From Botryllus schlosseri (taxonomy: Eukaryota): a stretch of 64,000 bases of DNA. How positions within the stretch are numbered: the stretch's first letter is position 1; every line of letters begins with the position of its first letter. Below the pieces are notes generated by a model. It was not told where the DNA came from and ran no database searches. It saw nothing but the letters and a program-made list of their open reading frames with translations. A program made the position numbers and the translations under genes. Location of the stretch: positions 19,222,001 through 19,286,000 of the forward strand of contig CM119372.1 in the NCBI GenBank assembly GCA_051294905.1, given 5' to 3'. This document shows positions 1-64,000 of the stretch, piece by piece.

Positions 1-97
1 AAAAACGGGGGCGCAGACTAGATGACCTCATGGGGCCGTATCGCAACTCCGTCGCCAAAGCGTCTCGATGGTGCGGCGAGAAAAAATATCATATCTA
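1..97 (+). mobile_element. SINE family A, 3' part (cut by window edge)
   Basis: Reverse complement of 22360-22455. Confidence 0.75.
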
Positions 98-790
98 TGC
101 GATCGATGTAGGCCTATCGCGTTAAAAATTGATGTGACGTCTCAATACCGGCAGATATAATGATACGAATATTCAAGTCTGATTGAAGCAAGAACAAGAT
201 CAGCGAATGACCTTATCGACAGAAGATACCCGTGTAAACGAATCGAATAAAATCACAAATTTGTGCTGCTCAGAAGCTGATCTAATGCAATGCCCTACAG
301 TGCATATAGTCGCAGTGATCTACCTTTGCAAAGGGATGGATTTTTTCAACAATATTGGTGCTTGTACTTGCATATTATGCATATTATCCTATGTTACCAT
401 ACATGATCAGATTTGCCTGATGGTAGTGTGGACTTCGAAAATTCGCGGCATGTAATTGTACAGTAAATCTTACACAATGTTCATGCCACGCGGAGAAGAC
501 TATTCGTTGGTTTCTCGCAGTTTACCTTCGAGCTATCCCATTGTTATTTATAACTTTGTTAAGTCAAGTTAAACCATGTTATTTCGCCATTCCCACAAAT
601 GATTGCGCTATTGAAATGATATCAGTATCGCTCACGCGTACGATACCATTCTAAAAGAAAAATCTCTTTCGTGAGGCGCACACGATTGCAAATTCTCATT
701 GCTTCACGGAAAGCAATATTTACCTTTGCGGACCGCATCTGTAGGCCTACCTCGGTTTCAGACTTCAGCAATAGCACTATTTACCCCTGG

Positions 791-991
791 CAATGTTCCC
801 TCTCATTTTTCTCGAGTCTGAGCGCTGGCGCGGTGCCTTGGACAACAGTGCGCAATGATTTTAAAAAAAAGTCATCACTTCGGATTTTTTGTGCGCAGCC
901 TGCCTAGATTTTCTGTGCCTAGATTTTCTGTGCGCAGAGACCGTTTCAGCACTGCGCATTTGCGCACGTGCGCAGCTTAGAGGGAACATTG
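791..991. mobile_element. hAT-like MITE (TIR CAATGTTCCCTCT)
   Basis: Terminal inverted repeats CAATGTTCCCTCT / AGAGGGAACATTG; homologous (inverted) to 44530-44716. No TSD match at this copy. Confidence 0.7.
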
Positions 992-2305
992 GCTGCGTCT
1001 TCGCGAGAGTCCAGTGTGCGTGATCTAATAATGCTCGGAACATGTTGTTTGATGCGTTCCTGCAAGCGCTGAGTTGTTCCTCCCACGTACCGACAATCAC
1101 AGTGGCACTTGAAATCATCGACTATTGCTTTGTTGAGAAGCAGGTAGAACATCTTTGCGCGTTGCAGGAAGCAATTGTTTGGTGGTAAACACAACATTCG
1201 TTTTTACGTTATCGTAACAACGATTGACAGCAGAAATCAATTGCTTTTCAAACCGGGAAGAGATTGGGCCCAGCCACGGTAAATGTATATATACATTTTC
1301 CTCAGATCGTGTGTTCGTGTTTTGTGACTTGTTGGGATTGAAATTCCTGAGTTTTCTGTCAACAGAACTCTTGATGATGTGTTCGGGGTACCCGTTATCG
1401 ATTAGAATTTTGCGGATATATTCTAGCTCCGCGTTTAATTTTTCCTCCGAACAAATCATCAAGGCTCTGTGCACCAACGTGCCAATCAAATTTAGTTTAC
1501 GGCGATTCGGGCTAAAAGAATTCCAGCGTATATAATGCTCTGTAAACGTTGGCTTCCGGTAAATCGAAGTGACAGAGCTAATACCCCGTTTTTCCACTAG
1601 AACGTCTAAGAATGGTAACGAGTTAGCACGCTCTTTTTCAAATGTGAATTTTAAAGACGAGTGTAGAGAATTCAAGTTATCAAAAAAGTCATGGAACTCC
1701 GTCTCATTTTGACAGATAACGAAAGTGTCGTCGACATAGCGACGGTACATGAATGGAGGCTTGGTTTCATCTGTCGCGAAAAGTCTATTTTCATGGAATC
1801 CCACAAATATATTGGCTAAAATCGGGCCAAGAGGGCTACCAATAGCTACACCGTCGGTTTGCATGTAGATGGTATCGTTAAAACTAAACTCAACAGAGCA
1901 AGTAGCCGTATTAAGAAGTTCAACGAACACTTTACGCGAGAAGGAAGGTGGTGCTAAATCACCACCACCATAGAGCGCGTCCGCACAGATATTAATGGTC
2001 TCCTTCAGCGGCACGTTCGTGAAGAGGCTAACGATATCATATGAACCGAGAAACATATTCGAGTTTGGAAGGTCGGTTGTTTTCATCTCGTGCGCGAATG
2101 TAAACGAATCAGCGACGCAATGCGAATCATACATGGAACGAACTGGCTCCAAAATACCGATAAGCCACTTCGCGAGCTTGTGCTGCGCCGATCCAATCAT
2201 AGAAAGAATTGGTCGAACGGGCACGTTGGTTTTATGAGTTTTCGGCAGTCCGTACATACGTGGCATCTGTGCCCCGACCGACAATTTTACCAAGTAGCGA
2301 CCCAG
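992..2305 (-). mobile_element. Penelope-like retroelement, 5'-truncated; RT plus frameshifted GIY-YIG endonuclease
   Basis: ORF 1115-2293 has YGLPKTHK, RPILS, DIVSLFTNVP, QTDGVAIGSPLGP, YRRYVDD, LPFLDV and YRKPT. A frameshift near 1120 continues as FKCHCDCRYVGGTTQRLQERIKQH (GIY-YIG). It ends at a MITE at 991. Confidence 0.9.
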
Positions 2306-2543
2306 TAAAATAAATAAGAAGTTATTTGTGAATAACCCTATACACTATTATTTGCGAACAACCCTAACACAACATTAGCCATGCATTTTTACTCACGTGC
2401 ACAATGCCCATACCTAACAAAACGTCAAAAGGACGGAGTGTATTGTGTGTTTTCACTGACAGAAGATCAAATAAATGATGAGTTACAATTCAAAAATACT
2501 AAAGTGTAAAGAAGATCCTCATATATGTTATAGCGGCATGGCC

Positions 2544-3174
2544 TTAGAATAAATCAACATCTACTGAAACACGTTCCACTGGTGCACTAGATACAGGAAT
2601 TGACAAGCATTTTTTAACCACATTGAAGAGCATTGGATACTCATTATTTCTGGTCGCCCAATAATGCAAAGAATCATCGTCTTCAAATCTACACATGAGC
2701 TTATCAGTCTCTTCCAAGTACTTGACCATCTGAGTCATTTCATTGCCTCTAATTGAACTTTGCTTCGATTGTTTGCTTGTATATTTGGAAAGTCTCGAGT
2801 ACTTTGATTGCGGAGGATCTATTACCTCTTCATCACAGGATGATTTTGTACAATGCATTGCTACTATATGTACCATTGTCTGTTGTTTTTACAGCGGCAT
2901 ATCTGATATCAGGCGAGTGCAACGAAAGCAGTGGCGAAAAATAGCGATATCTGCAGAGTTCGTCATATGCATTGATCAAGCCAGTACGATTCCAGTACGA
3001 CTTGGGTCGAGTCATGCGTAATGACTCGAGTATAAGTCGAGTCAATCCAAATATTGACTCGAGTCGAGTCATTTTCCCTTTTCAAGAAAATGACTCGAGT
3101 CAAGACGAGTCACCAAAAATTCGTGACTCGAGTCTGACTCGAGGCGAGTCATGACTCGAGTCATTACAACACTG
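2544..3174 (-). mobile_element. hAT deletion derivative: transposase C-terminal dimerisation remnant plus a GACTCGAGTC-rich end
   Basis: SLHYWATRNNEYPMLFNVVKKCLSIPVSSAPVERV matches the hATC motif (WW...YPxL...LSIPASS...ER). Terminus ...ACAACACTG at 3174 with subterminal GACTCGAGTC palindromes. Confidence 0.75.
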
Positions 3175-4140
3175 AATATCCATATCGAATGGTTAGGCCA
3201 TCCAGCATCGGTCATTTTCGGCCAAGGTTTTGTCGACGCTTATGTTTTGGCACCGCATTTACATCAGCGGTTTGTTGGCCAGAACTTTACGTCTTCATGT
3301 ACCCGACGGAGAAGGGGTTGGCCTTGAAATGAATGAGTCTCACAGACCTGAACTCGCTCGTTGCACATCTCTAGTCCATCTCCCTACACTAGTTCATCCC
3401 AACGGTCATCGACCATGTTTACCAGTCGGACAAATCTTATCATGATAAAGCAATATTTTCTGCATGTCTCGCTTATTGGCTTACAGTACCAAACACCGTG
3501 ACCTTAGATCTGTAAAAACTATATCGCAGGAATTTTTGCAATGAATTCAACAAATATTACATGCACATTAACAGATAGCTCTGGCACCGTGTCGACCCAA
3601 AATCACACCCTTTGCGGTCCATACTTTAATAACCCTTGAAGGAGTAAAAATTTGCGTTACAATAACTTGCAAATGCGAGTCTTTAATGTTGGCATTTACG
3701 ACTATCCTCGTGTCTCGCACTAATCGAACAGTTATTACGAAAGATTGTTTGGCGAAAGAAAGCAGGAAGTCAATTTGACGTCATTTTTTCAGTCTGTCGC
3801 AGGCTCCGACGGGCTGATATACTGTATTTCGGCCACTACACAAGCTTCCAAACAAGGCTTTTGGTAACGTAATAATTATAATGAGAAAATATTAATTCAC
3901 TACGGCTTGTGAGAGATACGATTAGTGGTGGGTTGGAAGTTCAACAAGTTTTTACAATTGCGCCGCAACAACAAAAGTTACACTGCCCTTGAATTTCCTA
4001 TTAGGTTTATTTGAATTATTTCAGGTCAGAAAAATTAACAATTATTATTCGCAATTTTCATTCGCACTCAGCCGAGATTTCCATTCGCACTATTCGCACC
4101 ACCTTCGTCATTCGCACTCATCTGGGATTTTCATTCGCAC

Positions 4141-5539
4141 CAGAGTTGGATCAATTACATTATTTCAGTTCAATTACAATTACTTTCATGCATTCATGCA
4201 TGTTTCAATTACATTACAATTACTCCATGCTAAAAATATCAAATTACAATTACTCCTTGCATGCTTCAATTACATTACAATTAGAATTACAATTGCTGCT
4301 GTTGAACATGTAATTGAATAATGATAAATTCAACCGTGCTCCTTGACAACCGTAGCGTCGTAATTAACAACAATTCAAGTATTCATGTTCCATTCATGAT
4401 ACGCAAATACCCGGTAATTAATAAAAGAAAAACGTTTTCGAACTATTCCAGTATGTGGTATGTCGTTGAAAAAAGTATTATAATCATGCACGGGTTGGAT
4501 TTGCGTATATAGTATATAAATAAAGAAATAATATTATTTTAATCGAGGGACGTAGGAATTAGGATGAGGGGTGAAAACAAAACCGTGCTTTGTCAGATAA
4601 GACGTTATATAATATCCAGTGGTCTGGTTAGTAGCCAGACGAAGTAACGATGCAGCATCGTGATCTGAAATCGTATTGTAGATTGCCAACCCACGGATAG
4701 ATGCGCAAGATGTGAGTCACGGATGAATGCAGTGCCGGCTAAAAGTAGCAAACTTTGTAGTCATAGAGCTGGCGATTCAGGCGTCCAAATTTGATGCATC
4801 TGGTCTTTATCGTAAGCTATTGATGCACTAATTCCGAAAATACAAATTAAAATCTCGTCAGGGCAATGTAACTGCTCCAAAATAACCGTTTAAGGCCGAC
4901 TGTTCTGAAAAGTGAGAGCGCCGCAGCAGCATGACCACAACAATGACCAATTACTCCCAGCGATTGTTCAGAACAATGCCGATTCCCAGACTTTCACGAC
5001 TATTTTCGGGATGGTACCATTGCCTGGAAATATACTTTTATTGCGGAATCAGTGCGACACTAGCTTTCGATTAGGACCATACATATCAAATTTCGACGCT
5101 TGGATCGTTAGCTATGGGACTATCAATTCTGCTGCTTTTAGCCGGCTCAGCAGTTCGCTTCTCGGCGTATTCAATCGTGAGTCACGTGTTGCGAATCACT
5201 CCGTTGGTTAGTAATCTAATAATTGTATACAATGGCAGCCGAGGCCAGCATAGCGGTAAAAATAAAAAAAACTTCGCCCGCAACGGCGCAGTCAAGAGCT
5301 TCCCCGAATGGATCCACCAAATTCCTTGTCGACATTTAAAGAGAATGCATTATAAGTCAATTATTTTATGTTGTGCTTGTCAGGTCTCAATAGCAATTTA
5401 ATGTAATTGAAATTGTAATTGAGCAAAATTTTTGTCAAATTACAATTAAACAAAATAAAAATGCTTCAATTACAATTACATTGAAATATGTAATCAATTA
5501 CATTCAATTACATTACAAATTACAATTGATCCAACTCTG
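4141..5539. mobile_element. hAT-like non-autonomous element with CAATTA subterminal repeats
   Basis: TIR CAGAGTTGGATCAATT / AATTGATCCAACTCTG; TSD attcgcac / gttcgcac. Inserted into an older TTCGCAC-repeat element ending at 5622 (related end at 41834). Confidence 0.8.
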
Positions 5540-5677
5540 GTTCGCACCACCTTCGTCATTCGCACTGCAATATTTTTTCATTCGCACAAGTGCGAAACGT
5601 CACACAGGTTGAAAAGCACTGTAATAGGGCAATTATTGATCGGATCCGCGCTTTCCAATTTATAAACATAAATTTCG

Positions 5678-6935
5678 CAGAGGTGATCAGTAACGAAGTA
5701 CTTCTACTTTTTGGAAGTACTTAAGTAGGTTTCCTCTACTTCGTGTAGGCCTACTTACTCAAGTAGATCTGATATTCTGTACTTCTACTTCGACATATTT
5801 TGTCATCTACCTACTTTTCGCTATTTTCAGTTTTTCAAGTAGAAGTAGTTTAATCCCCCAATACGAAAGATAGCCTAAGGAATTTCGGGGCTGTTTTCAA
5901 GAAGTACCCACATTTAATATTCAAAAAAGTCCAAGTATAAAGCCCAGAAATTTTGTTGCGCTTCGCGCACAGTAGATATGGAGTGACAAATACGTTTTCA
6001 CGAAAGTACCACTGAATATAATTTAGGTACCGGATTGCTTGGTTCCGCCCACACTGCATTGTCGCCCATATCAAATATTTCAACACAGTAAATATGGCCC
6101 CCCATCATCAAAACTACCGTTTTGCAATCTAGCAATTACCTATCATTTCGTAATCTAGGAGTTCATGACGTTTCCTACTAATCTGGAAAATCCGGCTTTT
6201 TTTAAGGTTACACCTGTTTTAGCAGGTCACCTTTGAAGCTTTATGGACAAAAGACAAAATATATTTTCCGTTTTTTAGAAGTGGTATTTGTATTTCACTT
6301 TCAATTCCGAGTATCATACTTTAAGTTCTTTGTCTGCAGAATATACATGTTGAGTGTTGACGCATAAAAACAAGCGTAGTAATGCCTCTGTTTTCCGAAA
6401 ATAAAGCTACACGAAACATAACTTTTACGATCCACAATACCGTATTTGTTATTAACGTATACTAATCACGTGAAGTGTTGAAACCGTATCCGATACAACA
6501 TCTCCGTATTGCTCATCGCCTAAACTTGCGGCCTTATAATATGAGGTAGGGCGATATGTCATGATATTCTCTAAAACTGGGTCTTCTTGTAAACAAAGGG
6601 TTAGTATCGCATTTTCATATCCATACTATAATTTGCATCCCATGATGCGATAGAATGCTTATTCTGTCGAAAATTGATACTTCCTGGGATGCATCAATAC
6701 AAATCAAGCTCTGTGCATCTTCCGCATAGCTCAATTTGTGGCTTTTGACAGTCCATGCGAACAAATTAGGACTGTTGTCAAAACTACTTACTGACTTGAG
6801 TAGATTTAACGACAGTCAATTCTACTGCTACTTCAAGTAGTTTTAAGTGGCTTGTGGTAGAAGTAGATCTACTTGAGTAGATTTTTCCTTATACTTTTAC
6901 TTGAGTAGCTTTATTGACTACTTTAACCACCTCTT
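5678..6935. mobile_element. hAT-like element with AGTAGAAGTAG subterminal repeats
   Basis: Ends CAGAGGTGATCAGTA ... TACTTTAACCACCTCT; same family as 10918-11151. TSD not recognisable. Confidence 0.6.
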
Positions 6936-7605
6936 ATTGTGATTCGTTCTTATCTGCTTGATACACTCGTATTCTTGAATTCTCGCGCAATGTGACTTGG
7001 GAGCTTGCAGTATAATTAGTTACTGACTTGTGCAGTGCACTCTGTATGGAATCGGTGTCCTGTGCTCACACAATTCCTCATTTTTTTAAATGAAATTACA
7101 TCTCTGCTCACCTGTTGTATCAGGCAAAACGTACCGAGATTCCAGTTGGGCAGTGCACAGTTTTGAATTGAGTTTGCAAATACTATATACTACTAAGTTT
7201 GCTATACTATTTTTCCCTGAGGAAGCCTTGAAACCTTGATTGGGCGCGTCCCAGCATACGAGACATAGTACAAAGGTACGAACGTTACCGGAAAAACCAC
7301 ATTTCCGAAGTCATTATCATCCCACAACATTGTCCAAAATATACAATGAAATCGGTATGGTCGAAAAAATACTGAAGTATTTCAATGTGATGGATAACAG
7401 GCATTATGTTCTGTGTGGTGGCACAACAGGTACATGTTTGAACTTTGACATAGTGCATTATGCTGTGACGTCATAATGAGTGATACTCGAATACTCTACT
7501 CGAAGCGTAATACGTGATTAAGAATCAAATCACTCAAGTATTCAATTTTGCCCAGCCCTACTGGTAACCAGCGCACCAATATCTAATTTCAAGCCATTTG
7601 GTATA

Positions 7606-7853
7606 AGAGAGATATGATATTATTTTTCGCCTGCACCATCAAGATGCTTTGACGACGGAGTTGAGATACGGCCCCATGAGGTCATCTAGTCTGCGCCCCC
7701 GTTTTTTTTCTCCTCCATGCTATCCGTGATTGCTGAGCGCCTAGTAGGATAGCTAACCATTTTTCCAATCTTTGGTATGACCCGGCCGGGAATCGAAACC
7801 ACGACCTACCGCTCGAGAAGCCGGACGCACAACCATTACACTATCTCGCTCGG
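7606..7853 (-). mobile_element. tRNA-derived SINE, family A
   Basis: Minus-strand head with A box TAGTGTAATGG and B box GTTTCGATTCC; near-identical to 22347-22606 and 1-97; (TC)n tail. Confidence 0.8.
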
Positions 7854-8488
7854 TGGATTTCTGCTGATAAGATCGCGACATGCGCTCATTTTAGCAGTTA
7901 CAGTCGAGCAAATCGCACCATTTCAAGATTAAATCAGACTGCATGGCTTGATATTAACGAGCAGTGGCAGTAACGGCATTAAAAGGCCACGTCACTGCTT
8001 TAATGATGTACCATTTGTACAATGTACAAAAAGTACATGCACAGTGCACACGGATGCAGGGGACAAATGACAAAAAAAGTAGCCATAATATGTTTTCAAG
8101 GTATAGGGCATGGGAATCTGACTGAAAACCTGGACTTTTTGAAACTCGGTCAATTCTGAACAACCCTAACGTCCGTCTATGCTAATTAGCGTCATTTATG
8201 CCCATTTTCAGTCGAATCTGTCCATTAGCCTAGCTTTAAAAGTTGAAAAGCAGGACGTATTGCCAAAAAATACATTTTCAAAACCTGAAAAAAGAGGACA
8301 AATCCTAAAGGAGGATGTATGGTAACGCTAGGGTTATACTTATACTATCCAATCACAACGCTTTATATACACCCCACCGGTTTTTGACATTACTCTGCAC
8401 TATGATTACAACTACATCTCGGTATATTTTCAAATAGTTTTCTAACATAACATTTCAAGTTTCAAATCCAAAAAAACTAAAACCGAAA

Positions 8489-11400
8489 TCACAACTCCAG
8501 AGTAGGATAGAGCCTTCTCGCGTTTTCAAGTATCTTCTCTCTCGCGTCAGGATGATATTTAATGACACCCTGCAGATCGCCCATGCTCATGGTGAAAACA
8601 TCTACGTAAGTACGAGCTCTCAGCGAGCAAGGCTGCCGAACCTGGAAAATCGAGACCGCCGTAAATAATCCCGGTAATCGACAAATGCGGTCAGTAATTT
8701 TTTCCGAGTAGGTTTTACTTGTACTGCGTGCAATTATTCTCAACAGTTCATTAGGCACATCTGCTTACTTTTAACATTCTGGATGTTGTAAAGAAAAAGT
8801 AGTTTCGTGATATACGCTTTTATGAGTGAAATTGTCAAAACAACAGGACAAAATTGCCCAGTATCATGGAACTGAATGTATTGTTGAAAATTGCGCCTAG
8901 CCCTACTGGACACCTTCTGGCAAATGCGGTAACATCAATTGGAGTACAATGAAATATGTACTGGCAGTGGGGTGCGTGAATAAATAACTAGAAAGAGCAC
9001 TCTCATCCAGACTCGAATCGGCCTTGAGTTTGATTTTACCTAGCCCTGCATAAGAGATACTACAACAACGAGTACATCTTGTATTAAACAACAACCAGCC
9101 CTACACAGAGGTTGTCAAATTAGTCAGCGTAGTAGAGAAGAAATATCGATTTTCAAGATATGTCAAAATTACTTTGCGTGTGGTTTTTGTCTTTGTGTAG
9201 ATTTTGTGTACTGACTGTTACCTCGGACGTTGATCATAGCGCGTGCGACTGATTGATTGCTCGGTAATTAGTTCGAATGGTGTTGGTTGATGGTCGTGAA
9301 TATTGGCACACAGAGCTCGTGTGACCCGTGGAGATAGAGGTCGTTTTGCTGTTTGTTGCGTTGCAGTTGCGGCATTTTTCCGTTTCGTCTTTTAAATATA
9401 CTTCGCACAAGGCTTCACATAAAACAGTTGATATTAGGTCTATATTTTACAAATTGCATCTTTGCGATCAACACAAAATTATTATTGACACCGTAACATA
9501 TTCAGATACTGTGATACAGGAGATAATTTGCAGTTTTCATGACAATTTCACTCGTAACAGCGCTGCAAACACATCCCAAAACGACTTCCTAATGTTTTGC
9601 CCAAAAATGTTATGCGGTGGTAGTCTAAAAGCACGACCGCTCGAGTAATTAGTGCAAGCAAGGTGAATCCTATTTGTGTACTCTAAAAAAGTAGAGGTAC
9701 TTTGTCACTGAGCACCACTGGCCCTGCAAAATCTCAGTTAACCCGAAACAGTAAAATCACGAGGCTAAATGCATCAACAAAGTAGCGGCAAGCTAGATCA
9801 ATTGCGGTTACCTTTGATAAAACGCCTTCGTCCAGAAAGCTTTCTCCTTCCTGGACAAGCCTCAACGGAACTTTATTTCCGTATTCGTCTCTCTTGACGG
9901 CTTCTGCTACCCCGCGATGCACGATATACATCTCACTTCGAATATCGCCCTGTGATAAGCCGAAAAAATTATTCAGCCATTCAACACGTACAATGCCACC
10001 GTGACAGTTAGACGTGAAAACATGTACGATACGACATTGTACATTTTTGTCAATGGTGTTTTTGCGGCATATACACCGAGTGTTGCGGGGGAGATAGCGT
10101 AGTGGTGATGATAAGCGCATACTAATCGGGCGGCCCCGATTCGATTCTCGTTGGAGGTTTATCTTGGCTACTCTTGCCCCGCCCAGAAAAAAAAACGACG
10201 AAAGAAAGCACTCATGACAGCAGCAGCTTGCTGATTAGGTGATCAAGGAGTCTGCTACCAGCGGGGATCCCGAAAGCGCATTGGTAGGTTGGCGGATGAG
10301 GATATACCATTAATTCAGGACATGTTGAGGTAGGCCTACGAAATACAGCAGTTGCTCACAAAAACTTCTACAGCATGACCGCTTTATTGTGAAGGAAACG
10401 GCTGTAGCCTACATGCCTTGTTTTCATGTAGGGAAAGCAACGGTGCTTATGCAAGTGTTGAACGAATTCTTCGTTTCAGAAGGGACCATCATCATTGAAT
10501 ACCAATGTAGGGCTTAACAATGACACTATACTTTGTGTGATCTTATTAGGCTCAAGCTGTAGTATATAGGTGACGTTTTGAATGCTCTAGGGATCGACTG
10601 AATCATGTTATCAGATGCTTACAGCAAATTGAATTCAATTGTAAGTGTTGTCAAAGTCCTTAATGATGCTGCAGAAAAGAGGCGTATGAACGAGACACTA
10701 ACACAGAGAATTTTAAAGATTTTTGCAAATTTTGTACAACCCTAATACACACGATCTGTGCATATGCATACTATAAGTACATGATGCCCATTATGTCGCA
10801 GGACAAGGAAGGTGCAGATATACCCTTGTAATCTTTTCAAGTCTTGCACCACCCCTCCATGCTATCACGGTAATGCTGAGCGCCAAGCGTGAAAGCCACG
10901 GATACCAGTGTTACTAACAGAGGTGGTCAAAGTAGTCACCGTCGCTACTTAAGTAGAAGTGGAAGTAACGCTGGAATTTCTACTCAAGTAGAAGTAGGAG
11001 TGGTGGTTCACAAGTAAGTAAGTATTGTACGCTCATTTTTGCCTGCAAAACTGAAAACTGTCAAGTAGAAGTAGTCTAAAATCATAACTACTTAAAAAAT
11101 AGTGTGAGTAGGCAAAATCTACCTCAAGTACTTCGTTACTGACCCCCTCTGGTTACTAATCAGGTCGTTGGTCTGACCAGGCAGGGGATTGAACCCACGA
11201 CGCAGCCGGACGCTCCACCGTTACGCTATCTTGTCGACAATTAACGCTATCTAAGTGACTTCTCTATGATTTAGATCAGGGGTTCTCAACTTCCCTTGGA
11301 TAACGGGCCGCATTTTAACAGCAAAAGACGCTGCGGGCCGCATAACATTATTACCATGTATTCGTGGGCTACTATTAAATTTAGACTACTGTAGCCTATT

Positions 11401-14400
11401 TACCAGTTGTATACGGGCCGGTATATGCACATTGCACATTTTAAACCCTTCTACCAGAGAACTGAACTCTCCGTTTCGAAACGTGAGCGAACAAGCATAA
11501 AATTACGGTAACTTTTTCGATACAAAGGCCAATATTACGTTGAGCTCTCAGTGATATGAGAAGAAGTCTGGCGTTCGGGATCATTTCTGAACAAACCAAT
11601 CCACCCTTCTCCTTTCATTGCATGGCAAGGGCCCTGCACCATTAGTTACGGAAGTTAGCTTTGTCAAGTTGATGTTTTTCGCTGGTCCCCCTCCCATGTG
11701 TGCCAAGCCAGCATTTCCTCTACAAATATGTCCACTCTGATAAAACGAACCCAGCCAATTAGTTATGCAATGCCTGTCGAGTCGGTGAATTCGTCCAATG
11801 CTAGGATAAATTAGTCTCCGAGGCAACATGTTTCAGAACATGCGATAAAAAATCGACTGACATTGCTGTTACTCTTTTGGTCACGGTTGAATCAGACAAC
11901 TGTAGCTTCGAAATATGTTAGGTGATGTTGTCATTGCTGCTAAGTTCTGGAAACAGCAAATACTCACACACTTTTATTAAAATTACACCTCTCTAACAGA
12001 TTTATTGGGTTTAGCGATATCCCCAGCAATTTTGAACCATGTGTCTGCAACGTAGTCGGCAATTTTACAATGCCTCAAAATATGGATTGCTGGGCTTGAC
12101 ACCTAGCTACTAGCTAGCAACGTTTTTTGGAACATCGACAATGTCTATAACTCCAGACGAAACTGTCGTGGTATCATTTTAAGCTTCTACGCTTCGTTGG
12201 GACCTACTAAAACTGTTCTTCGACAAATATGACATATCGGTTTTCGCCGGTAAAGTTCCCATTCCTTGTTCTTGTTTCTGTTCAAAGCATTCGCGGTGAG
12301 TGAAACACTCTTAAAAATGTACTACGCAGCGGGATTCTCTTGAACCGGAGTCCAACCGAATATAGATTCAAAACAATCTAAACTGGAGCATGTATCAAGA
12401 AACCAAAACACATCAAAAATGAGTATTCATTCAAACGAAACAGAGGAGGGTGCGATAAGAGAGCTAAGCAGCTAAATTAATATGTAATTAATATGTAACA
12501 ATACCGTGTCAGTAATAATTGCTTTCATAATGAAAGGTGTCGCGGGCCGCAAAATAAACGTCTGCGGGCCGCGGGTTGAGAACCACTGATTTAGATAGTT
12601 CAAATACACCCCATTATGCCACTGCACAGAAAATAATGCCACTTCTACACAAGATAACGATAATTCGCTATTTTTTGACCACTTTTGACAATGCTGTGGG
12701 CTAATCACGACTTCGCAAAAATGTCATTTCCACGTTGAGCATCCAGGGCTGCCACGTCGGAAAAACAGCATCAGAGTAATTCTCGTTGATAATATAACTT
12801 TCAGTGGAAAGGGGCGTATCATCGTCCCCACTACTTGTCTCGACCCATTACAATTATTACTCGATTTGGATTCTGACCCCTAATAGTAATACAACCACAC
12901 CAACCTGCATGCAGATATAATCTCCGGGCATGAAGGCGGTTGGATGCAAAACCATACACAAGTGACGCCGGAAATTATCCGACGTGCCTTCAAAGAGCTC
13001 AAGACCGTCCACCATTTTTCGGCATATCTGGTTGTAAATATCCGCGCACAACCTGTTAAATCACAACACGTTGCCGGACTTCACTGGAAATAGCTTCTTG
13101 GAGGTACAGAACTTCAATATACAATTGAATAGTATATTCATATTGAAATGAACCCGAATAATTTCGGCTGACACTCGTCAGGGGTAATCGTCAGCAACTA
13201 GTAGAGAATTCAATAGAACACGTCATGACGTCATATTTTGTGATACGATTGTTGATATAGGATGTTCTTTTGACTCGAGTCATCACAACCCTGACCTGAG
13301 TAACAATGCTGCCTACTCTACCCGATACACTTACAATATGTGAAAAGGGCTAACGCTTGCAAAACACTCTCACACCGCCCCGGATGGGAAGTCATGGTCA
13401 TCAGCCTTATCAATCCTCGTCTCATTCCAACGGAAAACTGATGATCACATGAGCGAACGCACGTCAACAAGGTAGACTCACCCAAACGGTAAATCCGGGA
13501 AGAGCTTCATCACGTCGACGCCCTGATTCTTCATCCACATATAGTCGTAATACTGCACCACGTGGTCGTACAGCGTTTTGTCGAATTTCAAATCCGTCAT
13601 GTAACTCTTCACGCTCTTGAAAAAACGGAACATGACATAACCCCGGGAGACGACATTTGCATCAAATTAGATAGATATGTTTTTAGTCGTCACACGAATT
13701 AAAAGAGAGAAAAGATATACAGTCGACTCTGCTTAATTCATACATAGGCCTGCATATGGCACAATAAGAAGTACTTCTTTCGTTTTAACACATGATGAGC
13801 GGTTACAGTGAAACAATGACAATCCATGCAGTAACAATCGAAAATGAACTCACACGAGGCCGTGCCACTCACGTGCCAGCTTCGTGGTCGCAGTTAGTTG
13901 CCTTGTTGGATATATCAAAAAGTACCATTTGAACCCTATATACAGTATTTTTTGAAAGGTTCCGTATCGAAAATGCTGCACAATACAACTAACATGAAGG
14001 TATGAGCATAACTAACAGCCGTTTCATGAGATCTGTGCCAATTACTGCAGTATAGCGGAGCCGTAATTATTTCAATATGCAACAGTACCGTATTTTGCAT
14101 GCGTTGTTTGGCTTTAACACTGAATTAAGCGCAGTCTATGGTATACCAAAATGGAAATATAGAACAGGAGAGAAGAAAATATTCAATTGTGTACATGTCA
14201 CAAACCAAACATACCGTGACTCGCTGTTCGTACCACACTCGCAGAGACTCGTCGTTGGAGAGCGTGGCGGCCACCATGCCGAGCACGTAACCGATCACCA
14301 GCTTTCCGCCCACCATCACCAGGCATGAGAAGATCATTTCCTCGAGAGTTTCCGGTTTGATATCGCCATAACCGGTAGAAGTCATGGAAGCGGTCGCCCA

Positions 14401-17400
14401 GTACCAGCTGTCGATCCACGGTATCGCTTCGTAGCCCATAATGCCTAATTGGATGTAATCTGCAGCGAGGGCGTGTTAGTAGCATGGATATGCCGCAACA
14501 TCACAAATTGAGATGGTCGGTGCACTTGTGCGTTTTCACTATTTTCACTTGTACTTTTCAGGCATGCACTTTGCATCTTGTGAAGTAGAAACTCGATTTT
14601 AGGGTATACTTGCATCAGTTTTGGGAGGGAAAATGTGGAAAAAGTGCCCCTGTAACACTGTAATTGAATATATTTTCAAATATTGCGCCTATTTGTAGTG
14701 CCATCGGTCATTTTGCATTAGTTACGAATATACATTATAAAAGCTGCAATTTCAAAAGTGTCCAACTCCGGTTAACTGCGAAAAGTATGCGACCTATTGA
14801 CCGAATATACTATTGATACTACTCACTTGATCATTTATCATATCTTCATATTCCACTTCTACTGCAAGCAGTTTTGACATGTCTTGGAAATTGCTACTTC
14901 TATTCGTAATTGAGTAGATTTCTACTGCTACTCTTGGGTGACAAAGTAATTGCACAGCCGCAACAAAATACTGACAAAACAGCAATTCCTACTTGTCTCG
15001 CGCGTCGTGACCCAGGAAAACTGTCCGCATTCTCCGCCAGGACAGGCCAGAAAGTAAAAGATGCAGGCGGCCGCATGCATCAGGAATAACACAGACAAAA
15101 GGAACTTGTACATCCTGATGACGAGAACGCTGTGAAAAAATACAACAGTTACAATTCGCCACCAGCGCGACCGCAGCGCAGCCATACTCTCTCCGGATGT
15201 CTCTCTCCCACATTCTGCATATGGACGTCAGTTTGAACATGCGTAGAATGCGTAAAATGCGCAAATACGATATCCATTCGAATCGCGAGGCGTAGGTCTG
15301 GGAACGCACAATAAATTCGACTGCTAAGGTTTGGACGCACACTGCCGAACATTGATCTGTTTTGGCGGTTATATAAAACGAATGCAGTCAGCTCAAACTT
15401 GGTAGTCCAAATGTTTTTCCGATTATATATGAATCCGAATTTTTCAAATTACAGTACAAAGCACAACCTCTTCCACGGTAATATTTTCTACCTACCCCAC
15501 AATGCTACTTGAAGAAAGTTCATGTTACTAAGATAGGTCCTCTGTATGATAAGGAGAATATAGTTAACATGCATGTTCTACAACAACAAGCACATATATT
15601 TGCACAGTGCATAGAGGCGGGGCTACATCATCGAATGCACTCGCCATTGATCTTCAGGCCATGAGACATCATCAATTATAACAAAAAATACCAAACACAA
15701 CAGATACTCACCAGTGAAGTAGAACGGGGGTCGGTTACTGCGTGCCCGAAGATCTCCAGGGGTATGTTGGTAATAGCGTCTAACAGGAATTTCTTTGGAT
15801 CCTTGGCGTAATTGGCTTGAATTTTCTCACGGTTGGTGACGTTTGTGCTGAACTTATCAAGGTAGCTGGTATGGAAGGCTATGATCATGTCAGCCACAAA
15901 CCTGGAAGGGAATAAATAGACCACAAGGCTCAACACGACTGTTCATGCAACCTAGATTTTTACCAGTCATTACCAGATTGCATACGATACGCTGACCTTT
16001 ATAACATCATTATGGGTTGCCTTCGAAGGCAGTTGTATCACAGTTTTAGTGGTGTTTTGGAATGATGAAAATATTAATAAACTGATACTGAGAACGCGAG
16101 CAGAATAGCAAGCGACAAAATAGCCAAATATTCAATATATCGAGTCCCATAATAGCAACTCATTCAAAATAGAGAGTGAGGGCTTGGTGTTAGGTTAGCT
16201 TGTGTTATAGTTAAGGATAAGTTCATGTTAAGGTTACCCGTATGTTAAATGATTCGCTATCATGAGAGTCGCTATTCTGAATGCCTCGCTTATGAATCCT
16301 TCACTTTTTCAAACTCCTTGCTGTTAAGAAAGCCTTTCTATTTTAAACATGTGCTGTCTTTGGCAAACATTCTCCATCCATCAACAATCAAGACCACAGC
16401 GACTTGAAATGATTTTGCAAAAGTAGACCAAGGAGCTCAGCAATATTACAAAAAAATAAGACTTACCATGCCAGGGTAGCAATAGACCTACGGGTACCGC
16501 AAAATTAATGACTCACCAGACGTCGATCATATATCCGATAATGTAGAACGCAGACCGATGAGATTGGAAGCACGGCTGATAAATGGTGATGCACGCCGAA
16601 AGAAAAGCGAGTATCACGGTGACGTTATCCCATACTCGGCAAAATCGAGACTCCCGATCCATAATCTGAAAATAGAGAACTTGTCAAGAGCTTCGCACGG
16701 CAACTCGGAGTTGATCCCTCACATTCGCATATTTCAATTTATCTGCCCCGTCGTACCGCGCTCCGCTCTGGTCGAATTCAATGTCCCTGGTAACGTCCGC
16801 CGTGCTGGTCTGACGGACGTAGGTGCCGGAACCTGTCCCTTGAACTTTACGATCCTGGTAAATTTACATCGAGCTGTGTTTACACTGATCGTTTTGTTTT
16901 TATTGGAACTACTTGACGTATTGAGTGCTGGAATAGGCTTAGAATTGTAGCCAAGTCACAAGTCAATCTCACTTTTATAGGTTTAACTTGAGTCAAGTCG
17001 AGTCATTTTCAATTTACCGCCAAGTCAAGTCCGAGTCCAAGTCATTGTGTTCACTGTTCAGTTTTGAGTTCAATCGGGATCCAGCCACATTTTTCAACTC
17101 TGCTCGAGTGATATAGAGTGGCTCGCTTTCATAATATAGTAATTTTCCGGCCCGATTTTCCAAGTATCAGGACTGATAGACGAAATACCAACAACGTGGT
17201 GACTTTACTATTAATTTAAGTCACAATGAAATGTCTGACTTCGCTGTCCTAGTCTCGATTCCTATAACTTGGTTCGATTCAAGCACCATGACTCGAGTAC
17301 AAGTCTAGTAGAGTCATTTTACGCATTTGAGAAAATAGACTGAATCAAGTCGAGTCACCAAAAAATCGTGTTTTTGGCTACTACCACTTCCAGTTATCTG

Positions 17401-20400
17401 TTTTCAGGCAATGCTACTTATCTTCTACGACTTTGGATTTTGAAAAGTAGAAAGCAGTTTAAGATCAGTTTGGATCAATTTTATGAGTACCGTAATTATC
17501 CAAGTATAGTACGCCCCCATGTATAATACGCACCCCTAAAATAGCATGTAAATTCTGGGAAAAAGCCTGTACCCATGTATAGTACGCACCCTGCATTTCA
17601 GTACATGAATAGTTCCGATTTCGTATACGATGTCATTCTGTTTTGCGATGTCACTCTTGAACAATCATTACACAACGATCGCTAATCATTATACAATTAG
17701 CGGGATTGTCTTTAAACGATAGTAGATAGCAGCCAAAGCCTGCGGCGCGATAGTTCAGGCTAGCGACACGACATCTTGAGCACGAGGAGACCTTTTACAG
17801 ATGCGATTGCTAATCATTATACAACTAACGGTATTGTCTCTAAACGATAGTAGATAGCTGCCTAAGTCTGCGAGGCCGGCGGCAAGTTAGTTTAGGCCAA
17901 CGAACCGACATCTTGCGCACGATGCCTATTACAGATGCGATTGCGCCTAGGCTAACGGTTATGTCATGCGCAACAGGTCTGTTGGAGATGCGACTGATTA
18001 CGCAAGCGATTATATCTTGCGCACATGGCCTCTTGTATATGTATAAATTGCATATGCGCTTGCTCGGGCCTGTCGTTGACGCAATGAATTGGCGAGAATT
18101 GCCGCGCGCGAGTGTCTATTAGTGACCTAATTTCGCTCGCGTACAAACAGCAAACCAACTCAGCAGGAGATCGCGTGCTTGTGCACACGACTCTCGTTAA
18201 TTGGCAACATGCTTCCCACAAATTGGCAGCGCGTTACACTCTATAATACGAATTATTACACGCGCTGGCTGAAAGTGATGCGCGATTGGAAACAAACATG
18301 AAGATAGGTGTGATTTCAAGTTTTTGATCGAGGGAGATTTTTTTCAAGGCTTGTTGTACCCATGTATAATACGCACCCCCTTATTTTAGGGCAAAAAATC
18401 GTGAAAATTTTGCGCGTTTCACATGGAAAATTACGGTACTAGATTTGCATCCATGTGTGATGTCACTAGTCATGTTGCGTTGGTCGCAAAGATATTTATC
18501 TGACAATTTCGAATGTAGCTGACACTGATAACACCCTAAAACAATGTAACCTGGCGTTGGTACTCAAAACAGAAGAACTATAGTGATAGCGATTTCGAAG
18601 ACATGTCAGAATCCCTTCAAGTGGTAGTAGCAAACGAAAGTCTGAACAATCGTCAACATGGTATAAAAAAGTTGATTTGGTCGTTGTGTTGTAAACTTTT
18701 AGCAGTTGATCGCATGTGGCTACTTTGGAGATTGCCAAATGCATCGTCACGGCTTGTTACTGACCCCCTGACCACAATCGTTGCCGATGACATTCCGCCG
18801 AAAAATCCGTCGCATACAGCCCAAAGAGGTCGACAAGAATGATAGTTACTGACCTGCGCGATGGAGGTCATCTGGTCGTGAAACTTCGGAAATTTGCCCA
18901 AGATCTCGTCCAGATCTTTCTTGCTCAGAACGTTGAGATCGCAATTAGTCAGCGCCACAATGGTACGGGCTCTTGGTGACGCGAAGAGCAGAGATATCTG
19001 AACACAGGAGAAAGCAGCTTGACTGTTTGCGCACACGATTCAACGAACGTTGAGATATACTTCTCCGAAATGCTGCCCAGGTCCTAGCACGACGGCGATG
19101 GATTGGTCGTTCTCATCCAGGATAGCGACGTTGCCACGTTGAATGAAATACATTTCTTCACCTACGTCGCCACGCCTATCAATGTATAGGATCACTCAGT
19201 ACTGTACAATGTGTACATTCATGTATTATACACTGAATTCATCACTAGCATCATTGCTTGCAATTGGATTTTAGTATGCTTTAAAGCGGTAGTTTTCAAC
19301 CTAGGGGTCCCAAAGATATTGATCTTTTTATTTATCAGCTTCCCTAATAGGACATGAGCGAATCTTGGTGAAAGCGCTGTCCTTTCTTAAATTTTGTTGG
19401 GTAATTTGCTTCCTAAATAGCCTGCGAGTAGGTTTTAGTGATCACCTTATTAAAATTAAAAGTAGATCGTGGAACATTTTCAAATTGGAAATGGTTCGTG
19501 ACCATAAAAACGCAACGGCTGTCAAGTTTCAAAGGACAGCATTATTATAGAGCAATTGAATAGTACATTCATATTGAAATGAACCCGAATGTTTTCGGCG
19601 GACACTCGTCAGGGGTAATCGTCAGCAACTAGTAGAGAATTGGAAAGAACATTGTATATCAACAATCATATCACAAAATAGAGCAGGTTAACGAACAGAA
19701 AATTACATGAAAATAACTAAAAATACAACTTTAAGAAAGGTCACTAGATCCGTAGTAGGAACTGCAGAATCAGTGATTATTCCCAGTCAGGGTCTTATTA
19801 ATGCAACTAATTGATATAGTTGCAAGACGCTCAGTCTATTACTAAATTTCAAACACCTGCATATCACTCCGTCTTTCATAAAGAGGCTCGGCTGGATATG
19901 AGTCGACATAAGCCGGAAAAAGCCTTCCTTTTCTTTACGATCTTCCTCGGAACTAAGCACAAAGTTATCGATAAGACGGCCCACCGGTTAAGAATTGCAC
20001 CGTAAATTACCCGTCGACGTCATTCAGTTGGAAAGCCTCTTTGATCATGTCGTTGTACATGCTCTGACAGACGCTCGTTCTGATGGAAAGCGGCAAGCCT
20101 CTCAACAGGTAGCTAGGACTGACACCCTGCGTTCTATCCCAGAGATAGCAATAGTAGTTCAGGACCTGGAAATATTTCCAATTCTGTCTGCCTCAATCAC
20201 AAATATTTTAGGCTATCGATCACGTAGATATATCGGCGTCAATGAAGTTTTGAGAAAAACCAGGTGGACGGTTGAATTAATGCAAGGCCATTGAAATATT
20301 TTTTCGACCCATTATGTAAATCTAGTTTATTTCTGATAGAAATTACTTTGTCCGAGTCTGTTCCAATATCATGTTGACCCGACTGTATTCGATAATGAGA

Positions 20401-23400
20401 TTTCTAGCGATTTCTGTGGGTTTTATGTTGAGCATCGATGTTAACTGTTAGTAGTTCTTGCATTTTATATCAGTTGGACAAAAAGATACATAAATTGACC
20501 TTGTCCAACAAATACATTAGTAATCGTTAGTTCTATTACTTCAGCCGCTCAAGACACACAATGTACAATGCGATGCAATGAACAGATAGGAGGATATCGA
20601 AATGACCATTTACGGTCTCTCAATCTCAAAACCGGGGGCTGTTCAGTGACACGACGCAGGCTGATGCTCTTTTTCTGTCTTTTTAGTCATGATCTAGCCA
20701 AGTGTTTGAGATCTATGCTCATTTTACACCAGCCCGATCTTGGTTATTATGATTCCTGAGATGCAAACTTATAGCACGCCCACTTTCGCTCAAGACTTTC
20801 TGTAAGACAACACTTATGCAGATCGGATGGTGAGATGGAGCCTAGATAAACCGTCAACACTTACGAGGGATTCTGGAGTCGACCTCGGTCGGACTCGAAC
20901 GCGCGACCCATTTGTGTTGCAGCGGTGCAACGTACCACTACGCTACTAGCGTCTCAGGGTATTCAAAGCGCTAGGCTAGGTTGTCTCGAACTTTCTTTCC
21001 CTTTGAGAGGGTGCCGCGAGGTAGGGAAGGTTGAGAACCACTGGTTAACTAGTTATTTCTCAAACAGACTAATCACCGCATTACCTGCTCTTATTCTCAT
21101 GGCTACATGCCGTCTACTAAGCCATAGCCTATAGATGAGTCGGAAGCGTCTATGAGATACTGCAATGGATAAAGAAATCGCACCTGTCGTTGAGTCCGTT
21201 TGTCGACGTCATACACTTTGAAGAACTTGAGAATATCAGAAAGTCGGCCCTTGTAATGGCCCCGTTGCATGTCGTCCGTTTGGATGTTGGCAGCAATCTC
21301 ACCAAGCACGTACGAATAATACACTGTCCCAAGAATCATTACCACTGTAGCCATAAACATCTCCACCTGTTTTTACATTGAAAGAGCAAAACTTTGGAAC
21401 AAAGCTAGTAAATTATGTGAATGGAAATCCACAAAAAATAGCAGGATTTGGGTGTTTTATGGAATTAACAAAGTACAGAGCGACAATTAGACATAACAGG
21501 TAACATACGTCACTGTCAAGTTTCGGTTACACACTTCCACGTAAGGTGGCTGTAGAATAGATGTTAGGTGTCAAACTGATGGCCAGTAGTGGCATTCTAT
21601 GGTCAATGACACAACATTTCAAGTAAAGTCGTGGATCGTAAATTCAAGCAAACACAAAACATATGGAGTCAACACTGTGACAAACTGACTATATCACTGT
21701 GTTTCTAAAATTTATTGGAAAACATAAGCGCAAGGCCAGATTATTGGAGACAGTCATTTGGCTGATGTGGCTCACATCGGCAATGAATCTTGCGTTACGG
21801 TAATTTATGCTTCTATGAAAAACTGTATCAACTCTACAAGAACGATACAAAACCAGAGGAAAGTTGATGCGAACCTGTCTTTCTGCGTGGATATCGCCAT
21901 ATCCGACACAAACCAACGTTGCCGTCGACCAATAAATGCTAACAAAGTACTGATGAGTGTAGGAAACGGCCAAATCCAGTGAAGGAAAGATATGAGAGTT
22001 GGATACAATTCTTCCGACCCAGGATTCTGCGTGGCAGTACATTGGGTCGCCGGTGCTGCTGAGGGAGATCCATGCATTTCCGTCCGCATACAGATCAGTG
22101 TTCTAGAAGAACGTGCAAGAAATTTGAGAAAAACATCGACCGAGGTCGTTGTACAAATGAGACTGAAAACCTCAAAATCGGGTGCATTATTTTGGTGTTG
22201 GTCACTGTGTCCTGGCTTACTACAGCATTTATAACTTCCTTCGCAGACAAGACGTAAAATACTGAAAACGACATCTTACAGGAGAGATTATATCATAACA
22301 GCAGCAGACACACGCAATTTAATAGAATTTGTAAACTTTTGACAACGAGAGAGAGAGAGATATGATATTCTTTCTCGCCTGCACCATCGAGATGCTTTGG
22401 CGACGGAGTTGCGATACGGCCCCATGAGGTCATCTAGTCTGCGCCCCCGTTTTTTTTCTCCTCCATGCTATCCGTGATTGCTGAGCGCCTAGCAGGATAG
22501 CTGCGGATACCATTTTTCGAGTCTTTGGTATGACCCGGCCGGGGATCGAACCCACGACCTACCGCTCGAGAAGCCGGACGCATAACCATTACACTATCTC
22601 GCTCGGGAAGTCGTTAAATCCTGTTAGAACTAGGAACTACCAAACAAAGACCATTTCCGGCAAATTTAACATACAAATTTCAAGTAGTAAGCGTCAACTG
22701 ATAGCCTGCAGGCGGAATGCAGCCCGCAACCGGTTCACTTTGGGTGGTTCACTATGACGGCGTTGAAATGTAACATAGCTGGCCCAATATCGGCAGACAA
22801 TATGATGATCCCACCATTGATTGAAATTGGCCCTCTTGCTTAAGTTGGATCTAGAATAGCGGTTCATAATTGGGGGGAGAATGTCAATTTTCAGCAGACG
22901 TGCTCTACAAATGGTTTTCAGCATCCCATGTAAGATTGTTAGGTGATTAGCAGATTTTCCTCATTACGTTGAGCATCGTCTGGGTCAAGGGTTGGCAACC
23001 TTTGTGTGCTCGCAGACCGGTTTCAAAAAACACCAAAGTTCAACGATGAAAATTAATTGCACCGCATAAGTATACGGTCAGTAAAGGGTGCACAGTAGGG
23101 TTGCTTAAAAGTAACTTTTTTTCTTTGAGTTCAGGGATTCACAGATTGAATTGCTAGGTTGGCTAAAAACGCTGTACACCAGATTTGGCTCAATTCCAGC
23201 CAGTAGAAGCTGACGCAGAGCCAATTGAAATTTTTGAATTTATCATAAAAAATTGGAAATTGTTAAGTTGCCTAAAAGAACGATGTGTCAATTGTTTTTT
23301 CAATTTTATGCCAATGGTGTATTCAACTGTTGTTCTTTCTTCAACAACAACAACAATTTGACACAGTACAGTAGTGTAGCACAATTTTTACAATGGTAAA

Positions 23401-26400
23401 TAGTATGTTTATTGATTTTCAGGCAAAATTTATGCAGGGCTCAGCAGAATTAATAACTTGTCTAAAGGTGTCTGCGACAGCAAAAAGGTTGGGAACCACT
23501 GTTTCAAACGATTTGTTAGCTACTTTCACGCAGTTGCAGCATGGTGCGGCATATGCCAAGTCTAAAGTAAACCATAAACTCTATCTTACGACACCATGCA
23601 GAAAATACGCTGAAAATTTTTTATTTCTAAGAATTTTCATTTCTGTAATTAATGGTCGAGCGTACAACTTTCTTCATTTTTGAATTGAGAGGATAAATTC
23701 CAAAATATTTAGCGGACAGGCAGGAGAGCCGCAACGGACTGGCGCTGGTCCGCGGACCGACGATTGAGAACCAATGGTCTGGGAGAATTGAAATTCATAG
23801 CAGAATAGGTGTTCTCATTCATTTTTCCAAAAATATAGACAACAATATCTTATAGTTCCCTCCGCTGGCAACGATGCAGAAATGCTGATACACAAAAATA
23901 TGACATCGAATGAGCCTAAAAGTGTTGATACGGTACCTGAAATATATCAGGCTGGCATGCAGCGAGGAACAGCAGACAAGCCATCCAGTGATGAATGATA
24001 ATTCCATATAGAACGCTGCTAATATGCTTTATCCATCTCCTTTGATACCTCACGTCGTCCAACCAGTACTCAAAGTATTTCACTACCTGAGACCGTACAG
24101 GAAATGATTTATTGGAAAAAAATCAACACACCAGCCATAAATTCACCTTGAAGACTTGCAAAACTTTTGTGAATCTCAACGTGGCGAAAAATTTCCACTG
24201 TTGCACTGTCCAGGGACCGGTGGCTGCTGCCATGGCAAACACTTCAAACGGGAACCATGAAATAAAATCAATGGCAAAGCTGGTTTTGATGTATCTCAAC
24301 GCCGTGCTTGTTGGGTTATACACGGCGATGTCTTTCTTGTTGAAGTAGATCATGTGAAGTTTGATATATTGATCGGCCAGAGAGAGTGCATCCAGCAGAT
24401 ATTGAACGGTTAACAGACCGGCATTATTGGGCAAAATCGCGGCCTGGAAATGGAAAATAGGTTTGGCGAGGGCGCTGAATAGAAAAAAAATACAAAATTG
24501 CTATGGTGGCAAAGTTGAGTTTTGCTATTAAACAAAAGCTTAAATTCCATGAAACGCTTGAAATTGTACGCTTTCTTTGCTGGGCAAGCATAAAAATATA
24601 CCCGCGTGGACAGTAGGCACTCTTGCCAAATAACATAGAACAAGAAATGCGAAGGTATCGTTATATTATAATATTGTTACGCAGCGACAGCCATTCTGGT
24701 AATAACATAGTCCCAAACAAAGCAGGCGCGTACCGTACCTTCGCAGCAATGCTTGTCAGCATTTTTTCACATTACATTTCATCAAAATTCTGTGAATTAG
24801 ACTTGGAATAGCCGGGAAATATCACATTGAGCAAGCAGGACGGGTGTTTTTATTTCAATTCAAAAACTGCGCTGAGATTATAAATCTACATCTCATTCAA
24901 CTAGAACGGTACCGGAACTAGCAAACTCATCCAGTAGCTTATATTGTGTAGGTTTGGGTGAATGAGAAGCTGAGAATTATATGCAGTAGGTGCCGTATAT
25001 ATTGTAATTTGATGGACTATTATTTGGTAATGCAATACAAACTCAAACTCGAAAAGAAAATTGCCAATACTAAAACAGTAACTTCATGTTATAGACATTC
25101 AGTAGACATGTATACTGCACAGCATCTAGGTCGGGGGCGGACAACTTCTCCAGTCGGCGAGCCGGATATGAGAAAATGAAGTACTTGACAGGCCGGATTC
25201 CTGACTCGATACATTTATTGCGAATTTAACCAGCTATACAAGGAATAAATCATGTAACGCAAACTTTAGGCGCCAGCCCCTGATCTAGGGAAAGAGTTGC
25301 TAGCCTCAATTCGTAACACAGGTCTTTCTATAAGTAAAAAACATTGAAAGTTCATGTTTAAAGTTACCATTTTGTTCCTGAGCAACTGCAGCAGATTGCT
25401 TCAAAACATATCTATTTTCACACAAATACACACGAAAGGAAGTCTGAAGCTTTGATAGAAGTAACCCTAAATGCCAGATTACGTCATCTCAACTCATTTT
25501 GTGTCACTGTCCAAGGGTGATAGCTGGCCATATCCATAATACGAGATAAAAAAGTCACCTGCAGAGGCACGATGAACATCGTCAAGATGATGAGCACGCA
25601 TCTGGCGCTCTCATAGATGATATACTCTCTGCTAGATGGGTTGAAAGTGAACGGCAGTAGAAGATACGCCAGAAGACGGCTGACTGGATTCATCTCATCC
25701 CTGATCTTTTTAGACGCAGTTAGGTCCTCATCGTTTAGTTTGTTGACAAAAGGATCTTTCGCAACCTTCTCTCCGTAAAGCGAAATCCCGCAGTCCAGTT
25801 TTTCGATGCGGTAACGCTGACTCATGTCAATACTGTAAAAAGTCACAGTTGCTCTCGGCCACAGTACGGACTGTTAGTAGTTGACGACTAAATTATGTGC
25901 CATAAGTCCCGCGCATTTGGTCGGCACAGATATTTTGATTGACAACAAATCATGATAGAATAATTTAATAGTAAATGCAATGACACATCTCGAACCATAA
26001 CATGAATAAATGTTTTCAACAAAACCCAAGCATCAAACCACGCTGGTGGTTTTGTTGGGACCTACTTCTATGATGTATCACAGATGGGCAATTTTAAAAT
26101 TTTGGAATGCAAATCCATCTATTCCAGCTAGAAATTTGAAATTCAAAGCCACAATATGTCATCAAATTGAAGACTCCTGTGGAAACACCCTGGAAAATCT
26201 TGCTATCGAATCAATTATTCAATCAGAATTAAATCTTTTTACGATGTCCTGTTATTATAAACCATAAGTGTGGCCCCAAATTATGTTGCAAATTCAGTAG
26301 AAATGGGATCACCTCATGAGTAGGTGCAGAAAATTAGAATCGGTTAAGGAAAAAACAATTTTTCGCATACCCATCTCGAATGCTGTTTTTTCTGGTATCG

Positions 26401-29400
26401 ATGGCTTCCAGTATATTCTTCCGGTACATTTCGTTTTTCTCGATTATTTCCATTTGCGATTTCAAAATCGGAAATGAACGCAACACTAGATCAATGTCGT
26501 CGCGGGTCAACATGATAATTTCGCAGGATGTGTCAGCAATCACAGTTCTCGGAGATGCGCATCCAAACAAAATCTGAATTCGATTTCACAACGATGGGAT
26601 TCGGGTTAGTCGAAATGAAATGTACCTCTGTCTCGCCAAAGTAGTCTCCAGGTGTTAAATGATCGATGGTGTGCTTCAGATCTGGCGTCACGACGTAGCA
26701 ATGTCCTTGTTTGACAATGCAAAGATTACGGGACAAATCGCCCTGAGAAAAGGAGCAACAGATCAAATCAAATATATAAGACGGAAAAAATTCAAGTGGA
26801 ATCAGTGCAAATAGAGCAAGGAGCTACAATTGTACCACATACTTCAAAGTTTGTTGTTGCCATTGTTAAAATGTGTACTACGTGGTCCATAACTTTGACT
26901 GCTACATCATATTTTTCCATATTGGCTTCGTTTTGGAATTTGATCAAATCCGTTTAGTGTGCCAATTACACTTGATAAGAGTCACCCGAAAAGTCTTCCA
27001 GTTTTAAGAAATGCATTACTGCGATGGACATTGTGACAGTGTTGGGATGACTCGAGTCATGACTTGACTCGAGTCACCTTTTTCGCATGACTTGACTTGA
27101 CTCGAGTCACTTTGCTAAAATGACTTGACTTGACTCGGCGTATCAGAAATATGGATTGACTCGTGACTCGGAGCAAAATTCACGAGTCAATTTCAAGTCA
27201 TCAAGTAATCGGTGTCGATAAAAATCACTGTATCTTGCATATATTCGGATTGTTCGCGAAACTCTGGTGTAACCCTTGAGGGCGACCAATCATTCAATGA
27301 TCGTGTGTTTCACTGTGCCTCGATTGTTCTCTCACAAATCAATTGACTGCAAACAAAGTGATAGAAGCTTACAACTTACGTTGTCGTAACTCTAGTAGTA
27401 AAGTAATAAAGTAGCAAAGTGTCTATTTCTGTTCTTACCTTAACCAAACCTCTTGTTTTATTGAAATTGAATTATAATATAGTTTCTATAGTTCTTAACC
27501 ATTGGCGCAGGTTCGAATTATATCATATCTATTTATAAATAGGTAATGTATTGCATCTTATCAAGTCGTTTCTCTATTCTCTATTTTGGCCGATAACTAT
27601 AAACTGAAGCTATGCAATTACGTAGTATACCAGTTCTACGTATAAGTGAGCGATACAGCGTCTTCTTACGTGTATATTTAACTCTATATTCGTTCATCGG
27701 TTCGGAATCAATGATCACTCAATCTGTATTTCAGACAGCTAGCAAATTGAAATGACGTGATCATGCCTCATCCTTCGAAAAAGCAACTTGACTTGAAATG
27801 TGACTTGACTCGTGACTTGACTTGACTTGACTTGACTCGAGTCACCTCCAAAAATCGAGTGGCTTGACTTGACTCGAGTCACCTTTGAAAATCGATTGAC
27901 TTGACTTGACTCGAGTCAAAATGCGAAATGACTCGAATTGACTCGTGACTCGAAGGTAGTGACATGATCCCAACACTACATTGTGACAGAAGCAATCTTC
28001 AGAGTACAAGTGTATACTGTATAATGCATGCAGGGAATTTTATCAAGAATCTCATAATCTGCAAGCTCTACATAAAATTATATAATCGAAAGGTCAGGTA
28101 ACTAAAAGAGCTTTAATCATAACTGGATTTTATGATCTCACAAAGGTAACCTGTCACAAGAACAACAGTCCTCGCAAAGAACGATTACCGTATCAATATA
28201 ATATCAATGTAAAAACCTACCTCATAAATCACTACATCGCCAGCCGCATAGTGGTAAGATTGCGCATGACCGCAAAGCATCGCAACAAAAGACGAATCCA
28301 CATCATAAAAGAAGGGCAGAGACTTCACCAATTCATTCACACTTTCGTACAGCAACGCGCCGTGCAAGGCTTCGGGGAGTTCCCTGCCAATTGTTTCGAT
28401 ACCAGGGGTGGCGGTGCCCCGATAACGGTGCCATTCCAGAAATCTACAGTCCAAGACTCTCTTTACCAGACAAGTTGGAACCTTGAAAGGATAGTTGAAA
28501 ATAGTTGAGCCGGCACGAAAATTTGACACTGAGAGCCGGCATCTTGCCGGGTGTAATTTTGGGTGGACAAATATCAGTGAAGAAGATTAGGGTGTGGCAA
28601 TTCTCAGCAAAACACGAGATACATCAACGAAGTGTGTCGTTACTTGACATTATAATAGGGTTGCTGTAGAATTCCCATGCGCAGTTATGTTCATTAGAAG
28701 ACTTCATCACCATGGCACAACAACATCTGAATTAGATTATGCAAAGTCACACTGCTGTAATAGCCTACAGGTTAACCCAGCCACTGACGAGCCAAGCCTA
28801 TTCTAGTCTAGTCCTAGTCAAAGGTAAATGGGTAGGGTTGTCGCAGAAAGCGCATTTATTGTAAAACTACGGTCAAACTATATTGAGAATCACTGACCCG
28901 CACTGAAAACCACTATGCAGGAAAAGTTGAATGACACTGTGGTAATATAAGTTCATTTTTCTATATCTTGAAACAGGAAACAAAGCAAAACCATGTGCGT
29001 CATTTAGTCCCAAAATGTATAAAATTTTGATCACAAAATAGATGCTAGTTGGTGTGACATTATTGACTTCAATGTTTACCGCATTCAAAGTAGCGGATTT
29101 CTTTTGACATGTATCAACACGCAGATCGGTTACTGAGATTTACAATACGAAATCAAGTGATTAAAATTAGAATCAAATTATGGAATACTCTAATGTGCTT
29201 TCTCTTAAAAGTGAGCAACAAGGTTATATAATAATGGAGCAATGAGCATTGAGCATACATCCCGCCATATAAAATCATTGGTGGCATTTTCAAATTGTCT
29301 TATTATCATCCAAGACATAGCTCAACCATCATGTCAAACAGCATGTAGAAATCTGACTAGAGGAATTTCAACAACATACCAAAGTGAGTGACATGAGCAC

Positions 29401-32400
29401 CTGTGCAATTCAATGTTATTAGATAAACATACCCCATGAACTGTCAAATACTGCGTTGTGGATACAATTGAATTCATGAAGCTCACGAACGCCGCCTCAC
29501 TGTTGGATACAGTGGATGCAATTACGGCAATCAACCATCCATACAGCAACGTTCCGATGATCATAGTTATCAATGCGAACATGCGACCGGTAGTAGTACT
29601 TGCTGATATATCCCCATAACTAATAGATAATAGAACAGAGTGGATTATTCTGGCACCACAACAACGCAGAGAACATACCCGGTGCTGGTCAAGGTAGTAG
29701 AAGCCCAGTACATGGTTTTGATGTAATCTTCAAAGTTGCTGGTGTCAAAATCCAAATTGAATACCCATGCCCAAGAGCCAATTCTACATTTTGTCGGGAA
29801 CAGCGTCTGATCGCTTGAAATGAGAAAATAAAAGCAATGAAAATAGAACGCATGGTGCTACATAAAGGGAGAGAGGGAAAGAAAGGAAAGGACGTAGTTT
29901 ATTTTTGTCCTTGATGTTTTTGCGGCATATACACCGACTCATGATACACATACACACGATCTGCGCATATGCATATCACGAGTGCACGATATGCATATGC
30001 CGCTGGACAAGGAAGGCTGTACACCACCCCTCTATGCTATTCCAGTAATGCATGAGCGCCAAGCAGGGAAGCCATGGATACCAGTGATACTAATCAGGTC
30101 TTTCGTCTGACCCGGCCGGGGATCGAACCCACGACCTACCGATCAAGAAGCCGGACGCTTAACCATTACGCTATCTTGTCGGGAAAGAGATTGTAATGAA
30201 TCTATAAAAATTGAATTCAGACGAATTGTCATAAAAGCAATTATAAAGTTTGATGTCCTGGCAGATGAACGACTCAGTTCGTATTAACCAAAAATACATT
30301 TCACTACCTAAAAAACAATACAGTGTGCTGCCATTGTAAAGCACACTCCAAGTGACATTAAAAATTTCATGAAACCAATTTCAGGAACACCAAATCGAGC
30401 AAGAAAACTTCAGCAAATTCCAATCCATTTCTGCCTACCTCTGCATGATATAACCGCAAGACCACCAGTAGAAGAATCCTGAGCAGACATGTGTGAACGT
30501 GTAGATGTAAATAACAAATTTGATGACTCTTATTCTGACGATCTGAACATCCAGTGAATATTCCCATTTCGCAAACTGCCTCGGGACGAATCGGAAATAA
30601 CAGATGGCCCGATTGATTCTGAGATAGATCCACATGTGGTAAATGCCCAGTCTCGACAACGGTAGCATGGGGGCGATGATTTCCAGCGGGAAGACTCCCA
30701 TGAGATCCAGCCAAAAGCGATCCCATCTCAGGTAGTGTTCTTTTATGTCTTTGAACTGTGTCAAGATACCTGAAAAGTTTTATGATAGTGTGACGAGATT
30801 TTCTCTATGCCACATATTTACTGGTTGTCTGCGACAAAACAATTTCACTGTCAAACCAAATTAGTCCCCCTTCAGTTATAAAAACATCAAATAGTACTCA
30901 AGATATTGCTGCCGGTGAAGAATCAAGTAAAAACAGCAGACTGCCTACTTGCTATTTAAAAAGTCAAAAGGTTCTGGAACCGAACGCATGCCTTTGTGAC
31001 GAACATTCCATACACATTCAATAACACATCAGTTGCTACTTGCTTGAATACATGCAGTGCCACTAATCGATTAATTAGCTTACCATTAGGCATCTTAACG
31101 GCAGTTCTCAAATGAACCAGAATATTGAGGTAAAATGACAGATCCACAAGGAAATATGCAATGAAGATTTGCACTATGCCGCCGTCGGTCTCAGTATTGT
31201 AACCGGAAAAAGTAACGTCATAAGAGCCCGGAATTGAGATGCTGAAATACACAATGCTTTCGTATAGTAAAGCCCTCGAAAATCACAACTCAACATAACG
31301 TACTTGTAACCATCAGAGGAATTTCCAGTTATTCTGTTTGCAAATGTAGTATTGAGGTCTTGCAGACATTGAATCAATATATTTTGCGTCGCAGACGACC
31401 CACAGTTATTCAATTCTGTAAGATCGTCAAATTCGCCAGAATACTCCGCAATGCTCTGAAGGGGAAGGGACTCCAAGTCAGATCCGACATAAAATCTCTC
31501 TGAAAAGCACAGTTGATAAGCACACAAACCAAATTGACAGAACTTGTAGTGCAACTGACCCATTCCTGGCGTTGTTACAAAGAATAGCATAAAGGTAGTG
31601 TACAGCCCCGAGAAGAAAGACATGTAGAAACGGTAGGTTTCCCAGTATTTTGCGAATTTTCCATCCGGATGTATTATGGTGATACTGCCAAGTCTTTGCA
31701 ACGCAGTGGTTTTGTCTGGGTCCTTGAACGAATTATAATGGCATTTAAATATATATCAATCCGTGATGACATTGGAAATAAGTAGTCATGGTCGGCAGGC
31801 GCGTAGCCAGCCGAAAAATAAGGGGGGGGTTTGAAATAAAAGGGGGGGGTTCGATTTTTTCCGAATTTTGTAACATAGCATCGATTCGTTAGGGTTAAGT
31901 ACATGTGATGCGTAAATAACGATTATAAAACATTCCCGTGTTGGCGATTATGGGCGTATGATAAGCTTGTCGACGAGTCCGGAAGTGCTGTTAATTAACG
32001 ACTCCCTGATCTGTCGTGAACAATCAGAAACGCACTCGTCGAACATTTGAAAACACGCGCTTATCAACGCGCCGAACAATTAAATTCGCGCGCTTATCAC
32101 AGCGTCCAACAATTAAATACGCCCGCTCATCAATGCGTCTTGCGTCTTACGTAGCCTCGTGACGAATTGCGCAAGTAAAAATGTACGAGGTTTTATGGAA
32201 TATGTTCTATAATAACGCCGATTTCAGGTGGCTCCAACCTTACTTCTTTCATAACTCAAGCCTACTGGACTATAACTGAAGACTAGTGGAAATCAATTAC
32301 GCATGTACGTACGCACGCGTCGAACATGATTGCGGACATTCGATGTCGTTCAGTTACGAGATGTCACTCTTTAATCACAATCGCTAATCAGCATATACTT

Positions 32401-35400
32401 AATCGCATTTTATCCAAGCCATCGAGAAATAGGAGCCAAAGCATGGTAGGCCCAAGACGCGGTAGTTAGGCTAGCGATATCTTTAGTACTAGGCCTATTG
32501 CAGATGCGATTGTGTAGGCAAGCGAAGACATCGTGCACACCAAGCCAATGCAGATGTGATTGTGAAGGCCAGTGACGATATCGTGCGCATAGGGCCTATT
32601 GCAGATGTGATTATTCAAGCCAGCGGAATTAGGCTTGTTGGAGACGCGGTAAATCAGGCTAGTAATAATTGCCGAACGCGCGACAATGAATGACCTGATT
32701 TCGCAATCATCTCAGCGGGAGATCGTGTCGCGTTACATTGTGCAGTGCAATGCGCTGCGCATGGACGAATCTCGCTAATTAGCAATACGACTTTCGTTAA
32801 TTGGCCGCGCCTTTCGTTATTGGCCGCGCGCAATACTGATAATACAACTTATTGAATTGCAACCGAGTATTAGCGTCAGAGCGGTCATTTAAAAAGGATG
32901 AGGTTTCGCGTTAAAGGAGGGGGTTTCGCGTTTCTAAAGGAGGGGGTTTCGACCCCCGAAACCCCCCCCCTGGCTACGCGCCTGATGGTCGGATTCAACA
33001 AACATAAAATTCAAATCTACCCTAAAATTGGAAAATAATTTTTATAATATTGTGATTGATTCAGGAACACTATGTCTTATTTTCAAAACGAAAGATATCA
33101 TTATACAGACATATAAAAATTCCACAACAAAATTAGTGCACTCTACGACATAGGAAATATATATATCGGCGGTCTCCAGCTGTTTCAAGGATAATAATTT
33201 GCATTGACAACTACATTAACTTGACCAGGCTAATTTTGAAATATAACAAGTGTTCCTGGCGGTTCAAATACTGTCAGTGATATATTGAGACGAGCAGATT
33301 TTGCAACTTTGTTTTTTGAAAAATCGACTAATGAGATTTGCAAAAATTGTAAAGAGACTATTGAAACATGATTTTATGACGTAACAAAAGCCAGACAGAC
33401 GCTGAACATTTGCTTCAATGCTGACTTTAAAATCAATCATGAAGATTCGGGCCAACCCTTTTCAAGTAAAACCATCTTGGAAACTTTGCGCAACCATAAA
33501 AATAGATAGCATAATAAAGATATGCATAATTCATGGACCAATCGAAATCTCAGAATTGAAATTATAAACCATCGATTAATGGCACATTCCGTGTTTGACA
33601 AGGTATTTTATGACAAGTCCAAGCTTGAGTGATCACTTCTAACGCCACAGTTGAAGTTGAGTCGATGGCTAGCGGTATTGCTCGGGTTATTCTGTGGTTA
33701 TGCTTTTATGCCAATCCCACCATCAGTACAGAAAATCTCTAGACGTTATCAGTCTCGAGTTTCGACATGGTCCACCCTACAAACCATCAATGGCACAGAC
33801 AACTCTCCTCTAGGACATTGACAAAACAACTTCATGTCACAATAAGATGAAGAAACAACCACAAGCTTATATTGTATTGTAGATCAAATAGGACCAAACC
33901 TCTAGCTTGGTGTGGCTTCCAAGAGCATCTTTCAAATCCTTGACATTGGCCTGCTCCGCAATCAACTCCGTTCCATCAAACAATTTCGCAGATGATCGCT
34001 TTCTAGCCTCCGTAGACGTTTTGCCATTGATCACAAACTCCACCAATGACGGTTTAGGTCCTGTTTCATTGTTCAGCTATATCAATATAATGGCCAATGT
34101 GGTAGGTATAGTCCACTATTGGTGTATAATATTATGAAAACACATTTTGATGTAAAATCGTGTCTTTATTGATGGATCAATCAAGATATAAGACGTAGTG
34201 GACACTGCGTTAGAGTTACATTTCTAGTGTACCAGTAAATCAGAGGAAGTATGAATCCTGTCGGGTGTACCCACACAATCCAGTACCTTGCTCGACTGAA
34301 TCCTGCACTTCCCGGTCGTCTCCACGTCTGCCTTGCATCACAACTCGAGAAAGATCAATCCCCTTGTAGTCAGTCGCATAGACAGTGGTCATCCTTCTTG
34401 TAAAATCGGTCTCCGAAATCACAGAATTGAGATTGCTCCCCTGCGGATGGCTCTGGTCCACGTCAGAGCCGAGACCAGCAGCTAAAGTCATTCTGCGGTT
34501 GCGGACGGTTGTTTTCCTAAAAAGAATTTCAGTGCAGGAAATAGATTCACAAGATTCGTTGGATTCTTACTCAATACTGTGCCGGAAGTTGGATATCGAT
34601 GGAGCTTTCATAGGCCACTGCCGGCCACCTTCTTCACATTTCAACCTGGCAGCCTCTACAAATTGCTTTGCCGCTGTATAACATAAGATGCAGATAACAG
34701 ATTCACAGGAAACACCCAAGCGATAATCAATCAATCAGGTTTATTAATATTTTCATCGTTTCAAAAACATCACAAGACTGCGATACAATGAAAAGATAGG
34801 AAGGTGTCGAAACAACTTCGAGTAGCCTTTAATATCAGACACCCACATTGGCCTAGGCGAAGTAAATAAGCATAATACAAACCAAACAATGTGGATGTAT
34901 CCATTTACGTAAAACTACTGTAACTCTAAATTTTTTAAATTGCCATCATTAACACGATGGCTTTAATACAGTCGAATAAAGATTAACATCGAACAATTGA
35001 TATCGGACGCTAGGCTGAGGTGAATGATAATCAGGAGACTATAACTGGTCGTTTTCGCATACTTCAGTCCTATCTGTTCATTACATTCCATTGTGTCTTG
35101 TGTATTGTGCGTTTCGAGCGGATAAACATGTATAATCTGACGATTATCATTATCAGCGGGTTTACTTGTATTTGAACGTGTCTCAGGAACAGAATAAGTT
35201 GCACGAAACATGTATCAAGTGATTTAAATTGGCAAAATTTTCAATCTTCCGTTACATAAATGAGATATATGAGCTTGCTTATCTGCAAGTGATATAATGA
35301 TGCTGTCTTGATTACATTAGGTTTATCATATTTTGAGATCCGAAACAGAGGACACTTTTCAAAAATTCTGAAAGCTCCAGAACCGGAAAAGAAAACTGGT

Positions 35401-38400
35401 GATTTTATTTTGAAAACTTTTTGACCGATAGTACTGTGTTGACTAGAGAGAGATGATATTATTTTTCGCCGCACCATCGAGATGCTTTGACGACGGAGAT
35501 GCGATACGGCCTTTACAGTAAGGTCATCTAGTCTACACCTCCATTTATTCTCCTCCATGGTATTCATGATTGCTGAGCGCCTAGCACAGGGGTTCTCAGC
35601 CGCTCTTTGCCCGTGGCCCATTTTCCGGTTTGAAAGTATTCTGTGGCCCACCTCTTATTCTAGACTAGAGTCATAGTACCATTCATGATCATCGCTGGCG
35701 CATATATGCCTATTTCTCAAAAATCTGCATAATTTTCTGTTACTGATCATTACAAATGTAGGCCTACAAATCAAAGAAATCGCGGGAAGCGCGACGAAAA
35801 TTTTCATGTTGAATAAATCTCCTCCAACAAACAAAAGACCGAAGGAATTTGGGCCCCTTTGAGCTCCCCCCAATTGGGAGTTTTAGGTGCGGCAGTTACG
35901 GTCCTGGTAGATCGTATAACTCTTTGTGTACATTAATATGGCACTGTTCCACTCACGTCGCGAAACCTAATAATCTAATCCCCGCACCCACTATGTGATT
36001 GCAGTTTTAGTTCCACTATGGCGCGAATTGGCGCTGAGCCAGCTTCAAATAATTCTTTGGAGAAAGAGATATACTGCACAGATGGGGAGAAAGAATATTT
36101 CAATGTTCATACAATGTACATTTAGTATGTCCTGTATCTGCTGAAGTTGCGATGTCAGAACATTCAATCCAATGATACAATCATTTCATGTGACTCTTAC
36201 ATTATGTACAATGATTTCAAGGCCGGAAATTTTAAACCGACTCCAAACATTAATGTGCTGCTCTAAATCCTCAATACATTACAATTCGTTGCGGTGGTGC
36301 CGTATACTTCGATAGGAAGTTGAATTGATAATACATTGTGATTATGGCTATTTTTATATTACAATAATACGACCTGCCAAGGTACCGTAAATCAACATCA
36401 AATACACTTCTGTCCGAGTTTAATGCAAACCCCTTTCAACGGCATACGATATACGACCCTGCTGGAATACTTGGTCACTTCAGCAGATCAGTACTAACTT
36501 CAAGTTAATATATAACCGGGGGATAAAAGCCTCCGTTTCCCCACCCATTTTTGACTTGTAGATCGTGACTCCATACGTGCCATTACGTCCCATCAGAGTC
36601 GGATGAAAAACTTAAGGTAGCCCACGTATAATTTGGTAATATGAATATGTTTTTGAGCAAATAACATAACAACCAAACTTTTACTAGTTCTACAATATTC
36701 CAAATAACTCTGTGGCCCACCCTTTGAGAACCCCTGGCTTAGCATGATAGCCGCGGATACCAGTTTTCGAATCTTTGGTCTGACCTGGCCGGGGATTGAA
36801 CCCACGACCTACTGACCAAGAAGCCGGACGCTTCACCATTACACTATCTCGCTCAAAAAAATAGCTAAGAGATTGGAAAAGGAAAGAGAAAATTAATTGC
36901 TCCCTGGGTATTGCTTTGAAGGATGCACAACTTTAAACTTTCCAAATGTCGAATCAGATTTCGGCAGGTTTCTGTCTGGTTGATCGTAATAATCGTAGGC
37001 TTTTATATTTTCATCCATGATAGATCGATTCCAAACCATTTCAATTGTAACCAAATTTGATCCCCTAGATTACAGTTCGTCATCATTATTGACATTCTCT
37101 GGACTGCGGATTTCAAGAGCTCCTGGATGACAACAGAGCAAAGAAGTTTTGAACAGTCTATGAAGGGTCGTGGACCACTTTGTTGAGAGACCAACTGTGT
37201 ATTGCCTCAAGCACACATGGCTTAAACAACATCTTGTTACAAATTAGCTATAAACAGATTTTATCAACAACCTTCTGGATATTCCGAGATCACACGTCTA
37301 AAGTCGTGTTTGTCAAGAATGAAAACATCGCAATTGGTTCGGCAGCGTATCGAGTTGATGCGGGGTAGGTCAAAAACCAACAAAATTTGTCCAAAGAGCT
37401 TTCCTTCATGAAGAACGGCAACAACATCTTTCTCATCCGAATCGAGAACCTGAGTTATTAATGACTTGAAAATTACCGAAAGATCGCAAGAATTTGCATG
37501 AAACTGTACCTCCACCATACCACTTTGAATGTAACACATTGCATCGGCTATTTCTCCAGATCTTTGGATGAATTGGTTTTCAAGATAAACCATCGGTTTC
37601 GACACTAAAGAGAGATTCCTGCGAAACGCATCTTCAGTGGAACTCAAGAGATCAGCCTGAACATTAAAAAAGCAAAAACAATTAGAACTAGGGTGAGAAA
37701 CTCATGGCCGTCGAGAGCCTTTTGACGGTTTGTTTGAAAATGCATAAGCCGATAGGTGTGATGGGACTATTGATCTCAATTATAGACCCCACCGCTTCCA
37801 ATGCAGTTCTCAGTTATGTTTGTAGCTTGAATAACCAAGTAATATATACGGACGTATTTAACTCTGATTTACAAGATGAGAAAAATATACATGAGCTACC
37901 AGCTAACGTAACAAAATATATAACAGTAGAGGTGGTTAATACAAATCCATATATTTGACATAAAAACGATCTCTATGAACGATGTCAAAAGAACATATGA
38001 ATTACAATTGAGCAGTTACAATGCAAAAAAATCAAAATTATGCTACCATAATATTGTAGAAATTATTCCTATTTTACTACGAGATTTTCAAGTCTGAAAT
38101 TTTTCAGTACCTTCTCGATCAAGTGCTTGAAAGTAGCCTCAGAAAAGCTTGCTTGGAGAGATGGTGGAAGAATTTCTAGCACTCCACTCTTCTGCACATC
38201 CTCTCCCTCCCATCTATGCCACAGGTAGTCAAAATAACGTAAACACAAACTTTTCACCTCGGCGCTAACTCCCATTGTGTTCTGAAAATTCGTCTAGCGG
38301 TAAAAGCACCAATGATCTTCATTACCAGATTGAAAATAATTTCTCACCACTTCCGACTTGAAAGCTGTGTAGCGATGTACAAATGAAGATCGACGAGCAT

Positions 38401-41271
38401 CAATATTTGTCAACATGGATGTGAATCCACCCATGGTCATCCCATACAAAATGGCCATTCCAATTATCATAGCAAAGATGGAGTATATCTAAACAGATGA
38501 TACAAAGCTTTTGGAAGAGATTGACAATTATCCTTCATCAAAATGAACTTGCTTTTTCTCCGGGAGTGCTGGCATGAATGTCGCCATACCCAGTTGAAGT
38601 GGTGGTGGCGGAAGCCCAGTACAGACTCGTGATGTAGGTGTTGTGAAGAAAACTCATCTGCTCTCTTGCGCCTTGTACTGTATCTGTCGCACTCTCAACC
38701 CGTTCCAAAAGATCTAAAAGTGTACTAGGAAGCATTAACACACAGCATTCATAAAGTACTCAAAAAGGAATCAAGGAGTAATACACATATCTTTTTAAGG
38801 GTGTAATTTTTTCAATTTGGGCTATTTACCAGTAGCAGTGCATACATTTCAGTGGAAGATTTTTAGGGTGAGCATTGAAAAAATTTAGGATGAGGCACAC
38901 TAATTAGTGTGTAGAATACTTTACCGCATACACTTGCACCGTAATGATGGATGATAATTGGATTGTTCATATTAATGTCATTTGAAATATTTTTTGTTTG
39001 CCATCGCTACATAACTCTTTACCAAGGACAAAAAATAAAGTAAGCCTGCGATAAAGTCAATATAACGTGGAATGTGAATCAAATATCATCAAGGTAGCAA
39101 ACCTTGCGGCAAGATCATAATCCAGCTGTCGCTGCTACATAAGTTCAGAGTAAATCCCTCTGATCCAGCCCGGGAGCACGCAAGTCCATACCATCCACAT
39201 GCCAAGAAATGAATGAGAAGGGTGGAGAGCAGAGTATATTTTAGTGATCTGTATACAACAGTGCTGGATCCCGGCTCTTCCTCGCGTAGTCCTTGAGAAA
39301 AAAAGCAAGTATATTTACAAATGAATTTTATATTCATATTGAAATGAACCCAAATACTTTCGGCTGACACTCGACAGGGGTAATCGTCAGCAACTAGTAA
39401 AGAATTGGAAAGAACATTGTATATCAACAATCGTATCACAAAATATGACGTCACCAGCATGAAATGAGATCTCAAATGAGAGAGCATTCAATGTAGCCCT
39501 ACTATTTTAAGAATGGAGTTTGTGTATCATCTTAAAGGTATATGTACATTAGGGTTATGACTTGAAAAAAAAATTCAAAATTTTGTATATCCTGTAGTCA
39601 CAAATGAATTAGAAAACCGAGGATGGAGGGATAATTTCAAGTTTATCTATGAGCAGTGCAGAGCGTGCCGCTCTCTCAAAGAAAACAGTAGATTACCACT
39701 TATCAAATGGCATAAACTTCCATCTCTACGCAATGCGAGATGAAGCTCAAGGGTACTTCCAAATCCCCAGATGGAGAGTAACTCGGGAGATATCATGCAT
39801 ATTCATCGCAAATGCATGTCAGGAAGCCTGGTACTCTAACCAAATGTCTAAAGATGGAATATACTGGAACCCGACCGATTATCGGTTCGCCGATAATATC
39901 GAGAAGATATCACACTTTGAAAGAATTATCGGTATCGGCCATTGGAGCTGAAAAATGACCGGTAATTTTCGTGGCGTAACATGGCGGTAGGAAGTCAGAA
40001 AACAATAATTTTTGACCGCTAGACTAAGAATATTGATATACTTCATATAATATACACTTTACAGGTGTTCAGAAGCAGCCTTCCTAGTTTATTTCATATA
40101 TTCAAGTATAACAATGGCTGTAAAGATGTTCAAATAGATGCTCTGAAGCTTTGACAATGTGCTTATGTGTATCCAACTTCTTTCGAATATCGGCTGAATG
40201 TATTGGGGTTCTCCGTCAAGGTGTGAAATATCCGTTTTATCGGTATCGACCCAAAAATCCAATATATTGGTCGGGCTCTAGAATATACCAAAGATTACTT
40301 GCTGCTATCTTTGCACTCGAATGTCCTGCAGCGATAAAGTGCCTTAAAACCCTGTTGGAGATCGGATATGTCCGTTGGTTGCAGATGTCTCTAGCACTAA
40401 CATAATAACAGAAAAGGAAGTCAAATTGATGGATGAACTTTACGAGAAGTACAAAAGGACATATATTTGAAGATTAAATTTGTAGCAAAGAATATCTTTG
40501 AATTTTAAATTTTTTCAAAATTTGGACCAGTGTCGATAATTGAAATTAGTTTGTGCGGGACTTTTTTTCGATTTGAACAAAATAATCATAATATTATTAA
40601 TTTATACCAAAATGTTCATTATTTCCTGCTACAAGCAAAAAAAAATTTTTCAGGTCATAACCCTAATGTACATACATATATAATATGATGATTCAGTTCC
40701 CGGTGCGGTATATAAGAAAAGTAAACTTACGAAGGTAATACAGTACGTAATACATTCTGACGTATGCTTTCTGTCTGGCGGCAACATAGAATGGGCCATC
40801 GTCTCCGGGCACAACAAATCGAAGGAAGTTTATCGGAAGGTATCCAGCAAGATCCAGGTAAAACTGAATGCTTTTGTGGTAGCGTTCACGAACTTTCAAA
40901 AGGTTTCGTTCCTCCACACCATCGATCATATGCCCTGTACGGGCTTGCATGAACATAATAAAGGTGTAAAGGAAATCGGCGGATACAGAGAGATTGTAGA
41001 ATATTTGATTTGAGTCGAAGAAGAACAAGTACGAGTTCAGGTACTGGCACAAAACAACCAGGACGATGACAAATGTATTAGCTTGGCGCAAGTACCAGTT
41101 ATACCATGAAACAGTACTTCCCATAAAAGAGTCTGGTTCACTGGTTTCATGAACAATGTAGGCGCTTTTGGTATTCTTCAAATCATCGGTGAGTCGCTTA
41201 CTACTTTTCTTGACTGCCAGTGAGAGTTGATTGTCCAACTCCTCTTTGGAAGTTACTTGAACTTTAGCCAT
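8489..41271 (-). CDS. CNGK: Four-repeat cyclic nucleotide-gated K+ channel (CNGK / tetraKCNG type), 38 coding exons, ~2316 aa
   Basis: Exons assembled by hand from splice sites, with reading phase consistent across junctions: 41271-40731, 39291-39103, 38713-38553, 38488-38348, 38281-38111, 37656-37510, 37449-37272, 34673-34571, 34516-34287, 34060-33900 (acceptor uncertain), 31722-31560, 31499-31304, 31241-31084, 30769-30439, 29813-29679, 29619-29433, 28481-28221, 26742-26626, 26573-26371, 25832-25559, 24443-24147, 24086-23937, 22102-21875, 21366-21184, 20165-20011, 19952-19857, 19175-19061, 18997-18854, 16854-16723, 16665-16517, 15901-15712, 15297-15188, 15129-14993, 14459-14215, 13615-13482, 13052-12905, 9949-9812, 8641-8489 (sum 6951 nt). 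Four tandem units of S1-S6, pore (STGYGD, STGYGD, CVGYGD, STGYGD), C-linker and CNBD. The start ATG and any upstream exon are not confirmed. Confidence 0.9.
10918..11151. mobile_element. hAT-like MITE nested in a SINE-B copy
   Basis: TIR CAGAGGTGGTCA / TGACCCCCTCTG; perfect TSD gttactaa (10910-10917, 11152-11159). Confidence 0.85.
11277..12588. mobile_element. hAT-like non-autonomous element
   Basis: TIR CAGGGGTTCTCAAC / GTTGAGAACCACTG, GCGGGCCGC subterminal repeats, perfect TSD atttagat. Confidence 0.85.
13152..13197 (-). ncRNA. Minimal type I hammerhead ribozyme motif, copy A (CNGK intron 35)
   Basis: Minus strand reads GCUGAC GAUU ACCC CUGACGA G UGUCAGC C GAA AUUAUU C GGGU. Core CUGAnGA and GAAA are intact, stem I is ACCC/GGGU, cleavage triplet UUC; stem III is imperfect. 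Confidence 0.7.
17490..18436. mobile_element. Tc1/mariner (pogo/Tigger-like) MITE
   Basis: TA|CCGTAATTATCCAAGT ... ACATGGAAAATTACGG|TA; subterminal CATGTATAATACGCACCC repeats. Confidence 0.75.
19583..19627 (-). ncRNA. Minimal type I hammerhead ribozyme motif, copy B (CNGK intron 26)
   Basis: Minus strand: GCUGAC GAUU ACCC CUGACGA G UGUCCGC C GAA AACAUU C GGGU; catalytic core intact. Confidence 0.7.
22347..22606 (-). mobile_element. tRNA-derived SINE, family A
   Basis: A box TAGTGTAATGG, B box GGTTCGATCCC, shared core, and (TC)n tail at 22347-22360. Confidence 0.85.
22986..23776. mobile_element. hAT-like non-autonomous element
   Basis: Imperfect TIR CAAGGGTTGGCAA / TTGAGAACCAATG; TSD gtctgggt / gtctggga. 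Confidence 0.6.
27037..27978. mobile_element. hAT-like MITE with GACTCGAGTC / TGACT subterminal arrays
   Basis: TIR CAGTGTTGGGAT / ATCCCAACACTA; perfect TSD cattgtga. Confidence 0.85.
29870..30182 (-). mobile_element. tRNA-derived SINE, family B
   Basis: Same head and core as family A but a different 3' region. Other copies: 10745-11237 (-, interrupted), 45640-45947 (+), tail at 46590-46665 (+). Confidence 0.75.
31796..32984. mobile_element. hAT-like non-autonomous element
   Basis: Perfect 15-bp TIR CAGGCGCGTAGCCAG / CTGGCTACGCGCCTG; perfect TSD atggtcgg. Confidence 0.88.
35446..36854 (-). mobile_element. SINE family A split by a hAT insertion (SINE parts 35446-35586 and 36737-36854)
   Basis: The two halves rejoin into a complete SINE-A when 35587-36736 and one TSD copy are removed. 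Confidence 0.8.
35587..36736. mobile_element. hAT-like non-autonomous element
   Basis: TIR CAGGGGTTCTCA / TGAGAACCCCTG; TSD gcctagca / gcttagca. Confidence 0.8.
39348..39393 (-). ncRNA. Degenerate hammerhead motif, copy C (CNGK intron 1)
   Basis: Minus strand: ACCC CUGUCGA G UGUCAGC C GAA AGUAUU U GGGU; core A6 is changed to U, so probably inactive. Confidence 0.55.
39550..40665. mobile_element. hAT-like non-autonomous element (contains a nested MITE)
   Basis: TIR TAGGGTTATGACTTGAAAAA / TTTTTCAGGTCATAACCCTA; perfect TSD atgtacat. Confidence 0.85.
39865..40280. mobile_element. hAT-like MITE with ATCGG subterminal repeats, nested
   Basis: Ends TGGAACCCGACC / GGTCGGGCTCTA; perfect TSD gaatatac. 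Confidence 0.8.
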
Positions 41272-44239
41272 TGTGCCTTGCTTTCCAAAAGCTAGTTCAA
41301 TTGAGCCTGGGCCAAACCAGGCCTGTTGTTACACAATTCAATTGAGATATCAAATCATCACATCATCGAAGAGCAATAAAACTGAAAAGAAATATATAAG
41401 GTTGACACGAAATCATACCTGATGACAGATATACAAGCCTGCAACTGTGCAGTGTGCACCAATGATTGAGCTCATATTATTTCTATCATGAACAGGTACT
41501 GTAGTTTTTGTACAAGCAAGTATAAAACCTATTGAATGAATGCTCACTAACGTATTCTGGTAGGTGCCAAGTCAACACTTTATGAACAGGATAAAAATAA
41601 TGTAGCCCAGAGTTTCCCAACTTTTTTGGTGACGCATTGAAAACTGACCCAATGAAAACAAAATTCGGGAATTTCAAGATAGGCCTATATTAAACTGTTC
41701 AAAATGAACAAGACTGAAGTTATTTCATATGAACAATGCGCGTGTTGATTTTGCACACGTTATAAAGTCATGGTACAGGTTTGTTATTGGAAATACGCAT
41801 CTGGCAGTAGGCCTACCAATTAAATGACTAGGACAGTGCTTTTCAACCTTTTTGAGCTCCGTTCGCACTTTGTTTTGTAAAATAAATTTCATTCGCACAA
41901 ACTAATCGAAAATTAATATACAATAGATAGGTCTACTTAACAACATCTTGTTCAGATGTGCAACAAATTGACATCTATGTAGCTTAAGGTATCAAGTGTC
42001 TCATTAAAAGGGCAACTTTTTTCGCTCGTTTTGCTTTCAATTATTTCACTAAAACCCTTCTCGGCCAAACAACATTGTTGGGAATTTGTACAAAATCGTC
42101 TACTTAGGGCTTGGAGGGTCAGGTCTTAAAACTTGCTCCGCACTCCTATCAAAAATACAGCGTATTTTTCGCGAGCTGACACAAAGGTCCCGGGAGGCTA
42201 CAGTTTTTCGGAAGGATGAAAAACCCACATGTTTGTGTTGAGGCTTTTTCTTTATTTCTTTGGACCATAAGGTGCAAAATGATCAAGGAGAGTAGGCACA
42301 TTGGAGCTCGCTACCTGATGATACGTCGCTCCAACTTCTGTCTCGCAAGTTTATGTGAAGAGCAAATTAACTCACGATACTGTGTGTTCTACTCTTTAGC
42401 TCAATCTAACTTGAGAATTCATGACAGTTTAATAACGATAAAGCAGCGTTCAGACTACCACCAAAATCTGAGTTTTTGTGGCATCTCGCGACCCGAGCCT
42501 CACCCATGAAAAGGAATCTATTTTTATTATTAGTTGTATGCTACGACTTTACAGGCATGTATGACATACAGAACGCGTGCACCACAATTCTACCCAACAC
42601 AGCTCTACAAAACATGTCTGACGCACGCGAATTCAAACTAGGGCAAATTAACTTCCTCTGCGTATCGCATTTGTACGTACTACTGTCTACTCAGATTGCA
42701 AGAACGGGACTATTCCGTGCCGACAATGGAGCATATCCAATCCATCTCGAAAGGTTTGGCCATCCAGCATCGGTCATTTTTAGACCGAGTGCTAATCGTA
42801 CCGGGATTGGGATTCCAACCCGGCCTAAATCCTTCTTCAGGGCTGGACATTTCGGCACCATAACATAGAGATTGCCGTTTTCAGCCCATCTTTGGAGGTC
42901 ATTTTAGGATATGTTTCATCACTGCCACCCTTGCCCGTTTGGAATCGGTGGCAGGTGCTCCCCTGACGGCTTGCCGGGTGCCTTGCTCACTGCTCACAAT
43001 GTTCCTCATGAATTGGCGCCCCGTGCTCACCTGACAGGGAGGCTCTTGCTCACTGCTCACTGCTTGTCTTACCCACGCTATTCTCTCCATAGTTTTTCTT
43101 GAAGATCACTCTCGACAAAAAGTGATAGGGAGGATTTTCCTGCGAGTAAATCACTTTTGTGCGGGTGGCCTATGTATTTCTTATTGGCAATGGTGATTTT
43201 CTCGCAGGAAAATCCTCGGTGTCTCACAGGGAACGAGATTGTCTCACAGCAATTTCACCTGTGTCGAGATTCTCTCACAGCAAAATCGTCAATGTCTCAC
43301 AGGTAACGAGATAGTCCCACATCAAAATCGCCTGTGCTCACAGAGGAATCTTCAATGCTCCCCTGATATATCAGGCAAAACGTACCGAGATTCCAATCAG
43401 GCTGACCCTTGTAGACCCGGTCATATTTTTTTTCGTTGCGTGTTTGCCTAAATTATATGTCCTGGCACCACTGAATAGTCCAGAGTCCTGCTTGGTAGCC
43501 TACGTGATCAGGAATATGCAAACCTTAAATACTATATAGCATAAATTTGTTAGTTGATGCTCAGGGGCTCTGTCAGGGCCAGTCACTCAACAGAAGTCAC
43601 TTACGGTACCGACGTTACGCTCTGAAAAAAATGTCAGTCTGTTTGTCTACATACTGCCTCCACTACTTGGCCCTGGCGGCCTTCTGCGAGCAATCTATCT
43701 ACTGCATCACTTGCATCCACAACTCCCATACACTCATCTTGTTCTCACAGAATGTCCAGGCCTAACTCAGTTTTTGATGCCTCTACGAAATTAAGAATGA
43801 AATTGTGATACATCAGTCTGATGTGCCAATGTCGAAAATTGCTACCGTAAATCGTGAAATTTGGCATACAATTATACCATCGGGCATCGGCAACCCAAGT
43901 AGACAGACGTCAACAAACCTTCATCGTTAGAGTTCGATAGTAACAGGCCCAACGAACTTTGAGTAACTATGAGAACGCGCGAAACGAACATAGTTACGTC
44001 ACAGAGTCATTCATGTTTATGTGGTTACTCGCTTGACCACAGATAACGAGAACTGAGATAGATATAAATTGCCATTCCCGGCTCGCGGCTGTCCTGAAGA
44101 CAAACTCTCGATTTCGTACAATGAACAAATATTCAAAAAATACAATTACAGCGATACGACCACAGACAAGACTGTGGTCTGTAGTCATGGCTTAATGATG
44201 GTGCATCAATAATATCAAATAACTGACAATCAGTTTCAG

Positions 44240-44826
44240 TATATTATTATTTTCATCACTTCAAAACACCACAAAAATCTCGATACAATGAAAGATAGGA
44301 AGGCGCCGAAACGACTTGGAGTACATAGTCTTTGAGATAGGACAAGAACACCCACCTTGGCCTAGGCGAAGTAGTGAAGATGAGGCATGCACATTGCACA
44401 CTGCACAGTGCACTGTGAATGAAATGTAAAACAGATAATCTAAAAGGCAAGCGACAAAATGAGATGGCATGTGGCGGAAGGCGAGGTCGATGTGTTAGCC
44501 GTGGTCAGGTGATCCTGAAGGCTGACTAGCAATGTCCCCACTTCTGCGCACGTGCGCAGTCGCATTGCTGACGCGGTCTCTGCGCACAGAAAATCCAAGC
44601 TGCGCACAAAGTCCGAAGTGATGATCTCTTTTTAGTCGTTATGCACTGTTGTCGAAGGGTCTGCGCAGTGACTTGGTGAATGTGCGCAGACTCGTCAGAA
44701 ATTAGAGGGAACATTACTGACTAGTATTCGGAAGAGATTGCTTGTATCTCGACTTAAATGCGGACATACTCGACGGCTGTCTGATAGCCGGCGAGATGCT
44801 GTTCCACAATTGGGGCCCGGCATACT
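44240..44826 (-). mobile_element. CR1/L2-like LINE 3' end, interrupted by a MITE
   Basis: Minus-strand YAGPQLWNSISPAIRQPSSMSAFKSRYK resembles the C-terminus of CR1/L2 ORF2. The 3' UTR recurs at 45948-46580 (+, with AATAAA and a TTGA tail) and 34726-34865 (-). Confidence 0.7.
44530..44716. mobile_element. hAT-like MITE
   Basis: TIR CAATGTCCCCACT / AGAGGGAACATTA; perfect TSD ctgactag. Confidence 0.8.
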
Positions 44827-45354
44827 TAATAATCAATCAATCAATCGACAGATTATATTATAATCTGCGCAAGACACAGATACAATGTACAATGCTACAT
44901 ACAATAAGACACACAATGCGATGTAATGAACAGATAGGGGGCTGCCGAACGAACAACCAGTAGGGGTTTATTGAATTGGCATTCACTTCGACCTAGTGTC
45001 CGATCACACAGTCTTCTTCGATGTTATATACTCTTTCTTCGTCAGTCCTTTTTTTAAAGCTATTTCTTTCCCTTTTCCTTTATTTTACCAGACCACTACC
45101 TGACATATCGATCTCAGCTTCCAACACATGCCACCATTTATTGTCACCTGTCCTTTCATATTATTTTCCTTTACTTTTCATTCTGTGATCATGCCTCCTT
45201 TTTTACATCGCCTATAGGCCAGGTGGGTGTCTGATTTCGAAGACTCTACTTCCATTCGTTTCGACACCTTCCCCTATTTTTTATTGTATGACAGTCTTGT
45301 GATGCATTGAAATGATGAAATTTTATCCATAATTTGAATTGAATTGAAAATGTC

Positions 45355-45510
45355 GGTATGGGGAGTTGTGACGATAAGCGCCGGCTACCCGGTCGGCCCG
45401 GGTTCGATTCAGCGTCGGAGGTTTATCGGCGCCCCTCTTCCCACGCGTCTCAGTTTATTACGGCGACAAAAAAAAACAGAAAAAAAACGATGAAAGAATG
45501 CAACGCTCAC
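45355..45510 (+). mobile_element. Short tRNA-like SINE, family C
   Basis: B box GGTTCGATTC followed by GGAGGTTTATC and an A-rich tail; similar to 10085-10220. Confidence 0.5.
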
Positions 45511-46101
45511 GAAGGAATGGAAAGATCAAGAAAGAGCCGTGTAAAGAAGATCTGTGACATCGAACACTTGGGCCACTGGGCTAGTTTAAGTGACCGCAAC
45601 TGGTCTTTAGGCGAGGCTCCTCCCTATCGGTTAATTACATCTCATCGGCTTATTGATCGATAGGTCGTGGGTTCGATCCCCGACCGGGTCAGACCTTATA
45701 CCTGATATAGTAATACACACTGGTATATCCACGACTTCCCGCTTGGCGCTCATGCATTACTCTGATTACTGTGATAGCATGGAGGGGTGGTGCAAGACTT
45801 AGAAAGCCATAGAAGGCTATATCTGTAGGCCTACCTTGTCCAGCGGCATGTGCACATCATATACACTCAGGGATATCTAAAGCTTCTAGATATCCCTGCA
45901 TGAACTCAGTATGCATATGTGCAATATGCATGCACAGATCGTGTGTACTAGCCAGTCTTCAGGATTACCGGACCACGACCTAACATCGACCTCGCCCTCC
46001 GCCACATGCCACCTCATTTTGTCGCTTGCGTCTTATATTCTCTGCATTACTTTTCATTCAGTGTGCATATGTCTCTTCTTTACTTCGCCTAGGGCCTAGG
46101 C

Positions 46102-46442
46102 CAGTGGTTCCCAACGTGGGCGATTTGGCGGGCTAGGGGGCGAAAATGACGAAGGGGCGATAGGGGGGCGAAAATGGACAAAGGGGGCGACGGGGGCGAA
46201 AATGGTGAAGGCGGCGATAGGGGCGATGACGCGTCAAAACAGCTGACCTTTTTTTAGTCAACCCACGGAAATTTAGTTAGAAAAGTGTCAAATTATTAGG
46301 CTTCAAGTTGACCTTTTTTTTAGTCAACCCGCCGGTGATTATAGTTTGTATGCCCAATTTTCGGTACACAAAATTTTGGGGGCGATGATCGGTGTTGAGC
46401 TTGAAAAGGGGGCGATGGGTCGAAAAAGGTTGGGATCCACTG
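46102..46442. mobile_element. hAT-like MITE with GGGGCGA repeats, nested in a LINE 3' UTR
   Basis: TIR CAGTGGTTCCCAAC / GTTGGGATCCACTG; perfect TSD gcctaggc. Confidence 0.85.
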
Positions 46443-48702
46443 GCCTAGGCGAAGGTGGGTGTCTGATATTAAAGGCTACTCCAAGTTGTTTCGACACCTT
46501 CCTATCTTTTCATTGTATCGCAGTCGTGTGATGTTTTGAAACGATGAAAATATTAATAAACCTAATTGATTGATTTATTGTATAATTGTATCATGAGTCG
46601 GTGTATTTATGCCGCAAAAACGTTAAGAACAAAAGTAAACTACGTCCTTTTTTTCCTTTCTTTTTTTATCACATGTAGGCTAGGCCCTACTGTCAAGTAG
46701 CCTACATTGTGTGTCCTGTTCAGATGCAAATAAAATCTGATGATTATCAGAATAAGTATTACCATAACCCTTAAAAGGCTATGGTAATACTAGTGGTATG
46801 GTAGTACCATTTACTAAACATTCTTTGGGAAGGCCTATTAATTACAAAACAGCTTGGTGTTGTTTGGAAGCAATGATGAGCATTTGACGGATAGTTGTAA
46901 CTTCTGTTCAGGATACTGTTGGATGGTTGCGACCAGACGTCAGATCGACAACCAAACATGGACACTGGACAGTAAATATATTCTGAAAAGATTGGCAACA
47001 TTCTAAACTTGTTCTGTCAAAGGTCCAAGCAAATATATATCAGGCAACTCTAATATTAGCCTTTGTAAAAACTACTCGCAGCTCAGCTGTACATTGTACA
47101 TGTACAATCAACATTATTCGTCAAAGTTATTCGACTCGGATTTTTCGGATAGAATGTTCAAAATCACCTGGAAATCTAACTATCCACGCTTGTGTTTATC
47201 CAGACGAAATTGGTTAAATTTACACTTGAAAGATGACACACTTGATAATATTCTGATTTCCGGCAAAGTACAGATTCACACTTTTGGACTATCTATTGAT
47301 TTTGTGCCATAATGTTCAAGAACTGTATGCGCACTTTGCCTTGTGGCATCCACGAAAGACAATGTAAATCTTTTGCAGTATTGCATCCATTGTATATGTA
47401 CTATGCACTTGATCATAGGAAAGGATACGAATGTCGTATTTCCATCGTATTCCGCAGCAATGTCGAAATGAAGGCTACTTCCTGAATGAGTGTTCCCAAT
47501 ATAACCGATCGATTTTTCCCCGGTCGATGATGCAACGGCTCTAGATCAACTGCACATAACCCCATGGACATAGAGTTTATATTTGATGATGGGAAAGCAA
47601 AGATTAGTGACACTCTCAATATATATTCCCCGCCACAATATTTGGGACCTCTTCAGATGGAACGACTTGAAGCGAAGCCACGTACTTTACGTCCGGATGA
47701 AACTCCGGATTGCTAGCGCTGTTGGTGATGATTGTCTGCAATTTCGGTATAATGGGCGATTCTCCATTGCAGTTCGCTGGATTGGAATGACATCGGAATG
47801 GTCGTACTCCCACGGGAAATGTGTAGAATAAAGATTCGGTCGCTATGTGTAATCGTTACTTGATACACATTTGTTCAATTAACGAACGACTATTAGCAAA
47901 TTTGTCTGGGTGAATGCTAATGTATGTATGTAATTACTGGTGTTGTATAAACTGTATAGCATATTCACCAGAAACAGTGAACACTGAACAGTTTATGTAT
48001 ATACGGTACGGTGCATTTGGTTTTAGTCTATTATAGATACAAAGCTTTCAATCATCTGAGATTTAAACTCGAATATGTTGTGTTTTTGAGTAACGCAATG
48101 AATAACTCCCTTGGGGCTTGGGACAAACCCTGGTCAATGGAAAGTTATGTCTGTTTTCAGTGTTTCCCATCATCCCAGCCGAATTTAAGTTAAAAGATAT
48201 AAGTATATACCCTTGTGATCCACTGTTCCTTCACCTTTTTTTGATTTGTCGTCTGAAACGTTACTGATGTATAGTGAGTAGGCTATACTGCTACCAGTGC
48301 TACGCCTACGCATACCCTCCCTACATTGATTGGCCAGACTGAAAACTGGTTGTTTTCGTCGATTCGTTGTATGTGACAGAATAGTTTCTTGCATACAATC
48401 ATTTTGTTACTGAATCGAAAGTTGCGGGTGACGTTGCCAGGTTGCCGCCAATTCCACTCTAGCCTATTTCTACTTGTATAGCTAGAAAAGAAGAACAAGT
48501 TTTAAGCCTGTATGGAATCAGCGTCCTGTGCACACACAATTCTGTATTTTTTATTAAATTACTTGAACTAGGAGAATTATCGCTACTTACTTGTTATATT
48601 AGGCGAAACGTACTGAGAATCCAGCAGCGGTTTTAAGAACTTCTGATTTGATTACCGACATTACCGTATATCAATGTGCACTGTGCAGTGATTAGTGACA
48701 AT

Positions 48703-49213
48703 TAGGGCTGGGCACAATGATTCGAGTACTCGAATCTGAATCGAGTAATTATTTTAATGATTCGAGTCGAGTAGAAAAATACGATTTTTTCGAGTACTGA
48801 AATTATATGCTTCTCGCCGCGTGAGTTATTTTGTTGACGAGAGTTATGGTTTTGATACTATTTTTCACTGTGGAAGCCTTAAAACCTTGATTGGTCGTAT
48901 CGCAGCATACGAAACATGGTGCAAAGCTACGAACGTTGCTGGAAATAAAACATTTCTGAAGTCACGATCCCCCTACAACATTGTCACAAAGTGAAATGAA
49001 ATCGGTATAGGGTCGAAATAATACCAAAGTATCTTTAATGTGATAGATAACAGGCATTATATTGTTTGTGGTGGCATAAAAGGTATATATTTGAACAGTG
49101 ACATCTTATATGCTGTTATTACGTCATAATGATTGATACTCGTATACTCGACTCGAAGCATAATACGTGATTCAGAATCGAATCACTCAGGTACTCGTTT
49201 TTGCCCTGCCCTA
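48703..49213. mobile_element. hAT-like MITE
   Basis: TIR TAGGGCTGGGCA / TGCCCTGCCCTA; perfect TSD gtgacaat; truncated relative at about 7195-7560. Confidence 0.85.
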
Positions 49214-49977
49214 GTGACAATATTCTAAGCTTTTTTTATCCTAATCGAACATTCGATTTCGAACATCGGTCATTTCTCAAATCAATTAAGGAAATGTAAA
49301 TTTAGCATTTGAAAATATTTGGATAATTTCATTCTGCCCAGCAACTATAGCCAACTCATGATATCCAGATTATGTTATGTTTTGTCGTATGTCTTATCTA
49401 TGTTCTTGTGTCACTTTTCTCAAATCCAAATTTCTATTTTTTATTCTGATTAAAATTTGAATTTCAAATTTGCTGCCTATTATTATAACTATTTCAGAAT
49501 CTCAATTTTTGATTTATATCATCAGTCAAATTCATGTCTTTCATAATAAGTTAAAGTAGTCATTGATATTACAAGTGGAAGTAATGCAGTTGATATAGAA
49601 TAACCAATTTTCGAAACATAAAACCACTTATGGGCAGAAATATAAAATGAAAAGTGCTCAGATAAGTGTTTTGAAGAAGTAGATTGAGACCAGACTCGAA
49701 AGATGTTGAGACGTACATTACTGAAATGCCCTTACGAGCTTTCAAAATCATATTGAAGACTTTGGTTGACGAATCAAGATTGATGCTCTGGAATTCGTGT
49801 CCCACACATCAGCACATAGACCAGGGGTTCTTAACCCTTGATCAGTAAAGTTGAGTACCATTAAACCGTGACGAATGGCGTGATCGGGTCAGAATTCACC
49901 TCATCATTCTAATTGCTATAGCACTCTTGTATTATGTTATGCTGATGAATGTTCATTAGTCCGAACCACACAGCAAC

Positions 49978-50890
49978 GATTACCAGAGAACTCGGACCTC
50001 GGAGAACCCGGCCTTACAAACTCGGCCCTCGAAGAACTCGGACCTCGGTGAACTCGGCCCTCGGGGAATTCCGCCCTCGGGGAATTTTGTATTCACCGCC
50101 AACCCTAATATCCCACCTCCACCAACCATAATACCCCCCTCTCCCAACCCTAACATCCCACCTCCGGCAACCCTAATATCCCACCTGTGGCAACCCTAAT
50201 ATCCCACCTCCACCAACCATAATACCCCCCTCTCCCAACCCTAACATCCCACCTCCGGCAACCCTAATATCCCACCTCCGGCAACCCTAATATCCCACCT
50301 CCGGCAACCCTAATACCCCACCTCCACCAACCCTAATATCCCACCTCCACCAACCCTAATGTCCCACTCCCTGAACCCTAATGTCTCCCTTCCCCCTACC
50401 CTACCCAACCCTAACACCCCACCTCAACCTACAGTTGCAATAACGAGCAGACCACGCATGGTTGATATGTGAGCAATAACAATCGTTGGGAGATCTTTTT
50501 CATCTGCACAAGTCACACACAATGTACAATGCGATAAGACCCAATGCGATGTCATGAACAGATACGAGGATGTCGCACATCCGCCCCTCGCCAAGTCAAT
50601 TCAACACTGAGCCGACCACGCAATCGTGATCACGTGATCTGATCACGCCGTGACTGCGTGATCTACGCATGCCCTGACCTCCTTACAAGATCGACAAATC
50701 AGTTGATAATAACATTATTAGTTTAATAATTCATATTAATACTTGTTAATACACTTAATTACAAAATTTCCCGAGGGCAGAATTCACCGAGGGCCCGAGT
50801 TCATCGAGGGCCGAGTTCACCGAGGTCCGAGTTCTCCGAGGGCCGAGTTTGTAAGGCCGGGTTCTCCGAGGTCCGAGTACTCCGGCAACC
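49978..50890. mobile_element. Mutator-like (MULE) non-autonomous element with long repetitive TIRs
   Basis: About 110-bp inverted ends built of AACTCGGCCCTCGG units; 9-bp TSD cacagcaac / cccagcaac. Confidence 0.75.
50095..50430. repeat. About 21-bp minisatellite containing AACCCTAA
   Basis: Units such as CAACCCTAATATCCCACCTCCGG repeated roughly 15 times with variants. Confidence 0.85.
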
Positions 50891-53301
50891 CCCAGCAACA
50901 CCTACCCACTTCATCATAGATCGCCTCTGAGTATGCGTTGGTTGCTTCCCAGCCTACCGTGTTGGCTATAGCCAATAAGTGACAAGCGCAGAAAAGTCGT
51001 AATGACACTATGTGTTGATTATTGTATAGGCTACCGCTAATTATATTACCCAAGTCGTTTGGTTTCATAGGAAGATTTATTTGACATTGGTTTCTCTGAA
51101 AAACTAAGATTTGTGTCGGTAATACTCGTGGGCAGAGTAGATGGCGGGAGAACAGGGTCGTAACTGGGGGCCGAAAATTATTTCGTAAATCAACAATGTA
51201 TTTTGAGGCAGATTTGTTCAACTAGGATCATTTATTTGATGTCACTAGATCTAATGATATATATATGGTTGGCCCCCAACCACCTACCATAGTATCATTT
51301 TGAAATACACATCATTTGTATGATGGAGATTCAACTATATCCGCCGTTTGTCCCACCTGTTCCGTCTCGTTCATGAATTGGGTGATACCGCATTTAGTTC
51401 GCTACAGAGAGTGTGTGTGTTTGTGAATGGGTACTGCGTAGCCCAAGTAGAAATGAGTAGTCATTAAATAACCCAAAGAAGAATGAGAGACAGGATGTGG
51501 AGCTGTCATTAGGGGTGCTCAAGACCAGAACACTGGGTGGGGGTTTACAAATTGGTGTTTGGGATCTGGGAGAGAATGTTGATTTCCGACTTCCCGAGGT
51601 TTAACCTCCGATATTACATTTCCTATTAACCTGTCATCAGTGTCTGCAGTAACGGGTAAAATGACGTCTCCGAACAAAAATCATATCGGCATATCGCATG
51701 CTAAGAGCGCCCAGTGTTGTTCATTGCCTGGTTTAGAGATAGAAAAAGGTGGTGAGCCGATGATATGCGCATGGAGCTTAATACTATAGACCTGTGCATA
51801 TATATTATATAATACTAAGAAGGATAAATGTCATTTGACATCAACCTCACTGAACCAGTGACTTTTTTGTAATGAATGTTTCATAGAACCGCATTGCATT
51901 CAACTGGTTGTCTGCTTCTCTATTTCATACATGCCTGTAAAACGGCATGCAGCAAGACAGCAAGATTACTGTTCAATGTGTGAGGCTTGGGGTCGCAACA
52001 CATCTGAAAAGTTTAAGATCCTCTAACATAGACCATGTATTATTGCCAGCAAGCTGTACTAGGTCCAAGCGTATCCAGGCATCTAATGTAGCTTTCCATC
52101 ATTTCCGAAAATCTACTTGGGATAATCACGAAGTCTTGAATGTTTCCAACATTAGAACCATTCAGGGATCAGAGTAGGCCTATCTTTGTGAATGACACTT
52201 GTCTGCGATTGTCTATTGAAGCACAAGATTCATTTTGTAATTTATTATGGAAAGATCCTTAACACCAGCAATCATATCGCAATATAATTTTCTATAAATT
52301 GAAGATTTTCCTAATGTTACCGCTTGGATATGCGATAGGCTATCAATCATCAGAAGTAACTGGTAACTTGAGTTTTCAAAGTCCGTTTAAAACAATATTA
52401 ACGAAAAATTTAGTAGACCTGTTGAAGTTGACTTGTCTATGTCACCTCCAGAGGGTATGATCAATGCTAAAATGATTTCAAGAGAAGATTTGCTGCTATA
52501 CCAACTAAAAGTATGTTTTAGTAGTATGCAGGTGTAATGATAGCCATCCATATGGAAGAGTTACTATGTGCCGATAATACTATATGCTTGGTGCTTCTAG
52601 CTTGACTGCCAGTATGGGTTTTGATAGCTATTTAAAGCTGTCTGTGTAAGTGTTTGATATTCGTGCATTTATTACAAAACACCAAGCATATCAATTTCCG
52701 AGAAATATCATGTGTCGTGAAAATGATTATGCTGTTACTGGGTAATCATCGGTTTAGAGTTGTTGTTGTTGTTGTTGTAATAATAATGATGTTCAGCACA
52801 GTACAGCGTGCAACGCACTCATTTATTTCCTAATATTGAATATCCATTTATTTTGGTTCTTGATTGATCATTGTATCACAGCTGTGCATAAATTGATGTC
52901 AGATTGTTATTCATGGTTGTGAAACTAAATCATGCAACTCTGGTTTAAATCTTTCTATCATGCTGTGTTACTCAATAAATTGATAACGCCTCGCATGATG
53001 GAAAAATTGGAAATATCGGATTGCAATATTTGATTTCATCCGTTTATCATGCCATGAACAGTACCAAGCCCTGATTAGAAAATGTGAGTAATTCTGGTTA
53101 GTCATGACTTGCAGCTTCCTTTGTTATATGATATTCCAGTCAAATCACCAGTCATGTTCCTGCTTTCGGGCGATTGATGGATCCTACCTTTGCTACGTCT
53201 GCTTCAAATCGATTTTTGTTCTGTCGAAACAGTGTATTTGGTAGTCGTATCCTATAAGTAGTGAGGTTTCTTAGAACGGTTGCTAAATTTTCTGTGACAA
53301 G

Positions 53302-55542
53302 ATGCCTCTCGCGCCGTTTGCGAACGGGCCTTTCACGCAGGCGATACATCCGTTGACGGAGGAAGTTGACGATGACATGTCTGTGGACGCTCCTGACCTG
53401 AAAAACGATGTGAACATGACGGAAATCGAGATTAACGAACACACGAGGAAAGGAGAGAAAGCCAATCCAAGCCATTTCGAGATATTGAAAGTGCTCGGGC
53501 AGGGGTCCTTTGGAAAAGTGTTCTTAGTTAGGAAAATAGTAGGCTGGGATAAAGGCCAGCTGTACGCCATGAAAGTGTTAAAAAAAGCAAAGCTGAAGGT
53601 TCGCGACAGACTCCGCACTAAAATGGAAAGAAACATCTTGGTGGACGTGAATCATCCATTCATCGTGAAAGTCTTTTACGCATTCCAAACCGAAGGCAAC
53701 CTGTATCTGGTCCTGGCGTTTTTGAGAGGCGGCGATCTATTCACGAGACTGTCGAAAGAGCTGATGTTTACGGAAGATGACGTGAAAATCTACCTGGCCG
53801 AGCTGGCTCTGTCTCTTGATCACCTGCACACTTTAGGCATTATCTACCGGGATTTAAAGCCGGAGAACATCCTGTTGGATATCGACGGTCACATCGCTCT
53901 CACCGACTTTGGTCTCAGTAAGGAATCCGTAGACGAGGCCGAGAAGGCATACTCGTTTTGTGGCACTGTCGAATACATGGCGCCAGAGGTAGTCAACAGG
54001 AGAGGGCATGATTATTCTGCCGATTGGTGGTCGTTCGGCGTTCTCATGTACGAAATGCTCACTGGTCAACTGCCATTTCAGGGGCGGGACAGGAAAGACA
54101 CGATGACTCAGATCTTGAAAGCTAAACTGGCTATGCCGCAGTTTCTCAGCCACGAGGCGCAGAGTCTGTTGAGAATGCTTTTCAAACGCAACCCTACCAA
54201 CCGTCTTGGAAGTGGCAGCGATGGGGTGGAAGAGATAAAACGGCACGAGTTTTTTGCCAGTATCGATTGGAACAAGTTGCTTAGAAAAGAGATCGAGCCG
54301 CCTTTCAAGCCGGCGGTGACACGAGCGGAAGACGCGTTCTATTTCGATACTGAATTTACGTCGAGAACGCCGCGAGATTCGCCTGGTGTGCCGGCGAGCG
54401 CTAAAGCTCAGCAGTTGTTTCGCGGTTTCTCTTTCGTGGCTCCTATCATTGAGGAGGAGGAGCCTAAGGAAGCGGACCCTGTCCAAGTCGCAAACGGGAA
54501 AGCAAACAACCGCGATTTCTCCGGCACGGTCCTGCTGACCAACACGGTCGCAGCGCAATCCCCCAAGACATTCTACGAAGAGTACGAAGTCAAAGAGGAG
54601 ATTGGGATAGGCTCGTACTCGGTGTGCAAGCGTTGCCTGCACAAGAGCACCAAGAAAGAGTACGCTGTCAAGATCATCGACAAGAGCAAGCGCGACTGTG
54701 AGGAGGAAGTGCAGATACTCCTGCGATACGGGCAACATCCCAACATCATCACGTTGAAGGATGTGTTCGACGACGGGCAGCATGTCTTCCTGGTCACCGA
54801 GCTCATGAAAGGCGGGGAACTTTTGGACAAGATTTTGCGTCAGAAATTCTTCACCGAGCGCGAGGCGTCCGCCGTGATGCGCACGGTGTCAAAAACGGTT
54901 GAGTACATGCACAAAAGTGGCGTCGTGCATCGGGATTTGAAGCCTAGCAACATCCTGTATGCGGACGAGACGGGCAATCCCGATTCGCTGAGAATCTGCG
55001 ATTTTGGATTCGCGAAGCAGCTGCGGCACGACAACGGTTTGCTGATGACCCCGTGCTACACCGCCAATTTTGTGGCGCCCGAGGTCTTGAAGAAGAAAGG
55101 GTACGACGAGGCTTGTGACATTTGGAGTCTCGGCGTCTTGCTCTTCACGATGCTGTCCGGGTACACGCCGTTTGCCAATGGCCCTGACGATACCCCGACA
55201 GATATCTTGAAAAGGATCGAGGCTGGAAAATTTAGCTTCTCGGGGGGCACTTGGAAAACCGTGTCTGACACGGCCAAAGATCTCGTGCGCCGGATGCTTC
55301 ATATCGACCCCAACCGACGTATAACGGCGCCCCAGGTATTGCTGCATCCGTTTATCGCGCGTCCCGACCAACTGCCGGAATACCAGCTGAATCAAGCACG
55401 CGATGTCAAGACCGTGAAAGGCGCCATGTCGGCCATGTTTAACGCGGCGAGGTCCCACAAGGCGCTCAATCTGAACCCGGTGGGCGCATCGTTTCTGGCA
55501 CAGAGACGCGGGCAGAAGAAGGTAACATCCACCGCGCTGTAA
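53302..55542 (+). CDS. RPS6KA: p90 ribosomal S6 kinase (RSK), single-exon CDS, 746 aa
   Basis: Two kinase domains: N-terminal AGC ([24 protein letters not shown]) and C-terminal CAMK-like ([18 protein letters not shown]). Also the turn motif SRTPRDSP, hydrophobic motif FRGFSF, ERK-docking LAQRR and PDZ-type C-terminus STAL. Confidence 0.97.
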
Positions 55543-56849
55543 ACGCAGCCGCGTTTATGAAAAGGTCCGGACGCTTTCCATACGATTGATTGTAGTTCTT
55601 CGCCACGTGTGCCTGGTGATACGGCGCCAGAATTCCTCATTTGCCTCTGTATGCAGTTAATATAGCACTTTGTTGATTCTCTTCAGGGCGATGCACGGGA
55701 TATTATGAACTTTAGTAGCGGATTGTTCCTTTTGCTAATGCAGGACTGTCTATTCCCAAATTTTTTCAGTTTTGACTTGTTAATCGTGTCCTGACTGCCC
55801 CTACTGCGCCTTTCCTTTTTGTAGGCTCCCACTGCGATTCTAAAAGATTGAGATCTGGCGTAAATCGAACGATATCGATTAACTACCCCTGTTTATAGTA
55901 CATTAGATTCATTTCTTAGCTCATCACCCAATATCGTCAGGTACTTGACAGGTGAAAATATCGTTAGAAGTCGATGTAAATTTGCTTGTACGCTTTAGCA
56001 ATTCTGATTAATACCCTTTGCACCGTGTAGCGGTTGTGTGCACTGTCTCAGATACGTAGACATTATGATTTTGCTATACTATCATTTAGTTTAAGCCAAG
56101 TAATTGTGACCATATATTCGATGAAATATTTTACTTTATTTTCCATACTTTGTGCTTTTGCGTCTGTAATGATCGTGGTAGAGATTTGTGAGATGTGACC
56201 AAACGGAGCGAAAAATCTATGTGAATCGTCAAAAGTTTGTAGTCGTTGCTTCCTCCTTTACAGTCTTTACGCAGATAAATTTAACTTTGCCTCTCTGGGA
56301 ATGTCACTTTGTGTTCCATACCCTTTATATATACATTTCTGACGAAGATGAGAGTGTATCAAAATTTCTACTTCCAATGTACAGTATAAGTCAGTATTTT
56401 GACGAAGCCGCATTGAAATGCCCTTTCGTATGTTGAATTGGCTTTTTCTATTAGACTCTGAGACTAACACCATTTTGAATCAATATTTTTCGGGAAAAAT
56501 TTCGTTAACCAACTATGAATACAATTGCTAACTTGTCTGCTGGTGTTATATTACTCTGGGTTCGTGGGTTGCATTTGAGATTCTTGAAGGGTTGCTGTTG
56601 GTAATGAAGTTTCCGGTGCAGAATGGAAGATACAGTACTACTGTGGCGATAAGGCGTCAATCTCGTGCAAGGTGAATAACTGAATATTCTCCAGACTACA
56701 TGGTATATGCGACATACATGCAGTCTTGCAGTTCAGTCATGTTAGTTGGAAATGACTTACAGTTCGCATAATCATCTAAACGACTGGGTAGATGAGGTTG
56801 TCGAGTACGCCTTCACTTCTTGGTACTCTGTATTCATGTCTTACAGGTT

Positions 56850-56855
56850 AATAAA
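56850..56855 (+). terminator. Candidate polyadenylation signal for RSK
   Basis: AATAAA about 1.3 kb after the stop codon; no transcript evidence. Confidence 0.3.
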
Positions 56856-59776
56856 TGAATATCTCCAAATTTGGTAAGTAGAGAGTAGGGGCCGGTAGAT
56901 CAGTGCTTTTCGGCCAATGAACTGGTAAAACATCAAAATTACAAACCGGAGAACCTTCGATAATCAAAATTATCCAAATTGCAATTATGTCAAATATATG
57001 CAACTAAAAAATATTGGAAACTCAATTTAATGCTGCCTTTTGGTAATAATTGATGCTATATGTGGTTCTATTGAAGCTTCTGCAGGGTGAAGTACTGTTA
57101 AAAACAACTTCAGTTGATTTTTCGATTTCTTTAGTAAGAAATACGACTTCGCTGTGTTCTAGCCTCTATTCTACAGCCCCGGATGGCTAAATTGTACTGT
57201 CACAATTTACCGACTTTGTTCAAACGTCTTCTTTTAGCTTTAACAGTTAACTGTTCCTAACGAATTGTGACATGTTGATTGCAAAGCAATCCATGAACCA
57301 TATTGCGACACCACGCAGAAAAATATGTTTCAAATTTTGAAATCAATTTAAAATTGGATGTTTTGTGTCTCTAATTAATGAGCAAGCATCCAACTTCTTG
57401 CATTTTGGGAATGAGATGACCGTCTAACATATGTAGCGGGCCAAGAGGAAACTTGCCACGGAACGGACCAGCAGTTGATAACCACTGTGTTGGAGCATGG
57501 AGTATAGAATTGAATGATCGAATAATTTTTGGCACAAAAGATGGATAGTAGAATTTGCTGCAGGCTAGTCAATTAGAAATCTTGGTCATGGATTTCCAAA
57601 GTATATAAGTAGGCCTATTTTCGAAACCTTTATTTATTAGTAGGCAGTTTTAGCCGGTATCAAATTTTGACACTGTAATTGCTTTGTTATTCTGAATTTT
57701 GTATACTGTTGCTTTTGTTTTTTCCCATCAAATTTGTCAACACTTGGATAATAACATTAGATTAGCTCTAACAAAATATCCTGGAGTATTGATGTATGTC
57801 TGTGAAACCATGAAAATTCAGTTACGCAGAATCCCTAGTAGCATACCAAACTCTTTCTGAGTACCAATTAAATAGTTGAATTCTATTCAGCTCGTTCATC
57901 GTCCATGTGTTAATCACGTCAATATCATAGGTATACAAGAGTGACGATGTATAAAGTAGGCATAAATGGGTCGACTCAGATAACTGTAAAACTATAGGCT
58001 ATAGCCCTACTAGGGGTGGCTAGATCTACCCCAGCATCGAGTCGCATATTGCAAAATACACTTTTAAAAGAGCCGCAACACAAAAAAAATCAAAAATACT
58101 AATTTATTCAATGAACGCTATCAAATCATGATTATTGTTGTATAGTGATACTGGTTCCATCAGGGATTGAAATTAGGCTGATATCAAAGCAGTGTTGAGT
58201 AATGAGTTGGTCAAAGCTGAACGATATTTGAGCCAGGCAATTCTCCATACTATAATGAATATGGCTTTAGTAGTTGTATCAGTTTTCTTGGTAAAAGTTG
58301 TCAACAGTTTGTGCTCTGCATTTAGGGATGATTTCCATTTATTACTCCGCAACTCCGACTTATATAGGCTACTTATGTATGTGCTTTGCTTCATGAGGAC
58401 GTTTCAGGTCACTGGTAGTGCATCCTGACTGCTAAGACTCACACGTTTACCATTATTATCAGTGAAGGCAAGCTCTTCATCCCATTCCATTTTAATAGTT
58501 CTATTTTCCCGTTTATGCGTAATTTTTACAAATATTTCTTAGCGACATTTTCTTGGCTAAACACTGCTGTTATTGCTTCTTGCTAGTATTAGCCTACAAG
58601 ACAAATGTTAGTTTAACATGCGCTACCGTTCATTGTTGATCACTTATGCGCTATTATTGTGCATGAAATGTCCATTTAAACTCCATTCGACAATTCAATT
58701 GCTCAATACTATAACCATTTATACTGTACTGCATGGTCGTACTCGCGTAAATTATCCAATTGTTAGGTCACCGATAAGGCATGAAACAATACGCATATTG
58801 TTGAAAAAGTGATAGAATGCAATGTTTAAAATCAGGTAAAACACTCAGCAAATGGGGGAATGTATGTGCATTTATGAAAGCATTTTAAACATCTGCGATC
58901 AACAAAGATTCCCAAAGAGTCGCATGTGGCATGCGAGTCGCAGTTTAGCCACCCCAGAGCTAAACTGACTAATTGTACGCAATTGGGACATTCACACTAT
59001 GAGTTTTGAAAACTATTTTGGGATCACAAACCTAAGCAAACTTCGACATGATCAAGTAGAATTAAATGTAAATGTAACTTTACGATCTACCTTATTTTCA
59101 GTTAAATTCCTAATTGCGCACAGTATCCAATAAAACTTAACCCTATCGCTCATCGTCTCAAGTACGACAGTGGCCTTAGTATATGGGGATGGGGAGGGCT
59201 CAGAATCATCAACAAGGTGGCAGTTGGGCAAAAAAGGCTCCGAATCACTGTTCTTGAACAAAACAACATTTGAATTTCAGGATGGGATAGAACTCTTGCG
59301 TTTTTGAAAATTTATACTTGCCAGGATGTAGCAGCACAAAACCAGTTCCAGGCACAGACCGCCTGTCAGCTTCCATGTTTTTACAGTCCATGAAATCATA
59401 TATATAAGACTTCGAACCCAACAATTTTTACTTCCAATCAAAGTAGTTTTTGCTTCAACAAGCACCAGTTCTACTCATATTTGGGTGGACTGGACACATA
59501 TTCCATTCAATTTATCAGTATCTGGAGTTCTGGACAGTGAACATTGATAAAAGATTCCAAATTTTCACTGGCTAGGCAACGTAATAGTTAGGTTGCCTAA
59601 AGAAATGCTGCTTACATTTGATTTATTCCGATCAGTTTAGGCGGAGTGATTACAATTTGAAATTTCAACCATTTTGTAAAATAATGGTATACTTACAGAG
59701 ACAAATTTCGCAAGGCATGCCTAAAGCGAAAATGATGGCTTTTTCACTAGTTTCATCTTAATATATGGACCTGTGA

Positions 59777-60272
59777 CAGGGTTGTAACCAAGTCACAAGG
59801 CTCCGAGTCACAATTCATCGAGCAAAGGTTTGAGTCTGAGTCATGGTAGGTATGACTCGAGTCCGAGTCCAAGTCATTGTGTTGACTGTTCAGTTTCCAG
59901 TTAAAGTCTTGATAAACCCACTTTTATAACTCTGTTTGGTGATATTACATGGTTCGCATTATAATATACTAATTTTCCTCACTTTTAACAGTTTCTGGTC
60001 GCATTTTCAAGTAACCTACTATTACCAACAGACGAAATACCAATAGAGTGGTTACGTTACTATTCTTCGAAATGACAATGAAATGTCGGTCTTGGCCGTC
60101 TGAGTCTCGAATTATAAGACTTGGTTCGAGTCATGCGTAGTGACTCGAGTCCAAGTCAAGTCAATACACAGATTGACTCTAGTCGAGTCATTTCCGTATT
60201 TTGAGAAAATGACTCGAGTCATCTGAAAATCGTGACTCGAGTCGAGTCATGACTCGGGTCATTGCAACCCTT
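59777..60272. mobile_element. hAT-like MITE, GACTCGAGTC family
   Basis: TIR CAGGGTTGTAA / TTGCAACCCTT; TSD acctgtga / gcctgtga. Related partial copies at about 16945-17370 and 63480-64000. Confidence 0.8.
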
Positions 60273-61560
60273 GCCTGTGATAGCGTTTGAATAAAGAAAT
60301 TGCTCATTTCTGAAAAAAATATGACCCTGAAATTAGTCAGCCTCATTGAGATAGTCTCGTTGAAAAGATGGTGATAAATTCGCAAATGAAGTAGGCTACT
60401 TTACCCACCGGAATCATTGTAATCTCTTCGCCTATACCGGTTAGAATTGAACCAGACTTGTGTTTAGCGTGTTTTTAGGCAACGTAACCATTTCAATTTC
60501 GTCACCTAGCCAGTGAAATTTGGCCCCCACTACATACCAGTCCCCCTTGCTAGGTAGGCTAACAATAACCCGATGTGCTATGCATAGAATATATTCTACA
60601 GACCTGTCGTTTCTGCCAGTACAGAAGAGGCTGTATTTCCTCGTCAAGACGATATTTTATTTGCTGCGGGTATTGATAAAAATATAAAAATGATTACACA
60701 AATTGAATAAAAACATACTAAAAAGGAGCCTTTGCCGCCAAAGTTATACAGCTGAGGACATCTGATGCGCACGATTCTGGGACGGGGTCAAGGCAGTGTA
60801 ATCCGGGTATATAATTGATCGCTACGAGAAGATGACTACTTCGTCAGTGCTGGTTGACGCAAGCGTCATCTTGCTACGTGGAACACTTTGTAGGAAGAAA
60901 ACGGATGCAATGTGAAATTCCATGTAAGAAAATACTAAGGAATGTTACTTGGTGAAGGACTAAAACGAGAAAGTAGTTGCACGATACTCGACTGTGACAG
61001 AAACACAAAAAAGATCACAAACGAACACATAACGAAAGGTAGAGCGATTCGAGATGTACTAATCTCCATTGCATCAACGCAGGTAGTGAAGGTGATTCAA
61101 ATTTAACGGTCGTAACAAAACACACGAGATGCTGGCATCGCAAAAGCAAGTTTTTGGCATGCAATAATTATCAAGACTGGTATATAGCAAAGTGAAACAA
61201 AAATAGTAAATACAATGAAATAAAATGTTCCAAAAATCGTGGTCGGGGACGTGGTGCACAGCTAGAGCTGTGTGGTAATATGAACGTAGGGTTCAAGAGG
61301 TGTGTACCGCGGAATTTCAGCTACACGTGTGAGATATGGGAATGTGAAAATGATCACGCGGGGATTGAAATAGAACAAAACAAAAAGAAAAATGCCATCA
61401 TCAAAAATACTCTATGAGAAATGTTTCATCAAAAATATGAAAGTTCATTGCCATAAAAATGAGTCATCATCGTCTTTCAATCTAATGTTGCCAGTATCCA
61501 TATTCGTAGTCAATACCGTTTCCGAGTCCGTTATAAGTTTGAGTCACACTAGGGCGTGCC

Positions 61561-61707
61561 TCAGTGGAAGCAGGCAGGGCCGAATTCAATGCCAAATCTT
61601 TCTTCTGGCTCGCCAGTTACGAAAGGCGCGATATCAACCAGTGGCATGTGTCCCACTCTCACGGTGGAGTATTCGATCACTGATTTTCTGACATCAGAAG
61701 ACATGGT
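61561..61707 (-). CDS. Fibrillar collagen C-propeptide (COLFI), last exon
   Basis: cttttgcag|TMSSDVRKSVIEYSTVRVGHMPLVDIAPFVTGEPEERFGIEFGPACFH*, the typical fibrillar collagen terminus. Phase 0 matches the upstream exon. Not in the ORF track. Confidence 0.9.
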   Translation of the reverse strand, partial: TMSSDVRKSVIEYSTVRVGHMPLVDIAPFVTGEPEERFGIEFGPACFH

Positions 61708-62592
61708 CTGCAAAAGAAACGATACGCGATTGAGAAACAGTGTGGGACGCTGTCATCATTATTATTGAACAGAGCCAGAACAAGCTTGCTTGGGTAAGCT
61801 AAAATTATTTTTAACAAACCGGTATACTATTATCGATATAGATAATATTCCTTAAATGACTAGCTGATACCGCCAAGACATACAGTACTTTTATGAGCCC
61901 AACAACAAATATTATCATAGACCTTGGGATGGCGAAAATCAGAACTTTGTCACCTTTGCTTACTTAAAGAGATATGTATGTAATATATTTTCGACACTAG
62001 TTTAGTGTTCTGGGTGATGCCGAGTATTGTTAAAATTATTTACATCCAGGGTGGCCACCAGCCACACGCCTGATAAAGGTGTCAGTGCCAGCTGACGTGT
62101 ATCGACCGTGACCTATGAGATGATAACTATAAATAATACAACGGCTATATGCTTCTATAAGACATTGCCCATTAAGGTAATGACAGATCTTACAACAACG
62201 GTAAAACAGGCGACCCTGGATATGATACAGCAATCTACCATGTTGAAACTGTCGATTATCTCATAATTCCTAGAGCGACCGCACCTCAAAATTTGATTTA
62301 TGCATAGTGACGTAATTTTTCTTTGATTACGCCAAATTGATTCTGACTTGACTATGTCATTATGACTTAGTTTCGGCTAACCAAATTGGTTATGGCTATG
62401 CCCCCAAAGTAGACATAGTAGTTCAATGGTTCCATCACATCAGATGTGCAAGTCTGTATCGTGCAAGCTCGATACGCATGGTCAGACAAAATCTTCAAGT
62501 ACCCTGCCAAAAATATTGTAATCACTCCCACAATCGCAGTAATGCCACAGGCAGATGGCATAATATAGATTTGGCGGGCGGGATAAACTTAC

Positions 62593-62833
62593 CGCGCACT
62601 CATCGCGAATCGTTCTGTATCTCGTGATCACTTCGCCTCCGTAGCCCATCAGTTTCAGGGCTCTTTCGGTGGAGTCGTCAGCCAAGCTGTTGACGGCGAT
62701 CATGTTCTGACACCAGAAGGTGACGTTCTGCCTTGCAGTGGAACTGAGCAGTCGCAAGAAAGTTAGCTGGCTGTCGTAATTGGCACCCGCGATCCTGCTT
62801 TCTGGAGCTGGGTCGTAGCTCATGCGATTCATG
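62593..62833 (-). CDS. Fibrillar collagen C-propeptide (COLFI), penultimate exon
   Basis: QLTFLRLLSSTARQNVTFWCQN...ALKLMG...DECA matches the COLFI consensus. Acceptor ttttcacag, donor GCG|GTAAGT. The gene continues beyond the window end. Confidence 0.9.
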
Positions 62834-63043
62834 CTGTGAAAACGTTCATGTCACAACTTAAGGATTAAATATCGTTAGGGCTTTGAGCGATTCGATTTTG
62901 AATCAAGTATCAGTTTGGATGTTGTTGAAACATGTTTCTTTTATGCGACCACACAAAGAAGATAATGTCAGCTCTACAACGCATTAAAGATGATTTGGTA
63001 TTTTTTCAACCATACCTTTGTCATTTGAACAAACTCTCGGATG

Positions 63044-63369
63044 TACAGAACTTCAATATAAAATTTTATGATATATTCGCATTGAAATAAACTCGAGTAT
63101 ATTCGGCTGACACTCGTCAGGGTAATGATCAGCAACTAGTAGAGAATTGAAAAGAACTTTCAACTATCAACAGTTGTATCACCAAATATGATGTCACTTT
63201 TTGACACCGCTGTGAGTTGACCACGGCTTCAAAGAAATGTCATTTCCATTGACGTGTGTGGCTTTGTCTTACACATTTCGGATGGTGTGCTGCGACCGAG
63301 CGAGGTTTCGAGGCCACAAGTATGGAAAAATAGTGTCGAAACTAAAATTCTTGTTGATAATATAACTCT
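63044..63369 (-). mobile_element. Longest copy (~330 bp) of the hammerhead-bearing non-coding repeat (retrozyme / Penelope pLTR-like)
   Basis: Similar to 13105-13270, 19553-19681 and 39320-39455 (ribozyme part) and to 12706-12802 (aaatgtcatttcca...ttgataatataact part). No TIRs and no recognisable ORF. Confidence 0.6.
63091..63135 (-). ncRNA. Degenerate hammerhead motif, copy D (collagen intron)
   Basis: Minus strand: ACC CUGACGA G UGUCAGC C GAA UAUACU C GAGU; A15.1 and stem I are altered. Confidence 0.55.
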
Positions 63370-64000
63370 TGGAGCAGTGATTCTCAACCGGTGTTCTATG
63401 GAACACTAGGGGTTCCCCGAGTCAGTGTCAAAGGTTCTGTGGAGATCAAGACACACTCAACTCATAGATATGATCTATGATGCAATAGCTCCGAGTCACA
63501 AATCAATCTAACTTTTATAGTTTCGACTTTTAGTCAAGTCGAGTCATTTTCAATTCACCACCGAGTCAAGTCCGAGTCCAAGAAAGCAAGCAGACGGTCG
63601 AGTCCGAGTCATGGTAATATGGCTTGAGTCCGAGTCCAAGTCATTGTTTTGACTGTTCAGTTTCCAATTAAAGTCTTGTTAAATCCCATTTTTGTAACTC
63701 TGTTTGGTGATATCATTCGTTTCGCATTTATAGTATAGCCTACTAAATTTCCTTACTTTTAGCAGTTTCTGGATGCATTTTCAAGTACCAGTACTAATAG
63801 ACGGCATACCAATAGTGTAGTTAATGTAGGCCTACTATTCTTCGAAAATACAATGAAATATCGGTTTCGGCCGTCTCAGCCACATGACTTGGTCGAGTCA
63901 ATACACAGATTGACTCGAGTCATTTCCGTATTTTGAGAAAATGACTCGATTCAAGTCGAGTTATCAAAAAGTCTCGAGTCGAGTCATGGCTCAAGTTATA

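Follow-up and report, generated by a model that had tools for sequence, protein, structure and literature searches.

Truncated ends of a Penelope-like element in Botryllus schlosseri and their predicted hammerhead motif with a possibly pseudoknotted helix II

Introduction

Metazoan non-LTR retrozymes are short non-coding tandem units that are expressed as circular RNA. In metazoan Penelope-like elements (PLEs), minimal hammerheads are located in the pLTRs, according to the account of Cervera & De la Pena 2014 (PMC4209133), and the architecture of PLE insertions is described in PMC8557442. The Poseidon element PAc of Anolis carolinensis is reported to have a tail, with RT starting at two internal sites (Frangieh et al. 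2024, PMC11167929). The discovery of the PK hammerhead is credited to Weinberg et al. 2015 by Zhan et al. 2024 (PMC11300833), whose crystal structure of it (PDB 8YDC) has a 6-bp pseudoknot, formed with a strand 5' of helix I, where helix II would otherwise be.

In this study, four related blocks in a 64,000-nucleotide stretch of the Botryllus schlosseri genome (hereafter the window) were analysed. We consider, with a probability of about 0.85, that each of them represents the terminal 128–183 bp of a heavily 5'-truncated insertion of an abundant PLE, and that the hammerhead which they carry is of a form predicted to self-cleave. Like the PLE hammerheads as described in PMC4209133, the motif is of type I, is placed in a PLE terminal repeat, and has a helix I of 4–5 bp, the G10.1-C11.1 pair, a one-pair helix III whose palindromic loop implies dimers, and a U3-A8 core variant; a further likeness is that single motifs left by truncated elements are scattered in their thousands, some of them in close opposite-strand pairs. 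The hammerheads of that description possess a 6–8-bp hairpin helix II in cis and, between positions 9 and 10.1, one additional base, whereas here G10.1-C11.1 is the sole cis pair and the remainder of helix II involves a strand 3–5 nt before helix I. The motif would escape descriptors in which a cis helix II is required. The motif also resembles that of metazoan non-LTR retrozymes in being a type I hammerhead with a weak helix III, and an origin in PLE pLTRs has been put forward for those as well (Li et al. 2026 preprint); unlike such retrozymes, the copies studied here are single truncated ends of a coding element and do not form short-period arrays.

Results

Reading of the minus strand located all four copies that the initial annotation had listed, with their shared block clearly visible. 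A covariance model (R1), built on other copies and including no pseudoknot pairs, gave exactly four matches across the 64-kb window, every one on the minus strand, at 19575-19634 (copy 2, 59.7 bits), 13144-13203 (copy 1, 58.2 bits), 39340-39399 (copy 3, 53.7 bits) and 63083-63141 (copy 4, 29.3 bits). In an in-window BLAST comparison, the copy at 13 kb displayed 84.7–92.9% identity to the other three over 99–124 nt, while comparison with a full element unit (L043:1723-4414, the reference for all copy comparisons) gave 83.5–96.1% identity over lengths of 128–183 bp. Copy 1 (13089..13220, minus strand, 95.5% to unit positions 2555-2686) is the 5'-truncated 3' end of a family-A PLE, consisting of part of the 3' UTR, the hammerhead motif and a long tail; it is abutted by a 45-nt inner piece of the element in the opposite orientation (13226..13270, plus strand, 95.6% to unit 2518-2562), which is taken to be the remnant of a fold-back or of a head-to-head second arm. 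Copy 2 (19553..19680, minus strand, 96.1% to unit 2526-2653) is a truncated tail of the short form, stopping 34 nt beyond the predicted cut, and is flanked by an 8-bp direct repeat (19547-19554 and 19678-19685). Copy 3 (39313..39495, minus strand, 90.7% to unit 2481-2658) extends from the final codons of the open reading frame (ORF) onward, also with the short tail, and copy 4 (63023..63197, minus strand, 83.5% to unit 2517-2691) is an older truncated tail of the long form. A unit of at least ~330 nt had been proposed; homology among the copies and to the element ends after 128–183 bp, and the extra sequence at 63191-63368 resembles unrelated pieces of the window (48823-48997, 68%, and 12683-12799).

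Based on sequence reading and the family layout, the hammerhead motif of copy 1 occupies 13152..13195 of the minus strand. In 5' to 3' order it comprises the pseudoknot 5' strand (13195-13190), a linker (13189-13186), the 5' strand of stem I (13185-13182), the core (13181-13175), G10.1 (13174), one crossing nucleotide (13173), the pseudoknot 3' strand (13172-13167), C11.1 (13166), GAAA (13165-13162), loop 3 (13161-13158), U16.1-C17 (13157-13156) and the 3' strand of stem I (13155-13152). The predicted cut falls between 13156 and 13155, and the element ATG lies at 13141-13139; the sites previously predicted, after C13156 and C19587, are correctly placed. Loop 3 of copy 1 carries one change, and the helix III of this copy is consequently not self-complementary. 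Copy 2 has one change in the pseudoknot 3' strand and one in loop 3, copy 3 has core A6 replaced by U, a changed loop 3 and U as C17, and copy 4 is short of one base in stem I and altered in the GAAA box and linker. Among the four, the whole core is intact only in the copies at 13 kb and 19 kb; these two also pass a loose hammerhead descriptor, neither with a palindromic helix III, and it holds for all four, as had been remarked, that no single copy has this palindrome. In Markov simulations the descriptor by itself yields 0.5 matches per 64 kb, and it is therefore the repeat family with its context, not one motif match, that confers significance. Since each window copy bears a damaging change and none has a partner, the four are likely to be inert relics.

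The unit of the family-A element measures 2692 bp and contains one ORF of 848 aa (RT and a putative GIY-YIG-type C-terminus). A DNA search of the genome returned 1890 first-look candidates, 41 of which were scored (92–100% identity), and a protein search returned 10156, with 140 scored (91–100% identity). Tandem arrays and copies joined to Penelope RT ORFs, both of which the initial annotation had envisaged, were found in the form of an array with a period of 2692 that includes the RT ORF, its 860-aa stop-to-stop frames beginning within the hammerhead block. This block fills the spacer of ~145 nt between the stop codon and the next ATG, the first ATG of family A being 14 nt downstream of the predicted cut, and longer copies continue directly into RT/EN coding sequence. 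Of 30 loci, 13 contained a head-to-head pair whose 3' ends both face outward; the inner break points are variable and the flanking duplications measure 8–16 bp. These arrays and pairs correspond to the partial tandems (pseudo-LTRs) and adjoining inverted 5'-truncated copies of canonical endonuclease-positive PLEs. Element 3' ends lie either 34 or 68 nt past the motif, paired arms showing one each, indicating an optional PLE 'tail' extension of 34 nt, and loose RNA read ends cluster at both of these end points. PAc similarly has an optional tail, of 30–40 bp, which is set by two neighbouring internal sites where RT starts, close to the beginning of the ORF (as described in PMC11167929).

At the protein level, RVT_1 scored 36 bits in family A (cut-off 29.6) and 29 bits in family B, and Pfam GIY-YIG scored 18.7 bits in family B (cut-off 22.6) and had no match in family A at E<=0.01; a CxC...YVG...R...H stretch can be seen close to the C-terminus. 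Database relatives include 815 with precomputed PF00078/PF28514/PF26215 domains, one being a named octocoral reverse transcriptase, and PF01541 is present in 2 among the 120 relatives listed. The window also holds a family-B PLE fragment (1019..2344, minus strand), which belongs to the same superfamily and is not one of the four copies; it covers the RT region with a 409-aa open frame (tblastn, 68.8% aa identity to family-A residues 353-736) and has copies of 95–98% identity elsewhere in the genome.

At the level of the family, the consensus given in the initial annotation (GCUGAC GAUU ACCC-CUGACGA-G(UGUCAGC)C-GAA-AAUAUU-C-GGGU) proved to be the commonest natural string, with 41 identical copies among 95 descriptor matches in a 60-locus genome sample, and a further 10 copies differ from it by C17->U alone, at a CpG. 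The core is intact in this commonest form, in agreement with the type I topology that had been put forward, and the palindromic stem III is likewise real, being a self-complementary 6-mer. Two kinds of self-complementary helix III 6-mer occur, in families A and B/C/E, with near-palindromes of 7–8 nt in F–H. The core elements (CUGANGA or the U3-A8 form, GAAA and UH) are conserved in the commonest family strings. Furthermore, lineages B, C, E, F/G and H of the same genome, which were recovered via their ORFs and not via the motif, display the same layout just before the ATG, as do metagenomic relatives at 34–68% aa identity; the predicted cut lies 3–19 nt upstream of the ATG, depending on the lineage. 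The earlier proposal had made conservation of CUGAnGA/GAAA relative to the flanks decisive: all core positions are kept across lineages that are otherwise unalignable in the 3' UTR.

Covariation across the PLE lineages was observed for stem I, C3-G8 and the self-complementary helix III, as well as for a 6-bp pseudoknot that stands in for helix II and is formed by the strand following G10.1 and a strand 3–5 nt upstream of stem I. When each of the 12 distinct 3' strands of the pseudoknot is matched with its own upstream partner, 70 of 72 cells are paired, a value reached by none of 2000 shuffles, while pairing across lineages averages 4.77 of 6. In the R1 alignment of 44 distinct sequences, five of the six pseudoknot pairs are altered on both sides (95.3% of cells paired), three of the four stem I pairs are doubly changed (94.8% paired), G10.1-C11.1 is paired in 97.7% of cells, and C3-G8 is paired throughout (U-G 21, C-G 13, U-A 10). 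None of 500 shuffles reached the values observed in this alignment, and slid registers were 16–49% paired versus 95.9%; as the lineages share descent, the independent events are fewer than these cell counts. The gap from core to GAAA is only 8–9 nt and is unable to pair with itself, and there is no cis helix II beyond one pair. The 'one-pair stem II' of the initial annotation is incomplete as a description of helix II, the so-called loop pairing with an upstream hexamer which had been listed and left unexplained. A candidate helix IV (an extra stem-loop) was paired in 53.5% of cells versus 51–60% in four of six slid registers. Minimum free energy (MFE) folds favour rival hairpins, of the core with loop II (family A) or of the GAAA box with the cleavage-site strand, and the pseudoknot hairpin alone is present in the MFE of 5 of the 7 lineages folded. 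Rfam returned no match, and hence no hammerhead, for the whole window at gathering scores; at E<=10, scans of nine loci (lineages A, B, E and F and three metagenomic) gave 16 matches in 9457 bases with six copies and three in 29156 bases with six other lineages, no hammerhead being among them.

In two raw RNA runs, no molecule starts or ends at the predicted cut were reported, and depth showed no drop across it (319/363 before versus 308/329 after). In these runs, 98% and 70% of reads continue into unrelated flank and ORF depth is 0–9; the missing ends are not decisive on cleavage, because most reads derive from single fragments inside host transcripts. Every insertion holds the motif and 34 or 68 nt past the cut, and the RNA that was copied was thus uncut there. 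RNA contigs held no circular junctions except a 'goes back' joint of 2691 nt, an element period that is expected from tandem DNA.

Discussion

The four copies are ends of a family-A, putatively endonuclease-positive PLE, rather than members of a separate non-coding family. The origin first suggested, 'retrozyme-like or pLTR-derived', is retained in its second part, the copies being collinear with a 2.69-kb autonomous PLE, and abandoned in its first. A non-autonomous family of short hammerhead units that spread by circular RNA, with a Penelope enzyme acting in trans, would account for copies that are dispersed, non-coding and motif-bearing, and the 2026 preprint argues that animal retrozymes come from PLE pLTRs; it is nevertheless very improbable, as every copy follows the 3' end of a coding element collinearly and is distinguished only by its truncation point, longer ones pass straight into RT/EN sequence, the window has no short-period tandem array, homology stops after 128–183 bp, and the sole back-joint in the contigs has the element period. 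Even less credible is a DNA transposon or MITE bounded by terminal inverted repeats of ~150 bp: many copies are indeed close inverted pairs between short duplications, and the resulting hairpins are scored by microRNA models of Rfam (MIR5565 at 57.7 bits, short of the cut-off of 80), but the arms are unequal in tail length (34 versus 68 nt), the inner break points differ between copies, RT and a putative endonuclease are encoded internally, the flanking duplications vary in length and direct tandem arrays occur.

A more serious alternative, though still an unlikely one, is that the pairings are kept for a role other than cleavage, as a platform for protein binding or RT initiation or as a fold that hides the core, with a non-catalytic hammerhead-like core. 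It would agree with RNA reads that lack ends at the site, with insertions that were all copied from uncut RNA and with the pseudoknot hairpin standing alone in most MFE folds; additionally, core mutants of the anole element are reported to have no effect on in vitro insertion, its cleavage being protein-dependent and lacking RNA-seq ends (PMC11167929), and PLE minimal hammerheads are described as having low in vitro activity (PMC4209133). Against this, every core position is kept where 3' UTRs cannot be aligned, the tertiary C3-G8 pair covaries (C-G, U-G, U-A), stem I, which connects a hairpin loop with the 3' flank of the following hairpin, covaries as well, and helix III is self-complementary or nearly so with differing letters. 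This combination of features is specific to the hammerhead fold.

On the preferred reading of a self-cleaving hammerhead, the RNA would adopt a fold in which the pseudoknot, with G10.1-C11.1 stacked on it, serves as helix II; helix III would likely mediate pairing with a second copy, and the cut would fall 14 nt upstream of the ATG, with the element's own protein possibly aiding this predicted cleavage. PAc, as described in PMC11167929, also has its hammerhead at the ORF start, insertions from uncut RNA and no RNA-seq ends at the cut. In PAc, however, the ORF starts inside the ribozyme and the cut is 26 nt after the start codon, whereas here it is predicted 3–19 nt before the ATG, and protein-assisted cleavage is reported for PAc. 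With the PK hammerhead, the motif shares a 6-bp pseudoknot between the strand following CUGANGA and a strand 5' of helix I, and the same order of elements (PMC11300833). In the PK hammerhead of that account, the 5' strand is the loop of a helix IV and an A-rich linker forms a minor-groove triplex, while here helix IV is unsupported, the linker is 3–5 nt, G10.1-C11.1 is kept and helix III is of the dimer type.

PLE hammerheads are already known, and the pseudoknotted helix II is possibly the sole new point. We tentatively suggest, as a proposition that is rather less than evenly balanced, that a whole clade of animal PLEs carries a hammerhead topology undescribed in such elements, in which, apart from G10.1-C11.1, helix II consists of a pseudoknot with a single-stranded stretch just upstream of helix I, one base crosses the helix, helix III is of the dimer type and the predicted cut lies a few bases before the start codon. 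If this is true, these ribozymes have escaped catalogues assembled with Rfam models and with descriptors of a cis helix II, and retrotransposons contain a natural, simpler relative of the crystallised PK hammerhead.

Results

A common minus-strand block was read at all four places at which a hammerhead-bearing element had been annotated initially, namely copies 13k (13089-13220), 19k (19553-19680), 39k (39313-39495) and 63k (63023-63197), and within the window the 13k copy is 84.7-92.9% identical to the other three over 99-124 nt. A covariance model of the motif (R1), built from other copies, matched the 64-kb window at four places and nowhere else, each time on the minus strand: 19575-19634 (59.7 bits), 13144-13203 (58.2 bits), 39340-39399 (53.7 bits) and 63083-63141 (29.3 bits). 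On its own, a loose hammerhead descriptor is a weak test: it accepts just two of the four copies, and Markov simulations yield 0.5 hits of it per 64 kb. It is therefore the repeat family and its context that raise the observation above chance. The consensus proposed from the four copies proved to be the commonest natural string of the family, making up 41 of the 95 descriptor hits at the loci examined by that stage (a further 10 of the 95 differ from it by C17->U alone, at a CpG), and on reading the sequence both predicted cuts, following C13156 and C19587, are correctly placed. The family form of the motif is nonetheless retained in none of the window copies: 13k carries one change in loop 3 and has lost the self-complementarity of helix III; 19k is changed in loop 3 and also in the 3' strand of the pseudoknot; 39k has changes at core A6 and in loop 3 in addition to C17->U; and 63k has lost one stem I base and is altered in the GAAA box and linker.

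Comparison with a unit of the Penelope-like element (PLE) described below demonstrated that the window copies match its last 128-183 bp only, i.e. the 3' UTR, the motif and a tail, the latter being long in 13k and 63k and short in 19k and 39k. The unit of at least ~330 nt that had been proposed is thus absent. Sequence 63191-63368, which adjoins 63k and had been counted in that unit, lies outside the PLE, resembles 48823-48997 and 12683-12799 at 68-95%, and is probably another repeat. Every window copy is single, with a 45-nt inverted piece lacking the motif adjoining 13k and an 8-bp repeat flanking 19k. Judging by their sequence, the window copies are dead-on-arrival truncated PLE insertions and not a separate non-coding family.

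Several further features were observed in the window. Exon-like frames of cyclic-nucleotide-binding ion channels, which may represent two tandem paralogues, extend over 9734-41328 (-) and include Ion_trans_2 domains at 29334-29729 (-) and 21689-22102 (-) and cNMP_binding domains at 37264-37701 (-) and, below the cut-off, at 9734-10234 (-). Copies 13k, 19k and 39k lie inside this exon span in sense orientation. At 39089-39313 (-), copy 39k ends ~20-25 nt upstream of a pyrimidine-rich stretch that is followed by an exon-like frame on the same strand, and the insertion is therefore near a likely splice acceptor. An uninterrupted 751-aa frame at 53287-55542 (+), intronless throughout, encodes two protein kinase domains and a Pkinase_C segment in an RSK-like layout.

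A 158-nt query was searched against the 495.5-Mb assembly, in which the window occupies C2:19222001-19286000, returning 1890 first-look candidates, the 41 scored being 92-100% identical. Of 30 loci retrieved, 13 have a second copy nearby in opposite orientation, with both 3' ends outward. The arms of these inverted pairs are unequal, extending past the motif by 34 nt on one side and by 68 nt on the other, their inner break points vary between loci, and they are flanked by duplications of 8-16 bp. The longer interiors code for the C-terminal part of a reverse transcriptase (RT) and a CxC...YVG...R...H stretch of the GIY-YIG type. A MITE or DNA transposon, as suggested by the inverted pairs, was rejected in view of the unequal arms and the RT/endonuclease (EN)-coding interiors. 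Several Rfam microRNA models (MIR5565 at 57.7 bits against a cut-off of 80; MIR7127, mir-786 and others) score the head-to-head hairpin at positions 1696-1823 of locus L003, an artefact of the inverted arms.

A protein search of the genome returned 10156 candidates (the 140 scored being 91-100% identical), with open frames of up to 860-863 aa and a direct tandem array with a period of 2692 bp. In this array (L043, the reference for family A), the 860-aa stop-to-stop frame starts within the block, the first ATG follows the predicted cut at a distance of 14 nt and is itself preceded, at ~145 nt, by the stop codon of the unit before. Pfam analysis identified RVT_1 above the cut-off, and GIY-YIG below the cut-off in family B only, while 815 database proteins match the ORF (best identity 64%; domains PF00078, PF28514 and PF26215), one of them named as an octocoral reverse transcriptase. 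Canonical endonuclease-positive PLEs, in the parts of PMC8557442 and PMC11167929 consulted, possess a single RT-EN ORF, partial tandems that constitute pseudo-LTRs (pLTRs), an inverted, 5'-truncated copy alongside and, at one end, an optional tail of 30-40 bp; the element found here has this published architecture. The element itself is of an ordinary, known kind, and its family is abundant throughout this genome. The initial interpretation stands as regards a hammerhead of pLTR derivation, while the proposed retrozyme family gives way to truncated tails of a coding element.

In the commonest family-A string every core position is present and stem I comprises 4 bp, while helix III consists of A15.1-U16.1 around a 4-nt loop, which makes the 6-mer self-complementary. 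The "one-pair stem II" of the initial annotation corresponds to G10.1-C11.1, which indeed closes it, yet this description was incomplete: the 6 nt that follow G10.1 and one further base have no possible pairing in cis and pair instead with an upstream hexamer. Rfam hammerhead families gave no match in the window or in the examined PLE loci; such standard models fail on these motifs because a covarying pseudoknot replaces helix II.

Other PLE lineages were sought in order to test for selection on the fold. Families B and C were reached from a diverged PLE fragment at 1019-2344 (-), which has 69% aa identity to family A, and families E, F/G and H from a distant database protein; scanning of metagenome contigs by protein alignment added 80 loci whose relatives share 34-68% aa identity. 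The fragment at 1019-2344 belongs to family B and retains a 409-aa open frame over the RT region, unrelated sequence replacing its 3' part after the endonuclease motif. Lineages of this genome were identified via their ORFs, and in each of them the motif layout is found directly before the ATG, although the 3' UTRs of A, E and F cannot otherwise be aligned with one another. The variation follows the pattern that a hammerhead would predict: stem I differs in its letters among lineages with pairing retained, and in place of the family-A 6-mer the helix III strand of B, C and E is another self-complementary one, F-H having near-palindromes of 7-8 nt there. In lineage H2 all three copies at locus L066 (1893-1953, 4683-4743 and 6177-6237) have a C at core position 4, where U is otherwise invariant, with the pseudoknot fully paired, which indicates either a dead lineage or a tolerated change. 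In the metagenomic relative L073, a histone 3' stem-loop-like match at 152-198 (27.3 bits, cut-off 34) begins at the end of the motif.

In every lineage the 6-nt strand is complementary to a hexamer ending 3-5 nt before stem I, the letters being lineage-specific. Among the stored loci, 12 distinct 3' strands paired with their own upstream regions in 70 of 72 cells, as against a mean of 4.77/6 in a free search of the upstream regions of other lineages (6/6 in 14 of 132 cases), and the observed pairing sum was reached by none of 2000 shuffles of the upstream regions. The spacing to the four proximal stem I bases is 4 nt in 14 of 20 lineage strings, and in a gap-free seed of seven sequences four of the six pseudoknot pairs were changed on both sides. 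Model R1 contains stem I, G10.1-C11.1 and A15.1-U16.1, the pseudoknot being left out, and its alignment of 69 matches (44 distinct) was used for the counts; a MAFFT alignment of nine lineages was misaligned 3' of the core and was excluded from them. In the R1 alignment, which is fitted to stem I but neither to the pseudoknot nor to C3-G8, five of six pseudoknot pairs are changed on both sides with 95.3% of cells paired, and three of four stem I pairs with 94.8%. The C3-G8 pair, which occurs as C-G, U-G and U-A, shows one-sided changes only (0/1 two-sided) and is 100% paired (U-G 21, C-G 13, U-A 10). The wobble of U3 with G8 (21 of the 44 distinct sequences) is mostly metagenomic (loci L071-L135) and represents the intermediate one would expect between this tertiary pair's C-G and U-A forms. 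The covariation values were reached by none of 500 shuffles, and slid registers paired 16-49% of cells against 95.9% for the actual structure, in sequences that share descent and, for the metagenomic matches, were selected by a descriptor or model requiring the core.

No support was obtained for a helix IV around the upstream strand, with 53.5% of cells paired, similar to slid registers. The loop-II strand could alternatively pair with the core box in families A and E but not in F-H, so that this pairing is not conserved. Since the 3' strand lies 0-1 nt from C11.1, the pseudoknot helix would stack on G10.1-C11.1. In such a geometry the single base following G10.1 would cross the deep groove, like loop 1 of H-type pseudoknots, and the short linker would join the far end of the pseudoknot helix to the far end of stem I.

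Two raw RNA runs carrying the same species label (X23 and X21) were mapped on one PLE unit. Depth reached 300-1300 on both strands at the terminal block and 0-9 over most of the ORF, and 98% and 70% of reads continued into unrelated flank. As the ORF is nearly bare and the reads run into unrelated sequence, they represent fragments inside host transcripts. No places where molecules start or end were reported in the two runs, nor was there a drop in depth across the predicted bond; loose read ends cluster at both tail ends. The reads neither show nor exclude cleavage of rare full-length transcripts and are not counted against it.

Discussion

Minimal hammerheads were described in the pLTRs of PLEs in 2014, and the portions of that report consulted (PMC4209133) list a short helix I, G10.1-C11.1, helix III as a palindrome, a variant with U3-A8, weak dimer activity, and a large helix II in cis, 6-8 bp long and preceded by an extra base. 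The present motif has all of these features in common save the cis helix II, and four motif strings were absent from the supplement files searched. A published hammerhead with a crystal structure has a 6-bp pseudoknot, its strand located 5' of helix I, that replaces helix II; in the consulted parts of that account (PMC11300833) the 5' strand is the loop of an extra stem-loop, whereas here that strand is single-stranded, with no helix IV, and, unlike in that ribozyme, helix III is of the dimer type. The consulted sections of a 2020 review (PMC7761336) describe PLE hammerheads as lacking helix III or loop-loop contacts and do not mention a pseudoknot. A helix II formed as a pseudoknot was not found described for PLE hammerheads in those parts of the literature that were examined, a sample that did not extend to Lunse et al. 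2017 or to Weinberg et al. 2015. The covariation-backed, predicted pseudoknotted helix II thus appears, as far as this literature shows, to be a new variant of the PLE hammerhead, and the motif offers a minimal natural version of the crystallised pseudoknot hammerhead for testing.

In transcripts of tandem copies, the motif would fold with the pseudoknot as helix II, two motifs would pair via helix III, and the cut would fall 14 nt ahead of the ATG (3-19 nt in other lineages); the protein of the element may assist, as in the anole element. The conserved pairings might instead serve a non-catalytic role; we consider that explanation improbable and predict self-cleavage.

The presence of several PLE lineages in one genome, together with metagenomic relatives, offers clean comparative evidence for selection on the hammerhead fold, including a tertiary C3-G8 pair that passes via U-G to U-A. 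Every insertion includes the motif and 34 or 68 nt past the predicted cut site. Integrated copies thus derive from RNA uncut at the motif, and cleavage more likely shapes the translated RNA or limits the supply of template than makes the template. With an uncut template RNA and a cut site just before the ATG, cleavage, if it occurs, would serve the making or regulation of the message and not the integration template.
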